Shown here in pieces: positions 1 to 64,000 of a DNA stretch of 64,000 nt. The notes beneath the pieces were generated by a model, which did no database searches, had not been told where the DNA came from, and was given only the letters and a program-made list of their open reading frames with translations. Each line of letters opens with the position of its first letter. Position 1 is the first letter of the stretch. Where the stretch lies: positions 1 through 64,000 of the IMG/VR virus record IMGVR_UViG_3300023179_000080. The stretch is one strand, 5' to 3'. The DNA comes from a virus. Made by a program: the position numbers and the translations under genes.

Positions 1-194
1 CACTACTAATGCATGCAGCGAGGCACTTCCCCACCTGCGGGGCACGGGATCTATGTACACGGGGACATGCCATCCCACGGGTGCTCGAGTGGGGCGGGGA
101 AATCGGGGCCATCCCAGAGGGGCGTGGGGCACTATGGGGAGGAGGGGCACTTAACCCACGTCGGGCTTCCAGAAATCGCATGCGATTCTTCGCA

Positions 195-437
195 TCACTC
201 GCGGTGCCCTCCCGCGACCCTCCGCGGTCCCCCGCCCTCCCCTCCCCGCAGGGTGTCTCCCCGGGAGCACCACCACCCTCCCTCCCCTCCGAGGCACCGT
301 ACCCTCCAGCGCTGGGGTGCGGGTCCCTCTTCAGGCCTGGGTCTCCCGACCACGAGCGTGAGGGCACCGGTGGGGTCGATCCACAGCTCTCCCCGGCGGG
401 GTAGCCACGGCAGCCTGCGGTCTCTCTCTCGTCTCAT
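195..437 (-). CDS. hypothetical protein
   Basis: ORF coupled by an ATGA overlap to 434..748. Confidence 0.4.
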   Translation of the reverse strand: MRRERDRRLPWLPRRGELWIDPTGALTLVVGRPRPEEGPAPQRWRVRCLGGEGGWWCSRGDTLRGGEGGGPRRVAGGHRE

Positions 438-748
438 CTCCGCCCCCCGCTCCGCCCCATCTGTTTTCCTATCGATTTGCAGGTGTCACCCCCGCCCCGG
501 GAGTGCCGGGTGAGCTTCCAACTGGACCCTCGGCTGATCACCGATCGGCCCCGGGCACCGAGGTACTCCACGTCGACGTGGGCGCCGTCGGGGGAGAGGG
601 TCACTCCCAGCACGAGCACCGCGTCCGCCCGGCCTCCGAGCCTCGACGGCGCGAGGGTGGTGAGGTCGACCAGGTCCCCGGGGGAGAGGCTGTGTATCTC
701 CACCCACTCGGGTTCCCCCTCACGCGCGGGGGTTAGCGTATCGGGCAT
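434..748 (-). CDS. hypothetical protein, possible SH3/KOW-like barrel
   Basis: LSPGDLVDL pattern seen in other small ORFs here; ATG start. Confidence 0.5.
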   Translation of the reverse strand: MPDTLTPAREGEPEWVEIHSLSPGDLVDLTTLAPSRLGGRADAVLVLGVTLSPDGAHVDVEYLGARGRSVISRGSSWKLTRHSRGGGDTCKSIGKQMGRSGGRR

Positions 749-840
749 GGGTACCTGTGTGCGCGCGTGCGGACGTTAGCGTATCGGGCAGGGGTACGCG
801 CACCCGCGAGGTCGACGCGCGCCCGGACGTTAGCGTATCG
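732..840. repeat. three direct repeats of GTTAGCGTATCG
   Basis: Exact 12-mers at 732-743, 775-786 and 829-840 with similar flanks. Confidence 0.85.
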
Positions 841-850
841 CGCGCGGGAA

Positions 851-1399
851 TCATTTGCCCCGGCGCTTCACGGCCCGGGCGACCTTCTTCGCCGCCTTCT
901 CCGCCGCGATCACTTCCCTCCCCCGGTTCTTGCTCCCCTTCGGGCGTCCCCTCCCACGCTTCGGGGTCTCAGGGGTGTCAGAGGGAGAGGGGAGAGGGGC
1001 GACCGGGGTCTTCCGGGGGCGACCACGCTTCCGCTTCGAGGACGTGACCCCTGCCGCGGCGAACTTGTAGACCTGGCCGTGGAGCAGCCCAACCTTCCAG
1101 TTGTCGTAGGCGTTGTTGCCCGCCTGCTCGTCGAACAGCTTGATCTCCCCGCTGATCGGGTCGACCCGCTTGACCTTGTAGGTGCGGGTGTCGAGGTACG
1201 GCTTGCCCGGGAGGACGATCGCCCGGCGCTCGATGATGATGCGGTCTCCCTCCCCGAACAGGGGCAGCCCGCCGGAGATCGCGTCCGGGAGGCGGGACAG
1301 GTCGGGTCGGGCGGACTCGCGGGGGGAGAGCTCCCGGGTGAGGGCAGCCTGCAGGTCGTCGTCGGAGTCGGTGTGGTCGGAGTCGGGGAAGTTGTACAT
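851..1399 (-). CDS. AT-hook-containing DNA-binding protein
   Basis: KRKRGRPRK and KRGRGRPKGSK motifs in the C-terminal part; acidic N-terminus. Confidence 0.7.
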   Translation of the reverse strand: MYNFPDSDHTDSDDDLQAALTRELSPRESARPDLSRLPDAISGGLPLFGEGDRIIIERRAIVLPGKPYLDTRTYKVKRVDPISGEIKLFDEQAGNNAYDNWKVGLLHGQVYKFAAAGVTSSKRKRGRPRKTPVAPLPSPSDTPETPKRGRGRPKGSKNRGREVIAAEKAAKKVARAVKRRGK

Positions 1400-1413
1400 G
1401 TGTCTACCTTGGG

Positions 1414-1506
1414 TCAGAGGGAGAAGAGGACGACCGTGATGATGTAGGTGAGGGCGAGCAGTGCGATGGCCGCGATGAGGTCGCCGAGGAAGCTTTCAGT
1501 GTCCAT
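1414..1506 (-). CDS. 30-aa single-TM peptide (MDTESFLGDLIAAIALLALTYIITVVLFSL), leaderless
   Basis: Not in the ORF track; ATG is 37 nt downstream of TGTGCAAAGT at 1543. Confidence 0.65.
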   Translation of the reverse strand: MDTESFLGDLIAAIALLALTYIITVVLFSL

Positions 1507-1543
1507 GGTTCTACTCTACCCCGCCCCGGGGCAACTTTGCACA
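1507..1543 (-). promoter_or_regulatory. class-A promoter motif
   Basis: TGTGCAAAGT..GGTAGAGT followed by ATG 6 nt later. Confidence 0.75.
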
Positions 1544-1545
1544 GT

Positions 1546-1776
1546 TCAGCAAGGATTATTTCGGTACCACTCGATGAGGCGGAGGATCTCCCCCACCTCA
1601 CTGTCGTCGCAGTCCCGGTAGGACCGGCCCAGGCGGGCCTTCAGCCGCTCCCAGATGTGGGCATGGGGGTTGCGCTTCTTCAGGAACTTGCACGGGGGCA
1701 GCTTGCCCTGCAGGTGGTCCCCCGCCTCCTTCTGCGCGGCACGGACCCTCGCGATGTTCTCGGGTGAGAGTGCCAT
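1546..1776 (-). CDS. hypothetical protein
   Basis: GAGGGG SD-like sequence before ATG; lies directly after the radA-like gene. Confidence 0.7.
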   Translation of the reverse strand: MALSPENIARVRAAQKEAGDHLQGKLPPCKFLKKRNPHAHIWERLKARLGRSYRDCDDSEVGEILRLIEWYRNNPC

Positions 1777-1798
1777 GTTCACTTCCCCTCCCGCCCTC

Positions 1799-2560
1799 TC
1801 ACGACGCCCCGCCGAAGGAGCCCTTCTCGTACAGACCCTGGCGGTTGAGGCCGAGGACGTAGGAGCGCCCCGAGCAGCCGAAGCGGTTCTTGGTGACCTC
1901 GAAGATGCGCTCCCCGTAGGTCTCGCTCTTCTTCTCCTCGTCGATGTAGAGCTGACCGCGGACGTCGACCGCGTGGAGGATGGTCTGCTTGCCGGCGAAG
2001 TCGCCGCCCTTCGTCACCTGGCCGATGAAGCACACGATGCCGTAGTTGGACTTGGCCCAGTCGGTGAGCATCTCGGTCGCGCGGACCGGGGTCATCGAGT
2101 TGGTCGCACCGCCGTACTTGCCGTCGTCCAGGGTCTGGAGGGAGTCCTGGAGGATGAACACCTGCTTGCCGGGGTTCCCCTTGCGGAGCCAGTCGGCGTG
2201 GCTCAGGAGGTCGGTCACGACCGTGTCCTGGCCCACGTTGAAGCCGGCCTTGAGGCCGAGGCGCTCCGTCACCATCTTGACCTGGTAGAGGGACTCCTCA
2301 CCCGTGTTGTAGAGGCACACGTGGCCCGCCTTCGTGATGGCGTCCGCCAGCTGGAGGAGCATCGTGGTCTTGCCGGCGCCGGGGGTACCGGTGAGCATCA
2401 TCACGCTCGAGGGCACCATGCCCTCGCCGCCGATCGCGTCGTCGAACCAGGAGATGCCCACCTTCTTGCGGTCGCGCAGGGCGGCCGGCACCGTGAGTTC
2501 GTTGATGTTGGTGCCGCGCTTCAGACCCTTGATACCGACGTTGAGGTTCATCTTGCTCAT
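1799..2560 (-). CDS. radA: RadA/Sms-like RecA-family ATPase, core domain only
   Basis: Walker A GTPGAGKTT, LYNTGEES, Walker B ILQDSLQ and KNRFG signature; no Zn finger or Lon-like domain. Confidence 0.85.
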   Translation of the reverse strand: MSKMNLNVGIKGLKRGTNINELTVPAALRDRKKVGISWFDDAIGGEGMVPSSVMMLTGTPGAGKTTMLLQLADAITKAGHVCLYNTGEESLYQVKMVTERLGLKAGFNVGQDTVVTDLLSHADWLRKGNPGKQVFILQDSLQTLDDGKYGGATNSMTPVRATEMLTDWAKSNYGIVCFIGQVTKGGDFAGKQTILHAVDVRGQLYIDEEKKSETYGERIFEVTKNRFGCSGRSYVLGLNRQGLYEKGSFGGAS

Positions 2561-2607
2561 TCCTTGTGTTCTCCGTGAGGGGCGGCTCCTTGCCACCTTG
2601 TAAGATC

Positions 2608-2665
2608 ATCATACCACGGCTCCGTGGCGCTTTGCACAGCTTTTCGCTGTTGAAAGTTACTTTCA
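2608..2665 (-). promoter_or_regulatory. class-A promoter with upstream palindrome TGAAAGTAACTTTCA
   Basis: TGTGCAAAGC..TGGTATGAT; palindrome at 2651-2665. Confidence 0.7.
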
Positions 2666-2669
2666 TCTG

Positions 2670-2756
2670 CGGAGGGGGAGGGATTCGAACCCCCGGTGGG
2701 GTCTCCCCCACGGCTGCTTTCGAAACAGCTACCTTAGACCACTCGGACACCCCTCC
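2670..2756 (-). tRNA. tRNA-Ser(CGA)
   Basis: Cloverleaf with long variable arm; anticodon loop TT-CGA-AA; GGTTCGAATCC T-arm. Confidence 0.93.
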
Positions 2757-2777
2757 AGAGTGTTGGGTTGCACGGGA

Positions 2778-3179
2778 TCAGTCGCCCGAGTCGCAGCGAG
2801 TGACGCACTCGTAGACGTAGTAGGAGAACTTGTGGAGCGGGTATGGGTTGCCGTTGTACGGGTTCACCGCCGGCCGACCGGTGGGCTTGCCAGTATCGGT
2901 GTCGATCTCAATGGCCTCGACCTCATCAGCGCCCGAGGGGTCCTGAACCTCGACGAGCGGGATCTTGCGGCCATCGGCGAGGACCTGGGCGGACGAGAAC
3001 TCCTGACCGACCCCGACCAGCCGCGCTGTACGGAGCGCCGTGATGGTCTCAGGGGTGAGGGGAGACGTTGACGTCACCTTGTAGGTCGACTCGTAGTAGC
3101 ACCGGCCCAGCTGGCGGCTGCCTGCGGGTTCGACGGTGAGGGTGGGACGGGGATTGCGCCAGATGATGTTGGTTGCCAT
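2778..3179 (-). CDS. hypothetical protein, leaderless cassette
   Basis: ATG 37 nt after AGTGCAAAGT at 3216. Confidence 0.75.
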   Translation of the reverse strand: MATNIIWRNPRPTLTVEPAGSRQLGRCYYESTYKVTSTSPLTPETITALRTARLVGVGQEFSSAQVLADGRKIPLVEVQDPSGADEVEAIEIDTDTGKPTGRPAVNPYNGNPYPLHKFSYYVYECVTRCDSGD

Positions 3180-3220
3180 GGTTGTAGTATACTCCTTCGT
3201 GGTTGAACTTTGCACTGCCT

Positions 3221-3412
3221 TCAGAACTCAGATCCTGCAACACGCCGCAACTCGTGTAGGATCTGAGATAGTTCACCCACGGTCTCTCGCACGTAGTCCT
3301 GCTGACCCTGTGATACGCCGGGGCCGAGCGTGTCTGTCAGCTGCTCGACACGAGCATGAATCAGAGAACGAATCACGGCGATACCGCGGTTTGAGATGTT
3401 GATGTTCTTCAT
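3221..3412 (-). CDS. hypothetical protein, leaderless cassette
   Basis: ATG 37 nt after AGTGCAAAGT at 3449. Confidence 0.75.
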   Translation of the reverse strand: MKNINISNRGIAVIRSLIHARVEQLTDTLGPGVSQGQQDYVRETVGELSQILHELRRVAGSEF

Positions 3413-3464
3413 GGTCTCAGTATACCACTTTCACTCGTGACTTTGCACTGGGCGGCGAAATTCT

Positions 3465-3773
3465 TCAGGCCCAGGCTTCGTCGTAAGCAGCGAGGATCTT
3501 CACTGCGGCCGGGGTACCAGCCGGGAGGTAGTTGTACACCTCGTCTCGGCCCTCGCGCGCCTCGTAGTAGGCCAGGCCCTGCGCAGTGCGGGTGCCCGTG
3601 CCGTTGAGGGTGCGGAGGCCAGTGGTCACCCCGCGGACCTTGCCGACGGCCGTGATCGTGTACCAGGCAGCCGGGTCGTCCTTCAGGACGAAGACCCCAC
3701 CGACCGCCGGGTTGTCGACGCCCTCCGGGAGGGCCGTGTTGATGAGGGTGCCAGTCTTGGTGAGCGTCTTCAT
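3465..3773 (-). CDS. hypothetical protein
   Basis: Class-A promoter plus leader with AGGAGA SD. Confidence 0.8.
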   Translation of the reverse strand: MKTLTKTGTLINTALPEGVDNPAVGGVFVLKDDPAAWYTITAVGKVRGVTTGLRTLNGTGTRTAQGLAYYEAREGRDEVYNYLPAGTPAAVKILAAYDEAWA

Positions 3774-3833
3774 GATGTTGTCTCCTTGATCCTTACAGTT
3801 CTACTGTACCACTTCGTTGGTGAACTTTGCACT
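3771..3833 (-). repeat. ~63-bp promoter+leader+RBS repeat, copy 1
   Basis: GTGCAAAGTTCACCAACGAAGTGGTACAGT.GAACTGTAAGGATCAAGGAGACAA..TCATGAAG, near-identical to 4103-4165(-) and 4918-4983(+). Confidence 0.9.
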
Positions 3834-4105
3834 CAGTGCTGAACTTTGGCGGCGAGCGCCTTCAGGCGTTCGACCACCTGCTCCGCCTCGGTGATGCGCT
3901 TGCCGAGCCGCTTCACGAAGGCCTTGTGGGCCCGGGCGGTGGTGCGAGCCACCGTGCCGTAGTCGTCCTTGAACTGGGGGAAGAGTCGCCCAGCGATCTT
4001 CAGGGCCGCTGCCTCGTCGGCAGCCTCCACGACTGCAACCTCGACGGTGGCCCAGCGGTGGTCGACCATCTTGAGCGAGTAGTAGGTGGGCGTTGCGTTC
4101 TTCAT
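3833..4105 (-). CDS. hypothetical protein (MKNATPTYY...)
   Basis: Start reassigned to the ATG after the repeated promoter/RBS. Confidence 0.75.
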   Translation of the reverse strand: MKNATPTYYSLKMVDHRWATVEVAVVEAADEAAALKIAGRLFPQFKDDYGTVARTTARAHKAFVKRLGKRITEAEQVVERLKALAAKVQH

Positions 4106-4165
4106 GACCTTGTCTCCTTGATCCTTACAGTTCCACTGTACCACTTCGTTGGTGAACTTTGCACA
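4103..4165 (-). repeat. promoter+leader+RBS repeat, copy 2
   Basis: Near-identical to 3771-3833. Confidence 0.9.
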
Positions 4166-4175
4166 GGTTTCACTG

Positions 4176-4192
4176 TTGAAAGTCACTTTCAA
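4176..4192. promoter_or_regulatory. palindromic operator TTGAAAGTCACTTTCAA
   Basis: Perfect 8-1-8 palindrome just upstream of the leftward class-A box. Confidence 0.75.
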
Positions 4193-4379
4193 TGACGCTC
4201 CCGCGCGGGGCTGCACACCCAGGCAGCCCCGGGGTTCCGGCCGCTGGCCTATCCCGTTGACTCGCAGGGACACTCCCAGCCCCTCCATGGTAGGTATACC
4301 TATAGGGCCATCATGTGGCGCTCTGAGGGCCATTCCTTCAAGGGAAGTTGAAAGAATTACATCGAGGGTGTAATCACTG

Positions 4380-4396
4380 TTGAAAGTCACTTTCAA
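4380..4396. promoter_or_regulatory. palindromic operator TTGAAAGTCACTTTCAA
   Basis: Identical copy just upstream of the rightward class-A box at 4406. Confidence 0.75.
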
Positions 4397-4405
4397 TCGT
4401 GTTCC

Positions 4406-4442
4406 TGTGCAAAGTCCACCTTGAAAAGGGTATAGTAGAACC
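4406..4442 (+). promoter_or_regulatory. class-A promoter, type example
   Basis: TGTGCAAAGT-ccaccttgaaaag-GGTATAGT-agaacc-ATG. Confidence 0.8.
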
Positions 4443-4628
4443 ATGGAAGCCACTCGCACCTCACGAACCTTCGTCCGCAACGGTGACCTCGGCGTCGACG
4501 TCCACATGACCCTCGAGGAAGCCAAACGCATCCGTGCGGCCCTGTCGGACCTGGACGGGGAAGACCTGGGCGCTTATGGTGGAATCCTCGAGGTCCTGCG
4601 GAAGGCCATTCCCCAACAATGGGGTTGA
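4443..4628 (+). CDS. hypothetical protein, leaderless cassette
   Basis: ATG at motif+37. Confidence 0.75.
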   Translation: MEATRTSRTFVRNGDLGVDVHMTLEEAKRIRAALSDLDGEDLGAYGGILEVLRKAIPQQWG

Positions 4629-4669
4629 GCCCAGTGCAAAGTTCAACAGCGAAAGGGTATACTGGAATC

Positions 4670-4912
4670 ATGGACAACATCAAGACTCTCGACGGCTCAC
4701 TCTTTTACTGGTCGGGTCAGGTCGGCACGGCCGACGCCTCGACCCTCGGGTTCGGCCCCGGCGTGTGGCCGCGGGTGATCGCGGTGCGCAGCCCCAAGAC
4801 GGGCAACACGGTCACCTTCGTCAACCAGGGTGTGCGCCTGCTCGAAGACAGCATGCTGTACGCCTCACAGAACCTCGCGACCCCGGTGGTCCTCGTCGTC
4901 GCGAACGACTGA
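4670..4912 (+). CDS. hypothetical protein, leaderless cassette
   Basis: ATG at motif(4633)+37. Confidence 0.75.
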   Translation: MDNIKTLDGSLFYWSGQVGTADASTLGFGPGVWPRVIAVRSPKTGNTVTFVNQGVRLLEDSMLYASQNLATPVVLVVAND

Positions 4913-4917
4913 GACTC

Positions 4918-4983
4918 TGTGCAAAGTCGCCGACGAACGTGGTACAGTGGAACTGTAAGGATCAAGGAGACAAAGTCATGAAG
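4918..4983 (+). repeat. promoter+leader+RBS repeat, copy 3
   Basis: Similar to copies 1 and 2, on the opposite strand. Confidence 0.85.
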
Positions 4984-5208
4984 AACGCCTCTCCCGCCAA
5001 GCTCCTCGAGCTCCTTCGCTCTGGGAACTACACCAACCAACAGTTCTGGTTCGTCCAGGACATCCTCAACCTCACCCCTTCTCGGGACTGGGACGACATG
5101 ATGGTCCGCCTCCAGGCGGCTTGGTGTGACGAGGAGGAACGCAGAATCGCCTCGGGAACCCACATCGGCCCGGGCGCTGACGTCCACAACGGTCGCTTTT
5201 GGGCCTGA
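4978..5208 (+). CDS. hypothetical protein
   Basis: ATG after AGGAGA SD in the repeat. Confidence 0.75.
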   Translation: MKNASPAKLLELLRSGNYTNQQFWFVQDILNLTPSRDWDDMMVRLQAAWCDEEERRIASGTHIGPGADVHNGRFWA

Positions 5209-5249
5209 GCCCAGTGCAAAGTTACCCCCATTCGGGGCAAGGTGTATTC

Positions 5250-5480
5250 GTGACCGAGAGAACATCCTACGAGAAGCTCGACCTCGCCTGGTCTGCACTG
5301 ATCAGCACCCACTCCGCGGGTATGTTCCGCAGCCTCGACGACCCCGAGCGCTATGCACGTCTCGCTGCGAGCATGTGGGCGGCCGAGGCGGACCTGTGCA
5401 TCGTCCATGGCTGGACCCTGCAAGAGTTTACAAACGAAATGCGTCGACGCCGTGCAAAGTCGACCACGAAAGAGGTATAG
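5250..5480 (+). CDS. hypothetical protein, leaderless with GTG start
   Basis: GTG at motif(5213)+37. Confidence 0.65.
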   Translation: MTERTSYEKLDLAWSALISTHSAGMFRSLDDPERYARLAASMWAAEADLCIVHGWTLQEFTNEMRRRRAKSTTKEV

Positions 5481-5487
5481 TGTAATC

Positions 5488-5946
5488 ATGAAGAGCAAAT
5501 CCGCCCGAATCACCCCCTCCGCGAAGCCCTGTGACGTGGAGTACCGCCTCAATCGGCTCAACGCAGTCATCGCGGAAGCGTCGAAGTTCCTCGCGTCGAT
5601 CGACAAGTCGGTCTACCCGGACTGGGAAGATGCGGCCAACGCGCTCAACGCGACGATGGACACAGTCGGCGCCTGGAAGGCCCCGAGCAAGAAGGCCTAC
5701 CGCAAGTCGGACCTCGAGAAGGTCGCGGCTGCAGCGGCTCGGGAGGCCGCCCGTGAAGAGGCACGGGTGAAGCGTGACACGGAACGTGTGGAACGTCTCA
5801 ACACCAAGGCTGCCAAGCTCGCCGCGAAGGCTGAGCCCAAGCCCACGATCGACATGGCTGCGGGTTCGGCGATCGAAAAGGCGATCGCTGCGGCGAAGGC
5901 CCGCAAGGCTGCCCGCATCACCGACCTCGAGGAGGCTGCCCAGTGA
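5488..5946 (+). CDS. Ala/Lys-rich helical protein
   Basis: ATG at motif(5451)+37; SAIEKAIAAAKARKA motif. Confidence 0.75.
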   Translation: MKSKSARITPSAKPCDVEYRLNRLNAVIAEASKFLASIDKSVYPDWEDAANALNATMDTVGAWKAPSKKAYRKSDLEKVAAAAAREAAREEARVKRDTERVERLNTKAAKLAAKAEPKPTIDMAAGSAIEKAIAAAKARKAARITDLEEAAQ

Positions 5947-6182
5947 GCTTCGGATTCAAGCCCAACCCCAAGGCCCAGGTCGAACTCAAGTTCCGCGAGC
6001 TCTTCGGCCGCGAATTCAAGTGCTCGGTCACGGGTGCCCGTGACGGGCGGACCTACCGCACCGCCGTCGCGGTCGAGGGCGAGGTGATCGCCACTGCGTC
6101 GCACAGCGACTGGCGCAAGTCGTACAAGATGCTCGCTCTCGAGATCGAGAAGCTCTTCTCCGAGGGAGTTGCGCTGGTCTAG
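5943..6182 (+). CDS. hypothetical protein, possibly dsRBD-like
   Basis: GTGA overlap with the upstream gene; alpha-beta-beta-beta-alpha-like pattern (inference). Confidence 0.65.
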   Translation: MSFGFKPNPKAQVELKFRELFGREFKCSVTGARDGRTYRTAVAVEGEVIATASHSDWRKSYKMLALEIEKLFSEGVALV

Positions 6183-6245
6183 AGTGCAAAGTCCCTCTCC
6201 CACATGGTACACTGAACTCATCTTCCAAACGAGGAACAAGAACAC

Positions 6246-7352
6246 ATGACCACGATGTCCATCAAGACCTTCACCGCCGTCGCCAACAAGCTCCCCATCG
6301 AGACGTCGATTCTCCTCCGCGGACCGCACGGCATCGGCAAGTCCCAGGTGGTCCGCCAGCTTGCGGCCCAGTTCGGGCTCGAGGTGATCGACCGGCGCCT
6401 GTCGCAGATGTCGGAGGGTGACATGATTGGTCTGCCCTCGACCGACGGCGAGGTGACCCGCTTCAATCCGCCCGAGTGGTACAAGGCTGCGTGCCGCTCT
6501 CCCAGGTGCCTCTTCCTCGACGAGCTGAACCGTGCGACCCCCGAGGTCATGCAGGCAGCGTTCCAGGTCGTCCTCGACCGGGAGCTCAACGGCTGGAAGC
6601 TCCACCCGGCGACCCGTGTGTTCGCGGCGGTCAACGCCTCGGCGGCCTACACGGTCAACGAGATGGACCCGGCGCTGCTCGACCGCTTCTGGGTCGTCGA
6701 CCTCACCCCGACGGTGGCGGACTGGGTGACCTGGGCGAAGGACGGCCACGTGCACGACATGGTGGTCGACTTCATCGCCGGCAACGAGAAGTGGCTCGAC
6801 GCTCCCAAGGACTCCGAGCCCGGCAAGGTGACCCCGAGCCGCCGGTCGTGGGAGCGCCTGTCGGATGCACTCACCGTGGCAGGAATTGTGGAGGATCCCA
6901 AGCACGAGCTCTTCTACCCCATGTGCCTCGGATACGTGGGTACCGAGGCGACCATCGCCTTCCACTCGTTCGCCAAGACGATCGAGAACCAGGTGAGCGG
7001 TGAGGAGGTCCTCAAGGACTACGCCAAGTGCAAGAAGAAGGTCGCGAAGCTCGGCCAAGAGAAGCAGAACGTGCTCATCGAGAAGGTGTCGGAGTACGTG
7101 ACCAAGAGCCTGAAGACCCTCGACGAGAACCAGGGCAAGAACCTGGCTGCCTTCATGAAGGACCTCCCCGGTGAGCTCCGCGTGTCGGCGTGGTCGAAGC
7201 TCACCCAGGGCGCCGGCACGGACAACCTGGAGCTCGCCAAGAGCGTCCACAAGTACTGCGTCGAGACCGTCCTGGAGGTCTTCGGTGTGTCAGCGGATGC
7301 CGCCGTCAAGGCGATCTCGGCGACCGGAGGCAAGAAGGCTGCCAAGAAGTGA
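6246..7352 (+). CDS. MoxR-like AAA+ ATPase
   Basis: Walker A GPHGIGKS, Walker B LFLDELNRA, MDPALLDRF, TPSRRSW. Confidence 0.9.
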   Translation: MTTMSIKTFTAVANKLPIETSILLRGPHGIGKSQVVRQLAAQFGLEVIDRRLSQMSEGDMIGLPSTDGEVTRFNPPEWYKAACRSPRCLFLDELNRATPEVMQAAFQVVLDRELNGWKLHPATRVFAAVNASAAYTVNEMDPALLDRFWVVDLTPTVADWVTWAKDGHVHDMVVDFIAGNEKWLDAPKDSEPGKVTPSRRSWERLSDALTVAGIVEDPKHELFYPMCLGYVGTEATIAFHSFAKTIENQVSGEEVLKDYAKCKKKVAKLGQEKQNVLIEKVSEYVTKSLKTLDENQGKNLAAFMKDLPGELRVSAWSKLTQGAGTDNLELAKSVHKYCVETVLEVFGVSADAAVKAISATGGKKAAKK

Positions 7353-7363
7353 AGGGGTGACCC

Positions 7364-7900
7364 GTGCAGGCATTCGACTCAACCTTGTGGATGGAACGTG
7401 CATGGGCGAGGTATACCCGGGCAGTCCGCCGCGGGGCAAAGAAGCCGAGCCTTGAACCCAGGTGGGCACGGGATGTCACTGCAATCGGAAACCTGGGCAA
7501 GCTGATCGAGTGGTGTGAGGGTCGAGGATTGCAGGTAAAGTTTGCCCGCCGGCCCAACGGCGGCTCATACGAGCATGATGAGAAGATCATCTACCTGTCG
7601 CACCGGGCAGGACCCGAGACCCAAGTGGCATACCTGCTCCACGAGTGTGGGCACCACCTCATCGGCATGAAGGAGCACCACGAGCGATTCGGCATGGGTT
7701 ACCCAAAGTCCGCGGATCCGAGCATTTCCAGGACGATGCTCCATCGGGTCGCAGTCCTCGAGGAGGAACTCGAGGCGTGGCACCGTGGGTGGCGGCTTGC
7801 GGAGCGACTGGGATTGTTCGTGTCCCGCAAGGTGTTTGATCGGATCCGCATGACCTGCATCAAGTCGTATGTGAGCTGGACACTGGGGAGGAGTAAGTAG
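7364..7900 (+). CDS. HEXXH zinc metallopeptidase, ImmA/IrrE-like
   Basis: LLHECGHHL followed by EELEAW. Confidence 0.7.
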   Translation: MQAFDSTLWMERAWARYTRAVRRGAKKPSLEPRWARDVTAIGNLGKLIEWCEGRGLQVKFARRPNGGSYEHDEKIIYLSHRAGPETQVAYLLHECGHHLIGMKEHHERFGMGYPKSADPSISRTMLHRVAVLEEELEAWHRGWRLAERLGLFVSRKVFDRIRMTCIKSYVSWTLGRSK

Positions 7901-8235
7901 TGAACGAGGGCAGAAAGATCATCGAAGACTCACTGTTCATGTCGATGGGTATCGCACCCATCCGCTGCGTCCCAGACGACATGAACAAGGTTCTGAACAA
8001 CCTGCCACCGGACGAGGTCCGGCGGATGAAGCGCAAGTTCAGGAAGTTGTGGCGCAAGTTCGCGAAGCACCCGCATGCGGCTGAGCCGAGGTCGGTCCAC
8101 TTGTGGGTGACCCAAGGTATGGGTCTGGGCGACCCAAGCCCGACGCGATCCGCAAAGGCAAAGCGGAAGGCCGAGGTCCTGCGCCGGGTCCGTAAGAAGT
8201 CGCTTGAGCTGACGGGTGGTAAACAAAGTTGGTAG
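7900..8235 (+). CDS. basic hypothetical protein
   Basis: Coupled to the upstream ORF; GGAG SD. Confidence 0.7.
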   Translation: MNEGRKIIEDSLFMSMGIAPIRCVPDDMNKVLNNLPPDEVRRMKRKFRKLWRKFAKHPHAAEPRSVHLWVTQGMGLGDPSPTRSAKAKRKAEVLRRVRKKSLELTGGKQSW

Positions 8236-8272
8236 ATGGGTGTACTATGGTATCGTGTTCTAGTTATTAGTC

Positions 8273-8424
8273 TTGGTCCTCGCACTAGGGACCAACGTTA
8301 TGGGCAGATGCAGCACGGTGCGGTGACTTGCTCAGTATATATGGACAGGTGAACCATCCTGAGCATCAGGGATCAGTAACCGCCCAACGGGAGACAGGGA
8401 GATGAGAGACCCTGCTCCCGTTGA
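8273..8424 (+). ncRNA. candidate structured non-coding RNA
   Basis: Intergenic run of hairpins, e.g. TTGGTCCT..AGGGACCAA, CCTGA..TCAGG, CAACGGGAG.CAGGG..CCCTG.CTCCCGTTG; no family recognised. Confidence 0.35.
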
Positions 8425-8477
8425 ACTATTTTGCGGCCGGGGTGCAAAGTGACCCTCCCTCCTGGTAGAGTGTTCTC

Positions 8478-8774
8478 ATGGATAGCAATCCCTCCCCCAT
8501 CCTGGAAGAAGTGTTTGGCCCGTTCGCCGTCCCGAACTCGGACGAGGTGATCCCGGTCCGCGGCCTCGAGGTCCACCTCGGCAACGACTGGATTCCAATC
8601 ACGGCGGACGTGTGGCGGTCCTGGACCGGCCGGCGCCGGATCTGGGGGATCGAGCACCACGGGCCGGTGTACGCGGTGGGGACTCAAGACGAGAGCACCC
8701 CCTGGACCGGCGTACGGGAGTGCACATGTGCCACCTGCCAGGCCCACGTGGAGCCCACCCTAAAACCCAACTGA
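8478..8774 (+). CDS. hypothetical protein with C-terminal CxCxxC
   Basis: ATG at motif(8441)+37. Confidence 0.75.
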   Translation: MDSNPSPILEEVFGPFAVPNSDEVIPVRGLEVHLGNDWIPITADVWRSWTGRRRIWGIEHHGPVYAVGTQDESTPWTGVRECTCATCQAHVEPTLKPN

Positions 8775-8814
8775 ACCTGTGTAAAGTTCCCACCCGATGT
8801 GGTAGGGTAGTATC

Positions 8815-9201
8815 ATGAGACGACGACGCAAGGTGGTCACCTGGAACACACCCGAGCCGCAGCGGGAGCTGCGACCTCACCCGTTCCAGGACGAGAACAT
8901 CGTCCCCCCGAGCTTCGACCTCGACGCCCTGGTGCCGGGATCCCTGTGGCTCCTCACGGCGGCGATGAACACGTTTAAGCTGCCTCCGGGCTATGTCACC
9001 CACTCCCACCCGTACTTCACACCGGGGTACTCGTGGGGCAATCCCCCGCCCTTCGCGAAGGGCACACTGGTGGTCTACATGGGCACCACCCGGGTGGAGG
9101 AGTCGAACAATGGTCGCATCCTCCGTGTCAACCGCCACCTGTTCCTCGTCGGCGGAGCGCCGCACATGTTGACGAACCTCAACTACGTCGAGGCGGTGTA
9201 A
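8815..9201 (+). CDS. hypothetical protein, leaderless cassette
   Basis: ATG at motif(8778, TGTGTAAAGT)+37. Confidence 0.75.
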   Translation: MRRRRKVVTWNTPEPQRELRPHPFQDENIVPPSFDLDALVPGSLWLLTAAMNTFKLPPGYVTHSHPYFTPGYSWGNPPPFAKGTLVVYMGTTRVEESNNGRILRVNRHLFLVGGAPHMLTNLNYVEAV

Positions 9202-9234
9202 AGTGCCGCCCCGGCGTGGTACAGTGAGATCACG

Positions 9235-9357
9235 ATGAAACGCCGCTCTCCAACCGCCGTCGCGATGGCGAAGCGCCACCCACGTCCCCAGCGGATGCGC
9301 CACCGCGCCGCACGCCGGCCCAACGACCACCGCAACAAGCAGATCGAGGTAGACTGA
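9235..9357 (+). CDS. 40-aa Arg-rich peptide
   Basis: Follows a class-A motif at 9196; TGATG overlap with the next ORF. Confidence 0.55.
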   Translation: MKRRSPTAVAMAKRHPRPQRMRHRAARRPNDHRNKQIEVD

Positions 9358-9578
9358 TGACAGTTATTGACGTATCCCCCATCAAGCTCGGCTCCTACTG
9401 GCAGTCGCGTACCCGCCGAGGAGAGCAGCGTGTGGTGGTCGAGGACGTGGTCGACGGCCCGGTCAACATCGTGTCGTACAGGGTCGTGGACTCCCACGGA
9501 GAGTGGCGTGCCCTCACGCCTCAAGAGGAGTTCGTACGACGGTTCGAGGAGATCCTCTCTGCAGCAGAGGGTGTGTAA
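9357..9578 (+). CDS. hypothetical protein
   Basis: Coupled ORF ending at the next promoter motif. Confidence 0.7.
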   Translation: MTVIDVSPIKLGSYWQSRTRRGEQRVVVEDVVDGPVNIVSYRVVDSHGEWRALTPQEEFVRRFEEILSAAEGV

Positions 9579-9661
9579 AGTTCCCACCCTACGATGTAGG
9601 GTGAGAGTGTAAGTAAACGCCGCCTCCCGCGGCCCAATGGAAACGGAAACGGAGAATCAAC

Positions 9662-10360
9662 ATGGAAACGCAGAACGTGAGCAACAGTGACAACAAGGCG
9701 ATGAGCGCGATCGAGCGAGCCCTGGCGGCAGCGAAGGCCCGCAAGGCGATGAAGGCAGAGGCCGGCATCACCCACGAGGTGGAGACCGCACCGGAGCCCG
9801 TGAAGGCAAAGGCCCCGAAGCCCAAGGCAGAGAAGCCCGTCGACGAGACCAAGGCCGCCGCGAAGGCGGAGCAGGCCGCGGCCCGTGAGGCCAAGATCCA
9901 GCAGCTCAAGGCCGACCGTGCGGCCCGCAAGGAGGCAAAGGCTGCGGCGAGGGCGGAGAAGGTCGCCGCCAAGGCCGCGACGAAGGGTGTTCGAAAGCCG
10001 GCCCACATGAAGAAGGTGGAGAATGCCCGGGCACGTCTGGCTCCCCTCAACTCCGAGGCAGCGGTGGTCTTCGGCGACATCACGGCCAACTTCAGCGCCG
10101 CGATGATCGACACCCTCGCCCAGCACCTCCTCGTCCACAACCGCGCGGCGGCGACGATCGCGGCGACTGCGGCTCCCCGGCTCCCGGTGGGCGCGCAGGT
10201 CCGCATCACCGGCGGGGATGCTCGGTTCATCGGCATGGTGGGTGTCGTCACCCAGTCACAGGCCCTCCGAGCGATGGTCCAAGTCGACGGGGTGAAGAAG
10301 CCCCTCTACATCTACAACAGCCAGGCCACCGCGGTGGCTGACATGGCGGCTGCGGGTTGA
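9662..10360 (+). CDS. Ala/Lys-rich protein with C-terminal KOW motif
   Basis: Histone-like AK repeats; LPVGAQVRITGG..FIGMVGVV KOW pattern; GGAG SD. Confidence 0.75.
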   Translation: METQNVSNSDNKAMSAIERALAAAKARKAMKAEAGITHEVETAPEPVKAKAPKPKAEKPVDETKAAAKAEQAAAREAKIQQLKADRAARKEAKAAARAEKVAAKAATKGVRKPAHMKKVENARARLAPLNSEAAVVFGDITANFSAAMIDTLAQHLLVHNRAAATIAATAAPRLPVGAQVRITGGDARFIGMVGVVTQSQALRAMVQVDGVKKPLYIYNSQATAVADMAAAG

Positions 10361-10370
10361 TCCCGCTCGA

Positions 10371-10444
10371 GCGGGGGTAGCTCGATTGGACAGAGCAGCG
10401 GACTCTTAATCCGTTGGTTACGGGTTCAACTCCCGTCCCCCGCA
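10371..10444 (+). tRNA. tRNA-Lys(CTT)
   Basis: Cloverleaf; GCGGA-CTCTTAA-TCCGT anticodon arm. Confidence 0.92.
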
Positions 10445-10487
10445 CTGGACCGCCGGTGTTCCCGGACTGTCACCGGCCGGTCCCCTT

Positions 10488-10559
10488 GCCGCCTTAGCTC
10501 AGTGGTAGAGCAACGGTTTTGTAAACCGTAGGTCTCGAGTTCAAGTCTCGACGGCGGCT
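10488..10559 (+). tRNA. tRNA-Thr(TGT)
   Basis: ACGGT-TTTGTAA-ACCGT anticodon arm. Confidence 0.92.
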
Positions 10560-10593
10560 CTGATGAAAGGAATTTGACACACACTAACAGTAT

Positions 10594-10671
10594 GCCCCTG
10601 TACCGGACTCGACTTCTAATCGAGATTACCGTAGCTGGATGACGCAGGTTCGAATCCTGCCAGGGGTGCCA
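10594..10671 (+). tRNA. atypical tRNA-Arg(TCT) with no D-arm and a 19-nt variable region
   Basis: Acceptor stem GCCCCTG/CAGGGGT+GCCA; CTCGA-CTTCTAA-TCGAG; GCAGG-TTCGAAT-CCTGC; only 7 nt where the D-arm should be. Confidence 0.75.
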
Positions 10672-10686
10672 CCCCCACCGGGGACC

Positions 10687-10758
10687 GCGGAGGTAGCTCA
10701 ATGGTAGAGCCCCAGTTTTCCAAACTGGATGTTGCGGGTTCGAGCCCCGTCCTCCGCT
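10687..10758 (+). tRNA. tRNA-Gly(TCC)
   Basis: CCAGT-TTTCCAA-ACTGG anticodon arm. Confidence 0.92.
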
Positions 10759-10764
10759 CACATC

Positions 10765-10840
10765 GGATCAATAGCTCAGTCGGTAGAGCAGCGGACTTTT
10801 AATCCGTTGGTCGTGGGTTCGAGCCCCACCTGATCCACCA
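10765..10840 (+). tRNA. tRNA-Lys(TTT)
   Basis: GCGGA-CTTTTAA-TCCGT anticodon arm; encoded CCA. Confidence 0.95.
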
Positions 10841-10881
10841 CCCCGCCACGACCGGCGGGGGAGACAAAGAGAGAATACACA

Positions 10882-11175
10882 ATGAGCAAGCGATTCCGTA
10901 CCACAGACATGGACACCACCCCCAACCGCCCAGACACCACCCAGTTCTACACGATGTACGTGGTGCGTGACTCCCACAAGCGGCAGTTCCTCACCCGACG
11001 CGCGTACAGCGGCGCCGCGGCACGCGGTGGGTGGGACACCCTGCCGGGGGCACACCTGTTCCAGAGCATCTGGCAGGCGTCCTCGTGCGCCTCGTCGATC
11101 GCCCGTCGTAACCCCGGCGCTCGTCGGCCCGAGGTCCGCCCAGTCCTCGTGACCCGCCGCATCCCACGGGCCTGA
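10882..11175 (+). CDS. hypothetical protein
   Basis: ATG ORF between tRNA genes. Confidence 0.6.
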   Translation: MSKRFRTTDMDTTPNRPDTTQFYTMYVVRDSHKRQFLTRRAYSGAAARGGWDTLPGAHLFQSIWQASSCASSIARRNPGARRPEVRPVLVTRRIPRA

Positions 11176-11183
11176 CCCCATCC

Positions 11184-11245
11184 GTCACCCCCGGGTCCGC
11201 ACCCCACCGGACCGGGCCATCCCCCTCGGCGGACCCGGGGGTGAC
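11184..11245. repeat. perfect 17-bp inverted repeat
   Basis: GTCACCCCCGGGTCCGC ... GCGGACCCGGGGGTGAC. Confidence 0.85.
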
Positions 11246-11283
11246 ACCTACTTATCACCGCGCGGACTGGTGCCGCGCACCCA

Positions 11284-11357
11284 CTCCCCGTAGCTCAGCT
11301 GGAGAGAGCGGCGGTTTCCTAAACCGCAGGCCGGATGTTCGAGACGTCCCGGGGAGA
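11284..11357 (+). tRNA. tRNA-Arg(CCT)
   Basis: GCGGT-TTCCTAA-ACCGC anticodon arm; canonical D-arm. Confidence 0.88.
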
Positions 11358-11390
11358 CCCCACACGAGAGACCGCAACAAGGAGAGAGAC

Positions 11391-11612
11391 ATGAGTGACA
11401 TGACACCTGATCGCGCCGTGGGCGCAGCACTGGCCGCGACCGCCGCTGCCGCGAGGGCATGCGAGGAGGCCGCGCTCGTCCTCCGCGACGCTGGGCGGGA
11501 GCCGGATCCCAACTACTCCACCGCGGTGGGGCACCTCGAGCTCGCGGCCGTTGAACTAGCGGCGATGGGCCGGCGGGTCCTGGGGCACAGCGTGAGACCC
11601 CGGGTGCCCTGA
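11391..11612 (+). CDS. hypothetical protein
   Basis: AAGGAG SD then ATG. Confidence 0.55.
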   Translation: MSDMTPDRAVGAALAATAAAARACEEAALVLRDAGREPDPNYSTAVGHLELAAVELAAMGRRVLGHSVRPRVP

Positions 11613-11940
11613 TGGGGCGGGGGCGCCCCCCATCGCAGGGCCGGCAGAGGGGCTGTATACGGGGTGGGGGGCGCCCCTTCAGAGGGCCATCGGAGGGCAC
11701 TGCCATGCCGGGGGGCGCCCCCCATCAGAGTGGCCATCTGAGCCCCTATATGGGGGGCGGGCGCCCCCCCTCTGCGGCATACTGTGTGGAGGTTCTCTGC
11801 GGCGGCGGGCGCTAAGCCCCTCCAAAAATTCCCGGGACACATTTCCCATCCGATTGACCCCTCCCGCCCGAAATTTCCCGGGAGGATTTCTGGATCCCCG
11901 GTACCCATGCCCTCCCCCGGAGGGTGGGGCGCCCACGTTT
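11612..11940. repeat. non-coding region with repeated G(n)GGCGCCC(n) palindromes
   Basis: Five copies near 11619, 11667, 11710, 11759 and 11926, plus AAA(A/T)TTCCCGGGA twice. Confidence 0.7.
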
Positions 11941-12002
11941 AAGTCCCGCCAGTCCCGCCTCCGTTGTACGGTCTGTCCCATGCAGTATACTGTCGACCAG
12001 TG

Positions 12003-12350
12003 ATGCACATCGAGCCTCCGCACCCCGACCCGTGGGTCACCGCCCTGATCGAGCACCTCCGTTCCGCCCCGCGCAACCTGTGGGGTGTGGTGCCCCGGGT
12101 CACCTGCCGGGACGGCTTCTCCGTGTCGATCCAGGCCTCCCGCCACAGCTACTGTGATCCCCGCACCGACGAGGGCCCGTGGAGCGCGGTCGAGCTGGGC
12201 TACCCGAGCGTGATCGAGCCCCTCATCTGGAGGTGGGCCGAGTCCCCCGGCCGGTGGACCGACACCGTGTATCCATGGGTCCCGATCGAGGTGGCAGCCG
12301 CCGTCATCGAGTGCCACGGGGGAATTGCCGAGAAATCAACCGAAGGTTGA
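12003..12350 (+). CDS. conserved phage-type hypothetical protein
   Basis: CRDGFSVSIQAS..YC.PR..VELGYPS motif; variant promoter upstream. Confidence 0.75.
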   Translation: MHIEPPHPDPWVTALIEHLRSAPRNLWGVVPRVTCRDGFSVSIQASRHSYCDPRTDEGPWSAVELGYPSVIEPLIWRWAESPGRWTDTVYPWVPIEVAAAVIECHGGIAEKSTEG

Positions 12351-12617
12351 CACCCCTCGATTTTCTCCCAATATTCTCGAGGGTCACATCATAGTTATCG
12401 ATCATGCACCCCCGATACCGCCGCCTCCGCGAATCGATCGCCCAGCTGGGCGACATCGCCTGGGCCGACCGGCGGTCCGATCGACCGCCTCACCTACCTC
12501 GTCGACGGCCTGGGCCGTCCCAGGAGTGATGAGTCGCTCCTGCGGGCTGCCATTCGCAAGATGCTGGTGGGCTGATCTCCGGTGCAAACCCGGGAGGGTC
12601 GGGTGTAGAGTGTATCC

Positions 12618-12905
12618 ATGCTGGACCCCTCGACGATCAGGGACAAGGAAGTTCACCGTGCGGCTCCCACCTATGCCGCCCTCACCGCCGCCCTCCGGGA
12701 GTTGCGGGACACGGGTCGATTCTACTACGAGTCGACGGGCGAGGGGCAAGTGTTGGAGGCGACTGCTCAACTCGCCCTCGACGAGCTGGAGGTTGCGATG
12801 GCGGAGATGCCCGCCCTCCGCCGGTTCCTCGGGGTGATGCTGATCGCACGGGAGTCGCGCCTCGCTGCCGACCGCCGCCGGGAGAAGAGCAAGAGCCGGC
12901 GATGA
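12618..12905 (+). CDS. hypothetical protein, leaderless cassette
   Basis: ATG at motif(12581)+37. Confidence 0.7.
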   Translation: MLDPSTIRDKEVHRAAPTYAALTAALRELRDTGRFYYESTGEGQVLEATAQLALDELEVAMAEMPALRRFLGVMLIARESRLAADRRREKSKSRR

Positions 12906-13091
12906 GGGTAGGTGACGCCCTCGCCCGCCCTGCAGTCGCAATGATCACCCGGGTGGAGGCGGTCCTCACCGAGGGGGGACGGGCACCGCAGTTGATGATG
13001 TTTTCGATGCCACGGCTCGACCTGAGATAAATCTCTTTATTTGCGATGGATTGCCCAAATTCACAGTGGGCATTATATTTAATCCACCGAC

Positions 13092-14081
13092 ATGAGCCGT
13101 ATCCTACGAGAATATATCAAGGGCGTCCTTACAGAAGAAGTGGTCAGCATCCGCCGGGCCGACGGCAGCGAGGGGACGTACGATGTCACCTTCGATAAGG
13201 CGGGTGGAATCTCTCGCGGTAAGCTGTACAAGTTCTCGAAAGACCAACTGAGCGCGCTCGAGGACTCTCGGGTCAGGGAGTACACGGGCATCTCTGACGC
13301 ACAGATCCTGGCAAAGATCAGCTCAGTCAAGAAGGCGGGCGGCCCGGTGCTGGCGCCCCTCCCATCCTCCGGATGGCCCTCGGTCATCGTCGATGCGATG
13401 TTGAATTACTGGGGTGACGCGGTCGAGTGGGCCCCCGTCAACCGCACGGGAAAGGGTGAGGCTGCGATGCACCTTGCCTTCGCGTCGTCCGATGCACACG
13501 AGCCCGATTTCGTGTCAGCTGACGGGTCCGTGAAGATGTCGATAAAGCACTTTCAGAACGGCGGTGGCACTGCGAGATCGGGTGACTCCCCCGCGGTCAA
13601 GACCCTCACGATCAAACTGCTCACGACGTTTGACAAGCTCACCGGGTCGAAGCTCATGGGGATGAAGACCGCCTCGGGTGTCGTCGCACGAGAATACTTG
13701 CTCAATGAATTCATGGTGCAGAAGTCGCCGGCCGAGCGGGCCCGTGCGATCAAGAGGGTCGCCGCGGAGGTCAGACCCATCGTCGACGAGCTGATGACGG
13801 AAGTCGCATCAGAGCACGGGGCGATGGGGATCCTCGTCCTCTGCACGGGCAATGCAGAGTGGATGCCCGCCGAGCGCGGCGCGGAGTTGTTACACCTCGA
13901 CGCCGTCCGAAATGACCTCCGAGCGCAGTTCTGCTACAGACCCTGGTTGACTGAGAAGCGTAATACGTGGCAGAAAGTGCTGGATGAGATGAGCCAAATC
14001 ACGCCTGCTGCCCTCGGCGGGGCCGCCCCTCCTCCGCCGGCCAAACCCGCACCACCGGGCAAGAAAAGCACGCTTCGCTGA
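13092..14081 (+). CDS. hypothetical protein with N-terminal ILREYI motif, possible PD-(D/E)xK fold
   Basis: ATATTTA upstream; GKGE..EPDF..MSIK segment. Confidence 0.7.
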   Translation: MSRILREYIKGVLTEEVVSIRRADGSEGTYDVTFDKAGGISRGKLYKFSKDQLSALEDSRVREYTGISDAQILAKISSVKKAGGPVLAPLPSSGWPSVIVDAMLNYWGDAVEWAPVNRTGKGEAAMHLAFASSDAHEPDFVSADGSVKMSIKHFQNGGGTARSGDSPAVKTLTIKLLTTFDKLTGSKLMGMKTASGVVAREYLLNEFMVQKSPAERARAIKRVAAEVRPIVDELMTEVASEHGAMGILVLCTGNAEWMPAERGAELLHLDAVRNDLRAQFCYRPWLTEKRNTWQKVLDEMSQITPAALGGAAPPPPAKPAPPGKKSTLR

Positions 14082-14122
14082 GCTCTGTGCAAAGGTGACC
14101 ACCCTCGTAGTAGGGTGGACCC

Positions 14123-14377
14123 ATGATGGACAGCAGACGACCCCTGGGCTTCTACGATCGATACAGTGTCACCGCACCCTCCACCTTCCCCCGTGGCTGC
14201 CGGGTACGGGTCACGGGTGGGGCATTTGAAGGTGAGGAGGGCATCGTCCTCGACGATGACCCCACACCCCGCCTGCCGGGCAACCCGGCAGCGGTCATCT
14301 CTCTCCTCAGTGAGGCGTGGCTGGATGAGCCCCTCCGCTTCAACCACCGGGACCTCGCCTGGGCGCCCGCTCCCTGA
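14123..14377 (+). CDS. KOW-motif protein, leaderless cassette
   Basis: GCRVRVTGGAFEGEEGIV; ATG at motif(14086)+37. Confidence 0.75.
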   Translation: MMDSRRPLGFYDRYSVTAPSTFPRGCRVRVTGGAFEGEEGIVLDDDPTPRLPGNPAAVISLLSEAWLDEPLRFNHRDLAWAPAP

Positions 14378-14401
14378 TTTTCCAGGGACCCTTTAAACTT
14401 C

Positions 14402-14432
14402 TCAGGCCGGAGTCTCTCGACTTACCGGCCTG
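14402..14432. terminator. hairpin between convergent genes
   Basis: TCAGGCCGG.AGTC..GACT.CCGGCCTGA. Confidence 0.45.
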
Positions 14433-14441
14433 ATCCCTATT

Positions 14442-14894
14442 TCACAGGTGGCTGTCGTCCGGCAGGTTGGCCGACTCCGGATGGCTCTCATTCCAGGACG
14501 CGTCCCCGCCGTGCTTCTTTTGGTACGCGGCGAAGATCTCGGCCGCCGCGCCGGCGCCGATGCCCAGAGCGCCCAGGGCCGACACCGCCATCGGTAGTGT
14601 GGACATGTCCGCACCTGATGCTGCTACGATGCCGCCCAGCAGCAGGACCCCCGCCGCCATCACGTTGCCGCCTAGGCCCTCTCTCAGTCGACGACGGGTG
14701 CCTCGGAGACGTCGAGCTCGTGACTCTTTCACCTGGTCACCCAGCGCGTCCTTGAGAGCATCGAGCTGATCCTGCAGCTCTGGGTCGTCGGCAACGATTC
14801 TTTTGACCTCTGCGGGGCTCGGTCCCGACTCGTTGATGACCCTTGAGATTTCTTCCTTAATTACGCGACGAAGCTGTGATAGTCTGATCCTCAT
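14442..14894 (-). CDS. membrane protein with N-terminal LSQLRRVIKEE motif
   Basis: GAGG SD; two hydrophobic segments. Confidence 0.7.
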   Translation of the reverse strand: MRIRLSQLRRVIKEEISRVINESGPSPAEVKRIVADDPELQDQLDALKDALGDQVKESRARRLRGTRRRLREGLGGNVMAAGVLLLGGIVAASGADMSTLPMAVSALGALGIGAGAAAEIFAAYQKKHGGDASWNESHPESANLPDDSHL

Positions 14895-14975
14895 ATTGTT
14901 CCTCTTGATGAGCAGTGCTGCTGAGATATATTCCATCACATAAAAAGTTTCGTGGGATCGACGTATAGTTATTCC

Positions 14976-15413
14976 ATGCTGTGGGATCGAGTGGTTCGAT
15001 ATGTCACTGGAGCGCCCGTACCGGGCGAGCTCTTGTACATGCGAGACTTCGGTGCTAGTTGTCCGTTGTGGAAGACGGGAGAGGGACATGGCGTGATGGG
15101 TCGGGTCCCATCGGGTTCGCTGCTGGTCGCCTTGGGGGATGTGACAGATACCCACATCAGAGTCCTAGCACCCTCCGGAACCGTCGGGTGGATCCACCGC
15201 AACTATACCGTGGGCCACCCCCCACCCGGGCTAATCGCCTTTACCGTCAAGGCCCTCGCCCAGCCCGCCCGCAGGGTCATGATCCTCGCCGGAGCTTTCC
15301 TGTTCGGCGCTGAGATCTTGGGGGTCTCCTCCCCCCGTGACATTGCCACCCCGCCGAGCCACCCACCCCGGGCCCCTGAGGAGACACCCCCAGGTCGAGC
15401 AGGTGGGCAGTAG
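14976..15413 (+). CDS. SH3-like hypothetical protein
   Basis: ATAGTTA-ttcc-ATG; IRVLAPSGTVGWIH. Confidence 0.6.
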   Translation: MLWDRVVRYVTGAPVPGELLYMRDFGASCPLWKTGEGHGVMGRVPSGSLLVALGDVTDTHIRVLAPSGTVGWIHRNYTVGHPPPGLIAFTVKALAQPARRVMILAGAFLFGAEILGVSSPRDIATPPSHPPRAPEETPPGRAGGQ

Positions 15414-15633
15414 ATCTTCCGTGTAGACGGTGCCGTCCTGTATTATACTGAACCTGAGGTGATAGGGTATCTTCTCTATCCGCAGGATGATGATTGGTGG
15501 TCCCTCTGCGGGGACGATTGCGTCCCCCACCCGCAGAGTGTCGACGGTGATCCACCGCATTTTCGTCGACGAACTCATGTGATATGTAGGAGATCGCAGG
15601 CGTTTTTTGTCGACCTGCATACGTATTTGTGTG

Positions 15634-15843
15634 ATGAATAACACCGCTCCCAGCCCATTCGAGGTAGTAGATCGTGAGCTGCTTGAGGCTGCCCGCAAAT
15701 ATACGGCCGCGGTCCGTGCCGGTGGCGGAGCCGACGCTCTGCCCCGCCTGATGCACGAGTTCCACGCCATCCTAACACGCCACGGTTGGACCCATGAAGA
15801 TTGGGCACGAAAGACTGCGAAGCCGGGTCCAACCGATAAGTGA
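15634..15843 (+). CDS. hypothetical protein
   Basis: ATG ORF with ATACGTA upstream. Confidence 0.55.
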   Translation: MNNTAPSPFEVVDRELLEAARKYTAAVRAGGGADALPRLMHEFHAILTRHGWTHEDWARKTAKPGPTDK

Positions 15844-15875
15844 AAAGTTAGGGACCGCGGTTGTATACTATATCC

Positions 15876-16061
15876 ATGAGGGATGGTTACACCCAAGTCC
15901 ACAATCAAGACCTCGAGATCTTGAAGAAACTTCTCGACGAAAAGATCAGCAAGATTGAGACACTCCTGGGGGAGGCTAGTCGGGTCGGCGGGGCTCACGA
16001 TTACTATTCGATGCGCCACAGTGAGCTCGTCGAGATGCGCCGGCGGCTAGTGACGCAATGA
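15876..16061 (+). CDS. hypothetical protein
   Basis: Variant class-A promoter GTGAAAAGT..TGTATACT. Confidence 0.6.
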   Translation: MRDGYTQVHNQDLEILKKLLDEKISKIETLLGEASRVGGAHDYYSMRHSELVEMRRRLVTQ

Positions 16062-16378
16062 ACGTCTTCGAACACTCCTTTGGCTCGTCCCACTACCGCG
16101 TCACCATCGTTCCCAAGAGCCACGTCATCGTGGAGCGCTTCGACAACGGCGGCCTGGTCGGCATGCAGCGCTTCGTCCCGGGCGACCAGGCCGAGTACGA
16201 CTCCTACAACCTCTCCTACTACGGCCCCATCCTCTCCATCGGGGCCAAGACCATCACCGTCCAGACCACGGGCGGCGGCAAGAAGATGTTGAAGCCCGAC
16301 ACCTTCGCCTGGCGCAACTGGAACTTCTCCCCCTCCGAGGCGGCTGTCAAGAACTCGGAAACGATGCAGTACATCTGA
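16058..16378 (+). CDS. conserved phage-type hypothetical protein
   Basis: GDQAEYDSYNLSYYG motif; coupled start. Confidence 0.75.
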   Translation: MNVFEHSFGSSHYRVTIVPKSHVIVERFDNGGLVGMQRFVPGDQAEYDSYNLSYYGPILSIGAKTITVQTTGGGKKMLKPDTFAWRNWNFSPSEAAVKNSETMQYI

Positions 16379-17094
16379 TGAAGACCTTCGACATCGACGC
16401 CCTGGTCCCGGACTACAAGGGGTCGTTCCACCTCCCAAAGCATCCCACGGCGGAGCAGAGGAAGATGCACGAGCTGTCCCGCCGGGTGCACACCACTTTC
16501 GGATACGGGTCTCCCCACTTGCGCCCAGGTGTCAAACCCGAGAAGGTGCTGGACTGGCGCCAGCTGGAGCAGAGAACCGAGGAGCTTCGCTTCAAGTGGA
16601 AGTCGGCCTCCAATGCCTACTGGTCTGCCTTGCGTGAGGCGTACGGGAAGAGAAAGAAGCGCGACACCCTCTACATCTTCATCAACTCGGACTGGCTCGT
16701 CTCGTACAAGGGCGGAGACTCCTACAGCTACGAGGACTCTCGAAGCCTCGTCGCGTGTAAGATTGCCGCCCCTCGAGACGGCGGTGAGTTCAGGGTCCTC
16801 AAGGCCGACGACGGAGGACGCCGCATCGGCCGGCTCCTGGCACGGGAGAGGTCATGCCGCGCGGCGTATCAAGTCTACGACCGAGTCCTGAAGCGTGCCC
16901 TGTCGGACAGGATTAGAGTGCATCTGGGAGAGATCCACGAAGAAGTGGGAGATCACCAGCCGTACTACGAACCGCAGGTCTTCCTCATCGAGAACGGGGG
17001 CAGGGTTCGAGTCGCCCAGTCCACGACAAGCGGTGGGATCTTTTGGATCGAAGGCGAAGTTCTGCTCACACCTGGGTCTATATCTATAGTGTGA
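16378..17094 (+). CDS. hypothetical protein
   Basis: 238-aa coupled ORF. Confidence 0.75.
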   Translation: MKTFDIDALVPDYKGSFHLPKHPTAEQRKMHELSRRVHTTFGYGSPHLRPGVKPEKVLDWRQLEQRTEELRFKWKSASNAYWSALREAYGKRKKRDTLYIFINSDWLVSYKGGDSYSYEDSRSLVACKIAAPRDGGEFRVLKADDGGRRIGRLLARERSCRAAYQVYDRVLKRALSDRIRVHLGEIHEEVGDHQPYYEPQVFLIENGGRVRVAQSTTSGGIFWIEGEVLLTPGSISIV

Positions 17095-17435
17095 AGGTTC
17101 CGACTGGGTCTATGTGGAGGGTCGTCGCATCGAATATTGCACCCCATATGTCCCAGTCCTTCAACGGTATCTGGGTGACTCCTGAGCCCCGACCGCCCAT
17201 GACCTTCCACCCCGTCGGCGGTGAACACTACCTAGCTCCCGGGACGATCATCGTCGTGGGTGATACAGTGCGTAGAGGCCTGGAGGGCAATCTGAAGCAC
17301 CAAGAGTTCGTCCGGGTCTTCTTGCCCTGCGTGGGTTGGGTCAACAGGGTGTACTTCAATGATTCTCTACGACGACTCGAGCGGGTCGATGACGAAACAA
17401 CGATCGAGAATGGCACACAGGCAAATGAAAAGTAA
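17091..17435 (+). CDS. hypothetical protein, paralog of 30641..30955
   Basis: VPTGSMWRV..GTIIVVGDTV..QEFVRV..NRVYFN..LERV. Confidence 0.7.
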   Translation: MKVPTGSMWRVVASNIAPHMSQSFNGIWVTPEPRPPMTFHPVGGEHYLAPGTIIVVGDTVRRGLEGNLKHQEFVRVFLPCVGWVNRVYFNDSLRRLERVDDETTIENGTQANEK

Positions 17436-17781
17436 GGGTAACAAGGTCAAGAAGGGCGACGTCTACCTCATGTCGACCGGTTCCTCGGTCTTCTACATCC
17501 GCTCCCAACAGGAGCTGGATGCCCTGTACGAGGACGACCGCCGCCGGGGCGACACGCTTGACTCAGCGGGTGAACCCCGTATCCACAACCGCCAAGGTCG
17601 GATCCACTTCACAGAACCCACCACGGTCATGGTCGTCGGCCTGACCGGTGCACAGTGGGGCTCTTGGTACAACAAGCCCGTCGGACTGGTGCGAGCAGTT
17701 GTCACTTCCGGTCCCTCCCTGGGAAGGGAGGTCACGGTGACGAAGGCGGCATTGTTGGCTTCCGTGCAAAGTCACGGCTGA
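17425..17781 (+). CDS. hypothetical protein
   Basis: ATG overlapping the upstream gene; KKGDVY. Confidence 0.65.
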   Translation: MKSKGNKVKKGDVYLMSTGSSVFYIRSQQELDALYEDDRRRGDTLDSAGEPRIHNRQGRIHFTEPTTVMVVGLTGAQWGSWYNKPVGLVRAVVTSGPSLGREVTVTKAALLASVQSHG

Positions 17782-17799
17782 AAGTGGTATAGTAAAACC

Positions 17800-17961
17800 A
17801 TGAAGAACGAAGCCATCTACGAGATCGCATACTACACCCCCAAGGGCAAGCCCGGCCGGAAGCAGGTCCGTCAGTCACGGATGGTCCAGGAAGCTCGGAA
17901 GCTCCACGAGTCCGGGTACCACTGCATCCAGATCTCCGCCTACCCCCTGATCGAGGCCTGA
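17800..17961 (+). CDS. 53-aa protein, leaderless cassette
   Basis: Not in the ORF track; ATG at motif(17763)+37. Confidence 0.7.
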   Translation: MKNEAIYEIAYYTPKGKPGRKQVRQSRMVQEARKLHESGYHCIQISAYPLIEA

Positions 17962-17976
17962 CCCCCTTCGGGGGTC
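17960..17976 (+). terminator. cUUCGg tetraloop hairpin
   Basis: GACCCCC-TTCG-GGGGTC right after the stop codon; no U-tract. Confidence 0.4.
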
Positions 17977-18024
17977 TCCCCCGAACCAGTGCAAAGTTCA
18001 ACCGCAAAGTGGTATAGTTAATCC

Positions 18025-18192
18025 ATGGACATCATCAAGTATCGCATCACCTACCGCGACGCCATGGGCATGCCTGGGTTCAAGGATGTGCTTGCATCCC
18101 AAGTTTACAGGGCAGTGCAGAACCTCACCGACAAGGGTTACACCATGGTTGTAATCAATCCTGAGCCTCACATTGTGCAAAGTCATTCCTGA
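18025..18192 (+). CDS. 55-aa protein, leaderless cassette
   Basis: Not in the ORF track; ATG at motif(17988)+37. Confidence 0.7.
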   Translation: MDIIKYRITYRDAMGMPGFKDVLASQVYRAVQNLTDKGYTMVVINPEPHIVQSHS

Positions 18193-18210
18193 AAAGGGTA
18201 TAGTAGTCTC

Positions 18211-18633
18211 ATGAGCACACACTCCTACATCGGCATCCAGAATGACGAAGGCTCCATCCACGCGATCTACTGTCACTACGACGGCTACCTCGAAGGCGTC
18301 GGCGCGGACCTCCTCCAACACTGGTCGGACCCGGAGAAGCTGGGGCGGCTCATCGATCTGGGAGACCTCTCGGGCCTCGGTGACGACCTAGACACCACCC
18401 AGGCCTATGAGCGGGACTTCGGCGAGTCGAACGCCGGTTGCCGAGGCTTCTCCGACCTGGAGGAGCTTCGCTTCGAGGCCATGGGTGCGTACTCCTACGT
18501 CCTCACCCCGTCCGGTTGGATCTACTCCAACAACGGGGAGCGGTTCCGTCCCTTCCCGGCTGCCTTCGTGGCCAAGTATGCTCCCCAGCCTGAGCAGCTC
18601 TCCCTCCCGTTCCCCGCTGCCGAGCAGCACTGA
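18211..18633 (+). CDS. conserved phage-type hypothetical protein
   Basis: MSTHSYIG..IYCHYDGY motif; ATG at motif(18174)+37. Confidence 0.8.
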   Translation: MSTHSYIGIQNDEGSIHAIYCHYDGYLEGVGADLLQHWSDPEKLGRLIDLGDLSGLGDDLDTTQAYERDFGESNAGCRGFSDLEELRFEAMGAYSYVLTPSGWIYSNNGERFRPFPAAFVAKYAPQPEQLSLPFPAAEQH

Positions 18634-18673
18634 GTCCGTGCAAAGTCACGATTGAAAGATGTATACTGAGAAC

Positions 18674-19048
18674 ATGATCAAGAACGCCATCACGATCAAG
18701 GACCTGTCCAACACCTACCTCCACGCCAAGTTCAACGAGGTGGTCACCCTCTTCCGGGAGCTCAGCATCGCCACCGGCCTCGGTGCCGACGTCCTCATCC
18801 TGGAGGAGTTCGGCACCACCTTGGTCCAGAACTCGTGGAACGATGACGGGGGCTTCTACGTCCGTTACCGCCTCCATCCCCTGTACTCCCACATGCCCAA
18901 GCTGGTGGACGCCTCTCGGCTGGCCCAGGTCCGCTTCGCGGGCATCTTCGGCAAGTCCCAGTTCAAGGTCGACTTCGAGAACCCCGAGGACCGCAACGGG
19001 AACATCACGGTGTCCGTGGCCACGTGCTCTCACTCCATCGGCGACTGA
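18674..19048 (+). CDS. hypothetical protein, leaderless cassette
   Basis: ATG at motif(18637)+37. Confidence 0.75.
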   Translation: MIKNAITIKDLSNTYLHAKFNEVVTLFRELSIATGLGADVLILEEFGTTLVQNSWNDDGGFYVRYRLHPLYSHMPKLVDASRLAQVRFAGIFGKSQFKVDFENPEDRNGNITVSVATCSHSIGD

Positions 19049-19087
19049 GCGGTGCAAAGTTCAACGTGGAAAGTGTATACTGAATCC

Positions 19088-19246
19088 ATGGAACACGACG
19101 AGTTCAAAGACGACTGGCAGTACCTTCCATCACCTGAAGAACACACTCGGGAGTGCTGGGAGTGGTTCAGGGACATGATTGAAGATCGCCCGCATGCTGG
19201 ACGGACAGTGACTGACGCTGTACGATTCCTACAGCTCGCTGTATAG
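19088..19246 (+). CDS. 52-aa acidic protein, leaderless cassette
   Basis: ATG at motif(19051)+37. Confidence 0.7.
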   Translation: MEHDEFKDDWQYLPSPEEHTRECWEWFRDMIEDRPHAGRTVTDAVRFLQLAV

Positions 19247-19254
19247 TTAATCGC

Positions 19255-19425
19255 ATGAAGACACACCTAAGCAAGTTATTCAGAGATTCTCGCGGTGCCA
19301 CGATGGTCGAGTACGGCCTCATGCTCGCCCTCATCCTCGTCCTTGGATACATCGGCTATACACAGCTCGGCGCAAAGGTCAGCAAGGCCGGCAGCGACGC
19401 AACCGGTGCATTCGGCAGCCACTGA
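19255..19425 (+). CDS. flp: Flp-family (Tad) pilin
   Basis: MKTHLSKLFRDSRG/ATMVEYGLMLALILVLGYIG...: prepilin site G/A, E5-Y6, hydrophobic helix; 56 aa; not in the ORF track. Confidence 0.88.
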   Translation: MKTHLSKLFRDSRGATMVEYGLMLALILVLGYIGYTQLGAKVSKAGSDATGAFGSH

Positions 19426-19431
19426 CAGACC

Positions 19432-19743
19432 ATGAAGAAATTCTTCATAGCATCATTTCTCGTAGTAGCCTCTTGCGGAGACGATGTTCGGCCCAAGAGC
19501 ATCGATCCCATTGGGAGCAAGGATGCCTCTTTCGCTTACGTTGATTCCGGTCCGGTGGATCCTTGCGACCCACCTGTGGAAGGCTGTCCGTGCCTCGACG
19601 TGGGTGTTGGTGAACAGTTTTATTGCGGCGTTGTCTATCGAACCAGCGGCGATCATGTCGATTGTTCGAAGGGCTATCGAACCTGTCAAGATGACGGTGG
19701 GTGGGGTCCATGCCTGGGCGACACGGTCTGGGCAGGTGATTGA
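19432..19743 (+). CDS. Cys-rich lipoprotein
   Basis: Lipobox VASC; CDPPVEGCPC..CSKGYRTC..WGPC. Confidence 0.75.
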   Translation: MKKFFIASFLVVASCGDDVRPKSIDPIGSKDASFAYVDSGPVDPCDPPVEGCPCLDVGVGEQFYCGVVYRTSGDHVDCSKGYRTCQDDGGWGPCLGDTVWAGD

Positions 19744-19762
19744 CGTATTATCTATTGTTTAC

Positions 19763-19810
19763 GCAAAAACAAAAAGAAAGGATATCGGCCTTGTGCCGTA
19801 AGTTATTCAG
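19763..19810 (+). mobile_element. 48-bp miniature element: left-end/right-end fusion of the TnpB IS
   Basis: TTTAC|gcaaaAACAAAAAGAAAGGATATCGGCCTTGTGCC matches the LE (revcomp 27177-27206); CGGCCTTGTGCCGTAAGTTATTCAG matches the RE (revcomp 26029-26053). Confidence 0.85.
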
Positions 19811-19820
19811 CATCAAGAAT

Positions 19821-20060
19821 ATGCTGAGTGAAGGTATGCCCTCATACTCGGGATTGAGGACGATGCCTCAGGACGATCCTGAGCAGAGTTTCTTGCGTCA
19901 GACGCTTGCAGCAAATCAAGGACAAGAGGAAGTCGTCGTCCTCAAGGTGTCCCACCGGGTGGAAGACCCAGCTCTCAAGGCTGAGCTCCTCCGTCCCCGT
20001 AACATTGACGATTTTTTGAGTAACGCTGGGGGTGCAAAGCACCGCGGCGATGGAGTATAA
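19821..20060 (+). CDS. hypothetical protein
   Basis: ATG ORF after the mini-element. Confidence 0.5.
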   Translation: MLSEGMPSYSGLRTMPQDDPEQSFLRQTLAANQGQEEVVVLKVSHRVEDPALKAELLRPRNIDDFLSNAGGAKHRGDGV

Positions 20061-20067
20061 CTGTTAC

Positions 20068-20250
20068 ATGATCATCTTTCAAGTCTCTCCCGAAGACGTC
20101 ACACGTAGTTCGACTCTCGACAAGAACGACATCGGCAAGTGGTGTTTCACCGCAAACGGTTGCGTCATGGGGTTCTTTGATACCCGTGACGAAGCCGAAG
20201 ACGCTCTGTCTCGCCGACGTGTCCATCACATGAATGCGGAGTACCGATGA
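20068..20250 (+). CDS. hypothetical protein, leaderless cassette
   Basis: ATG at motif(20031)+37. Confidence 0.7.
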   Translation: MIIFQVSPEDVTRSSTLDKNDIGKWCFTANGCVMGFFDTRDEAEDALSRRRVHHMNAEYR

Positions 20251-20501
20251 GAGGCGCCGTCTCAATTAAGAAGATCGACAAACACGGATGGTTGGGTAGG
20301 ACCCTGCATCCTGAACCTCGCCACGAAGGTAGGATGGCTCTAGTCGAGTCAATCGAAAAAGTTGATCTGGACGAGGACGACACTGTTGACTACTATCTGA
20401 TTCGAGCAACCACCCTTACGGGTGAACGTCTCGAGCTGATGGAACATGAGATTGAATGGTTGGGCCCAGATTCTGAGCAGCCCGGATATACAACTGTTTG
20501 A
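20247..20501 (+). CDS. hypothetical protein
   Basis: ATGA-coupled ORF. Confidence 0.65.
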   Translation: MRGAVSIKKIDKHGWLGRTLHPEPRHEGRMALVESIEKVDLDEDDTVDYYLIRATTLTGERLELMEHEIEWLGPDSEQPGYTTV

Positions 20502-20504
20502 GTT

Positions 20505-20792
20505 GTGTTTATTTTTCATGTCACTCGAGTTGATCTTCCAGACTGGGATGAATACATCGATTTTGTAATGGTTGCACCGACGGCTGAAGTCGCCAAATAT
20601 ACACACCCATCAGCAAAAGACGCAAACATCTACAAGTGGTCTGATGAGACCCAGTCTTGGGTCTATGTTGACACAGGCAACTACGCTCCACACAATGGGT
20701 GGGTAGATCCCAGTAAAGTCGGCGTCAGACTCATAGGGATAGCTCACGACGTCACTACACGAATAATCACGACAAACTACAGATCAGGATAA
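20505..20792 (+). CDS. hypothetical protein
   Basis: In-operon ORF. Confidence 0.65.
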   Translation: MFIFHVTRVDLPDWDEYIDFVMVAPTAEVAKYTHPSAKDANIYKWSDETQSWVYVDTGNYAPHNGWVDPSKVGVRLIGIAHDVTTRIITTNYRSG

Positions 20793-20794
20793 CA

Positions 20795-20986
20795 ATGGCA
20801 ATTAAGAAAGAAATTCTCGACCTCGATAGCCTCATCGCTCGTGTCAAATACACTGAAATGTCAGCCTCACTTCGTGCTGAGCTCCTTGAAGCACTGGACG
20901 CATTCCGCGCTGTGAGAGATAAACAAACACCCAATCACGCTGCTACGACCTCGCACGAAGCTAATGTTCGTTCTTCACGTAAATAG
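20795..20986 (+). CDS. hypothetical protein
   Basis: AGGA SD then ATG. Confidence 0.6.
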   Translation: MAIKKEILDLDSLIARVKYTEMSASLRAELLEALDAFRAVRDKQTPNHAATTSHEANVRSSRK

Positions 20987-21224
20987 CTGGGGGTTTCATT
21001 AGTGACCGCTGACTGAGATCGTCGCCCACCCAAGTGACCAATTCACCCAACACGTACGTGCCCAAGTCCCTATAGACTTCGTACACAACGTCACCCTTTA
21101 AGACACGAAATTTGCGCGATCCATCAAGCTGTTCTTCGACCGTAAGGACAAGAACGAGTTGATCTCCTTCCCAGATGAGATCGCCTTGGCGCACGACGGC
21201 CATGGAGAGCCAATTGTCCTCCAT
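20961..21224 (-). CDS. hypothetical protein
   Basis: ATACTTA-ttgcc-ATG. Confidence 0.55.
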   Translation of the reverse strand: MEDNWLSMAVVRQGDLIWEGDQLVLVLTVEEQLDGSRKFRVLKGDVVYEVYRDLGTYVLGELVTWVGDDLSQRSLMKPPAIYVKNEH

Positions 21225-21263
21225 GGCAATAAGTATCAAAATCGCTAACGAACTTGATTAAAA

Positions 21264-21476
21264 ATGAAGATGCGAAGTATTCAACCAGGTCAAACTGTCA
21301 CGCTCTCCGAACAAAACGAATCCGCCGGGCTAGCAGATGATATTCTGCCCAAGACCGGGTCCAACAAGTTTACTCCTCAGATGGTTGGGACTGTGTTGGA
21401 GACTCGCACGTTTGTTCGTGTTATTGTAGGCACGACAGTCGGGTGGATCGATGAGACAAAGATCAAGATGGCATAG
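21264..21476 (+). CDS. SH3-like hypothetical protein
   Basis: GQTVTL..VRVIVGTTVGWI. Confidence 0.6.
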   Translation: MKMRSIQPGQTVTLSEQNESAGLADDILPKTGSNKFTPQMVGTVLETRTFVRVIVGTTVGWIDETKIKMA

Positions 21477-21617
21477 CCGAGATTCGATTGATGGCTACTA
21501 TCATCCACGCTTTGGTCATTCTATCACAGGCTGTTGCGGTCGTGGGTGCAGCGGTCGCGTGCGGCATCATCTTGATGTCGTTTGCTGAAACATTAGATCA
21601 CCGTGTACGGAGCAAAC

Positions 21618-21860
21618 ATGACGACACAAAACGACCCAAATAAACCCAAGGTATCAATATTCACTTACGTCGCGACTAAGCTATTTGCAGCAAGCTTGGT
21701 GCTAGCGATTAAATCTTTCATCGCAGAGTTTGCATGGAACTTGGGTGCTGGGGCACTTTTTAGCCTACCCAACATCAGTTTTAAAACTGCTTTTGCATTA
21801 GTGCTGCTGAGTGATGTACTATTCAAGGGAGTCACGAAGAGCATACCCGAGCTCGAATAA
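21618..21860 (+). CDS. small membrane protein
   Basis: GGAG SD; hydrophobic segments. Confidence 0.6.
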   Translation: MTTQNDPNKPKVSIFTYVATKLFAASLVLAIKSFIAEFAWNLGAGALFSLPNISFKTAFALVLLSDVLFKGVTKSIPELE

Positions 21861-21887
21861 TTAGTTTCTTGTCGCATAGTTTAAACT

Positions 21888-22112
21888 ATGCGGAGAACGA
21901 TCGACACTCCGTATTTTCGACGAGGGGATCTCGTTTCGTGGGAAGAATTCGATGTTGATAGCTTCAGCTCAGTCCCTAAGATAGGGATACTGCTGAGGTT
22001 CTACGAAGACTTCCAATACGAGACTCACGCTTTTGAAGTGTTGTTGACTACGGGTGACGTAGTGTACAAGGTGCTGCCCCTCGACGATCTTGAAGTTTTA
22101 TCTTCTGTGTAG
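21888..22112 (+). CDS. SH3-like hypothetical protein
   Basis: RGDLVSW..GILL..FEVL. Confidence 0.6.
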   Translation: MRRTIDTPYFRRGDLVSWEEFDVDSFSSVPKIGILLRFYEDFQYETHAFEVLLTTGDVVYKVLPLDDLEVLSSV

Positions 22113-22141
22113 AATCACATGTTGTAGTATAATTTGTCGTT

Positions 22142-22501
22142 ATGGCTCTTACGCCGGGTGAGATACAGCTTCTGCAGAGAGAAGTTGAGCATCTTCGAGA
22201 AGAAAACTTGACTCTAAGGGGAATGTTGGCCCGCTCGACAGCGTCGTGCTATTACTGCAGGCTTCCAGCCGGAAAAACGTCTGAATGCTCCCGTGGGTTT
22301 CCAGGTTGTCTCAGGATGGAAGATGCCATTCACGATCCCGGGTTCCTTGCGGGTGAGACCATCACCGCCGATGACGACGTCTTTGATAGACCCACGGTGC
22401 CTGACCTTGTTGCCCTCGACGCAGGACCATTCAAGAAGATCCCAGACACTGGTGTCTCAAGGATCGATCTCCACAATATTGACCCTGATGAAGATGAATA
22501 A
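22142..22501 (+). CDS. hypothetical protein with Cys cluster
   Basis: Coiled coil then CYYC..C..GFPGC. Confidence 0.65.
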   Translation: MALTPGEIQLLQREVEHLREENLTLRGMLARSTASCYYCRLPAGKTSECSRGFPGCLRMEDAIHDPGFLAGETITADDDVFDRPTVPDLVALDAGPFKKIPDTGVSRIDLHNIDPDEDE

Positions 22502-22502
22502 G

Positions 22503-22685
22503 ATGAAAGTATACGCAATCGACGAAGGTAAGAAGCCCAGCCGCATATTGGTCATGGTAGAATCAAGCGCGACCGAGAAGCCGCGGTGTGTAGCAGCAGT
22601 TCACACGAGTGAGGCTTATCTTGCGATTAAGAGGCTGATGGAAAGCGAAAATTCATCGATCGTACAGCATACAGTATATACATGA
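22503..22685 (+). CDS. hypothetical protein
   Basis: In-operon ORF. Confidence 0.5.
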   Translation: MKVYAIDEGKKPSRILVMVESSATEKPRCVAAVHTSEAYLAIKRLMESENSSIVQHTVYT

Positions 22686-22921
22686 AGCATCTACTCAGTG
22701 TCGTCGCAGCAGCTTTCTTCGCATCTCTCTCTGGATGCGCAGTCCGAGGACCGGTCGTTTACGACCCGTATTACACGCCGCAACCACGTTACTATGGCAG
22801 CTATTACTCACAACCAATCGTCGTTCCCGTGCCTTCGCAAGTGATCGCAGTCCCAGGTCATGTCTACGTTAGACCGGGCTGGGGTTACCGTGCACACGGC
22901 GGTCGCGGATGGCGTCATTGA
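22682..22921 (+). CDS. small lipoprotein with Tyr/Pro/Gly-rich tail
   Basis: Lipobox LSGC. Confidence 0.7.
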   Translation: MKHLLSVVAAAFFASLSGCAVRGPVVYDPYYTPQPRYYGSYYSQPIVVPVPSQVIAVPGHVYVRPGWGYRAHGGRGWRH

Positions 22922-22931
22922 GTTGTAGATC

Positions 22932-23312
22932 TTGACTACGTTTGACTATGGTATTGGGATGCTACAGATCCCAGAACGTGGTTTCTACGTCTACAACGAA
23001 GTAAAGTACGAAGAGTCAGAGAAAGCTCGATTGGGTAAAGCCTGGCAACGGGCCACCGGGATGGAGCCGGCAAGGGAGCCCAATCTCGAAAACCTCGATG
23101 ACCTACAGGTAATCTTCTGCACGGGCACAGAAGAAGTACACCATCAGTGGTGGCCGCGATATTTTGGCAAGAACTGGAAGCCACTATTGTGGATCTGCGA
23201 GGAGCTGTCGGGTCGCCTACAGACCGAGTGGGATCGATACGAAACAAGCCCGATTCCGTATGAGATCCCACCGTATAAACCGCCACGCAAACGTGGTAGA
23301 AATAAACTATGA
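22932..23312 (+). CDS. hypothetical protein
   Basis: In-operon ORF. Confidence 0.6.
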   Translation: MTTFDYGIGMLQIPERGFYVYNEVKYEESEKARLGKAWQRATGMEPAREPNLENLDDLQVIFCTGTEEVHHQWWPRYFGKNWKPLLWICEELSGRLQTEWDRYETSPIPYEIPPYKPPRKRGRNKL

Positions 23313-23548
23313 GTGAGAAGATCAACAAGGTCTGTATCGACAATCTGACGTCTTTTCTTGCGGACGGCGAGACTTTCACGAGTCTACACGGTTGCACAGT
23401 GCAGCTTTATTCGACACCCGCGCTACACGCGATCTGCTCAGGAGACAATGGGGTCATACCGGCAGAAACGTATGACCTGACAGATCCAAGCCATCTGCGA
23501 AAGTTGGCAGACTTAATCGAGAGCATCCCGAAAGACATGAGACAATGA
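23309..23548 (+). CDS. hypothetical protein
   Basis: ATGA-coupled ORF. Confidence 0.6.
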   Translation: MSEKINKVCIDNLTSFLADGETFTSLHGCTVQLYSTPALHAICSGDNGVIPAETYDLTDPSHLRKLADLIESIPKDMRQ

Positions 23549-23718
23549 AACTGAAGAAGAGAGTGAAGTTCTTCCTCGCGACCGCTGCGTTCTGCGCAGC
23601 GGTCGCTCCGATCGCGTACCTTTCAACCCATGACAAGGTATCATTCTATCTCTGGGTTGTGAGTTCAGGATCACTCCTCCTCCTTGCCGTGATTGCCCAC
23701 GCAGAGAATCAAAGATGA
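23545..23718 (+). CDS. 57-aa two-TM membrane protein
   Basis: ATGA overlaps on both sides; not in the ORF track. Confidence 0.6.
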   Translation: MKLKKRVKFFLATAAFCAAVAPIAYLSTHDKVSFYLWVVSSGSLLLLAVIAHAENQR

Positions 23719-23981
23719 TCTATCTTGTGCTTCTCGGTCTATTCGCAATCGTGCACATCATCTCACCTGCACAGGCAAAGATAGCGACTCATTTGTTGGC
23801 CCGAGGTTTTCTGTTCCCGGTTGTAACATTTGTGCTTGGTACGGTTGGGTGGGGAGTCGTCAACCTGTTTACGGATTTCTCACACCTTGATGCCATGAAT
23901 TGGCTCTACTGTTGTTCATTCTTCGGTCTCCCGGGAGCTGCCATCATCGCTTGGAGGCTACTTGACTCTGAAAATTCGTGA
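23715..23981 (+). CDS. membrane protein
   Basis: Three hydrophobic segments. Confidence 0.65.
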   Translation: MIYLVLLGLFAIVHIISPAQAKIATHLLARGFLFPVVTFVLGTVGWGVVNLFTDFSHLDAMNWLYCCSFFGLPGAAIIAWRLLDSENS

Positions 23982-24020
23982 GTGACAAATTGTCACTTGT
24001 TGAAATTGACTTTCAACAAG
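23981..24020. promoter_or_regulatory. tandem palindromes AGTGACAAATTGTCACT and CTTGTTGAAATTGACTTTCAACAAG
   Basis: The second is a variant of the 4176/4380 operator, upstream of the class-A box at 24028. Confidence 0.65.
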
Positions 24021-24063
24021 CAGACCCTGTGCAAAGTTTGCCCTGACTGAGGTACAGTGAATC

Positions 24064-24267
24064 ATGTCCTGGATCATCCAATACACGCAGCCCAACGGGC
24101 GCACGGTCACCCGCAACACCTTCGCCAACACGGCGGAGGAGCTCCAGCCCGCCGTGGCCGAGCTGCGCCGGCGGCACTGCTACATGATCGAGCTCATCGC
24201 CCGGGCACCTGGGGCAGGCATCCCGCGGAAGTGGCTCGACGACGACATCATGTGGCCACGGCGCTGA
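24064..24267 (+). CDS. hypothetical protein, leaderless cassette
   Basis: ATG at motif(24028)+36. Confidence 0.7.
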   Translation: MSWIIQYTQPNGRTVTRNTFANTAEELQPAVAELRRRHCYMIELIARAPGAGIPRKWLDDDIMWPRR

Positions 24268-24309
24268 AAAGTCGTGCAAAGTTCGAACCGAAAGAGGTAT
24301 ACTAGAACC

Positions 24310-24486
24310 ATGAACAACATCAAGATCGGCGACAAGGTGGTCCTCGGTGCGGTCAACGGCCTCGGTACCGGGATCTTCACGGTCCTAAAGGTGTACCACG
24401 GGGACCCGATCCACAAGCTCCTCGTGCAGGGATCCAACGGCCACGTGTGGTCGGCTCGGATCGAGGGCATCCGGGTCGTCGGGTGA
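24310..24486 (+). CDS. 58-aa KOW/SH3-like protein, leaderless cassette
   Basis: ATG at motif(24273)+37; IKIGDKVV. Confidence 0.7.
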   Translation: MNNIKIGDKVVLGAVNGLGTGIFTVLKVYHGDPIHKLLVQGSNGHVWSARIEGIRVVG

Positions 24487-24522
24487 GTGCAAAGTCCCAC
24501 CTGAAAAGGGTATAGTTAGACC

Positions 24523-25257
24523 ATGGCAATCACCAAGACTTCCTACGACAGCAAGACGGGCACCACTGTGGAAGAGACCTATTTCGCAGGTCGAGTGATC
24601 GAGGTCCGCCACTTCACGGAGACCCGCAACTGGTCGTCCACCCTGGACTACTCGGACTACCGCTCCACGGAGTGCACCGAGGCCCTGGTCTGGCTGGGCA
24701 CCCACAACTTCCCTCCTTACAGGAACACGACCAAGTCCGACCTGCGGGTGAACACGGGCTGCCTCAGCTCGGACGCCCACGGGACTCGTCGCGACCTGGA
24801 GTTCTTCGAGCAGTTCGCCTGGGTGGACTGCACCAACCTCTTCTCGGACCGCAACGGCTTCGCCCTGTCGGCCGCCGTCGACGTGAGCCAGACGGATGGC
24901 TCGGAACCCCTCCTATGGGCCAACTACATCGCCTTCCAGGCGTACATGGCCGCGAAGGCCGAGGCCGCCGCCAAAGCCGCTGCAGAGGAGGCTCGCATCG
25001 CCCGTGAGGAGGCCGCTGCCCGAGCAGCTCGCAAGGCCAAGCTGGCCGCCAACCGTGCCGCCAAGGAAGTGCCCCTCCGCGCTGCGGCGGAAGCCCGCCT
25101 CCGTCAGGCTCCGGCCAAGGGCACCACGGTCACCGTGGATGGCTTCACCGGCCGGGTCTTCTGGGCCGGGGTCAACAAGTTCCGGGGCAACTTCAAGGCT
25201 TCCTACGGGGTCAAGGATGCCCGGGGCACCGTCCGGTGGGTGGAGATACCTGCTTGA
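24523..25257 (+). CDS. hypothetical protein with C-terminal SH3-like domain
   Basis: ATG at motif(24486)+37; KGTTVTV..GRVFW..GTVRW. Confidence 0.8.
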   Translation: MAITKTSYDSKTGTTVEETYFAGRVIEVRHFTETRNWSSTLDYSDYRSTECTEALVWLGTHNFPPYRNTTKSDLRVNTGCLSSDAHGTRRDLEFFEQFAWVDCTNLFSDRNGFALSAAVDVSQTDGSEPLLWANYIAFQAYMAAKAEAAAKAAAEEARIAREEAAARAARKAKLAANRAAKEVPLRAAAEARLRQAPAKGTTVTVDGFTGRVFWAGVNKFRGNFKASYGVKDARGTVRWVEIPA

Positions 25258-25277
25258 ACCCGCAGTTCCTTGCAGCG

Positions 25278-25736
25278 ATGGCTGAGACAGCGTCGGGCAT
25301 CGTCCTATCCGTGCGGAAGACGACAGACCGTGAGGCACGAAGAGGCCTCCTGAGCCTCCTGCTCACCCTATGCAGGGGGATGCAGGACGTCGCCCCGAGG
25401 AACGCCTCAACTCGTGCACAGGCAAGAGCTCACAAGCTCGGTCTGGGTGACCTGAGAGTGTACAACTTCTATGACGGTGCTCGGTTCCCGGGTGGACGTA
25501 AAGCATCGATGATGCACTGGGAGCATTGGAAGCCAGCAGTGGACCTCAGAAATGAGATCCTTGCACTGACAAGCCCGACTCCCTCTGCTGTGGAGGGTAT
25601 CCTCAAGAATGCCCGGATTTGTTGGATCCTCTTGGAGGAGGCTGCATTCCTCAGGAAGCTGGGTCATAACACAGGTAGAGCCGACCCCGCAGAGTCCTAC
25701 AAGGCGGCGGGGATAGAGCTGGCATATCCTTGGTAG
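25278..25736 (+). CDS. hypothetical protein
   Basis: WEHWKP motif; start uncertain. Confidence 0.6.
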   Translation: MAETASGIVLSVRKTTDREARRGLLSLLLTLCRGMQDVAPRNASTRAQARAHKLGLGDLRVYNFYDGARFPGGRKASMMHWEHWKPAVDLRNEILALTSPTPSAVEGILKNARICWILLEEAAFLRKLGHNTGRADPAESYKAAGIELAYPW

Positions 25737-25773
25737 TGTGTAAAGTCTCATCGAAATACGGTATAGTAGAACC

Positions 25774-26007
25774 ATGAACAAAGACGCTCTCAAAATTGCT
25801 CTGGCACTGGAAGCTTCTGCGCGGCTCGTCGAGTCGGGTCGCAAAGACGTGGAGGTCCATTTCACAGAAGCTGAAGTGTTGTGGAGCGCGGCAGAATCCT
25901 TGGGTCTCGAAAAGGTGGTCGACAGCTACCTCTTTGGCTGGCAGATGGAGTCACGTAAGGCTGATTGTACAAATGCCGGCGTCGTCCCTGCTTCAAACAT
26001 GAACTGA
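25774..26007 (+). CDS. hypothetical protein, leaderless cassette
   Basis: ATG at motif(25737)+37. Confidence 0.7.
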   Translation: MNKDALKIALALEASARLVESGRKDVEVHFTEAEVLWSAAESLGLEKVVDSYLFGWQMESRKADCTNAGVVPASNMN

Positions 26008-26028
26008 CATGTGTGCAAAGTTCGGCCG

Positions 26029-27211
26029 CTGAATAACTTACGGCACAAGGCCGTAAGGTTCGAGGGTAGTCTTGCCTTCATCGACTTTACCCTTTAGGGA
26101 CTTCAGCTCGGATGATTGTGTCATCCTTCGGCCCTTCCTGCGAATCTCTTTCTTCACAGGATCGATCTTTGGGCGTAATGCGATGTTGAAAGCTGCATTT
26201 ACGTCCGCATGATCAATGTGTTCACAGTGCAAACAGTGAAACACTTTTCCATTTCTGCTCTCTTTATCAACTACTCCGCAACGAGAACATGAAGTTGATG
26301 TCCAAGCAGGATCAACAACATTCAACTCGACACCTTGCTCCTTAGCCTTGTAAGTGAGAAGCATTCTCACCTGATAGAATGGCCAAGAGTTCAAGGTGTG
26401 ATTTCCTTGTTTACGGTACTTCTTCGTACAATCTTTTCTAATCCCAGAAAGATCTTCTAGCTTAATTCCAACTCCACTTTTCTTTGCTTCTTTGACTATT
26501 TTAGTTGTGATCTTGTGAATCGCATCAGTCGTCTTCCTTCTCTCACGATCCTTGATCTTCTTCAGCTGTGACCACTGCTTCTTCTCTTGCAGGTTCTGCC
26601 TGATATTCTTATACTTCTTCTTCAAGAAAGGAATCTGTTTTCCAAACTTCTGAACCTTGCCTGTAAGCGGATTTGCCACAACAATGGAGTGAGAAGTTGA
26701 GTTAAGATCGATGCCGATGAAACTTTTAGGTTCATCGGCCTGTTGATCGGGGAAAGTCACGGAAACATAAGCCCATTTCTGATCAATCTCGACTTGATTG
26801 AGTTTTGTCCAACCAGAAGGAAACCAACAGCGAAATTCTGCGTTGAGGCTTGGAATTCTTATTTTTCTAGTTTCTAGATCAAACTTTAGATTTTGACCAG
26901 GAACAGTTAGCTTCACTCTCTTCGGGTTGATTGATTTGATCTTCTTGTTCAGTCCATATTTTCTAACGATCTGATTAGCAATCTCAGATTTTAGGCCAAT
27001 GTGTTTGACGACTTTTGTTGAGACAAGACCATTTTCAAGAGCAAACTGCGCAACTTTAACTGCCTTCTCAAAGAGAGAAGAATCAAAGTTCACACCATGC
27101 TTTACCTTGAACGTCTTGATCATCTCCATGATAAGTATCTTTACTTAAGAAAAATTTTAACAAAAATTCATGATATGGCACAAGGCCGATATCCTTTCTT
27201 TTTGTTGATGT
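26029..27211 (-). mobile_element. IS200/IS605-family TnpB-only element (IS1341-like)
   Basis: Subterminal hairpins GGC-CTTGT-GCC at both ends; TTTAC before the LE; AAAG before the LE hairpin; GAAC before the RE hairpin; TCAG terminus; AT-rich. Confidence 0.8.
26038..27129 (-). CDS. tnpB: RNA-guided endonuclease TnpB
   Basis: RuvC-I GIDLN, RuvC-II LEDL, Zn finger CSRC..CLHC, RuvC-III HADVNAAFNI. Confidence 0.93.
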   Translation of the reverse strand: MEMIKTFKVKHGVNFDSSLFEKAVKVAQFALENGLVSTKVVKHIGLKSEIANQIVRKYGLNKKIKSINPKRVKLTVPGQNLKFDLETRKIRIPSLNAEFRCWFPSGWTKLNQVEIDQKWAYVSVTFPDQQADEPKSFIGIDLNSTSHSIVVANPLTGKVQKFGKQIPFLKKKYKNIRQNLQEKKQWSQLKKIKDRERRKTTDAIHKITTKIVKEAKKSGVGIKLEDLSGIRKDCTKKYRKQGNHTLNSWPFYQVRMLLTYKAKEQGVELNVVDPAWTSTSCSRCGVVDKESRNGKVFHCLHCEHIDHADVNAAFNIALRPKIDPVKKEIRRKGRRMTQSSELKSLKGKVDEGKTTLEPYGLVP

Positions 27212-27248
27212 GTAAAGCATAGTGTGGGACCTCAGGGTGGAAAATGTG

Positions 27249-27518
27249 ATGGGTGCCTATTTCAACCGCAGCGGCAAAATATTCCTCGGCCTGATGGGAG
27301 TTCAGCTCCTCAGTGCGATCTACGATGCATACAGACAATCAGCCGACGCAGCTGCGAATCCGACTCGCGACATGGATGATGAATCAAAAGTCCTGTACTA
27401 TACACTGCTGCAGTTCCGCCGCAATGATGATTGGTCAGGCTACAACAAGTTCTGCGATCAATGCACTCCCCCCGTTCCCATGGACGAGCGCCTTCGTATG
27501 TGGGAACGCCTTGCTTGA
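27249..27518 (+). CDS. hypothetical protein
   Basis: ATG ORF with a hydrophobic N-terminal segment. Confidence 0.55.
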   Translation: MGAYFNRSGKIFLGLMGVQLLSAIYDAYRQSADAAANPTRDMDDESKVLYYTLLQFRRNDDWSGYNKFCDQCTPPVPMDERLRMWERLA

Positions 27519-27619
27519 GTCGTTGACAGTGAAAGGGTACACTGAGAGTATGAGAGTATGAGAGATCTGAGCTTCAGCGACTTCCTCCACAACATCTCGG
27601 TCCGAGAGGACGGTGGCCA

Positions 27620-27841
27620 ATGACCTGGGACTACCGCGTCCTGTCCCGGACCACTGCGTCGGGCGGGGAGACCTGGTTGGGCATCTACGAGGTCTACTAC
27701 GACGCAGACGGCAACCCCGTGAACTGCTCGGAGACCGAGGTGTCCCCCTACGGCGAGACTCTGGAGGAGCTCCTTGCCGACCTGAAGAGGTTCACTGCGG
27801 CAGTGGAGAAACCCGTGCTTCGGTGGGAGGACTTCACCTGA
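27620..27841 (+). CDS. conserved phage-type hypothetical protein
   Basis: WDYRV..GIYEVYYD motif. Confidence 0.75.
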   Translation: MTWDYRVLSRTTASGGETWLGIYEVYYDADGNPVNCSETEVSPYGETLEELLADLKRFTAAVEKPVLRWEDFT

Positions 27842-27877
27842 GCGCAGAGTCGATCATGAAAGAGGTACAGTAAGGAC

Positions 27878-28078
27878 ATGGATAAGATCAACAAGTTCTT
27901 CGACTCAGACTTGCCTGGTGTCTTGCTCATCATGGGCGGGCCGCTCCTCGCAGTGATGTTTGTTGCCCCAGATGCTCGGACGGGTGTCACTGCAGTCGGG
28001 GTCGCGTGCACTATTCCCTTCATTGCTGCGATCGTCTTCCGCACTGTGCTGGCAATCGTTGGGAGCGAAGATCGCTGA
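27878..28078 (+). CDS. small two-TM membrane protein
   Basis: Variant class-A motif at 27841; ATG at +37. Confidence 0.65.
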   Translation: MDKINKFFDSDLPGVLLIMGGPLLAVMFVAPDARTGVTAVGVACTIPFIAAIVFRTVLAIVGSEDR

Positions 28079-28118
28079 CCCAGTGCAAAGTCGCCCTCGA
28101 ACGTGGTATGGTTAACTC

Positions 28119-29336
28119 ATGATAGCGATTGTGAAGGACGGGCGCCGGCCCATCAAGATGTGGGTCGAGGGTGTTCCTGTCGAAGAGCAGGCCGTACAGC
28201 AGCTCGAGCGGATTGCAGCTCTTCCCTTCGTCGGCCCGCACGTGGCAGTGATGCCCGACGTGCACCTGGGCAAAGGCGCGACGGTGGGCTCTGCGGTCCC
28301 GACGTCGGGTGCGGTGGTGCCCGCGGCGGTCGGAGTCGACATCGGCTGTGGGATGATCGCCGTGCGCACGTCGATGACGTCGCACGATCTGCCTGATGAC
28401 CTGTCGGGCCTGCGATCGGCGATCGAGGCCGCGGTTCCCCACGGTCGAACGGACGACGGAGGTCGCCACGATCGAGGCCGGTGGGGTGACGTGCCTGACA
28501 CGGTGGCTTCGGTTTGGACGGACCTCCAGCCCGGTTGGCAGCGGATCCTCGAGAAGCACCCGAAGGTCCACGGCCGGTCGGGAGTCACGGCGGAGCACTT
28601 GGGCACGCTGGGGACGGGCAACCACTTCATCGAGCTGTGCCTCGACGAGGCTGACCGCGTCTGGGTGATGCTGCACTCGGGCTCGCGAGGGGTGGGCAAC
28701 CGCATCGGCTCCTACTTCATCGAGCGTGCGAAGGAGGAGATGAAACGGTGGTACATCAACCTGCCCGACCAGGACCTTGCTTACCTGCCCGAGGGCTCGC
28801 AGCTCTTCGGAGACTACGTTGAGGCGGTGGGTTGGGCTCAGGAGTACGCATCTGCCAACCGCCAGCTCATGTTGGCGGCTGCCGTCCGCGCGATGAAGGG
28901 CCACCTCCGGCCCAAGTTCGACCTGACGGACGATGCGGTGAACTGCCACCACAACTACATCTCCAAGGAGCACCACTTCGGCGAGAACCTGTGGGTGACG
29001 CGGAAGGGTGCCGTGTCGGCACGCGCCGGCCAGATGGGCATCATCCCGGGTTCCATGGGAACGCGGTCGTACATCGTCCGGGGCAAGGGCAACGCGGACT
29101 CACTGTGCTCGTGCTCGCACGGTGCGGGTCGCCGGATGTCCCGAGCAGAGGCACAGCGGACGTTCACGCTGGCGGACCACCGTGCTGCCACGGAGGGTGT
29201 CGAGTGCCGCAAGGACCGCGAGGTGATCGACGAGACGCCCGCCGCGTACAAGGACATCGATCAGGTGATGGCAGCGCAGGCCGACCTCGTCGAGGTCGTG
29301 CACACGCTCAAACAAGTGCTCTGCGTGAAAGGCTGA
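28119..29336 (+). CDS. rtcB: RNA ligase RtcB
   Basis: PDVHLG, GVDIGCG, GTLGTGNHF, HSGSRG, HHNY, RKGA, PGSMG, SHGAGR, DETPAAYK; leaderless (motif 28082+37). Confidence 0.96.
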   Translation: MIAIVKDGRRPIKMWVEGVPVEEQAVQQLERIAALPFVGPHVAVMPDVHLGKGATVGSAVPTSGAVVPAAVGVDIGCGMIAVRTSMTSHDLPDDLSGLRSAIEAAVPHGRTDDGGRHDRGRWGDVPDTVASVWTDLQPGWQRILEKHPKVHGRSGVTAEHLGTLGTGNHFIELCLDEADRVWVMLHSGSRGVGNRIGSYFIERAKEEMKRWYINLPDQDLAYLPEGSQLFGDYVEAVGWAQEYASANRQLMLAAAVRAMKGHLRPKFDLTDDAVNCHHNYISKEHHFGENLWVTRKGAVSARAGQMGIIPGSMGTRSYIVRGKGNADSLCSCSHGAGRRMSRAEAQRTFTLADHRAATEGVECRKDREVIDETPAAYKDIDQVMAAQADLVEVVHTLKQVLCVKG

Positions 29337-29448
29337 TGCAATCGAATCGACCGTCCAATGAAAAGGACGGTCGAATTTTGCTGAATATTCTCATGCCATT
29401 CGTGTCCCACAAGTGCAATGTCAACCATCCCCGTGGTAAGGTGTTCTC

Positions 29449-29787
29449 ATGATGCGTGAATGTATCGAATGCGGTTGTAAGTTCGACCCCAACTCCCCCG
29501 CCAAGCGTCGTGCCGGCGGCCTCATCACCACGTGTGCCGAGTGCTCCGACGAGCCCGCGGTCAAGTACCTCGGCCTCGCCAACGGCGACGGCAAGCAGGC
29601 GTCGGTCACGGTACTTGCCTTCTCGTCGACCGCCGATCGTGAGCGCTACTCTTCCTTCTACCGAAATAATGCCGGCTACCATCGTGGTCGCAGTTGTCAA
29701 CTGGGTGCTCACCTATCCACCGACCCAGGTGTACACTTTCGCACTATTTCTCAAGACTCTCCTCGCAATCACAAAGGCCGCCTTTAG
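29449..29787 (+). CDS. zinc-finger protein, leaderless cassette
   Basis: CIEC..CAEC; ATG at motif(29412)+37. Confidence 0.7.
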   Translation: MMRECIECGCKFDPNSPAKRRAGGLITTCAECSDEPAVKYLGLANGDGKQASVTVLAFSSTADRERYSSFYRNNAGYHRGRSCQLGAHLSTDPGVHFRTISQDSPRNHKGRL

Positions 29788-30547
29788 TCTGATCAAGTTG
29801 TTTCAGCTTTCGTGAAGCCCACATTCGTTTTGAATTACAACTTTTACACAAGCCATTCACGCGCGGCGGCTTTCTGGTGACAATCTTAATTTTTGTTACA
29901 ATTTTATTGCAATCCTTGCAGTTGTAACTAAATTCTTCTGTATTGTTGTGGGATCTTCCAGCTTTATCGGCGCGCTCAATCAAAGAATTAGATATTTTCT
30001 TCTTGGTTTCTTCAGAAATTATCCTCTTTTTTCCTCTGTGACATGCAGCTAATCTTTCGATCCGTAAAGCCTTTTCTTCTTCCGAATATGCACCCCAGCG
30101 AGATCTTGTCTGTTCTGCCAGCTTTGCTTTTGCTTCTGGATTTGAAAACTGACGTTTTGCAGCTTCACTGATTTTCTTTTTCGTTTCTTCGGATAGCTTG
30201 ATTCCCAATCTTGCCTTGCTCATCTTTTCTCTTGTCTCTTTTGTGGGATTAATCCCACCCGCTCCTCCTTCGTTCATGTTGTAAAGAATGATTCCTTCAG
30301 AAAGCTTTTGCTTGATCAGCCTGTGCTCTTCGGCAAATGCTTCTGCTTCAGACTCATGTTCACTCACAACTTCAAAGGTGAAGTTTTCAACACCGTGTTT
30401 GTGAATTGCAGCATGAACAACTTGTCGAAAAGATTTCCTGTGCTGATCTGCAACAAAATGTCCTTTTTTTCTTGATTCAGGATCTTTCGTTTTTCCGACA
30501 TACTGTTTGCCGTTTACTAGGCATGTTATAACATAAACATAGTTCAT
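29744..30547 (-). CDS. GIY-YIG homing endonuclease with NUMOD3-type repeats
   Basis: YVYVITC..YVGKT, YNMNEGG, repeated SEETKKKIS; AT-rich; ATACTTA before ATG. Confidence 0.88.
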   Translation of the reverse strand: MNYVYVITCLVNGKQYVGKTKDPESRKKGHFVADQHRKSFRQVVHAAIHKHGVENFTFEVVSEHESEAEAFAEEHRLIKQKLSEGIILYNMNEGGAGGINPTKETREKMSKARLGIKLSEETKKKISEAAKRQFSNPEAKAKLAEQTRSRWGAYSEEEKALRIERLAACHRGKKRIISEETKKKISNSLIERADKAGRSHNNTEEFSYNCKDCNKIVTKIKIVTRKPPRVNGLCKSCNSKRMWASRKLKQLDQTKGGLCDCEESLEK

Positions 30548-30640
30548 GCATATAAGTATGTGTACGGCAACAAAACAGGATACCATAGGGGATAATATGC
30601 TGTTGTCAGTATATACCGCCACCAACCATAAGGGGCGCAT

Positions 30641-30955
30641 GTGAATCGAGTCCCTTCGGGTTCACTGTGGCGTGTCCGGAGCGCGTGGCTGCTCCACACA
30701 AAGGACACCGAGATGTTCACACGTGAGCTGATGGGCTTCACCCTGCCTGAGCCAGCGATCCTCAACAATCCCGAGAACAGATTCGTGCGGATATCTGTCG
30801 GCACGGTCCTCCTGGTGGGGGAGACCGTGAATCGCTCGACAGGTACGGACTTGCAGCGACATCAACAGTTTGTCCACGTCCTCATGCCGCAGATGTGTTA
30901 TCTCAACCGCTCGTACTTCAACACCGGCATGGACACGCTAGAGAGGATCTCATGA
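30641..30955 (+). CDS. hypothetical protein, paralog of 17091..17435
   Basis: VPSGSLWRV..GTVLLVGETV..QQFVHV..NRSYFN..LERI. Confidence 0.7.
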   Translation: MNRVPSGSLWRVRSAWLLHTKDTEMFTRELMGFTLPEPAILNNPENRFVRISVGTVLLVGETVNRSTGTDLQRHQQFVHVLMPQMCYLNRSYFNTGMDTLERIS

Positions 30956-31218
30956 GAGGCAGTAAGATGGCTGAGAAAAATGTGAAACTTGTAGTGCCCC
31001 TGGTGAGGTCACGGCACGTTGACGAAGTGATCAGGGAAAGAATCGGTGATTTCATTTCCAGATGGGACCCAGACAGGACAATGAGCGCTGAGGCTTTCAT
31101 CAGCTATCTCGTGCACAGCACCGATGCATGGGAAGAACTCTCGCGGTGGCGCATGGAGGCAAGGACTGAGGGACTCAGGCGCTACGAGATGTCCAAAGAT
31201 TACACACCAAACTTCTAA
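30952..31218 (+). CDS. hypothetical protein
   Basis: ATGA-coupled ORF. Confidence 0.6.
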   Translation: MRGSKMAEKNVKLVVPLVRSRHVDEVIRERIGDFISRWDPDRTMSAEAFISYLVHSTDAWEELSRWRMEARTEGLRRYEMSKDYTPNF

Positions 31219-31273
31219 TCTGTAACTAAAAGTTTAAACTGGCGTAACACGACATGCAATAATTACTTTCATC

Positions 31274-32077
31274 ATGAAGCGTTACGCCTGGTGCAGCGAC
31301 ATCCACATGGACATCTCGTGGCTTCCCTTCCTGAAGCGCCTGTATGCCATGAACCTCGAGCGCGCCGGGGCTGACGGGCTCTTCCTCACGGGGGACGTAT
31401 CTTCGGGACCGTTCATCGAGTCCGACCTTGCCTTCATCGCGAAGCACTTCAAGGGACCTGTCTACTTCGTGCTCGGCAATCACGACTACTATGGCCGCCA
31501 CATCGAGTCGGTCCACGACGATGTGCGCAGAGTGTGCAGGAAGCACTCGAACCTGCACTGGATGACAGATCAAGACATCGTGTCCCTCGAGGAGGACGTC
31601 GCGCTCATCGGTACCGAGGGCTGGTATGACGGCAGGCTCGGACTGCCCGACCACCTGCGCTGGACCCTGGATCGCGCCGTGGTGATTGACTTCTTTCACA
31701 TGTCCTCCATGGAAGAGCGCATTGAAGCCTGGCGCGCCATGGCAGACAGGTCTGCCGACATCATAGGTGAACGCCTCGAGCGAGCACTACAGACCCACAA
31801 GACAGTGTACATCCTCACTCACTTCCCACCGTGGGGTGAGGCCACGACTGCCTCGGGCACGAAGCAGGCAGACTTTTGGTTGCCCTACAACACGAACTTC
31901 ACACTGGGCCAACGGATTGAAGAGGTGATGCAGGGGCGTAAGAAGAAGCGCTGCATCGTGCTTGCTGGTCATACCCACTATCCATGCAGAGTCCGTGTCA
32001 GCAACTCTGTGGAGTGCATGGTTGCTCGAGCAAAGTACTTCGGAGAGATTCGACCCGAAGAGACACTTGTTGTATAA
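31274..32077 (+). CDS. calcineurin-like metallophosphoesterase
   Basis: SDIH, TGD, GNHD, THFPP and GHTH motifs. Confidence 0.9.
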   Translation: MKRYAWCSDIHMDISWLPFLKRLYAMNLERAGADGLFLTGDVSSGPFIESDLAFIAKHFKGPVYFVLGNHDYYGRHIESVHDDVRRVCRKHSNLHWMTDQDIVSLEEDVALIGTEGWYDGRLGLPDHLRWTLDRAVVIDFFHMSSMEERIEAWRAMADRSADIIGERLERALQTHKTVYILTHFPPWGEATTASGTKQADFWLPYNTNFTLGQRIEEVMQGRKKKRCIVLAGHTHYPCRVRVSNSVECMVARAKYFGEIRPEETLVV

Positions 32078-32106
32078 CTTGCGGCTTGCATGTTATTTTT
32101 CTCTCT

Positions 32107-32436
32107 ATGAAGAAGAGCAAACTGCTAAAGATGATCCGCGGTCTTGAGAATCAGGTTCTATTTCTCAGATCAAGAATCGAATTTCTTGAGGAAGAAAATG
32201 ACAAGCCTTCTCCCGTGCTGGAAGCCACAATTAGACCTGTGACACCAGTGTCACAGCTTGAATGGCCTTCAGACAGAGTTCGTAGCCGCTGCGGATCTTG
32301 TGGAATTGAGAGAGCAGAGATGCTCGATAGATGCCAGAAGTCTGATTGTCCGTTTGTGCCGCAACAGTCCCGAGACTCAACGGGAACTCCACACTACGTC
32401 GATCTATTTGAGACTACATGTAATACTCAAATTTAG
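32107..32436 (+). CDS. hypothetical protein with coiled coil and CxxC..C..C
   Basis: ATG ORF. Confidence 0.55.
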   Translation: MKKSKLLKMIRGLENQVLFLRSRIEFLEEENDKPSPVLEATIRPVTPVSQLEWPSDRVRSRCGSCGIERAEMLDRCQKSDCPFVPQQSRDSTGTPHYVDLFETTCNTQI

Positions 32437-32560
32437 ATCCCGATGTTGTGGGTGTCGTTTGACAGAGGCCATGCTAGCATGATCGTAAGAACCGAAAATT
32501 CATTCGGTCAGCACACGATGATCTTATACACCGCGGTGCTGGTGTGAAATATTACCCGCA

Positions 32561-32836
32561 ATGCGACTTTTCCCACCAGTAGGAAGTCTAGTGTGTCTCA
32601 AAATAAATTTTGAGCCAACCCTGTACGATTGCTGGGATTCAAGCGCAAAAAATATTGGTTCTTTTTGCTATGCAGATCTCGGCGTAGTTCTCCAAACTGG
32701 TAGCTATATTGTCCCGTACGAAGAACTTGATGATCTCACTGAAGATCTTCCGAAGACCCGTGACGCAATTAAAGTCCTCACTTCACGAGGGATCGTGGGG
32801 TGGACACACGTCGAATACCTGAGAGTCATAACATGA
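32561..32836 (+). CDS. SH3-like hypothetical protein
   Basis: VGSLV..IKVLTSRGIVGW. Confidence 0.65.
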   Translation: MRLFPPVGSLVCLKINFEPTLYDCWDSSAKNIGSFCYADLGVVLQTGSYIVPYEELDDLTEDLPKTRDAIKVLTSRGIVGWTHVEYLRVIT

Positions 32837-33027
32837 ATATCAACGATTTTAACCCACTGCAAGTTGAACAAGAGGGTGATACCGGGAGATGGGTCCTGTA
32901 CATTGCTGATCCTCGACAACCTGATCTTTCATTCGTAGTTTTTCACCGTGGGACAAAAGAAGACTGTGAGATGCTCAAAGAGTTTGGGAATGAGCTCTTG
33001 CAAATTAATCTTGCGTTGTCTAGTTGA
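32833..33027 (+). CDS. hypothetical protein
   Basis: ATGA-coupled ORF. Confidence 0.6.
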   Translation: MNINDFNPLQVEQEGDTGRWVLYIADPRQPDLSFVVFHRGTKEDCEMLKEFGNELLQINLALSS

Positions 33028-33062
33028 AAAGTACCATCTGAATTGACTAGTATGCTAACACG

Positions 33063-34082
33063 ATGCTTGGATCAGGGTTGACTTCGGTCGTAGGGTTTGT
33101 GGGAATCATCGGCACTAGCCTATTCTCAGTTTGGGCTGTGTTGCGTTACATCTTGCTGGGGACGTATCGTCTTAGTGGTGATACATCAAAGCGGATGATC
33201 GATAAAATCATGAAAGATTCATCTTGGAAGTGGGTACTGTCGGGTGAACTTGTTGAACCGCCACGATACCCTGAGACCTTTGAATCGATCGTCATCATGG
33301 GCGGAGCTCCGTTCTTCTTTGCAAGAAGTGAACGTTTGCTCACAGCAGGGTGGAAAAGCAAGGAAGACGTTAGTTCGATCATCTTCCTGCGTTGGCAGAG
33401 AAAAAAAATTGAGACGATCTTGTCAAGCAAGATCGGATACGGAAACATCCCAATCTGCGCACTCACGCCAAGCGACCCTGATCGATTGGGTGAATTGACA
33501 CCTGATCCTGATGCACGAGTGTATCTAAACGAAGGGTCTTACGAGGACATCGAAGAAGACGTTCGAAAGCTTGTCAACGGTGAGATCAATAAGACAAGTT
33601 GCCTGTTGCATGGTGCTCCAGGTAACGGTAAGTCTCAATTTGTCAAGTACCTCGCCAAGAAATACACTCTGCCGATCTATGTGGTCTATCTGAACCCAGA
33701 CTATGACAATCTTTCGGTGGCACGCATGTTCTCTGAGATTCCGCGGAGGTGTATCGTTTTGATGGAGGACTTTGACACCCTATTCACCGGTCGTGACTGT
33801 TCTATGAAGAATGACCAGGTGCGATTTACCTTCGACGCTATCATCAACGCACTTGATGGTGTGCACAATGATTATCGGGGTGTCGTTTTTGTCATGACTG
33901 CAAACGACGTCAGCAAGATTGATGACTCTCTCAAGAAGAGACCTTCACGGTTCAAGTATGTTCGTGAATTCTCAAATCCTGACAGTAGTCTACGTATGAA
34001 GATCCTAAACGACGAGACTGCTGTCAAAGAGACTGAAGGAATGACTCTTGATTCTGTGTTTTCATACAGCTCGAATCTTTAG
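33063..34082 (+). CDS. membrane-anchored AAA ATPase, BCS1-like
   Basis: N-terminal TM; GAPGNGKS, LMEDFD, INALDG, MTAN, RPSRF. Confidence 0.85.
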   Translation: MLGSGLTSVVGFVGIIGTSLFSVWAVLRYILLGTYRLSGDTSKRMIDKIMKDSSWKWVLSGELVEPPRYPETFESIVIMGGAPFFFARSERLLTAGWKSKEDVSSIIFLRWQRKKIETILSSKIGYGNIPICALTPSDPDRLGELTPDPDARVYLNEGSYEDIEEDVRKLVNGEINKTSCLLHGAPGNGKSQFVKYLAKKYTLPIYVVYLNPDYDNLSVARMFSEIPRRCIVLMEDFDTLFTGRDCSMKNDQVRFTFDAIINALDGVHNDYRGVVFVMTANDVSKIDDSLKKRPSRFKYVREFSNPDSSLRMKILNDETAVKETEGMTLDSVFSYSSNL

Positions 34083-34152
34083 AGTCCCGATGAAGATACC
34101 AATTGCGATCGACACAACGATCATATTTGCCAAAAGCATGGAATAGAATCTA

Positions 34153-34542
34153 CTATATGTCCAGCGTCTTTGGATAGCCTTTTTCACCCGGGCGTTTTGG
34201 TCTCTTACCAGCACGTCGACGTGCCCAAATATTTGCCCACAACCCGCGCTTCTTCTTTTTGCCCTCTGAGACAGGCACTGTTGACTGCGTGAGGGTCTGG
34301 ATTCCTTGCGAGGCTTCATGGTCAGTCTGCGGTTCTAAATACCCAAAGACGTCGTTAAGATCTGTGTAGGCTCTCATGATTTTAGCCTGCACCCACGAAG
34401 GAAGCTCATCCTCACAGTTCAACATGTCCAACATCATTTCAGTGATGTCATTGAGACGATGTAGTTGGCTCATTGCCATTCCACCCTCATGGTCTTCTTC
34501 ACCCCAGCCCCAATCTTTCTTCTCGTTAATGCTTTTCTTCAT
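34153..34542 (-). CDS. conserved phage-type protein
   Basis: MAMSQL..LPSWVQAKI and GLWANI motifs; ATAGTTA upstream. Confidence 0.75.
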   Translation of the reverse strand: MKKSINEKKDWGWGEEDHEGGMAMSQLHRLNDITEMMLDMLNCEDELPSWVQAKIMRAYTDLNDVFGYLEPQTDHEASQGIQTLTQSTVPVSEGKKKKRGLWANIWARRRAGKRPKRPGEKGYPKTLDI

Positions 34543-34563
34543 GGTAAAACCATAACTATTATA

Positions 34564-35013
34564 ATGGGACTAGAAAGTACTAGATCCGATTCAACAGGGT
34601 TGTTGCTCATCTCGAGCGTCGTCTTTGGTACATGTGCTACACTATTGAGAAAATTAGCCGCAGGCAAGATTCACCCATTCCAATTTGAGGCAATTACCGG
34701 TACGACCCATGCGATCATTGGGTGGGTTTGCTTGTACTATGCAGTATCCAACAACCTCGTGGGAGAACCACGGGGTCTGGGTATGTTGTGGGCAATGCTT
34801 CAAGCCATCTTTAGCTGTGCAATGGGAATATCATTCATGTACATGCTTCGTGCCGGCGCCGAGGTCGGATATTCATCAACCATTAGTTCCACTGCAATGA
34901 CTGCTCTTACGATACTCGGATCTCGTTTTATACTGGGGGAGGTCCTGACACCCAGGATGCTGTTAGGGGCAATCATAATGATTGTTGGTGTGGCCATCGC
35001 AACCTTCAAGTAA
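34564..35013 (+). CDS. EamA/DMT-family small transporter
   Basis: About five TM segments; ILGEVLT..LLGAIIMIVGV C-terminal pattern. Confidence 0.75.
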   Translation: MGLESTRSDSTGLLLISSVVFGTCATLLRKLAAGKIHPFQFEAITGTTHAIIGWVCLYYAVSNNLVGEPRGLGMLWAMLQAIFSCAMGISFMYMLRAGAEVGYSSTISSTAMTALTILGSRFILGEVLTPRMLLGAIIMIVGVAIATFK

Positions 35014-35025
35014 TACTTAAAGTCC

Positions 35026-35472
35026 ATGAGTAATAAACCCTCCAAGTTACGAAGAATATTCAGCGAGGCACTGGATGAGGAAGCATGGCTGCCCGGGCGA
35101 TGGTATCCTGATGGAGACCCAGTCGACCCCGACGAGATCGAGCTGATGGGGACCGACGGACTCGGGAAACCTGTTGAAGAAGACGATGACCTCAACGAAG
35201 GTGTTCGTCTCACGGTCGATAATTTGCGTCGTACCACTTTCGACGTGGTCCAACGGAAATTCCCAGAGTTCGCTGCACAACTCACGGGGAAATACGGGCC
35301 CCGGAGTCTTGCCACAGCGTCATTCGCCCTTGCTAGCCAAGGCTTCCTCGGCGGTAATGTTCCGCTCGTAGCATTCGCAGAGCGTGACCTCCCGATCGCT
35401 TATTGGGACGGAGACATGATCCGATACAACACTAGTACTTCTCTTGCTTCTGCCGTGGAGGACGCTCCTTGA
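35026..35472 (+). CDS. hypothetical protein with KLRRIFSE motif
   Basis: ATACTTA-aagtcc-ATG. Confidence 0.7.
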   Translation: MSNKPSKLRRIFSEALDEEAWLPGRWYPDGDPVDPDEIELMGTDGLGKPVEEDDDLNEGVRLTVDNLRRTTFDVVQRKFPEFAAQLTGKYGPRSLATASFALASQGFLGGNVPLVAFAERDLPIAYWDGDMIRYNTSTSLASAVEDAP

Positions 35473-35762
35473 GGATCACGATAGGAGAATTGAGGCAGAT
35501 AATACGCTCTGTCCTGCTAGAGGGCCCACCGGGTGCATCGGGCACAGATCCGACGAAAGCCGATGGATTTTATCCGTATGAGCTTGAGCGCGGCACAGAC
35601 ATATTTGGATTCAAGCCCAGTTCCCCAGGTGACAAGGGTGATAATCCCATGCGGCCCGAGGACCCCGAAGAATACATCGGCTTCAAGACCAAGGGTGTTA
35701 GACCCGACGACGCCGCTGCGGAAGCAGCCCCACCGCCCGTGGGCGGAGAACCTCCTGCATAA
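35469..35762 (+). CDS. hypothetical protein with ELRQIIRSVLLE motif
   Basis: TTG start coupled to the upstream gene; GGAGG SD. Confidence 0.7.
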   Translation: MRITIGELRQIIRSVLLEGPPGASGTDPTKADGFYPYELERGTDIFGFKPSSPGDKGDNPMRPEDPEEYIGFKTKGVRPDDAAAEAAPPPVGGEPPA

Positions 35763-35815
35763 GCGTCCATGTTCTAAGTGTGTACTCTTTCTTGACGCTT
35801 GTTTATGATTGTTCT

Positions 35816-36007
35816 ATGCTGAGCATTAGAGATTCAAAACATGTTGTCAAGAAGGTCGCATCGAAATCGTGGGAGATTGCCCGATCTCCCAGGGTGGTGT
35901 CGTTCCTAAAGCTTGGAGTTGCACTGATTGGGGTCGTGCACGCGGTCGAGGAACTGCTGGAGACCCCGAAGAGTGGGAAGATTCCGATCGGTTTTCGAAA
36001 AGAATGA
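35816..36007 (+). CDS. small hypothetical protein
   Basis: Ends in IGF-RKE. Confidence 0.55.
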   Translation: MLSIRDSKHVVKKVASKSWEIARSPRVVSFLKLGVALIGVVHAVEELLETPKSGKIPIGFRKE

Positions 36008-36031
36008 TCCGCTGTGCTGCATATATAGATC

Positions 36032-37075
36032 ATGACCTCAATCTTGCGGGAAGCTCCGTCTAAGACTAAGAAACTGTATGACGATCTAGCAGAGATAAAA
36101 GCTGCATTCAGATACTCAGACACCAGCCTGTGGAAAGAAGCAGGAATTGCTTATCGAAACCTTGAAGAAAATCAAGGTGACTCTGGTATGAGTAACTTTG
36201 AGAGACTTCCGCAAAGTGTGCAGGATAGAATAATAAGCTCTGTGGGCGGAGGGCACACGTTTTACACGCTGGATCGAATTTGCTACGATGAAATAAAACC
36301 TGAACCAGAGATCTTGCGCTCATATACCGACGTGCACAACAGTAAGTTTCGAAAGCCTGGTGCTCTTGAAGCTCTGAAAAATTCATTTCTCAACATTGAT
36401 AAGACACTGCGCGCCTATATCAAGGGGATGGGTACAGCACAAGCAACTCTCGATAAAGAATTTGAAAAGAAGGCAGAGGAGCCACCAAATTCTATCCTGG
36501 GCTCTTTCGCATTCGCCGAGGAGAGAGAGGATGTTCCCTTTGAGAAGGACAATGCAGAGGAAAAGAAGCTCTATTCCGGCATTGAAAAACACATCTTTGA
36601 CAACATCCCCCTCAATGATGAGAGATCCAAGCTGATCAAGAAGATCCTCGACAAGGGACAATATAAAAAGTTGTTCAGGGAACCCAGGGGTCGAGCGGTC
36701 TACCGGGGGATGAAAGTCAGCGAAGCATGGCTAAAGAAGGCCTTGAAGTTGGGCAAGAAGGACACCCTCAAGCGGAAGGGAAGGGCTGAGGCGTCTTTTA
36801 CCTTCACACCGCGTCGTGGTGATGCATCATCATGGGCATCAGATCATTACGCTGCAGAAGAATTTGCATTCGAGGGGTCAGAAGATGGGTTCTACGGTGT
36901 GATTCTTCACGCCCTGAGCGAAGATAACGCGGGAAGACTCTTGGACTTCAAAAATCTCTACGACTTAGGCGATCTCGGTGAGTATCAGCACGAGAGTGAA
37001 GTGATTGGCTTCGGCAAGATCAAGGTCTACAAGATAGAGTGGTCATCTATGGACATAGGCGAGGATGATTATTGA
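36032..37075 (+). CDS. probable ADP-ribosyltransferase, R-S-E class
   Basis: VYRGM, SSWAS...AEEFA and HESEVI in the C-terminal domain. Confidence 0.6.
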   Translation: MTSILREAPSKTKKLYDDLAEIKAAFRYSDTSLWKEAGIAYRNLEENQGDSGMSNFERLPQSVQDRIISSVGGGHTFYTLDRICYDEIKPEPEILRSYTDVHNSKFRKPGALEALKNSFLNIDKTLRAYIKGMGTAQATLDKEFEKKAEEPPNSILGSFAFAEEREDVPFEKDNAEEKKLYSGIEKHIFDNIPLNDERSKLIKKILDKGQYKKLFREPRGRAVYRGMKVSEAWLKKALKLGKKDTLKRKGRAEASFTFTPRRGDASSWASDHYAAEEFAFEGSEDGFYGVILHALSEDNAGRLLDFKNLYDLGDLGEYQHESEVIGFGKIKVYKIEWSSMDIGEDDY

Positions 37076-37084
37076 TAGCAATTC

Positions 37085-37477
37085 CTACTCGATATTTCTT
37101 GAGGCCTTAGCAGCCTCGACAATTGTACCTCTCACGACTGCTGAGGCATTCTTGAATTTCTCCGCGTCTTCGCGGACATTGGGGTTGTAAGCCTGAAACG
37201 AGTCTCCATGGCCTATCCGTAGGTGACACTCGTTCACGTCCATACACAGGGTGATGAAATTGCTCGGGTCGAGCTCGAGCTCGGGGTGGAGATGAAAGGG
37301 TCTAACATGATGGACCTGGGCTCGCTTGTGTGACCCACAGGCAGCACAGTAAGGATTGTCGTCTAGGTGTTTCTCCCGTGCTTGCCTCCACTTGGGAGAC
37401 CGAGTTAGTTCCTTGTGTTTCTCTCGTGCCTCAGAGTAGGTCCTACGTGCCACATGTAAAAGTTTAGATAAGAACAT
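37085..37477 (-). CDS. HNH endonuclease
   Basis: CAACG..VHHVRPF..NFITLC..CHLRIGH. Confidence 0.85.
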   Translation of the reverse strand: MFLSKLLHVARRTYSEAREKHKELTRSPKWRQAREKHLDDNPYCAACGSHKRAQVHHVRPFHLHPELELDPSNFITLCMDVNECHLRIGHGDSFQAYNPNVREDAEKFKNASAVVRGTIVEAAKASRNIE

Positions 37478-37541
37478 ACATGTAACTATTATTTGTATTC
37501 TAAGAATATTCTACAGTATATTGTAGAACAAGTGATGATAT

Positions 37542-37615
37542 TGCGCGGTAGCTCAGCTGGTAGTAGCAGAGAGCTGTTAACTCTCGGGTCGCAGGTTCGA
37601 GCCCTGCCCGCGCAG
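37542..37615 (+). tRNA. tRNA-Asn(GTT)
   Basis: GAGAG-CTGTTAA-CTCTC anticodon arm. Confidence 0.92.
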
Positions 37616-37628
37616 CTAGGAGTTTTGA

Positions 37629-37871
37629 ATGCCTAAGGTAAGAAATGTGCTTGATAAAGCAGAGACCCCTCTACCACAGCTTCAGCAAGCACTTGCTGAG
37701 CTTAAACCGGGTCAAGTGATCAACATCAACAACACAAAAGAAGAGATCATGAGGACAAGAGAGAATCTGACTCGCATGAGACATGAGATTCCGGGCGCTG
37801 ACGATCACATTGATTACATCGAAGCGCTTCTTCTTGCTGAGGCAAACGGCAAATTGCAGTTCAAGCCTTGA
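37629..37871 (+). CDS. hypothetical protein
   Basis: AGGAG SD. Confidence 0.65.
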   Translation: MPKVRNVLDKAETPLPQLQQALAELKPGQVININNTKEEIMRTRENLTRMRHEIPGADDHIDYIEALLLAEANGKLQFKP

Positions 37872-37881
37872 ACTGATCATT

Positions 37882-37971
37882 GGAACGGTGTCCGAGTGGT
37901 CGAAGGAGCACGATTGGAAATCGTGTATGCGGTGACGAATCGCATCGAGGGTTCGAATCCCTCCTGTTCCG
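37882..37971 (+). tRNA. tRNA-Ser(GGA)
   Basis: CACGA-TTGGAAA-TCGTG anticodon arm; long variable arm. Confidence 0.93.
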
Positions 37972-38074
37972 CCCTAGGCAGGGGCGCATTCCCTGTCAGC
38001 ATGCAAAACAATACTTATTGAAGGTGAAATCTCCCATGCGCGGGAGAAAGTAACCACCTCTTTATGAGCCAAAC

Positions 38075-38269
38075 ATGCCGACCTACGAGTACAAGTGTGA
38101 AACTTGCAGTGCTATTTGGGATGAGATACAGTCCATCAAGGACGATCCAATCGAAGTGTGCCCGAAGTGCAGATTTTCGAGCGCAAAACGCCTCATATCT
38201 GGGACATCATTCGTCCTAAAGGGCGGAGGTTGGGCGTCTGATCTCTATGGTAGCAAGACTTCAACCTGA
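38075..38269 (+). CDS. FmdB-family zinc-ribbon protein
   Basis: MPTYEYKC..C..CPKC..RLIS..F.LKGGGW. Confidence 0.9.
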   Translation: MPTYEYKCETCSAIWDEIQSIKDDPIEVCPKCRFSSAKRLISGTSFVLKGGGWASDLYGSKTST

Positions 38270-39055
38270 AATCTTGTTCCCTTTCTTTCGAGTAGACCTT
38301 GACGCTGGGTGTGATGGTTGACGAATAGCATGTAGCAGTTCTGCATCTTGAGAACCAAATACATTCTTGACTCCGCCCGTCTTTTGATCGAAGAGCACCA
38401 TGTATCCACCATGACTCATGGTGAGAGGTTTTGAGAGCTTTGCCATAAAGTCGAACTTTGACGTAAGGGGAGCCTGAGCATCAAACCAGTCTGGAAGTAC
38501 AAAGTTTGAGACAGATACCCTTGTTCCATTCTTCGTTGTGATCTCGTATGAGTCATTCTCGACTGGATCACACGCCTCGTAGGCAACCATTCTGCCATCG
38601 TACATGTCACACCAGAGGTTGACATTGGGATCGCAGTATGCCTCAATGATCTCATGTGAGAGGACACAGGCAATAGATAGTGAGCCGTGGAGAACTGACC
38701 CTCCGCCGCCGAGTACGGGCTTAGTGAACACGCGGCCCCAAATTTTTCCGTCGGGCGTCTCTGTGTGATAGCCTAGCGCACCGGCCTGGTCTGGGTTGTC
38801 CATAATGATGATTGGATATCCCACGGACTCGGGCTGGTTGACCACGATCTTCCAGGCACCGCGGAGCCACATTGGAGCCACATGGGACCCGAGCTGGGTC
38901 GTGCACGCCTCCACCATTAACTGTAGGTCGGGGTCCTTGATTTGGGTCGACTTGTTGATCACATTGATCGTTGGCGTAATGGAATCGACAGCAAGTGGTT
39001 TGCGTGTGACTACCTGTGTGACTGCATTGGCGATCGCCTTGAATATGTTTGCCAT
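38261..39055 (-). CDS. zincin-like metalloprotease
   Basis: ALGYH, SHEIIEAYCDP, EACDPVE, SNFVLP. Confidence 0.7.
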   Translation of the reverse strand: MANIFKAIANAVTQVVTRKPLAVDSITPTINVINKSTQIKDPDLQLMVEACTTQLGSHVAPMWLRGAWKIVVNQPESVGYPIIIMDNPDQAGALGYHTETPDGKIWGRVFTKPVLGGGGSVLHGSLSIACVLSHEIIEAYCDPNVNLWCDMYDGRMVAYEACDPVENDSYEITTKNGTRVSVSNFVLPDWFDAQAPLTSKFDFMAKLSKPLTMSHGGYMVLFDQKTGGVKNVFGSQDAELLHAIRQPSHPASRSTRKKGNKISG

Positions 39056-39076
39056 GGCCGTATATATCTCCTTGAT

Positions 39077-39781
39077 TCAAGTAGTTTGGTCACGAAGCGC
39101 TTGAAGTAGCGAGGGTGGAACACCCCGTGGCGGGTCGTTCACGGTAAGACCGAGTTGCGTAGCAAAGTCCTTGACGGCTTTTATCGACGCTGGTCCCCAG
39201 ACACCGTCGACAGCAATCGTGTATAGACCTAGTTGTTGTAATCTCTGCTGCGCCTCAGTCAACGTCGCAGAATCCCACGCGACGGGATAGTCGCTGATCA
39301 CAAAGTTTGATCCATCAACGGGAGTCGTAAACAGCTGTCCCTCTGCTTGCCGGCGGTTATATAGACCCGGGACAGTTACAACTGCCCCATTGACGCGTGC
39401 TTTACTCCATTCGAGTAATCGTGCTGGAACAGAATCGAAGTCAGAAGAGTTCACTGCGCGAGCGACTCCGCTGTTTGAGTAGACGCCCACGCCACAGTTG
39501 AAACCGAAGCTGCATAGTGCGTCGAATTGGTTCTGATTAAGTTCGACTGTAATGTGTGACTTGATTGCAGTCTCACATTTCCTCACATCGGCTGCCAAGA
39601 TGTCAAGTGCTTGGTCTTTGCTGATCTCGACACCTTGAGGGAAATTCTCGCCCTGTTGTATTAGATGCCCAACTCCGATGGTCCAGAGTCCCGCAACGTC
39701 TTTGTAGGGCTTCAAGATGCATCCTTCCCACTTTGCAATGAAATCCAAGCCTTCGCGAGAAATTGTGAGTTGATCGTTCAT
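39077..39781 (-). CDS. GH24 lysozyme (endolysin) with C-terminal peptidoglycan-binding domain
   Basis: WEGC..YKDVAGLWTIGVGH, NQNQFDAL, GLYNRRQAE, VDGVWGP. Confidence 0.92.
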   Translation of the reverse strand: MNDQLTISREGLDFIAKWEGCILKPYKDVAGLWTIGVGHLIQQGENFPQGVEISKDQALDILAADVRKCETAIKSHITVELNQNQFDALCSFGFNCGVGVYSNSGVARAVNSSDFDSVPARLLEWSKARVNGAVVTVPGLYNRRQAEGQLFTTPVDGSNFVISDYPVAWDSATLTEAQQRLQQLGLYTIAVDGVWGPASIKAVKDFATQLGLTVNDPPRGVPPSLLQALRDQTT

Positions 39782-39872
39782 GTTTGTAAATATCATCGAG
39801 TAATCCAACAAATAAAATTCTGTAATTGGATAGTGCAAAGGTCTCTAAACTTGTTTTACTCTTAAAGAGACA

Positions 39873-40232
39873 ATGGCTACCGATAAGAAGATGCTCAATA
39901 ACGCCGCGCTGATTGCTGCGGGCGATCGAGACAGAAGAGTAGATCAACGAACTTTCCTGCTCGGTGCGATTGGACTAAGAAACGATGACGTTCTTGTTTC
40001 TTCGCGAAATGTTCCGGGTCGAGATGTGGTTCCTGACCACCACGCCGAGGCACGCCTTTCCCGCAAATTGACACCGGGGTCAACGGTGTGGGTTGCAAGA
40101 GTTGCGAGACGGGATGGATCGTGGGCCATGGCTCGACCCTGCCCCGGGTGCGAGATAAGGCTTAGATCTTCGGGTGTGAAGAGAGTAGTGTACACGATTG
40201 GCCCTAACGAGTGGGGAGTCATGGACCTATGA
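39873..40232 (+). CDS. zinc-dependent deaminase, CDA/dCMP-deaminase superfamily
   Basis: HAE..ARPCPGC..GVKRVVY. Confidence 0.85.
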   Translation: MATDKKMLNNAALIAAGDRDRRVDQRTFLLGAIGLRNDDVLVSSRNVPGRDVVPDHHAEARLSRKLTPGSTVWVARVARRDGSWAMARPCPGCEIRLRSSGVKRVVYTIGPNEWGVMDL

Positions 40233-40609
40233 GGATCTTGATCCTTGATGACGATGCGGCGAGGCACACGACGTTTAGTTCCCTGTATAAGGGACACGAA
40301 ATTGCGCACGTCTATAGATTCAAAGAATTCGTGTCGTGTTTAGAGCACTCTCCGCAGTGGGATCTTGTTCATCTTGACCACGACCTCGGAGACTCGTCTG
40401 CAGCAGACACGTACATTGATGGATTTGGCTCACCTCAGTCATACAACGGTTTTCACGCAATGCTAAAATTGTGTGAGTTACCCATCGATTCCCGACCAAG
40501 ACAGGTAATCATTCATAGTGTAAATCCTGCTGGGGCTCAAGCGATGTTAAAATACTCACATAGCCTTGGGATCAACACAACGTGGAAGCCGTTCAGCGTT
40601 TCAAAATGA
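40229..40609 (+). CDS. cyclic-phosphate-processing receiver-domain protein
   Basis: ILILDDD, HLDHDLG, IHSVNPAG. Confidence 0.8.
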   Translation: MRILILDDDAARHTTFSSLYKGHEIAHVYRFKEFVSCLEHSPQWDLVHLDHDLGDSSAADTYIDGFGSPQSYNGFHAMLKLCELPIDSRPRQVIIHSVNPAGAQAMLKYSHSLGINTTWKPFSVSK

Positions 40610-40827
40610 AAAAAGACAACGTTATCTCGATCGTCGATCGAGTAGAATCTTGGAAAGATGTTTACACCTCACCGGGAGGCGACGTATATGTGCGGGCTTC
40701 AAGCCATGGCCGTGTTACGATCATCCCCAGCAGCGGAAAGTGCGTAACTCTGCCTCTTGTCGAGAGCATCAACATGCTCTCAAAAATCGCTGATGGAATT
40801 TCAGGTGCTATGGATTTGATCAAGTAG
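40606..40827 (+). CDS. hypothetical protein
   Basis: ATGA-coupled ORF. Confidence 0.6.
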   Translation: MKKDNVISIVDRVESWKDVYTSPGGDVYVRASSHGRVTIIPSSGKCVTLPLVESINMLSKIADGISGAMDLIK

Positions 40828-40988
40828 TGCAATCTCGCTGTAAAGGGTAGTAAATAATAAATCATGCTAAAGCTAAAAACGTCAATCATCATACTAGGGG
40901 TCGCAGCGCTTGCTGCAGTCGGATATTTCGTGTATAAGAACAAAGAGACTTACAACAACAACGACAGCTGAAAAAGAGAGAAAAGAAT

Positions 40989-41324
40989 ATGAAGAAGAAC
41001 AACAAGAAGAACTCCAATCGCTCTTACAACGTAACTTTCGATCTACCAGACATTGTCGACATGGAAACTCTCTCCTACGCGGGTGATGACGAGTTGAGTC
41101 GAAGGCTCGCACACCTCAACGGTGAAAAAGAGCAAGTCCAGAACGAAGGGTACGACGCCAAGCTCTGGGAAGTCGAGATCGCGTACGTGCAGAGAGAGTT
41201 GAAGATCAGGAACGCTCGTCGGGTTGCTCATGATGAATACCTCAAGGCGAATCCCGAGCCCAACTACTACGAGCTTACTTACGTTCCAAACTATGACGAC
41301 GGACCTGCTGATGCCTTCAACTGA
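40989..41324 (+). CDS. hypothetical protein, first gene of the sigma operon
   Basis: [12 protein letters not shown] motif. Confidence 0.7.
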
Positions 41325-41334
41325 AGAGGCCGTT

Positions 41335-42159
41335 ATGCGACCAACGAAGGTTAGCACAGTTTCTCAACAGTCACCCGCACAAGTCGACACGATCAGCACA
41401 TACTTGAAAGAGCTGAAAGTGTATCCACAGCTGAAACACCCTGAAGTTGTTAGCCTCTTTCAGGCCTATGAAGCAGGGGGAACTGAGGGTGATAAGGCAA
41501 GAAAGAAGCTGGTTGAGTCGAACCTCCGACTTGTGATCTCGATCGCAAAAAAGCAGAAGGGGCACAACATCCCTCTAGAAGATCTAATCCAGGAGGGCAA
41601 CCTGGGACTCCTCAAGGCTGTCGAGCGTTTCGACTGGAAGAAGGGGTTTAGGTTCTCCACTTACGCGACGTGGTGGATCAAGCAGGCCATCAGTCAACAC
41701 GTTCTGAAGCGGAAACGAATGATCCGTCTCCCAGCCCACGCTGCAGGAATCCAGCGTAAGCTGATGCAGGCTTCAAAGGAGTTCCGCGATACCAACGGTT
41801 CAGATCCGACTCAAGACGAGCTTCTGAAGCTTGTCGACGCGTCTGAAACTGTCGTCAAGGCAACGATCGCGTCCAGCAACAACGTTGTTTCTCTTAGCCA
41901 AACTGTCACTTCTGATCCAGATAGCGGTACTTTGGGTGACAGGCTTGAAGACATTGATCACCGGAATGATCCATTTTATAATGTTTCTTCTAAGGAATTG
42001 CTTGGTATTGTCAAGTACGTGCTATCCACTCTTACTGAGAAAGAAGCTGCAATTTTGAAGTTGAGATTCGGAATTTTTGATGAAGACATTGATCGATCAC
42101 AATACATGTTGACGGCTGAAGACACTGCTCAGCTTGAAGCGGGCACGTTGCATGATTGA
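41335..42159 (+). CDS. RpoD-like sigma70 factor lacking the region 4.2 HTH
   Basis: Region 1.2 STYLKE; region 2 [41 protein letters not shown]; region 3 MIRLP; ends shortly after LKLRFG. Confidence 0.9.
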
Positions 42160-42397
42160 AAGTATCACGTATTTTTTGCTGTTGATCATCCTGACTGGAT
42201 GCAACATTTCTGTTTATCTGATGTGCAGAAAAATGTTGCGCTTGCTCGAAGATGCGATGCTGCACACAGATAGCGCAAAGCACAGTATCGAAACTATGCT
42301 CGGGCATGATCCCACAAGCGGTCTCAACACTAGATTGAATGAATTGCAGAAAATGAAATTTTCTTACATGCGCACAAATTCGGGAGGACAACAATGA
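42152..42397 (+). CDS. small membrane-anchored protein
   Basis: N-terminal hydrophobic helix; overlaps the sigma stop codon. Confidence 0.65.
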
Positions 42398-42672
42398 ACC
42401 AGCAGAAATCAACAGCATACGCCACAGTCTCAGATGAGGGTGTCAACTATCGTGAGATTGCAAGCATGATGACTGAAATCGGCTTCAAGATGAACCACTC
42501 TTCTGCACGGAACTACGTGCTTCGAGTAATGAAGAAATTTGCAGAAGCGATCAACAAGGAGTGGAATCTTGAGATACATCCAACAAAACTTGATAAGATA
42601 GTTAAGACGCCACAATTCCAGTCTGCTATCTGTGACATCTTGCAGACCCTGGACGCACATGAGAAAAGATAG
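42394..42672 (+). CDS. HTH DNA-binding protein, sigma4.2-like
   Basis: GVNYREIASMM..MNHSSARNYVLRVMKK; GGAGG SD. Confidence 0.65.
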   Translation: MNQQKSTAYATVSDEGVNYREIASMMTEIGFKMNHSSARNYVLRVMKKFAEAINKEWNLEIHPTKLDKIVKTPQFQSAICDILQTLDAHEKR

Positions 42673-42678
42673 GACAAA

Positions 42679-43065
42679 ATGAGACTACAAAAGAAAAGTT
42701 TGTCAAGGGTCACCCTCTCAGACCTGCTACGCCGAAAACGCTCAAATCTCCAGAGATTCCTGAAAGAGTCAGGGATCGTAACCTACGAGCTACTTGTTTC
42801 GAGGTGCGCTTCTATGGGTGTTGTTCCTCCCAGCGAGAAGGATTTTCTGGACGCAAGAGGCAATCCAATCATCCACGACGTCTCTTCTCCCACTGAGGGT
42901 ATTGTTGTGCTCGAACCACCCCCAGTGTCCACAGAAGAAAAAGTTGAGATGGTGTCGACGCAAGACGTGCATGGTTCAAGTGAACCACTAGAAGCAGAGC
43001 CAGCAACCGTTTCTTTCAACGGCAAGAAGAAGCAGAAGAAGAATTTGGCAGAAAATTCTCCATGA
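42679..43065 (+). CDS. hypothetical protein
   Basis: AGGA SD; last gene of the operon. Confidence 0.7.
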   Translation: MRLQKKSLSRVTLSDLLRRKRSNLQRFLKESGIVTYELLVSRCASMGVVPPSEKDFLDARGNPIIHDVSSPTEGIVVLEPPPVSTEEKVEMVSTQDVHGSSEPLEAEPATVSFNGKKKQKKNLAENSP

Positions 43066-43192
43066 TTTATGTGTTCACAAGTACTACATTGGATCTCTAT
43101 TTAACCAAAAAGACCCGTTGTGGTATAGTTACACAACACTCTCAAGTTCGTTGAAAAATCATCAGCGATTTTGAGCATATTCAAGGAGAAAA

Positions 43193-43750
43193 GTGATGAC
43201 GAATCTAGCTACAGTCCTGGCGGTGGTGCTCCACCAAGTGGAACCCACTATCGTAGAGGACCGGCTCAAGCTCGTTGCGGAGGACATGGACACTGTTGTT
43301 AAGACTGAATTTGAAAACGGCACCATGAAGAGTGGAATCTCCCACATAGACGCACTCTCGATGCTCGCAGCGGCAGTCACCATTGAATCGCACTTGAGCG
43401 AATCAGTTGAGAACTGCAAAGCAGTCGGTGACGGCGGACGTTCCGTCGGTCTCGGCCAAGTAATGAACGGCCCAAACTGGGAGGGTCACACTCGCAAGGA
43501 GATCTGCTCGAATCGCAGGCTTCAGCTTACCCTTGCTCTGCATGTGATCGATCGCTGTTGGGCGGGCACACCCCAGGCAGATGCTGCCTTGAGGTGCTAC
43601 ACATCGGGAGACTCGAAGAAGAATTCGTATGCTGCAAGAGCTGAGTTTGCTGTCTACAAGAAAGCGCGGGCAGCGCTTGACAATTCATCAGCAAAATCCC
43701 CAAAGATCATAGTTGAAAATTCTGGGATAAAGCTTGCAAATAATCCGTAA
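43193..43750 (+). CDS. lytic transglycosylase/SLT-like protein
   Basis: IES..GDGGRSVGLGQV..ALRCY; AAGGAG SD. Confidence 0.55.
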   Translation: MMTNLATVLAVVLHQVEPTIVEDRLKLVAEDMDTVVKTEFENGTMKSGISHIDALSMLAAAVTIESHLSESVENCKAVGDGGRSVGLGQVMNGPNWEGHTRKEICSNRRLQLTLALHVIDRCWAGTPQADAALRCYTSGDSKKNSYAARAEFAVYKKARAALDNSSAKSPKIIVENSGIKLANNP

Positions 43751-43788
43751 TGTGTGAAAAGTGAAGACCGACGTGGTACAGTATAACC

Positions 43789-44007
43789 ATGAGGTACGCA
43801 ACGACCACGTCGGTCTTCCTAACGATAATGTTCCTTGTTGACGGTGTACGGGCAGGCGATGCTCAATGTGCTACCGTCAAGGACCATGACCTTCGCATGG
43901 CATGCTATGCCTTCTCCGAAGGTCGGATCTCGTGGTGCGAGTTCATCAAGGACCACGACGCTCGCGTGATGTGTCGGATTCGAGTCGACAGCAAGAAGGC
44001 TCACTGA
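43789..44007 (+). CDS. secreted Cys-repeat protein
   Basis: Signal peptide; C..(V/I)KDHD.R..C twice; leaderless. Confidence 0.7.
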   Translation: MRYATTTSVFLTIMFLVDGVRAGDAQCATVKDHDLRMACYAFSEGRISWCEFIKDHDARVMCRIRVDSKKAH

Positions 44008-44519
44008 TGTCTGCTGAGTACTCCTGTAACTCCGACGAAGTTGTCAATCGTTTCCCAGAGAAGTTGTTTGATTCGCTCATCGGCGGAACCTACGACTTCT
44101 ACGGTGTCGATGGCAACACTTTCTGCATCGGAGTCAACGGAGCGCGGATGGCACTCGAGGCGGTGGCAGACCCGAGTGACGGATACCGCTCGTATTTCGG
44201 ATGCTTCACCACAGGTGAGCTGGGTAAGATCTTCTTCACCCAGCCCGTTGCACGAGTACAGCTCATGGAGGGTGGGCTCTCTGAACGCACCTACTCGTGC
44301 GGATGCACGAATCGATATGATAAACGTCAAGCTAACTGCAATGAATGCCTTCGCATGGCAAAGGACAACTTCAACGGATGGGTGCTCCGAGACATCGACA
44401 CCGGCCACGAATGGCTCACCATAGGCACTGACCACGGTGATGACTACTACCCTTGTTTCACGTTCAGGTATACCCCTGACAAATCTCAAGTGATCAACCT
44501 CGATGAAGCGAGTGAATGA
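44007..44519 (+). CDS. hypothetical protein
   Basis: DPSDGYRSY and GTDHGDDYYPCF motifs. Confidence 0.7.
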   Translation: MSAEYSCNSDEVVNRFPEKLFDSLIGGTYDFYGVDGNTFCIGVNGARMALEAVADPSDGYRSYFGCFTTGELGKIFFTQPVARVQLMEGGLSERTYSCGCTNRYDKRQANCNECLRMAKDNFNGWVLRDIDTGHEWLTIGTDHGDDYYPCFTFRYTPDKSQVINLDEASE

Positions 44520-45298
44520 CTATGCAAACTGAACAGATGAGCACGACTACCACAACTACCACTGACACGATCGGCAACATCAGAGCGACCAAAGATCAGC
44601 TAAAGATCATCAGCCGCCTCGCACTCCAGAGAATCATGTCATCTGAGGCTCTGCAGTATCTACGTAAGCACTCTGCCGACGCTGTGTCATCTCAATTCCT
44701 CTCTGACGCCCCAGAAAAAGAAATCTCTCTGTACTTCTCGCTCGCGTCAGACAGGGAACGGACGAGTTACTACGGTAACTCCGTGTGTGAGATGAGCATG
44801 AAGTGGCTGCAGAGTCCCGATGAGATTGTCGACCTCGAGGGCAATGCGTGGAGCACTTACTGCCTCGTGATGAATGTCACCCTCGGTTCTTTTTACAATA
44901 TTCCCTACAAGTCATTCGAGGCTCGCGCGGAGGTCATTCAAGCGTGCACTGAGCTATTCGAAGAGATCAACAGTCTTGCTCCAGAGCCCGTTCGTGTGTT
45001 GACACTCAACAATGAAGAACGAATTGTGCGTGATGAGACACAGCGTGTGGCGAGGATCGGTCATACACTCGCCGACATGTTCGTTCGAGAGCACCGAGTT
45101 TTTCGTCGTGGACTTCGAATCGGCGGCCGCGGCAAACCCGTCCCGCGCGAGATCGTGAATGCAATCACAGGTATGAAGCCCGGGACTTATGAGTTCACAA
45201 CTGAAGAAGGTTCTCGGCGGCGACCCGTCCGCCGCCAATACACTCTCAAGGTCCCCGTGAATGATTCGTGGCTTGCAACTCTATCTCGCTCCCGCTGA
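44516..45298 (+). CDS. hypothetical protein
   Basis: 260-aa coupled ORF. Confidence 0.7.
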   Translation: MTMQTEQMSTTTTTTTDTIGNIRATKDQLKIISRLALQRIMSSEALQYLRKHSADAVSSQFLSDAPEKEISLYFSLASDRERTSYYGNSVCEMSMKWLQSPDEIVDLEGNAWSTYCLVMNVTLGSFYNIPYKSFEARAEVIQACTELFEEINSLAPEPVRVLTLNNEERIVRDETQRVARIGHTLADMFVREHRVFRRGLRIGGRGKPVPREIVNAITGMKPGTYEFTTEEGSRRRPVRRQYTLKVPVNDSWLATLSRSR

Positions 45299-45349
45299 GA
45301 TTCAACATCAGCAGTGCAAAGTAACCCATCATGGGTATAGGGTGACAAT

Positions 45350-46687
45350 ATGGAAAGCGTGATTGAGATCCTTGAGGCACTTGAATCTGACAACTCCCGT
45401 AACTTCAAGGAGGAGTTGCTCTCAGACAATCGAAGCAATGATCTACTGAAGAGAGTCTTCGTCGCCGCGGGAGATCCGTACATCAACTTCTACGTCTCCA
45501 AGTTCAAGATGCCGCCGGCGGGCGGCTCTGACGACGACGATAAAGTTGTGAGCGACTTTATCGACAACCTGTATACGCAATTGTCGACTCGGTCTGTGAC
45601 GGGCAATGCTGCAAAGGCATTGGTGAACGACTTGTTTGCCAAGATGACCAACAGTCAGCAGAAGTGGTGTCTCCGCATTCTTCTACGCAACCTGCGTGTG
45701 GGTGCATCGGAGTCACTGGTCGAGAAGACCTGGCCTGGTGCGATCGCCAAGTTCTCAGTCCAGCTAGCAGAATCACTCTCTGCTCGTCACGAGGCGGGCA
45801 AGGGCATCGTCTTGACTGACGACATCGAGTATCCCGTTCGAGTCGAACCCAAGCTTGACGGTCTCCGGTGCATCGCGATCAAGCACAACGGCGCGGTCAC
45901 GATGTTCACACGCAGCGGGTCGGCGATCGAGACTCTTCCCACGATCAAGGCAGCACTCGAGTCTGCTCCGTGGGACGATTTTGTTCTTGATTCGGAAGTT
46001 ATGGGCTCTGACTGGAATGAGTCAGCTTCCGTTGTGATGTCGCACAAAACTGCGAAGAATGACGGCAACATGAAGATGCACGTCTTTGATGCCATGGCCT
46101 TCGACGAGTGGCATGATCAGGAGTCGACCTCAGAATTGACGGAACGGGTCGAACTAGTGAAGGAGTTGGTGTCCACAGTGGACGACGAGCATGTTGTCGC
46201 CGTGGAAGGCAAGACCGTCATCAATCAGGCGGAACTCATGACCTTCTACTCGAAGACGATGGAGAAGGGCTACGAGGGGATCATGATCAAGGACGTCAAG
46301 TCTCCATACGTCTTCAAGCGATCTGACGCAGTGCTTAAGCTCAAGCCTGTGAACACCTACGAAGGCGTGATCGTGGGTAATTACGAGGCCACTCGTGGAT
46401 CGAAGCGTGAGGGGTTGTGGGGCGGTTTCCAGGTCCTGATGCCCAACGGCGTCGTGACCCGAGTGGGCGGAGGCTTCTCTGACAAGTTGAAGGCAGAGAT
46501 CGACATGGATCCAGAGGCGTGGATCGGCAAGATCGTGGAGATGGAAGGTCAGCCCGATCCCCTCACAGCCGACGGTCTCACTGCCGATGGCCGCGTCAGA
46601 TTTCCTGTGTTTGTTAGGGTTCGTGATTCCCGTGATGTTGACAGCAAGGTGATCGATGCCTACAAGAACTACTCGGCTAATAACTAA
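45350..46687 (+). CDS. lig: ATP-dependent DNA ligase
   Basis: EPKLDGLRC, LDSEV, VFD, EGIMIK, LKLK, VGGGFSD, RFPVF; leaderless (motif 45313+37). Confidence 0.95.
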   Translation: MESVIEILEALESDNSRNFKEELLSDNRSNDLLKRVFVAAGDPYINFYVSKFKMPPAGGSDDDDKVVSDFIDNLYTQLSTRSVTGNAAKALVNDLFAKMTNSQQKWCLRILLRNLRVGASESLVEKTWPGAIAKFSVQLAESLSARHEAGKGIVLTDDIEYPVRVEPKLDGLRCIAIKHNGAVTMFTRSGSAIETLPTIKAALESAPWDDFVLDSEVMGSDWNESASVVMSHKTAKNDGNMKMHVFDAMAFDEWHDQESTSELTERVELVKELVSTVDDEHVVAVEGKTVINQAELMTFYSKTMEKGYEGIMIKDVKSPYVFKRSDAVLKLKPVNTYEGVIVGNYEATRGSKREGLWGGFQVLMPNGVVTRVGGGFSDKLKAEIDMDPEAWIGKIVEMEGQPDPLTADGLTADGRVRFPVFVRVRDSRDVDSKVIDAYKNYSANN

Positions 46688-47468
46688 CGCAGCAGTGCTC
46701 ACGTTCATCACTGTCACGGCCGCTACTGAGGCGGCCAGTGAAGTCGATTCATGCCTGTTGGGAATGCGACGGGTGCGAGGCAGTGCGCTTGATCAAAGCG
46801 AGTACATCGGATACCTACAGGACACGACCTGCACTTCGTGGATAAACACCGAATTCCCTGCCCGTTGTGCACATTTCAATCGTGATGCTTGGCTCAAGAT
46901 CACAGCCAAGCTCAATCGTAAATCGATGGACTTCTGTATGGACGTGTATGAGTGGCCCAATCGTCAGGGAGTCGACCCGCTTGTGTACGTCGATTACTAT
47001 GATGCTGTGAATGCATGCACAGCGCTCGGCAAACGTCTGTGCACTGAGGACGAGTGGACGTTTGCCTGCGAAGGTGAGGAGGGACGTCCCTATCCTTATG
47101 GATACGATCGCGACGCGGCTGCATGCAACATTGACCGTGGCTGGATCCAGCCCGATGTCACGAAGCTTGTGGGCAACGGATCGTCGACCAAGACTCAAGC
47201 AGAACTGCGACGTCTGTGGCAGGGTGAACCCAGCGGGGCTCGAGCAACTTGTGTGTCCCCATTTGGGATCCAAGACATGACGGGCAACGTCGACGAGATA
47301 ACTGAAAATTCGCGAGGAACAGGTTACAAGTCAATCCTGAAGGGTGGCTACTGGTCAGTCGTTCGCAACAGGTGTCGGCCGTCAACACGTGTGCACAACG
47401 AGTGGTTCCGCTACTACCAGCTCGGATTCAGGTGCTGTTCTGCCCCATTAGGACACCATTCTACTTAA
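46656..47468 (+). CDS. formylglycine-generating enzyme (SUMF1/FGE) domain protein
   Basis: GKRLCTEDEW..ACEG, DMTGNVDE, KGGYW, GFRCC; start uncertain. Confidence 0.85.
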   Translation: MPTRTTRLITNAAVLTFITVTAATEAASEVDSCLLGMRRVRGSALDQSEYIGYLQDTTCTSWINTEFPARCAHFNRDAWLKITAKLNRKSMDFCMDVYEWPNRQGVDPLVYVDYYDAVNACTALGKRLCTEDEWTFACEGEEGRPYPYGYDRDAAACNIDRGWIQPDVTKLVGNGSSTKTQAELRRLWQGEPSGARATCVSPFGIQDMTGNVDEITENSRGTGYKSILKGGYWSVVRNRCRPSTRVHNEWFRYYQLGFRCCSAPLGHHST

Positions 47469-47651
47469 TCGGGTTATTCTGAGGCCATCTGAGGGTCTTC
47501 GGGGGCCAACAAGAATGGGGTCGACGGACTATAAGGTGCTGCTGTGCAGCATTTGTGCACAGCAAATTGTGATCGACAATTTGTCGTAGACGATTGTATT
47601 TATTTTGACGACACCGTGCAAACTCACGGTCCTCCGTGGTAGGGTATACTC

Positions 47652-48956
47652 ATGATGACACCTTGTGACACCGAGTTCAATCTCGACCGGCACCTCATCT
47701 CGTTCCTACAGGACAACCCGTTCTTTGCGGAACTGAGCCGCCACATCCACAAGTCGCCCACCAAGTCGATCCCGACGGCGGCAGTTGCGTTCAACGAGAA
47801 GACCGACGAGCTCACCCTCTGGTGGAATCCCGAGTTCTTCGGCAAGCTGTCCCAGTGGGAAGTCCGTGGCGTGCTCACCCACGAATTCTACCACCTCGTG
47901 TTCGGCCACCTGTACGGCCGCCGGCGCAATCCGCCCAAGCTGTGGAACGTGGCGACCGACCTGGCCATCAACTCGATCATCATGGGATCTGCCAAGAACG
48001 GCAGCCGCCTCGATGGCGATCGCCCGCTTCCCGAGTTCTGCCTCATGCCCGGCGTGATGCCGAAGCATCCGGAAGGCCGCGATTACACCGACGAGGAGAA
48101 GTCGGCGATGCCGCTCGCGGCGGTGATCGCGAAGCTCCCGACCATGCAGGCGTCGGAGTGGTACTTCGACAAGATCAAGCAGGAAATGCAGGACCAGCCC
48201 GACAACGGCATGGGCCAAGGCGAGGGCAGCCTCGACTCGATGGACGACCACAACGGTTGGGACGAAGTCCCGGACGAACTCCGCGAGTACGTGGAAGGCA
48301 AGGTCAAGTCGATCGTCGAAAAAGCGGCGAAGCACGCCGACTCGCAGGCGAACGGCTGGGGTAACATCCCGGCGGACATGGTCGACGCAATCCGCAAGTC
48401 GGTGTCGTCGGTCATCAACTGGCGCAATGTGCTACGCCAGTTCGTCGGTTCGCTGGTCCGCGGCGGCCGTAGCACCTCGATCAAACGCATCAACAAGCGT
48501 TACCCCTACATCCACCCGGGAGTGAAGCGTGGCTACGAGGCGAAGCTCCTCATTGCGATCGACCAGTCGGGCTCGGTGAGCAACGAGATGCTCGCAGAGT
48601 TCTTCGCGGAGCTCGGGTCCCTCACCAAGAAGGTGACGATCGACGTCCTTCCGTTCGACTGCGAGGCCCATGACAAGGACATCTACACGTGGCGCAAGGG
48701 TGCGAACATCCCGGGCAAGCGAGTCCGCGGCGGCGGCACGGACTTCAACGCTCCCACTCGACTCGCCAACGATCCCAAGAATCGAGGCCGGTGGGACGGA
48801 TTTTTGTGTCTCACGGATGGGGAAGCTTCTGCGCCTATTCCTAGCCGAATTAAGCGGGGGTGGGTCCTTGGCAAAGGTTGTAAACTGCTCTTCAAGACGG
48901 ACGAGATTCAGGTCCACATGACGGACCAGAAGGCCGCAGAGGGTGCCTGGCGCTGA
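47652..48956 (+). CDS. DUF2201-type metallopeptidase with vWA domain
   Basis: HEFYH, WNVATDLAIN, IDQSGS MIDAS, GGGTDF, LTDG; leaderless (motif 47615+37). Confidence 0.9.
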   Translation: MMTPCDTEFNLDRHLISFLQDNPFFAELSRHIHKSPTKSIPTAAVAFNEKTDELTLWWNPEFFGKLSQWEVRGVLTHEFYHLVFGHLYGRRRNPPKLWNVATDLAINSIIMGSAKNGSRLDGDRPLPEFCLMPGVMPKHPEGRDYTDEEKSAMPLAAVIAKLPTMQASEWYFDKIKQEMQDQPDNGMGQGEGSLDSMDDHNGWDEVPDELREYVEGKVKSIVEKAAKHADSQANGWGNIPADMVDAIRKSVSSVINWRNVLRQFVGSLVRGGRSTSIKRINKRYPYIHPGVKRGYEAKLLIAIDQSGSVSNEMLAEFFAELGSLTKKVTIDVLPFDCEAHDKDIYTWRKGANIPGKRVRGGGTDFNAPTRLANDPKNRGRWDGFLCLTDGEASAPIPSRIKRGWVLGKGCKLLFKTDEIQVHMTDQKAAEGAWR

Positions 48957-48983
48957 TCGGCAGCGGAGTCAAATCGACCCTAG

Positions 48984-49014
48984 GATCGGGAGCAAAGCTC
49001 CCGATCTTCTTTTA
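48984..49014. terminator. intrinsic terminator between convergent genes
   Basis: GATCGGGAGC-AAA-GCTCCCGATC followed by TTCTTTT. Confidence 0.75.
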
Positions 49015-50262
49015 AAAGAGGTCCACCTGCGCCCAGAGGTCGTGGGTCGCATTCGTTGCTCCGCTTATCTCGCAGCGCAGGGAGATCTTGTCAAACTGCG
49101 CGAGGTCCACTGAAGAGTCATAGTACCGTGAGGCCAGGATGCCATCAGTGATTGTGCCTGTTATGGCAGTATCGACTCCATTCTTCATGACCACCACCTT
49201 GGTGGTGTTGCCCACACCGGGGCCCACCGAGGACGACACGAACAGGCCGAAGCAGACTGATTTCTGTTGGATCGCGTAGTAGTTGATGTTCGAGTCAGGG
49301 TACTGATAGAAGGTCCTGCCACCGATCGACTGTGACGCTTGGATGGTGCTTGCACCGGGCATGAGGTACACGGAAAAATTGGGAGTGAGGCCCGTGTTTG
49401 TCATTGATCCGATGGTTCCGTACCACAGAGTGGTGGGATAGACGTAGGTGGTGAAGTTCTTTCCCGCTGCCGTCTTGTTCACGAGGTCAGTCCCAGGACC
49501 AAGCTGGATCGAGCCTGAGCTTTGGCAGATATCTGCGGTCGTGCCGAATATGGTGGATGTCCTAAACTGGACCTGGCCAGACGAGTTGTCCACCTCTGCG
49601 CCGTAGAACGTGCCAGGTGATGTGGAAGAGCCTGACACGTACAAGTTGATGTCTCGAGTGGTGATCGCGCCTGGGCCCGACACGTAGATCCCACGCTTCG
49701 ACCCACTTCCCGCTGACAGAACGTTAATCGTTAGGCCTTTGAGAGAATTGAACGTGAAGCTGGCTGCTCCGAGGGAGCCTGACCCGCTGCAGTGTGCACC
49801 GTACACGTTCGAGGTGCCACCGGGGGTGTCGCCGGCAGCGGCATTGTTGACGTTGATCACTGAAGGCCTGACCTTCGAGGTGACCGATGTGGTGCCGGGG
49901 AAGGCGATGCCCGTGAGGTTGTGATGGTCATTTGATGTGAGGTTAAGCGTGATATCCTCCAGCCTGCAGTTCTCTCCCATCGTCCACAGTGTTGTGTTCC
50001 CGAGGACCCCCGTCATCTGAAGCGTCGTGGTCTGTGTGCTCATCCCTCGTAATGCGGTGCCGTCCTTCATGGTGATACCGCCGGCGAGATTATACGTTCC
50101 GGGTGACACCCAGATGGTGTCTCCTGACACTGAGGCTGACACAGCGGCTGCGACTGTCTTGAACGGTGCCTCACCCGGGCGGCCCGTCGAATCGTTACCG
50201 TAGATATCATCGACCTGTAGGACACGCCCAAACTTCGGGGGAGTCGTTATTAAGTAAGACAT
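49012..50262 (-). CDS. beta-helix (pectin-lyase-like) virion/tailspike-type protein
   Basis: GND..G..PFKTVAAA..SGDTIWVSPGTY N-terminal motif; Ser/Thr/Gly-rich. Confidence 0.65.
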   Translation of the reverse strand: MSYLITTPPKFGRVLQVDDIYGNDSTGRPGEAPFKTVAAAVSASVSGDTIWVSPGTYNLAGGITMKDGTALRGMSTQTTTLQMTGVLGNTTLWTMGENCRLEDITLNLTSNDHHNLTGIAFPGTTSVTSKVRPSVINVNNAAAGDTPGGTSNVYGAHCSGSGSLGAASFTFNSLKGLTINVLSAGSGSKRGIYVSGPGAITTRDINLYVSGSSTSPGTFYGAEVDNSSGQVQFRTSTIFGTTADICQSSGSIQLGPGTDLVNKTAAGKNFTTYVYPTTLWYGTIGSMTNTGLTPNFSVYLMPGASTIQASQSIGGRTFYQYPDSNINYYAIQQKSVCFGLFVSSSVGPGVGNTTKVVVMKNGVDTAITGTITDGILASRYYDSSVDLAQFDKISLRCEISGATNATHDLWAQVDLF

Positions 50263-50272
50263 TCTCTTCTCC

Positions 50273-52294
50273 TCATGTTATGTACCACCCACCACCCAAC
50301 TTGATGAAAGACATTGAGCCGTAGTTCGTGGAAATTTTGGTACCAAGCGCGTCGTCGATAGTGTCTCCGCCGCTGCCCGACACCTCTAGGACGTACGCAT
50401 TTGGAACTGAATCTCTCCTCTTCACCACGGTCTGGAATCCATCGGGTGCGCCTGATGGAAGATTGAGGACCGTCACGCTCGCCGCCGGCTCCACAAGGAC
50501 GAATCCTGTGAGCGGCGCCGTGAACGGCCCGGCGCCGGAGAAAGATCGGGTCGACCAGCTCATTGTCCCCGAGAATGATCCACTCAAGCCGGATAGAGAC
50601 ACGATGGATCCACTCGTGACGAGGTCTCCACCCAAGAGAGTGACAGCGGGTGTCGAAGATCCACGAGAATTCTTGGATCCGCTGACAAAGAAGAATACAT
50701 CAGAGCCCAAGGTGCTGCAAGACCGCATCTCGCTGTCAAATGAGATTGGTCCACTTACAAATAGTGTGCTGCTGACCTCTAGAGACGCTCCGTATAGCAC
50801 AGCCCCGTGCAACTCAGCAGTTCCGCTAACAACAAGATCTCCACCAAACATTGCAGATCCGCGATTGGATGTGCCAGCAGACCCTGCAGAGCCGCTCACG
50901 TAGAAGAACACATCGGAGCCCAGTGAACTAATTGGGTTCATCTCGCTGTCGAACGCAGTTGTCCCGCTGACCCTCAAGGTTCCGTAGATGTCAATCTCGT
51001 CACCGGTGATGTATGAGCTTCCGCTGATGACAACGTCACCTCCAAAGAGGGCCACACCTTGGGTGGAGGTGCCGGCAGATCCTGCAGAGCCGCTCACGTA
51101 GAAGAACACATCGGAGCCCTTGTCAGAGGGAGATGTGACAACTCCGTATTCGTCAAATCCACCGACAAATGCGACTGATCCTGAGGTATAGACCGATCCT
51201 GTCACGGAGCTATTGAAATAAGATGGACCACTTCCTCCACCACTGCCGGACGATGGAGATGGAACGGCAGCGCTGACGATCCAATTGTTTGTTGTTGAAT
51301 CCAACGTAACTGTGCACACAGAATATGGATCCGTGACAACGAAGGGACCCGCGGCACCATTGAAAGTTCTAGCACCATCAGTCAAAGTCAGTGAATTACC
51401 GACACTTAGACTACCAAGAACATCGGCAAACACCAGCGTTCTACCACCCACAACAGGAGGCGCAGCATTAGCCTCACGAAGATATGGAAGATCAGGCAAT
51501 GTAACTGTGCACCCACCGGATGCCACAGCAAGCTCTACCGAGTAATTTGCCACCGAGTGATCACACTGAAATGTGCTACCCGTGACCCTCTCCTGCTGGG
51601 CATACTGCAATCCACCAGCGATTTGAACCATCGTCTGGTTGCTGTTTCCGTAGCCGTTCGACCATGATGATCCATATCCTGTACGAATCGCCCTCCTGCC
51701 GACGGCCGCAACCTCAACACCATATTGGGCATCAATAAAATTTTGGTATGCCCTCCTGCCTTCCCAGTCGGTACCTAACCACATGTCACGGATGCCATTG
51801 CCTCCGTCTATGCGGTATCCTATGGCTGTGTAATGATCTAAAGGAGCATCTCGGTCGGGATTGACTGTCAATCGACCATATCCACCATCAGAACCCCTGA
51901 ATGTTATCGTTGGGCATCTGATGAAGGCCGCGCTGTTGTTTGAGAAAAAGTTATAAGCTCCATCTATGTCGATTACTTGACCACCGACAACACCTGATCC
52001 GGATGCGAGGAGGCTTCCCGTGATTTGGGTGATTCCACTGCCGCCGCCACCACCTCCGCCGCTGCCCTGAGGGCCTTGAGCTCCCTGTGAACCCTGTGAA
52101 CCCTGTGAACCCTGTGAACCCTGTGAACCCTGTGAACCCTGTGAACCCTGTGAACCCTGTGAACCCTGCGGCCCCTGGTCACCTTGGGGTCCCTGTGTAC
52201 CACCACCTCCCCCGCCGCCCGATTCATAGCGCGGGGGTGGGCGGAAGTATGAATAAGTTTTTCGAAACCGCTCTGCGTCTCTTTCATTTGCCAT
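50273..52294 (-). CDS. collagen-like repeat tail-fibre-type protein
   Basis: GXQ triplets; three SDVFF(Y/F)VSGS..GGD repeats. Confidence 0.7.
52083..52168. repeat. 9-bp tandem repeat (CCCTGTGAA)x9
   Basis: Perfect repeats encoding (GSQ)n on the minus strand. Confidence 0.95.
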
Positions 52295-52399
52295 GTGCTT
52301 TTCTCACTATACCAAGTAGGCTATACAAAATGACAGTTGCATTATAAATAAGTGCCACTGCCCAAAAGCGTTCAGTTTTTGGGCGGCAGGAGAATAACA

Positions 52400-52636
52400 A
52401 TGAAGCTAGTTACAATCGCAACACTAATCGCTACTTTCCTCGTCGCTTGCGACACTGCAAGGGTTGAAGTGCCCGAGGCAGGCCTCACGGTTCCATCGGC
52501 TTCTGCCTCGGCAGTTCCAGTCCCTGTCGTGTCTGCCTCTGCAGCCGTGGTGGTCGACTCAGGCCCAGTCGTGGTCGTTGATGCATCGGCTCCCGTCGTC
52601 GATGCTGCAGTTGCAGTCGATGCAAGCAAGAAGTGA
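52400..52636 (+). CDS. small Ala/Val/Asp-rich lipoprotein
   Basis: AGGAG SD; lipobox LVAC; VDA repeats. Confidence 0.7.
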   Translation: MKLVTIATLIATFLVACDTARVEVPEAGLTVPSASASAVPVPVVSASAAVVVDSGPVVVVDASAPVVDAAVAVDASKK

Positions 52637-52757
52637 TCAGTGAACAAATGGTGTGGGTCTATGTAGTATAGACTTGCATCTGTGGCCCCATCGACCATCA
52701 GCTAAGTCATCACTTTTTCACAGTGAAAAACTGGGGGCAGCACCCAGTGGGGTCGCC

Positions 52758-53252
52758 ATGGAAGACAAAAAGATCATCAATAGCTTTACAGACGCTGCAG
52801 GATATGGATTTCTATCAAACTGGTATCCTGCATCGATTTGGGTCGATGGCAAACAGTACAAGACTGTCGAACACGCATATCAAGCCCACAAGACTCTTGA
52901 TGAATCTACTCGAGAATTGATCCGTAATGCGGGGACGCCCAACGATGCAAAGCGCCTTGGGCATTCTATCCAAGTCAGAGACGATTGGGATTCTGTAAAA
53001 CTCGACCTCATGAGGCAATTCATCAAGAAAAAGTTTGAGAGCCCATTCCTTGCGACGAAATTGATCGCAACAGGCGACGCAGAGTTGATCAACGAAAATA
53101 GATGGAATGATAGATTTCTGGGCGTATGCCGGGGAGCTGGGTTGAACTGGTTGGGGAGGGTTCTGATGGAGGTCCGGACTGAGCTTCTAAAAGAACAACT
53201 TGAAGATAAGAAAATTTTTGAGATTGATGACAGAAATCAATCTGCTGTGTAA
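52758..53252 (+). CDS. NADAR-family protein
   Basis: FLSNWY, TVEHAYQAHK, AKRLG, W.DRFLG, N.LGRVLMEVR. Confidence 0.92.
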   Translation: MEDKKIINSFTDAAGYGFLSNWYPASIWVDGKQYKTVEHAYQAHKTLDESTRELIRNAGTPNDAKRLGHSIQVRDDWDSVKLDLMRQFIKKKFESPFLATKLIATGDAELINENRWNDRFLGVCRGAGLNWLGRVLMEVRTELLKEQLEDKKIFEIDDRNQSAV

Positions 53253-53263
53253 GATTGCGTAGC

Positions 53264-53662
53264 ATGGCGCGTGTGAAGCAGGTCATCGTTGTGCGACGAG
53301 ACTTGAAAATGAGACGGGCAGAGTTGGCGTCTTTGATCGCAAAGACTGCGGTCAAGTTTTTTCTCGATTCAGATGAATCTGATGCGGGTAACAAGATCAC
53401 AATCAACATGTCACCAATTGAAGCACAATGGGTTTCTGAGCTCAACCCCTCGTTCATCGTGCTCGGTGTCACGTCATATGACAAGATGGAGAACGTCTTG
53501 TTTGCTGCTGAAACAGCTGGGCTACCCGTCTACCGAGTGACGTCATCCCGTTTCTACACAGATGATAAGAGCGGTGTAGAAGAACAGACACTCGCAGCTG
53601 CGATAGGACCAGACGAATCGTCAACGATTGACACAATTACTGGGCGACTCAGGTTGTTGTGA
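53264..53662 (+). CDS. PTH2-family peptidyl-tRNA hydrolase homologue, degenerate active site
   Basis: KQVIVVRRDLKM..AIGP..IDTITGRLRLL; GK..AQ..H and DAG.T motifs absent. Confidence 0.8.
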   Translation: MARVKQVIVVRRDLKMRRAELASLIAKTAVKFFLDSDESDAGNKITINMSPIEAQWVSELNPSFIVLGVTSYDKMENVLFAAETAGLPVYRVTSSRFYTDDKSGVEEQTLAAAIGPDESSTIDTITGRLRLL

Positions 53663-53696
53663 AAAGTAGTCACACTACGGTGTATCTTCTATTCAT

Positions 53697-53775
53697 GCCC
53701 ACGTAGCCCAACCGGCAGCATGGCAAGGAATTTAAAATTCTTAAAGTGTGGGTTCGAATCCCACCGTGGGTACCA
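53697..53775 (+). tRNA. tRNA-Leu(TAA) with short variable loop
   Basis: AGGAA-TTTAAAA-TTCTT anticodon arm; T-arm GTGGG-TTCGAAT-CCCAC; CCA. Confidence 0.8.
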
Positions 53776-53814
53776 AATCTAACCATCTAGCGTTGAGTAT
53801 AGTATAGTATAAAA

Positions 53815-53889
53815 CCGCCACAATTGTCCGGTCGACGTGCGAAGCCTTATAAGCATTGCGGCCCGGTTCAACTCCGGGGTGGCGGACCA
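53815..53889 (+). tRNA. atypical tRNA-Ile(TAT)
   Basis: Acceptor CCGCCAC/GTGGCGG+ACCA; loop CTTATAA; T-arm CCCGG-TTCAACT-CCGGG; weak D and anticodon stems. Confidence 0.65.
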
Positions 53890-53945
53890 AATATTCAATC
53901 TCCTTATAATTGTATAGTAATACCTATTACTGTCATTGAGGAGCT

Positions 53946-54464
53946 TTGAGAAAAGTCAAGATAAGTCTAAAGCGTGGTGTGAGACAGTGGTCATTTACAA
54001 TCTATGACACTGTTGAGTCTGCCATATACCTGAAGACTGAACCCATCACTGACCTTGAGACCCCAGATTATCGTCGAACGATAACTCTTGAGAGGGGTGA
54101 GAGTCTCGAGGCAGAGTGGCTTGGGTCAGAGTGGATATACGACTATGACACTCGCATCATCGACGGGACAGAGAGCGGTGACCCGCGAGGATTTGTCAAG
54201 TACGAAAAAGTACGGATGGGAAAGATCACACCCGTCAAGGGCCTGCAGCGGGAGACGATTTATCTTGAGCTGTACAGCGGGTGGGTGTCTGGGGGTACCA
54301 TCCTGTGGAGTAAAGATGGCACTCAGGGTGACATCAGAATAACTCCGATAAAAGGTAGGTCCGTATCTAAGGTAGATTTTGCCAAAGTATTTGCTGACCA
54401 TCCACCTGAAGAGGACGAAGATCCGGCAGAACTATTCAAGGACGTGCCGGCAATTCTCAATTGA
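53946..54464 (+). CDS. hypothetical protein
   Basis: TTG start with GAGGAG SD. Confidence 0.7.
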   Translation: MRKVKISLKRGVRQWSFTIYDTVESAIYLKTEPITDLETPDYRRTITLERGESLEAEWLGSEWIYDYDTRIIDGTESGDPRGFVKYEKVRMGKITPVKGLQRETIYLELYSGWVSGGTILWSKDGTQGDIRITPIKGRSVSKVDFAKVFADHPPEEDEDPAELFKDVPAILN

Positions 54465-55034
54465 TCAGACAGGGTCTTCGCTTTGATGATTCACTTGGCG
54501 TGCGATGATTTTAACGTCTGGGAAAATGCGCTGGAGTGCTGCGACGGCAGCAACATTCTTAGCAGAATCGTCAAAGAACTCGATGAGGCTTAGGTCACCC
54601 GCCGCGGCGCGGAGGGCGACGTAATCTGCCTTGCGTTGTGGGTTTGAATCCGCGAGTGCGATTACCTCGATGCGTGGTAGCCCAATCTCATCCATGAACT
54701 GGTGGACGGGATCCTCGACTGCTCGAGCCGTGAGGATCACGACTTCACTGCCCTTCGCCACGATGCTCTTGAGGATCTTTACGGTCCACTTGATCTCTTG
54801 AGGGTCGGCGAGTCGTGAGAAATCGCTGAAGTCGAACTTATCACCCGGTTTCTCTTCGTAGACCGCAAACTCGCCCGGTGTGAGGGAGAAAGCTTGCCCA
54901 CTCGAGTCTGTCACATAGATCATCGATCGGGTCTTGACTAGTGTATCATCAAAGTCGAATATCCGAAGTTTACGACCGGGATATCCCTCGACTATCACAC
55001 TCCTGATGTATTCTTTCAGTAACCGACGGTCCAT
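54465..55034 (-). CDS. HAD-superfamily phosphatase
   Basis: IFDFDDTL, ILTAR, K, FFDDSAKN; ATACTTA before ATG; N-terminal LLKEYIR. Confidence 0.85.
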   Translation of the reverse strand: MDRRLLKEYIRSVIVEGYPGRKLRIFDFDDTLVKTRSMIYVTDSSGQAFSLTPGEFAVYEEKPGDKFDFSDFSRLADPQEIKWTVKILKSIVAKGSEVVILTARAVEDPVHQFMDEIGLPRIEVIALADSNPQRKADYVALRAAAGDLSLIEFFDDSAKNVAAVAALQRIFPDVKIIARQVNHQSEDPV

Positions 55035-55050
55035 GGTCTCTAAGTATGCG

Positions 55051-57387
55051 TTAGCGCTGGACCGCACGGCCGTCAAAGTACGGTAGAGATGACGTCACTT
55101 CGGTGCTGAGGTTTTGTGAATTTGTGCTATACGGATCTACCTTGACAGAGAATATCTTACCGATCCCCCTGCTGTCAGCTGTATATGACTGTTTCACGAA
55201 ATTCACTTCGACCGCTGGGTCTCCGACTACGGGGGTCTTTTTTGGTGAAACGGGCAATTTCTTCAGCATCGCGATGTTTGCCTTGAGACCCTTTTTCTCG
55301 TTGTGGGAAGTTGCATCGCCGTCCAGAGGGTCTGTCTTCACGCTGACGAATTTAGTGTATTGGCGCTGTTCTAACATGTCCCTGAACTGCCCGAATCTGT
55401 CTCGCCTGAATATGGTCTTCGAGTGTATCGGCAGCGCGCTGACCATGCCGTATTTCCATCCGCGGATGACGGGCGAAATGCCGAACTGGAAGCTTGAGTA
55501 GCGTGAGACACTGTTTTCGTCCTCAACACTGGTCACGTATTTGTCGCTTTCCCTGGGGTCGACAGCCGTTCCCCTGAACTTTGGGTATGCGTTGTATCCT
55601 ATCCTCCCGGGTGCTGAGAAAGAATCTGGATTTTTGATACAATCCCACGTCAATATTGATACTTGGCTGATCCAGGCTGCAAATCCACCTTGCGGCGCAC
55701 CATAAGTTGGATTCGAAGCGCTGAGCATTAAGCTTAGCGTGTAGTTACCCGGGTAATAAACATTGGAGCTTGTTACGGGAGATGAAACAAGTCCCTTTCG
55801 CATAACGGGTCTAGCGCCCGAAGGATCCTGACTGGGAAATTCATAGAGGTAGTTAGCCTGTGTCCTATCGACGATCACATCAATATCGGACAGTTTGGCA
55901 TAATTGCTATTGGCGTTTGTTATTCGAACAGTCAGATTTACATCATCGTGCAATTCGTCCTTTGCCACTCCGCGTTCATACGCAAAAGTCCAAGGCAGAC
56001 TGCTCTCTATTCTTATTCTTGCAGGATATAAATAGGGTTCTGCTGAATTTCTTAAAACCAAGACCGCAGAACGTGCATCATCGTAATGATATCCGGCAAA
56101 AGCTCCCGGGAATGCTTCAAAAGTTACTATCGATCTCCCTTCTTCGTCGACATTGTATCCCGTGGGTGCTGCCGTCCCGCTCACAAAAGTGCCGGGCTGG
56201 CTTCCGTTGAGAGATAGGGAGTAATCAACCGTCAGGCCGCTTGATGAGAAAGTAAAAGTTCCCGACAAGGAGGGGTCGGCGCCACTGTCATGTGCATCAT
56301 AGACCGTTACGCCGGGTATGAATGAAGCTGAGTAAGAGCTAGATCCGAGTCCGGGTAGGGGCACGATCTTAGAGTAATCGAGTCCAACATTGTTGAGGTC
56401 CCCGAAACCATACAGGAATTTGGCCATGTCGACGTCGGGCATCGTACCCGTCAACAACATGATCCCTCCGTCACCTGCTTTTGTCGACAGATCGATATCA
56501 CTTGGTATAAGGTACGAATACCCAGTGCCAGGTTGATACGCTGATCCCGTTGCTATCCACCCTGATGAAAGGTTCTTTAGGAGATTTTTCCCGCTCTTGT
56601 TAGAGTCTGCGGGTGTTAATCTACCGGGTAGTAGAGGATACAAGTTTGCTCTTGTTCCATTTTTTTTGCTAGTTAGAGTTTTAAATGGATAATCTCCGGA
56701 TACTCGCACAGTTCCGTTCGTTGTATACTTTGAGTTAGACGTGTATCCAAGAGCATCATCAAGATTAAGAAATCTTACTGTGGGTTGATACTTGCTGTCA
56801 TAGGGATATGACCAAGTCCAAGTATTGTCAACGAGTGGATCTTCCCCCGACTGCCTTGGGGTCTGTGCACCATTGAATATGACGTATTTTGTCTTGTCGG
56901 GAGACACTGTACTTCCTGACGGACTCAAGAAGTACTTCTCATTGCTGTCGTCGTCTAGTCTCCAGAAACTTGCCTTGTCAGCAAGAAGTATGTTGTCGAA
57001 AGACGGCGGGCAGCTGTCATAATAACGCTCGTCATCATCATAGCACTGTGATATCCTGAAGCTCATTGAGACTCTATCGCGCCACGGTGTTAAACGGAAT
57101 GACAATGATGGATTGTTGATGACGTCTTCAGATCCGTATGTCGAATCAAGTGCGGGTTGATTATTAGAGAAAATTATGCTGAAAGCTTTTCCACGCGAGC
57201 CAGTGATGAAGTAAGGGATTAGTCCGGGTGCCTCGATCCTGCTGAGCATCGTTCCAGTAACGTAGTCATCTTGCATTGTGCCATAGAAGGACGCTGCGTA
57301 ACTGATGTCAAACTGATCCAACACGGGCTCATTCCCAACTGCGTCCTTTATCGCATCTGTGAAAATAAGATCTCTATAGTGAATCAC
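55051..57387 (-). CDS. putative virion structural protein
   Basis: 778 aa, Ser/Gly-rich, in a coupled late-type operon. Confidence 0.65.
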   Translation of the reverse strand: MIHYRDLIFTDAIKDAVGNEPVLDQFDISYAASFYGTMQDDYVTGTMLSRIEAPGLIPYFITGSRGKAFSIIFSNNQPALDSTYGSEDVINNPSLSFRLTPWRDRVSMSFRISQCYDDDERYYDSCPPSFDNILLADKASFWRLDDDSNEKYFLSPSGSTVSPDKTKYVIFNGAQTPRQSGEDPLVDNTWTWSYPYDSKYQPTVRFLNLDDALGYTSNSKYTTNGTVRVSGDYPFKTLTSKKNGTRANLYPLLPGRLTPADSNKSGKNLLKNLSSGWIATGSAYQPGTGYSYLIPSDIDLSTKAGDGGIMLLTGTMPDVDMAKFLYGFGDLNNVGLDYSKIVPLPGLGSSSYSASFIPGVTVYDAHDSGADPSLSGTFTFSSSGLTVDYSLSLNGSQPGTFVSGTAAPTGYNVDEEGRSIVTFEAFPGAFAGYHYDDARSAVLVLRNSAEPYLYPARIRIESSLPWTFAYERGVAKDELHDDVNLTVRITNANSNYAKLSDIDVIVDRTQANYLYEFPSQDPSGARPVMRKGLVSSPVTSSNVYYPGNYTLSLMLSASNPTYGAPQGGFAAWISQVSILTWDCIKNPDSFSAPGRIGYNAYPKFRGTAVDPRESDKYVTSVEDENSVSRYSSFQFGISPVIRGWKYGMVSALPIHSKTIFRRDRFGQFRDMLEQRQYTKFVSVKTDPLDGDATSHNEKKGLKANIAMLKKLPVSPKKTPVVGDPAVEVNFVKQSYTADSRGIGKIFSVKVDPYSTNSQNLSTEVTSSLPYFDGRAVQR

Positions 57388-59108
57388 GGAATGTACTCCT
57401 TGTTGGCTTGAACGTACGAGCCGTAGAACGTGATGTCAATTGACCCCGTGTTGAACTGCACGTCATGACCAGCGTTATTTGGGCTTTCATTGAAATATGA
57501 GTACTTACCCACAGTAGCTATTCCCACCCTTGCATTGGCTGTGCTGGTGATATCGGCATCAAATCCGCCTGATAAAGCGGGTCGAGTCTTTGCAGCTGCA
57601 AGCAACATTTTTTCGCCCGGATATACGAGGTATGGAGAATTCTTTTTGGCGCTGAAAACTGAGTACCCTTTGGTCAAGAATTGGATGTATCCCAGTGTGG
57701 GATTGTATCGTTCGTACCTGCCGGGTGTCGCCAAATTTTCAGCAGCAATAGTCTTACCCCTTGCAATGACATCAGAGATCAAAGCGGGATCTTGTATTGC
57801 ATATTTGTAGGGGTTAGGGGCACTTTGATAATCACCCTGTGGTACAACATACTCGCCTCCAAATATTGACCCTCCACTTGGAGCAAATCCCGTTTGTCCG
57901 CGACCGATTGTATCGATTGACACCAGAGTGTACCAGCTAGAATCTAGATACGGGCTAGTGAATATTGATCCTGATCCCGCAGCGTCAAGCGATGAATTTA
58001 CATTGGATGCTGTCACCCAAGTCACTCCGTTGATTACTCCGTACTCAAGACTAGCTACTAATCCATTAGAGACACTAGGGGTCGACTTGAACAGAATGCT
58101 TCCCGTATAGCTGTCGTTTTCATCGTGTTTGACGACTGCTGTTACGTTCCCTGACATCGATCCAACTATACCATTTACGCATAGAAACATATTTCCTCTC
58201 TGCGGCACGGAGAACCACTCGTAGGTCGGTTGTAGATCTTTTTCATGGGTTACTAAATCAAAGCTGATCAAATCGCGTATTGACCCTGTGCCGTATTTTT
58301 TCTGTGAGAAGATCGCAAAAGTGATACCGGGTCCGCCAACGTTGCTAAAAAACGGAGCGTGGACCGAGCTTGATAGTAGTGTCGCTCCCAAATACGTGAA
58401 CCCCTCCTTAGAAGAAGTAACAAGACACGCAGTCGTTTTGTCGCAGAACCATCCGGGCCCAAGACACATGGGCACTTGGTATACAATCTTTTCAATTAGA
58501 AATGGATTTTCGATCGGTATCGTGAATAACTGATCTTCAGTTGCATCATAGTCAGGATTCCTGCTAACTGACTTGGGCAAATCCTTGAATTGCAAACTTG
58601 ACTTACTCTCATTGAAGGCACTCTGTATTTGACCGACATAGACGTTTATTTCTCCCGATGATTGTGACCAATAATTGGTTGCACTATTGTCCGTCTTTCG
58701 GTGTAGATCTAGGCTCCCCGACGCGACGGGATTACCAAATGGATCAAATCCCACCCAATCTTCAAGTATTGCAGATCCTCGAGTCGACTCTGGCCACGGA
58801 AGAGCCACAGTTCCTTCTGCGTCAGTTCGAATTGCGACCTTGTCGAATGGACCGACAATGTCACTTAGTGCTTTTTGTGGAATAGACCAGGTCCCGTTAT
58901 TGACATCTAGGTAGTAGATGCTGCTAGAATTCGAAAGCATTCGAGTCACGCTAGTAACAGGTATAGACAGTTTTATCTGCACCTTGTTTCTAAGCGCACT
59001 AGTGAATCCATTAAGTTCACCGACTGTACTGATTGAGCCGGTAGCATAAAACGGGTCGGTACTACCTTGCTCGAATTGCTTATCTTCAACGAACGGGTTG
59101 ATGCTCAT
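57384..59108 (-). CDS. putative virion structural protein
   Basis: 574 aa, coupled. Confidence 0.65.
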   Translation of the reverse strand: MSINPFVEDKQFEQGSTDPFYATGSISTVGELNGFTSALRNKVQIKLSIPVTSVTRMLSNSSSIYYLDVNNGTWSIPQKALSDIVGPFDKVAIRTDAEGTVALPWPESTRGSAILEDWVGFDPFGNPVASGSLDLHRKTDNSATNYWSQSSGEINVYVGQIQSAFNESKSSLQFKDLPKSVSRNPDYDATEDQLFTIPIENPFLIEKIVYQVPMCLGPGWFCDKTTACLVTSSKEGFTYLGATLLSSSVHAPFFSNVGGPGITFAIFSQKKYGTGSIRDLISFDLVTHEKDLQPTYEWFSVPQRGNMFLCVNGIVGSMSGNVTAVVKHDENDSYTGSILFKSTPSVSNGLVASLEYGVINGVTWVTASNVNSSLDAAGSGSIFTSPYLDSSWYTLVSIDTIGRGQTGFAPSGGSIFGGEYVVPQGDYQSAPNPYKYAIQDPALISDVIARGKTIAAENLATPGRYERYNPTLGYIQFLTKGYSVFSAKKNSPYLVYPGEKMLLAAAKTRPALSGGFDADITSTANARVGIATVGKYSYFNESPNNAGHDVQFNTGSIDITFYGSYVQANKEYIP

Positions 59109-60415
59109 AGGTTTGCCGTAATCTTACAATCTCTCTCGACATATTCATAGAGGCTGGGACTAATTGGTCTAACTACCTCAATTTCGCCTGCTATATAAGC
59201 TGCAGATCCCGTGATGTGTGTTACGGGTATCAAAGACGGATACTGGACAAGCTGAGGAACGTGCGGCTTTGACTCAAGATCGTCGAATTCAGTGAAAGTT
59301 GTTGAGCTAAATGCTGCTGCATCGCGGGCATTTAGGGTCTTTCGCGTAAAGAGTCTCTTACTTGATCGAATATTGCCAAAGGCAATTGAATCAGTGCCCA
59401 GTGTTGAATCATCATACGTGTATCCGCTTGTTGCCGCTTTTTGTCGATCCGTCACATACGTGTCTGATTTTTCATTACGCATGGCTTCCAAAGCTTTCTG
59501 CAATGGATCAATGCTCACACCAATGTAATACACTCGATAGGAGTTACGAACTCTATCTGCGTCTTCGAATGGGTCGAGATGGTTTTCTTCGAGTGACAAA
59601 TACCCGATTGAAGACTTGAGAGCAACTGACACACCTCCAGCAGAAAAATTTATCATCTCTACCGCGTCAAGAAAGTGCGTCTTTTCCTGCTTGCCGGGAT
59701 GAAAATAGTCTAACGAAAGTACTTGATCGCTGGCAGATCTAAAATTCGAATTTCCGGCGCTAAATTCTCCCTTAAATGATCTGGGTTCAAATGGGAAGTT
59801 GATCGACAGGTTGGTGATAACAGATCTGATCGGGAAAGGTTCAATTATACCATTGGTGATGTAATTCGCTGATTCGTTAGAATCATTCGTAACAACGGGA
59901 TATGTTACCTTTGTCGGGTCTCCGCCTGATCTAATGAACTTGACAGGATCGAACGTGTCAATTTCGAAGTACTTGTCAGGGTCAGTGAGGCTAGACTCTG
60001 TAGCGCCGAAGAACGTGTTATCAAACAAGTGACCAGGTGTTCCAGCAGATATCTTGTAAAATCCTGCTGTCCAGTGCTTTTCCTCCCTTATCTCTACGCC
60101 GTTTCTATAGATGTCGACGCTCGATGAAGCAAAGATATCGATTGAGGGATCTAAAATTGCACGTGAATTGCCACTTGGGTCGATCACATTTGTGATCGTG
60201 GGATAGCGCTTCGGGTTGCTCGGTGTAGCGGGCCTTGGTGCAGGAGTTCTAGAAAAAAATCCCACTGCAGAAGACCCAGTGGGTAATAGACTCTTGGCCT
60301 CAAAAGTGTCTAAGAACGTGTTCTTTTTCTTTATCGCTATCTGTTCAGGGGTGTTGAAAAAATTGCCTTCGAAGGTGATGGATATGTTTTGTGATATGTC
60401 ACTTTTGCCTGGCAT
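59105..60415 (-). CDS. putative virion structural protein
   Basis: ATG immediately after the upstream stop codon. Confidence 0.65.
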   Translation of the reverse strand: MPGKSDISQNISITFEGNFFNTPEQIAIKKKNTFLDTFEAKSLLPTGSSAVGFFSRTPAPRPATPSNPKRYPTITNVIDPSGNSRAILDPSIDIFASSSVDIYRNGVEIREEKHWTAGFYKISAGTPGHLFDNTFFGATESSLTDPDKYFEIDTFDPVKFIRSGGDPTKVTYPVVTNDSNESANYITNGIIEPFPIRSVITNLSINFPFEPRSFKGEFSAGNSNFRSASDQVLSLDYFHPGKQEKTHFLDAVEMINFSAGGVSVALKSSIGYLSLEENHLDPFEDADRVRNSYRVYYIGVSIDPLQKALEAMRNEKSDTYVTDRQKAATSGYTYDDSTLGTDSIAFGNIRSSKRLFTRKTLNARDAAAFSSTTFTEFDDLESKPHVPQLVQYPSLIPVTHITGSAAYIAGEIEVVRPISPSLYEYVERDCKITANL

Positions 60416-60416
60416 G

Positions 60417-63400
60417 TCAATATTTCCTGAATGATCCAACTATCTGTTGTAACAATAAGCTATCGTCAATCGTCTGCTTCATGCCCACATAGTTTCCGTC
60501 ATGGCGATAAATGTTCTTGTGCCTCTCAAGCATGTGTGACTCTACTACAAAGTTTGCTCCCTTGAACCGTGTCTTGCTTGGAATCAGCTGATCGATGAAG
60601 GTCGAGATAGTTCCATCGAACCACCGGTAAAACTCCATGAATTTCCTGAAATCCATCTTGTCAGAGAATCGGTTGAAATAAACATCTTGCAATATTTCAA
60701 GATCAGGATAGTCGGGTGAGAACATGAGTTCGGGACGCCCTAAAGCGTCATTCATGACATCGTACGAAGCGAACATGTTGACGATATCTTTGTCGAGCGA
60801 ATCAACAAGTGAAAATTCGATTGATAGTCGAAGGTCATCCTGAGGTTCTTCGCTAAGAAACATGAGCTCACTTGAGTATGAGGGAACTGGGACTGCCCAC
60901 GGATTCTCATCAAGGTTAGTCTTTTCGCTGAAGCTCCTGACTCTAATCTTGTCGTCCGTCGATACCTCGTCAAATTTAGTGGCAAGATGGCTATATGAGA
61001 ATATATCACCCACGACAACCTCGGTGCCCGAGGTGAATCCTGTACCACTGACTGCCATACGAGTCTGCGTGAAATCTAAAAACTCAATGTTTCCTAGAGA
61101 ATCTGCAATTCGTTGGGGTTGCTTGGTCAATGTGTCGAGTCTAAGCTTTTCAAAAGAACCCGAGACATTCTTGACGAAGTTGTAGTTTTTCTTGGGATCC
61201 GCAACTCCCCAAGAACTTGGGTTCCTGACGTGCTCTTTCCACTCCTGAATAGACATATCTTTCGACCAGAACTTGAGATGTGACACCCACCCTGCATAGT
61301 CTGTCACTCTTGCTATGTCATCTACATTGAGCGTGTCATTCAGGTGCTTGTATGCAATTGACACGGGGATGCTTTGTCCTCCACCTATTGCAATATAGCT
61401 TCCCGATGCATTGTATGAGGCCCCATAAGACTGAAAGACGTTTGTGGGAGTAGTTCCTGCAATCTCGTCAAAATACTGTTGTGTCGTGTACTCTTCAATG
61501 ATGCTTCCGTCGTCGGTCTTTGCAATTCGCAAATAATACGAAGATGAAACTTCGGATCCAAAAGAGTCATTGCGGGCTCTTCCGAGTGCGACATTCCATG
61601 TGTCACCATCAAATATCCCTGATCCGCTTAGAGGCACCGTCAGTGTTAGCAGAGGCGCGGAGGCGTCGATACCTGGTCTTAAAAAGGCCTGCACTTTTGC
61701 TGGGACCTGCGGGTATTTTGTTGCGGGAGTAGCAATCACATTCACAATCAAGGCCGGATCAAATCCCGCGGCGCTGCCTGTGTTGAATATCCTCAAAAGT
61801 GACTGTCTTCCGTGCTGATCAGCAATTGTGCTCAGCTTCTGCTGGGGTATCTTGTAGACGGCTTCTACGTTCCAAGACCCAGAAGTGAATAGTCCGTCAG
61901 AGGGTGACGTAGTCCCTACTCTAACGCTGGGAGCAACGCTGTACACAAACGTGCCGTTGGGATCGGGAAATCCAGGCTCAACCCTTGAAGATGACAGAGG
62001 TGTTGTAATGATTAATGCGTTGGGTTGCATGTCGATAAATGCAAAAGGTTCCCTGCGCGTTTCCCTTATTGTCGTGAGCTGTTTAGTAGTCGGCCCGCCA
62101 TATTCTCTGACACGCATGTTTACATCAGGATCAATTCCTATCGTCCTTAGGAAAGATTTGATGCTATGCTGTGTGCCCTTAGACTTCAATATATCTTTTA
62201 GATTCACCATTGTTCTTCTTAGCAAAAGAGACTGTATCTTCTTCAATGGTGACCCTATGTTATCAAATCCGTCGACGTAAGCTCCTTCAACGAATTGCTC
62301 TGTTGTAGTATGCGTAAAAAACTTAGGCAGATGCAATCCGTAGTCTTTTAGTATGTCTTCAAGAAAATTATCAGGGACTGTGTCATAGTTCTCGTAAGTC
62401 ACGGTCCTAAGATTCTTGTAAGAATCGATGTAAACTTTTATTTCATCAAAGAATTTTGCCCAAACATACAAGAATGTCAGAATAATCTGTACTGATCCCT
62501 TTACACCCTGGCCTGGTATTCCATCACCGCCGTAGGGTGCTCCACCGCTACCTTCAGGGCTTGAAAATCCATCTTGAGCTGCTCCTTCAAGTAGATAGTG
62601 TTGTGGTATTAGTTTGATGATGTTGTTGGGATTTGCTTTATCGTAATTTAAAGCAGACGTAAGCAATTGCAAGTTGAAGCTTTGTACGTCAGGATGTGAT
62701 GGGAATAAAACAACTTTGAAGTCTTCAGACTCATTAATCAGAATATTCTGGGGGTCAACTCCAGCATTCAGATGCAGTGCTTCGTTAAAATTGTTGATGT
62801 AGGCATGTAAAGAATTGCCTGAACTATCAAGGATTATTGCACTGGTCGTGGGTGAGGAAGAGAAAGTGCCTGATGGTTCGTTGAATCGATAGTAAAGCTT
62901 CAAGCTTGGCGTTGCGTATAATCCGCGCGTAGAATACAGCACTTGTGTTGCAATATCTCTTACGTCATGGAACAACCTAAGCTCATCGATTGATCCACTG
63001 TAGGTCTGAGCTGGGTTTATGAGTGTGGGGCCGTCATAAAATGAGCTTCCCGATCCGATCAAGAAGTCTGCGTTGTCGATGTCAAGTTTCTGGAAGTTGA
63101 TGAAGTTTTTGCTAGTTTGAGTTAGGCTTTCATTCACAAAAAACTGTAAACAATCTTCTCTAAAGTCTTTCTTGTTCAATGACATACACACATGGTTGTA
63201 CACACCTTTCGTAAGTGTACCCGATACAGAATTTCTGTATGCGCCGCTTGTAACAGTGAACACTCCTACGACTTTGTCATTTGAAATTGTGGGTTCAAGA
63301 TAGAATGTTAATCCCATTGAAGGGACAGTCGATTTTTGAAAAACCACTTGAGTGTCATTAGCATATTTTGCTGGTCGTACAAGAGCCTCTATAGTGAAAG

Positions 63401-63938
63401 AAGAACGAGGGTCTTGCGGATTGATTACGACTTCGCCTTGACTATTTTTTGCTATGCTGGGATACAATACACCGGATTTATCTTTTACACCAATCCACGT
63501 CCCGAGATGTGGGTTATAACCATTGCTGGGGTCTTCATTGACTTGTGTGCCGCTGAATTGCAGTGCTCCGCTCCAGCGCGGAAATCTATCATAAACGTAT
63601 CTTTCAAATCCTGTAAGTTTTTCTAAGAAATCTTCGACTTCTTTTTTAGATCCATCGAACGGGTACCCGTTGATTATGTTGTTGAATGCCTCATTTACTT
63701 TTACTTCTGCCGAAGAGAAAAAGCAATGATTTTCAAATTTGCTCCAATCTACATTTAGCTGCTGTGTGCTTTTAAGTGGTGCATCGACTGGATCATACTT
63801 AAACGAGCTAGTGCTATCGATGTTAGAATTGACCAACTCTGAGTCGTTGCCTTGCCTAGAAGAAAAGACGGGGCGACTATCGAATCTGACAGCTTTGTAA
63901 TAGCTTGGGACGTATATTGATCTTGGTCTTGTTGTCAT
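60417..63938 (-). CDS. large virion (baseplate/tail) protein with LamG/concanavalin-like domains
   Basis: FTIE..NHVC..YSGSIDELRLF..LKLYYRFNE; KSKGT..IKSFLRT baseplate-like motif. Confidence 0.7.
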   Translation of the reverse strand: MTTRPRSIYVPSYYKAVRFDSRPVFSSRQGNDSELVNSNIDSTSSFKYDPVDAPLKSTQQLNVDWSKFENHCFFSSAEVKVNEAFNNIINGYPFDGSKKEVEDFLEKLTGFERYVYDRFPRWSGALQFSGTQVNEDPSNGYNPHLGTWIGVKDKSGVLYPSIAKNSQGEVVINPQDPRSSFTIEALVRPAKYANDTQVVFQKSTVPSMGLTFYLEPTISNDKVVGVFTVTSGAYRNSVSGTLTKGVYNHVCMSLNKKDFREDCLQFFVNESLTQTSKNFINFQKLDIDNADFLIGSGSSFYDGPTLINPAQTYSGSIDELRLFHDVRDIATQVLYSTRGLYATPSLKLYYRFNEPSGTFSSSPTTSAIILDSSGNSLHAYINNFNEALHLNAGVDPQNILINESEDFKVVLFPSHPDVQSFNLQLLTSALNYDKANPNNIIKLIPQHYLLEGAAQDGFSSPEGSGGAPYGGDGIPGQGVKGSVQIILTFLYVWAKFFDEIKVYIDSYKNLRTVTYENYDTVPDNFLEDILKDYGLHLPKFFTHTTTEQFVEGAYVDGFDNIGSPLKKIQSLLLRRTMVNLKDILKSKGTQHSIKSFLRTIGIDPDVNMRVREYGGPTTKQLTTIRETRREPFAFIDMQPNALIITTPLSSSRVEPGFPDPNGTFVYSVAPSVRVGTTSPSDGLFTSGSWNVEAVYKIPQQKLSTIADQHGRQSLLRIFNTGSAAGFDPALIVNVIATPATKYPQVPAKVQAFLRPGIDASAPLLTLTVPLSGSGIFDGDTWNVALGRARNDSFGSEVSSSYYLRIAKTDDGSIIEEYTTQQYFDEIAGTTPTNVFQSYGASYNASGSYIAIGGGQSIPVSIAYKHLNDTLNVDDIARVTDYAGWVSHLKFWSKDMSIQEWKEHVRNPSSWGVADPKKNYNFVKNVSGSFEKLRLDTLTKQPQRIADSLGNIEFLDFTQTRMAVSGTGFTSGTEVVVGDIFSYSHLATKFDEVSTDDKIRVRSFSEKTNLDENPWAVPVPSYSSELMFLSEEPQDDLRLSIEFSLVDSLDKDIVNMFASYDVMNDALGRPELMFSPDYPDLEILQDVYFNRFSDKMDFRKFMEFYRWFDGTISTFIDQLIPSKTRFKGANFVVESHMLERHKNIYRHDGNYVGMKQTIDDSLLLQQIVGSFRKY

Positions 63939-63944
63939 GTTGAC

Positions 63945-64000
63945 TTAGACTACTCTGAAGTTGGGAGACGATGCGGGATATCTTGTTTTTATTCCATTCC
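63945..64000 (-). CDS. 3' end of an upstream gene (partial)
   Basis: Open frame ..NGIKTRYPASSPNFRVV* ending 6 nt before the next ATG. Confidence 0.45.
   Translation of the reverse strand, partial: NGIKTRYPASSPNFRVV

Follow-up and report, generated by a model that had tools for sequence, protein, structure and literature searches.

T4 early promoters are strong promoters for the host sigma-70 and have their own extended consensus. T4 middle promoters join a sigma-70 -10 element to a 9-bp MotA box at about -30, where MotA and AsiA act by sigma appropriation. In Thermus phage phiYS40, most middle and late mRNAs are reportedly leaderless. T4-type phages also carry promoter-early stem-loop (PeSL) cassettes (Arbiol et al. 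2010, PMC2839356; Comeau et al. 2014, PMC4122927). Their layout is a stem-loop followed by a sigma-70-like promoter, a Shine-Dalgarno (SD) sequence and a start codon (PMC2839356, PMC4122927), and PmSL variants are mentioned in PMC4122927. In leaderless genes of Deinococcus-Thermus, the -10 element (TANNNT) adjoins the ORF, which sets a precedent for an ORF-adjacent -10 yielding leaderless mRNAs (PMC12340547).

We analyzed positions 1 to 64,000 (the window) of IMG/VR record IMGVR_UViG_3300023179_000080. The record is 74 kb long and represents an uncultured jumbo phage at about 23% completeness. Relatives of 211-298 kb have the capsid gene gp23 of T4 type, and the fragment belongs to an uncultured T4-type giant phage. 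The window holds 32 copies of a module of 36 bases, GTGCAAAGT-N13-G(G/A)-TANNNT-N6-ATG. A search for GTGYAAAGT-N13-GGTA with at most one mismatch returned 28 matches against 0.06 expected, and this number was reached in 0/100 shuffles. With a position weight matrix (PWM) derived from the strict copies, 32 sites exceeded a score of 16, while the maximum across 50 shuffled genomes was 15.7. The recurring two-box motif described in an earlier note on this DNA was thus confirmed, with scores beyond any shuffle. A copy was present at each of the 33 coordinates listed there, offset by 1 since the motif of that note began with N. Thirty of these copies are strong. Those at 12581 and 20031 are weak variants with a PWM score of ~10, and at 26012 the box is cut from its -10 by an insertion sequence (IS). 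Two strong copies, at 15840 and 27842, had been missed.

The upstream box, GTGCAAAGT, spans -36 to -28 (A of ATG as +1) and overlaps the -35 position. It carries ~16 bits of information, above what is usual for a host -35. If GTGCAA is taken as the hexamer, with a spacer of 18 bp, it agrees with nTGnnA of TTGACA; the -35 preference of the host may be different. The proposal of a non-canonical -35 joined to a sigma70-like -10 therefore stands for the -10, and the "-35" is only partly non-canonical. The spacer is a rigid 13 nt with a conserved A at -18; G[GA]TANNNT was exactly 13 nt from the box in 192/233 unique exact boxes, and never 12 or 14 nt from it. G at -14 (frequency 0.93) and R at -13 resemble an extended -10. 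The hexamer TANNNT spans -12 to -7, and positions -10 to -8 vary freely; the invariance of T-12, A-11 and T-7 is imposed by the pattern used to select copies. The discriminator ends A-C-C at -3 to -1 (C-1 frequency 0.89) and A follows at +1. The A of ATG is 7 nt past the hexamer, with no SD in between. E. coli-consensus promoters and terminators were not enriched in 1-20 kb.

In 280 unique copies from the window and relatives, picked without using ATG, the first ATG is at position 37 in 234. The G/C third-position periodicity begins at this ATG, and tblastn matches to orthologs start at residue 1. Within the window, the start at motif+37 holds for 24/32 copies (23 ATG, 1 GTG) and fails for 8/32. 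Two of these are off-register (+36 at 24029, +40 at 9196). The other six (2637-, 3832-, 4164-, 4919+, 6184+, 9573+) have leaders of ~23-55 nt with AAGGAG or GAGGAA ribosome sites. Predicted mRNAs are less strongly folded over their first 40 nt than in internal segments (-4.8 vs -9.8 kcal/mol), and GC is lower there (0.50 vs 0.63).

The best explanation is that the motif represents sigma-70-type phage early promoters, in which a 36-bp module is fused to the start codon to give leaderless mRNAs, with one promoter per gene; we put the probability of this reading at roughly 0.8. RNA polymerase holoenzyme would most likely start on the A of ATG, and the resulting mRNA, with neither 5' UTR nor SD, would undergo leaderless translation. 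This reading comes naturally, because no SD lies between the -10 and ATG. The sequence and the comparison with relatives support the leaderless mRNAs proposed in the earlier note for most genes, the six SD-led ones excepted. Because 6/32 copies are leadered, the module is not strictly a leaderless device. It had further been suggested that this translation could persist while SD-led translation is shut off. The same promoter class drives six SD-led genes in the window, and gene 4978-5208, SD-led here, is leaderless at +37 in L010 (88% identity) and L031 (79%), so the idea is not supported. We identified no factor shutting off SD-led translation.

The promoters form two divergent arms. The divergence point (4176..4396) is flanked by two palindromes TTGAAAGTCACTTTCAA (4176, 4380), each immediately upstream of a box, and this palindrome also adjoins boxes in relatives. 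On the minus strand, the first copy of the leftward arm (4129..4164, PWM 39) precedes ORF 3833-4105 (90 aa) with the same 23-nt SD leader as the next copy (3797..3832, PWM 39), where the conserved leader CTGTAAGGATCAAGGAGACAA... places the ATG of ORF 3465-3773 (102 aa) at +60. The copies at 3413..3448 (PWM 36; ORF 3221-3412, 63 aa), 3180..3215 (PWM 34; ORF 2778-3179, 133 aa, with tRNA-Ser(cga) downstream at 2669-2756) and 1507..1542 (PWM 33; ORF 1414-1506, 30 aa) all have ATG at +37. The copy at 2602..2637 (PWM 16) has a leader with an AAGGAG SD before ORF 1799-2596, a KaiC/RecA-like P-loop ATPase (Pfam) whose orthologs in relatives are likewise leadered.

On the plus strand, ATG is at +37 behind 4407..4442 (PWM 39; ORF 4443-4628, 61 aa) and 4634..4669 (PWM 36; ORF 4670-4912, 80 aa). 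Orthologs of ORF 4443-4628 in four relatives (56-90% identity) keep the +37 geometry. Next come 4919..4954 (PWM 37), which has a 23-nt SD leader before ORF 4978-5208 (76 aa), and a weaker copy with the -10 CAAGGT at 5214..5249 (PWM 21; GTG at +37; ORF 5250-5480). The copy at 5452..5487 (PWM 40; ATG +37; ORF 5488-5946, 152 aa) sits within the 3' end of the preceding ORF. The copy at 6184..6219 (PWM 34) has a 26-nt leader (GAGGAA) before gene 6246-7352, a MoxR-type AAA ATPase (Pfam AAA_5) whose orthologs are mostly leadered, one being leaderless. Two copies with ATG at +37, 8442..8477 (PWM 29; ORF 8478-8774, 98 aa) and 8779..8814 (PWM 33; ORF 8815-9201, 128 aa), are followed by 9196..9231 (PWM 32; ORF 9235-9357, 40 aa), with ATG at +40. 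The copy at 9573..9608 (PWM 29) has a leader of ~53 nt before ORF 9662-10360, and a tRNA array (10371-11359) follows.

Further along the same strand, single copies with ATG at +37 occur at 14087..14122 (PWM 25; ORF 14123-14377, 84 aa), 15840..15875 (GTGAAAAGT; PWM 24; ORF 15876-16061), 25738..25773 (PWM 23; ORF 25774-26007, 77 aa), 27842..27877 (an GCGCAGAGT variant; PWM 24; ORF 27878-28078) and 29413..29448 (PWM 27; ORF 29449-29787, 112 aa). At 26013..26028 an orphan box GTGCAAAGT is split by a TnpB-type IS (TnpB ORF 26038-27129) from its -10 (TAGTGT-GGGACC, ~27220). The three larger genes that the note had placed in the set were confirmed by Pfam, and all start with ATG at +37. They encode the RtcB RNA ligase (28119-29336, Pfam RtcB 3e-129; promoter 28083..28118, PWM 38), an ATP-dependent DNA ligase (45350-46687; promoter 45314..45349, PWM 19), with +37 retained in the L038 ortholog, and a DUF2201 metallopeptidase/vWA-like protein (47652-48956; promoter 47616..47651, PWM 26), with weaker boxes at +37 in three orthologs. 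A weak variant (GTGAAAAGT...TATCTT; 53659..53694, plus strand, PWM 9.7) has its predicted +1 2 nt before tRNA-Leu(taa) (53697-53775).

The single-gene cassette described in the note is seen in the dense arrays; elsewhere, several promoters precede two or more genes or tRNA genes. One dense plus-strand array (17764..19087) has five promoters (17764, 17989, 18175, 18638, 19052; PWM 33-41), all with ATG at +37, for ORFs 17800-17961, 18025-18192, 18211-18633, 18674-19048 and 19088-19246. Relative to the preceding ORF, each next promoter is found between 18 nt inside it and 27 nt past its stop, and the geometry is kept in orthologs. A three-promoter plus-strand array (24029..24522, PWM 31-40), preceded by the palindrome (at 24000), serves ORFs 24064-24267, 24310-24486 and 24523-25257, with ATG at +36 for 24029 and +37 for 24274 and 24487. 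At the ortholog of ORF 24523-25257 (44-50% identity), 6/7 relatives retain the box, the -10 and +37. Over the window, the stop codon lies between 29 nt inside and 6 nt before the next promoter in 16/30 successive pairs. An internal AUG lacking an SD would be a poor start site on a read-through transcript, so each gene would need its own promoter. This need would explain the one-promoter-per-gene arrays, in which the next box is 0-6 nt past the stop and no terminator intervenes.

Because there are no terminators between cassettes, read-through transcripts carrying the motif as RNA must exist. The motif might then function as RNA within long polycistronic transcripts and not as a promoter, serving for processing or for enhanced translation so that each AUG is freed or exposed, and the phage encodes RNA-repair enzymes such as RtcB. 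We consider this very improbable. Neither a conserved RNA structure (mean z +0.35) nor any sequence complementary to rRNA, SD-like or other, is present in the motif. The two-box design, with hexamers exactly 17-18 bp apart, a TANNNT element and the Y-1/R+1 rule, is specific to DNA recognition by sigma-70 holoenzyme. Moreover, the head copies of each divergent arm have no upstream transcript available for processing.

Relatives carry ~250 further copies with the same layout, at 8 to at least 31 per genome. They gave 220 unique leaderless ORFs (median 74 aa), and in 87/184 no more than 10 nt separate the stop from the next box. Where orthologous proteins are 40-90% identical, the spacer has diverged while the box pair and its geometry persist, which indicates purifying selection on the box, the -10 and the +37 geometry. 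The cassettes come in a different order in the window, G001, G002 and G004. This permutation and the varying copy number would also suit a repeat whose main role is in recombination or mobility (integron-attC-like or PeSL-like), shuffling ORFs, its promoter likeness being secondary. Identical promoter-plus-leader modules occur on both strands before different genes (3832-, 4164-, 4919+), and PeSL elements have been proposed to move ORFs likewise (PMC4122927). However, conservation follows sigma-70 contacts (T, A and T of the -10, G-14 and a fixed spacing with a free spacer) rather than uniform homology, and all copies are oriented with their own gene and locked to its ATG. Beside the arrays we saw neither an integrase nor an inverted repeat of the attC type, and the motif is free of secondary structure. 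The mobility reading is thus improbable, and recombination more plausibly results from having many near-identical promoters: such modules would supply homology for recombination, by which cassettes would be gained, lost and reordered between related phages.

Within the promoter reading, the host primary sigma is the favored reader, with somewhat better than even odds. The cassette genes prefer G/C-ending codons (GC3 0.82 vs 0.49), and AAA, ACA, GGA, TTA, ATA and AGA/AGG are used at 0-9% in them vs 10-43%. They avoid codons served by the phage's own tRNAs, a style that would fit immediate-early expression off the host tRNA pool. The main alternative, though less likely, is that these are phage-private middle promoters. 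A phage sigma would read G-14 and TANNNT, and a separate phage protein would read GTGCAAAGT, comparable to the action of MotA on T4 middle promoters or to a "split sigma". The candidate -10 reader is an RpoD-like sigma (41335..42159, plus strand; Pfam r2 and r3 only). Aligned to primary sigmas, it covers regions 1.2 to 4.1 and ends where the 4.2 recognition helix should begin. The second factor would most obviously be a 92-aa helix-turn-helix (HTH)-like protein, two genes downstream (42394..42672, plus strand; 30 homolog loci), whose segment GFKMNHSSARN-V-R is invariant in 21 homologs. Relatives keep both the sigma length and the gene order orf40989 - sigma - HTH - orf42679. The 9-mer of the box hardly varies and is accompanied by conserved spacer positions; its ~16 bits and A-18 are features commoner with a dedicated factor, and some promoters are adjoined by a palindrome with the box-like half-site GAAAGT.

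Several observations weigh against these phage factors. A variant promoter (GTGCAAAGG...TACTCT; 39833..39872, plus strand) with a 4-nt leader heads the operon whose final genes are those for the sigma and the HTH protein, and six relatives have a GTG(C/T)AAAG(G/A) variant in syntenic position, at a distance of ~2.3 kb upstream from the HTH gene. Since both genes lie behind this copy, it would have to be read before their products exist. They also have the low-GC3 style of non-cassette genes, whereas cassette codon usage suits expression before phage tRNAs build up. In the distant fragments G005 and G006 the HTH helix is nearly unchanged, yet GTGCAAAGT arrays are absent, and G006 carries GTGAAnnnn in place of GTGCAAAGT. 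An AF2 model of the HTH protein (pLDDT 87) had no significant match to sigma-4 or another fold (Foldseek E≥3; VIA best Z 4.2). G001 (211 kb) has at least 23 promoters and no sigma match, in a genome that is 65% complete.

Like T4 middle promoters, the module pairs a normal -10 with a 9-bp box that is specific to the phage and takes the place of the -35, and it too belongs to a T4-type phage. The box differs in sequence and position, being at -36 to -28, 15 bp from the -10. A search made without a positive control found no MotA or AsiA domain in the window or four relatives; instead, this lineage encodes the RpoD-like sigma lacking the 4.2 helix. As with T4 early promoters, there are dozens of copies with an information content above that of host promoters, and small host-takeover genes would be driven immediately after infection, a timing that we infer here. 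In contrast, T4 early mRNAs are leadered with SD sites. The Deinococcus-Thermus and phiYS40 promoters share a TANNNT fixed a few nt before the start and no SD, so that transcription and translation starts coincide. They are mostly free of a conserved -35, whereas a rigid 9-bp upstream box is present here, and our promoters are modular, one per tiny gene in tandem arrays, in a T4-type lineage. PeSL cassettes are likewise many near-identical early-promoter modules amid small ORFan genes in variable regions of T4-type genomes. They too are tied to insertion, loss and reordering of genes between relatives, and each phage group has its own consensus version. The differences are that 24-26/32 copies here have neither leader nor SD, that only 4 copies have a palindrome upstream, and that the -35 part is the 9-mer GTGCAAAGT, unlike TTGACA, TTTACW or TTGYVH. 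From their sequence, the arrays appear to be a leaderless, mostly stem-loop-free variant of the PeSL cassettes known in T4-type phages.

The motif array reported in the earlier note is real. The pattern GTGYAAAGT-N13-GGTA, with one mismatch allowed, was found 28 times against 0.06 expected. A scan with a PWM trained on strict motif copies gave 32 sites above the top score of 50 shuffled genomes. All 33 coordinates listed earlier hold a copy, but three of these are weak or truncated: those at 12581 and 20031, and that at 26012, which is split by an IS. This IS (26013-27225), with a TnpB-like ORF (26038-27129, minus strand, GC 47%), lies between the box (26013) and the -10/discriminator TAGTGT-GGGACC near 27220, and its flanks, when joined, read box-N13-CA-TAGTGT-GGGACC. 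Two strong copies, at 15840 and 27842, were missing from the list. A typical copy is a 36-bp element made of a 9-bp upstream box, a 13-nt spacer, G[GA]TANNNT (-10) and a 6-nt discriminator. The -10 TANNNT is present in all 32 PWM copies of the window except 5214 (CAAGGT).

The start codon had been placed exactly 37 nt downstream, i.e. directly after the motif (+37). This held for 24 of the 32 copies, which carry ATG or GTG, the discriminator AGAACC and no SD, and for the start codons of rtcB, DNA ligase and the DUF2201 vWA-like gene. The start lies at +36 in one copy and at +40 in another, and six copies have leaders of ~23-55 nt with a ribosome site of the AAGGAG or GAGGAA type. The copies 3832(-), 4164(-) and 4919(+) have the leader CTGTAAGGATCAAGGAGACAA in common. 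Here, the promoter and the 23-nt SD leader (~60 nt in all) are identical and precede different small genes (3797-3832(-), 4129-4164(-) and 4919-4977(+)). One of these three promoter-leader modules is inverted compared with the other two, which makes them a potential substrate for inversion or exchange.

The source record is 74,283 bp long, with the window as its first 64 kb, and 23% complete by CheckV; it is therefore a fragment of a ~300-kb jumbo phage. Searching IMG/VR for exact matches to the motif pattern yielded 36 loci on ~20 contigs, including records of 211, 213, 278 and 298 kb. The 298-kb relative is complete and has terminal repeats. The window and its relatives have in common an RpoD-like sigma (46-77% identity), an adjacent HTH-like protein, MoxR and KaiC-like ATPases, a DNA ligase, a vWA-like protein and many small cassette genes, as we call the ORFs behind promoter copies. 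A T4-type gp23 capsid gene is present in four relatives. Together, gp23 and the common genes therefore assign the phage to a T4-type lineage of uncultured jumbo phages. For about half of the cassette ORFs, the fetched relatives contained no homolog. Among 50,697 phage records, no close cultured relative was detected by blastn with 4000-11900 or by tblastn with two structural/ATPase proteins; the matches were limited to tRNA and generic AAA sequences. RtcB does not help to place the phage: it shares 60-64% identity with the RtcB proteins of jumbo phages of Pseudomonas, Ralstonia and Caulobacter. Clues to the host were sought in the IS TnpB, which had no close copy among 185,579 species genomes (best match 30% identity), and in an endolysin atlas search, whose clusters were all generic (phage, Pseudomonadota and Cyanobacteriota).

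For a consensus across the window and the fetched relatives, we collected instances of GTGCAAAGT (one mismatch allowed) with TANNNT 15 nt later, ignoring the ATG. The first ATG was at position 37, 6 nt after the hexamer, in 234 of the 280 unique instances. Counted from the A of ATG as +1, the box GTGCAAAGT occupies -36 to -28 and each of its positions is conserved at 0.92-1.00. The rest of the consensus is A-18 (0.90), G-14 (0.93), R-13, T-12, A-11, T-7, A-3, C-2, C-1 (0.89; C in 89% of copies) and A+1, which sits 7 nt after T-7. Most of the spacer varies freely, as do positions -10 to -8. Of 233 unique exact boxes, 192 lie 13 nt from G[GA]TANNNT and none lies 12 or 14 nt away. This corresponds to a 17-bp spacer for TGCAAA and an 18-bp spacer for GTGCAA. 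Compared with TTGACA, the box agrees at only 3 of 6 positions in either register.

The ATG at +37 is the true start, because G/C periodicity at the third codon position begins there and tblastn matches of orthologs begin at residue 1. In orthologs, the +37 geometry persists together with the box and the -10, although the spacer has diverged, as for 24523-25257 in seven relatives with 44-50% protein identity. This reflects selection on both boxes and on the distance between them, not just recent duplication.

In its sequence, the signature is that of a sigma-70-family holoenzyme: a free TANNNT interior, G-14, 17/18-bp spacing, and a pyrimidine (-1)/purine (+1) step 7 nt after the hexamer. Transcription is predicted to start at the A of ATG. 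The 6-nt discriminator (consensus AGAACC) contains no SD-like sequence. The motif is most simply read as a family of promoters whose mRNAs would be leaderless. Over their first 40 nt, the predicted mRNAs fold more weakly than in internal segments (-4.8 versus -9.8 kcal/mol) and have a lower GC content (0.50 versus 0.63). An RNA-structure reading of the motif was ruled out, as the motif folded no better than shuffles (mean z +0.35). A scan of 1-20 kb showed no enrichment of E. coli-type promoters and terminators.

The suggestion that leaderless translation could outlast a shut-off of SD-led translation found no support. Promoters of this class also drive SD-led genes within these arrays, no candidate for a shut-off factor turned up, and a gene can be leaderless in one relative and SD-led in another. 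For instance, gene 4978-5208 has an SD leader in the window but is leaderless in two relatives, L010 (88% identity) and L031 (79%); the MoxR gene has a leader in most relatives and is leaderless in one.

In the dense arrays of the window, the stop codon of one gene falls somewhere from 29 nt inside to 6 nt ahead of the following box for 16 of 30 successive pairs. In the relatives, the stop codon and the box after it are within 10 nt of each other in 87 of 184 cases. No hairpin or T-run was found between cassettes, and transcripts must therefore read through into downstream cassettes. On such a transcript, a downstream SD-less AUG would not be 5'-terminal, and thus each gene would be efficiently translated only from its own transcript. 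We infer that this need accounts for the layout of one promoter per gene. Promoter-driven ORFs are small (median 74 aa for 220 unique ORFs of the relatives), and a few enzymes, namely RtcB, DNA ligase and the DUF2201 vWA-like protein, also start at +37.

Two codon styles occur in this one genome, e.g. in 1-20000 and 24000-30000 versus 20000-24000 and 30000-64000. The GC3 of promoter-driven ORFs in the window is 0.82, compared with 0.49 for other genes. The codons AAA, ACA, GGA, TTA, ATA and AGA/AGG are used at 0-9% in cassette genes and at 10-43% elsewhere. Ten phage tRNAs, mostly for A-ending or AGR codons, include Lys-AAA, Thr-ACA, Gly-GGA, Leu-UUA, Ile-AUA and Arg-AGG. This suggests that early genes are tuned to the tRNA pool of a high-GC host and that later genes are served by phage tRNAs. 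GC3 in the relatives is 0.79 for cassette ORFs and 0.49-0.75 for gp23. Chimeric assembly was ruled out as the source of the GC mosaic, since relatives have the same arrangement and the promoter copies 45314 and 47616 lie within the low-GC part.

As reader of the promoter, we favor the host primary sigma, with a probability of about 0.55. A reader encoded by the phage is suggested by two neighboring genes. The phage sigma (41335-42159) aligns with primary sigmas over regions 1.2-4.1 and ends where the recognition helix of region 4.2 begins, and this end is conserved in the lineage. Two genes later, 42394-42672 encodes the 92-aa HTH protein, whose HTH-like segment GFKMNHSSARN-V-R is invariant in 21 homologs; the gene order is kept in relatives. 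However, both genes have the low-GC3 codon style and lie in an operon behind a promoter variant, GTGCAAAGG at 39833, which is kept at the syntenic site in six relatives, whereas the codon usage of the cassettes is as expected for genes translated before phage tRNAs build up. Two distant fragments retain the HTH helix without the GTGCAAAGT box, and one of them, G006, has GTGAAnnnn in the same geometry. An AF2 model of the HTH protein was confident (pLDDT 87) and had no significant PDB match by Foldseek or VIA-wide, which by itself neither supports nor rules out a sigma-4-like fold. On these grounds we consider a phage factor the less likely reader of the box, and the host primary sigma remains our preferred one. 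For covariation of box and HTH protein, the fragments G005 and G006 give only a hint, as the recognition segment is almost invariant across the 21 homologs.

Less probable still is a fully phage-private, orthogonal system in which the sigma without a -35 helix is completed in trans by the HTH protein reading the 9-bp box. Leaderless transcripts made from the arrays would then let transcription and translation initiation of at least ~30 genes per genome bypass host promoter and SD recognition. We know of no split primary-type sigma. As for a phage polymerase, Pfam RNA_pol_Rpb2_6 (multisubunit RNAP beta) had no match in the window and four relatives in a search whose positive controls worked and which very divergent phiKZ-type subunits might escape; a search for T7-type RNAP, run without a positive control, also had no match. 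T4 middle promoters have a MotA box, (a/t)(a/t)(a/t)TGCTTtA, centered at -30, from which the box sequence here differs. Pfam MotA_activ and AsiA had no match in the records G000-G004, and the controls of that search gave no signal anywhere either.

Other promoter-like sites were also seen. In a weak variant, GTGAAAAGT...TATCTT (53659-53697), the predicted +1 lies two nt ahead of the point where mature tRNA-Leu(taa) begins; tRNA-Ile(tat) comes next. This tRNA-Leu might need almost no 5' processing. Many low-GC genes without an SD have an AT-rich box, e.g. ATAATAGTTA, AATACTTA or ATAATTTA, that ends 4-8 nt before the ATG (31274, 34542(-), 35026, 36032, 37477(-) and 40865 in the window, and 70295(-) in the genome). 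These boxes look like a second, T4-late-like class of start-adjacent promoters. A low-GC gene resembling GIY-YIG/NUMOD3 homing endonucleases (29744-30640(-)) marks the right edge of the promoter-rich region.

If transcripts start on the AUG, most early accessory genes of the lineage would be expressed through a 36-bp module that is promoter, transcription start and translation start at once. It would be the most compact phage expression cassette known, would explain why each tiny gene has its own promoter, and would offer a simple mechanism for shuffling ORFans between phages. The rigid geometry can aid annotation, as it fixes start codons and uncovers genes of 30-60 codons missed by gene callers, and the module is testable as a minimal portable expression element. 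Knowing what reads the 9-bp box would also help to understand how phages whose sigmas are truncated program their RNA polymerase. The leaderless reading would also bring leaderless translation into the T4 superfamily; so far, the phage examples known are mainly Thermus phages, along with single genes such as lambda cI. In Thermus phage phiYS40, middle and late genes reportedly have a typically leaderless architecture.

The fixed short distance from -10 to start and the lack of an SD (234 of 280 unique copies) resemble leaderless genes with a -10 adjacent to the ORF. In Deinococcus, TANNNT-adjacent ORFs with leaderless mRNAs have been validated experimentally (PMC12340547). Taken singly, the components of the module are known: PeSL cassettes, leaderless mRNAs, and early promoters with a phage-specific consensus. 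The literature searched contained no description of T4-type jumbo phages in which these are fused into one rigid 36-bp unit that recurs dozens of times in each genome.

The PeSLs of T4-type phages are composite modules of stem-loop, early promoter, SD and start codon, which cluster in hyperplastic regions and are tied to indels and exchanges (PMC4122927, PMC2839356). The arrays resemble them in belonging to a T4-type phage, in occupying variable regions full of small ORFans, and in the gain, loss and reordering of genes between relatives. Common cassettes are ordered differently in the window and in the related records G001, G002 and G004, and the number of copies varies between 8 (the complete 298-kb relative) and at least 31 (G004). 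Some promoters (4 of 32 copies) are immediately preceded by the 17-bp palindrome TTGAAAGTnACTTTCAA (2650, 4176, 4380 and 24000), found at array boundaries and where the two arms diverge near 4.2-4.4 kb. The palindrome is also conserved in relatives (L010, L015, L026, L033, L044 and L051), and might serve as the operator of a phage regulator or be a vestigial PeSL stem-loop. Its half-site GAAAGT resembles CAAAGT of the box and the spacer element GAAAG. In contrast to PeSLs, 28 of the 32 copies here have no stem-loop upstream, the box of the dense arrays comes only 0-6 nt after the preceding stop codon, no hairpin is enriched, and 24-26 of the 32 have no SD. Because the stem-loop and the SD are two defining features of PeSLs, we set the array apart from PeSLs proper, as a variant of them.
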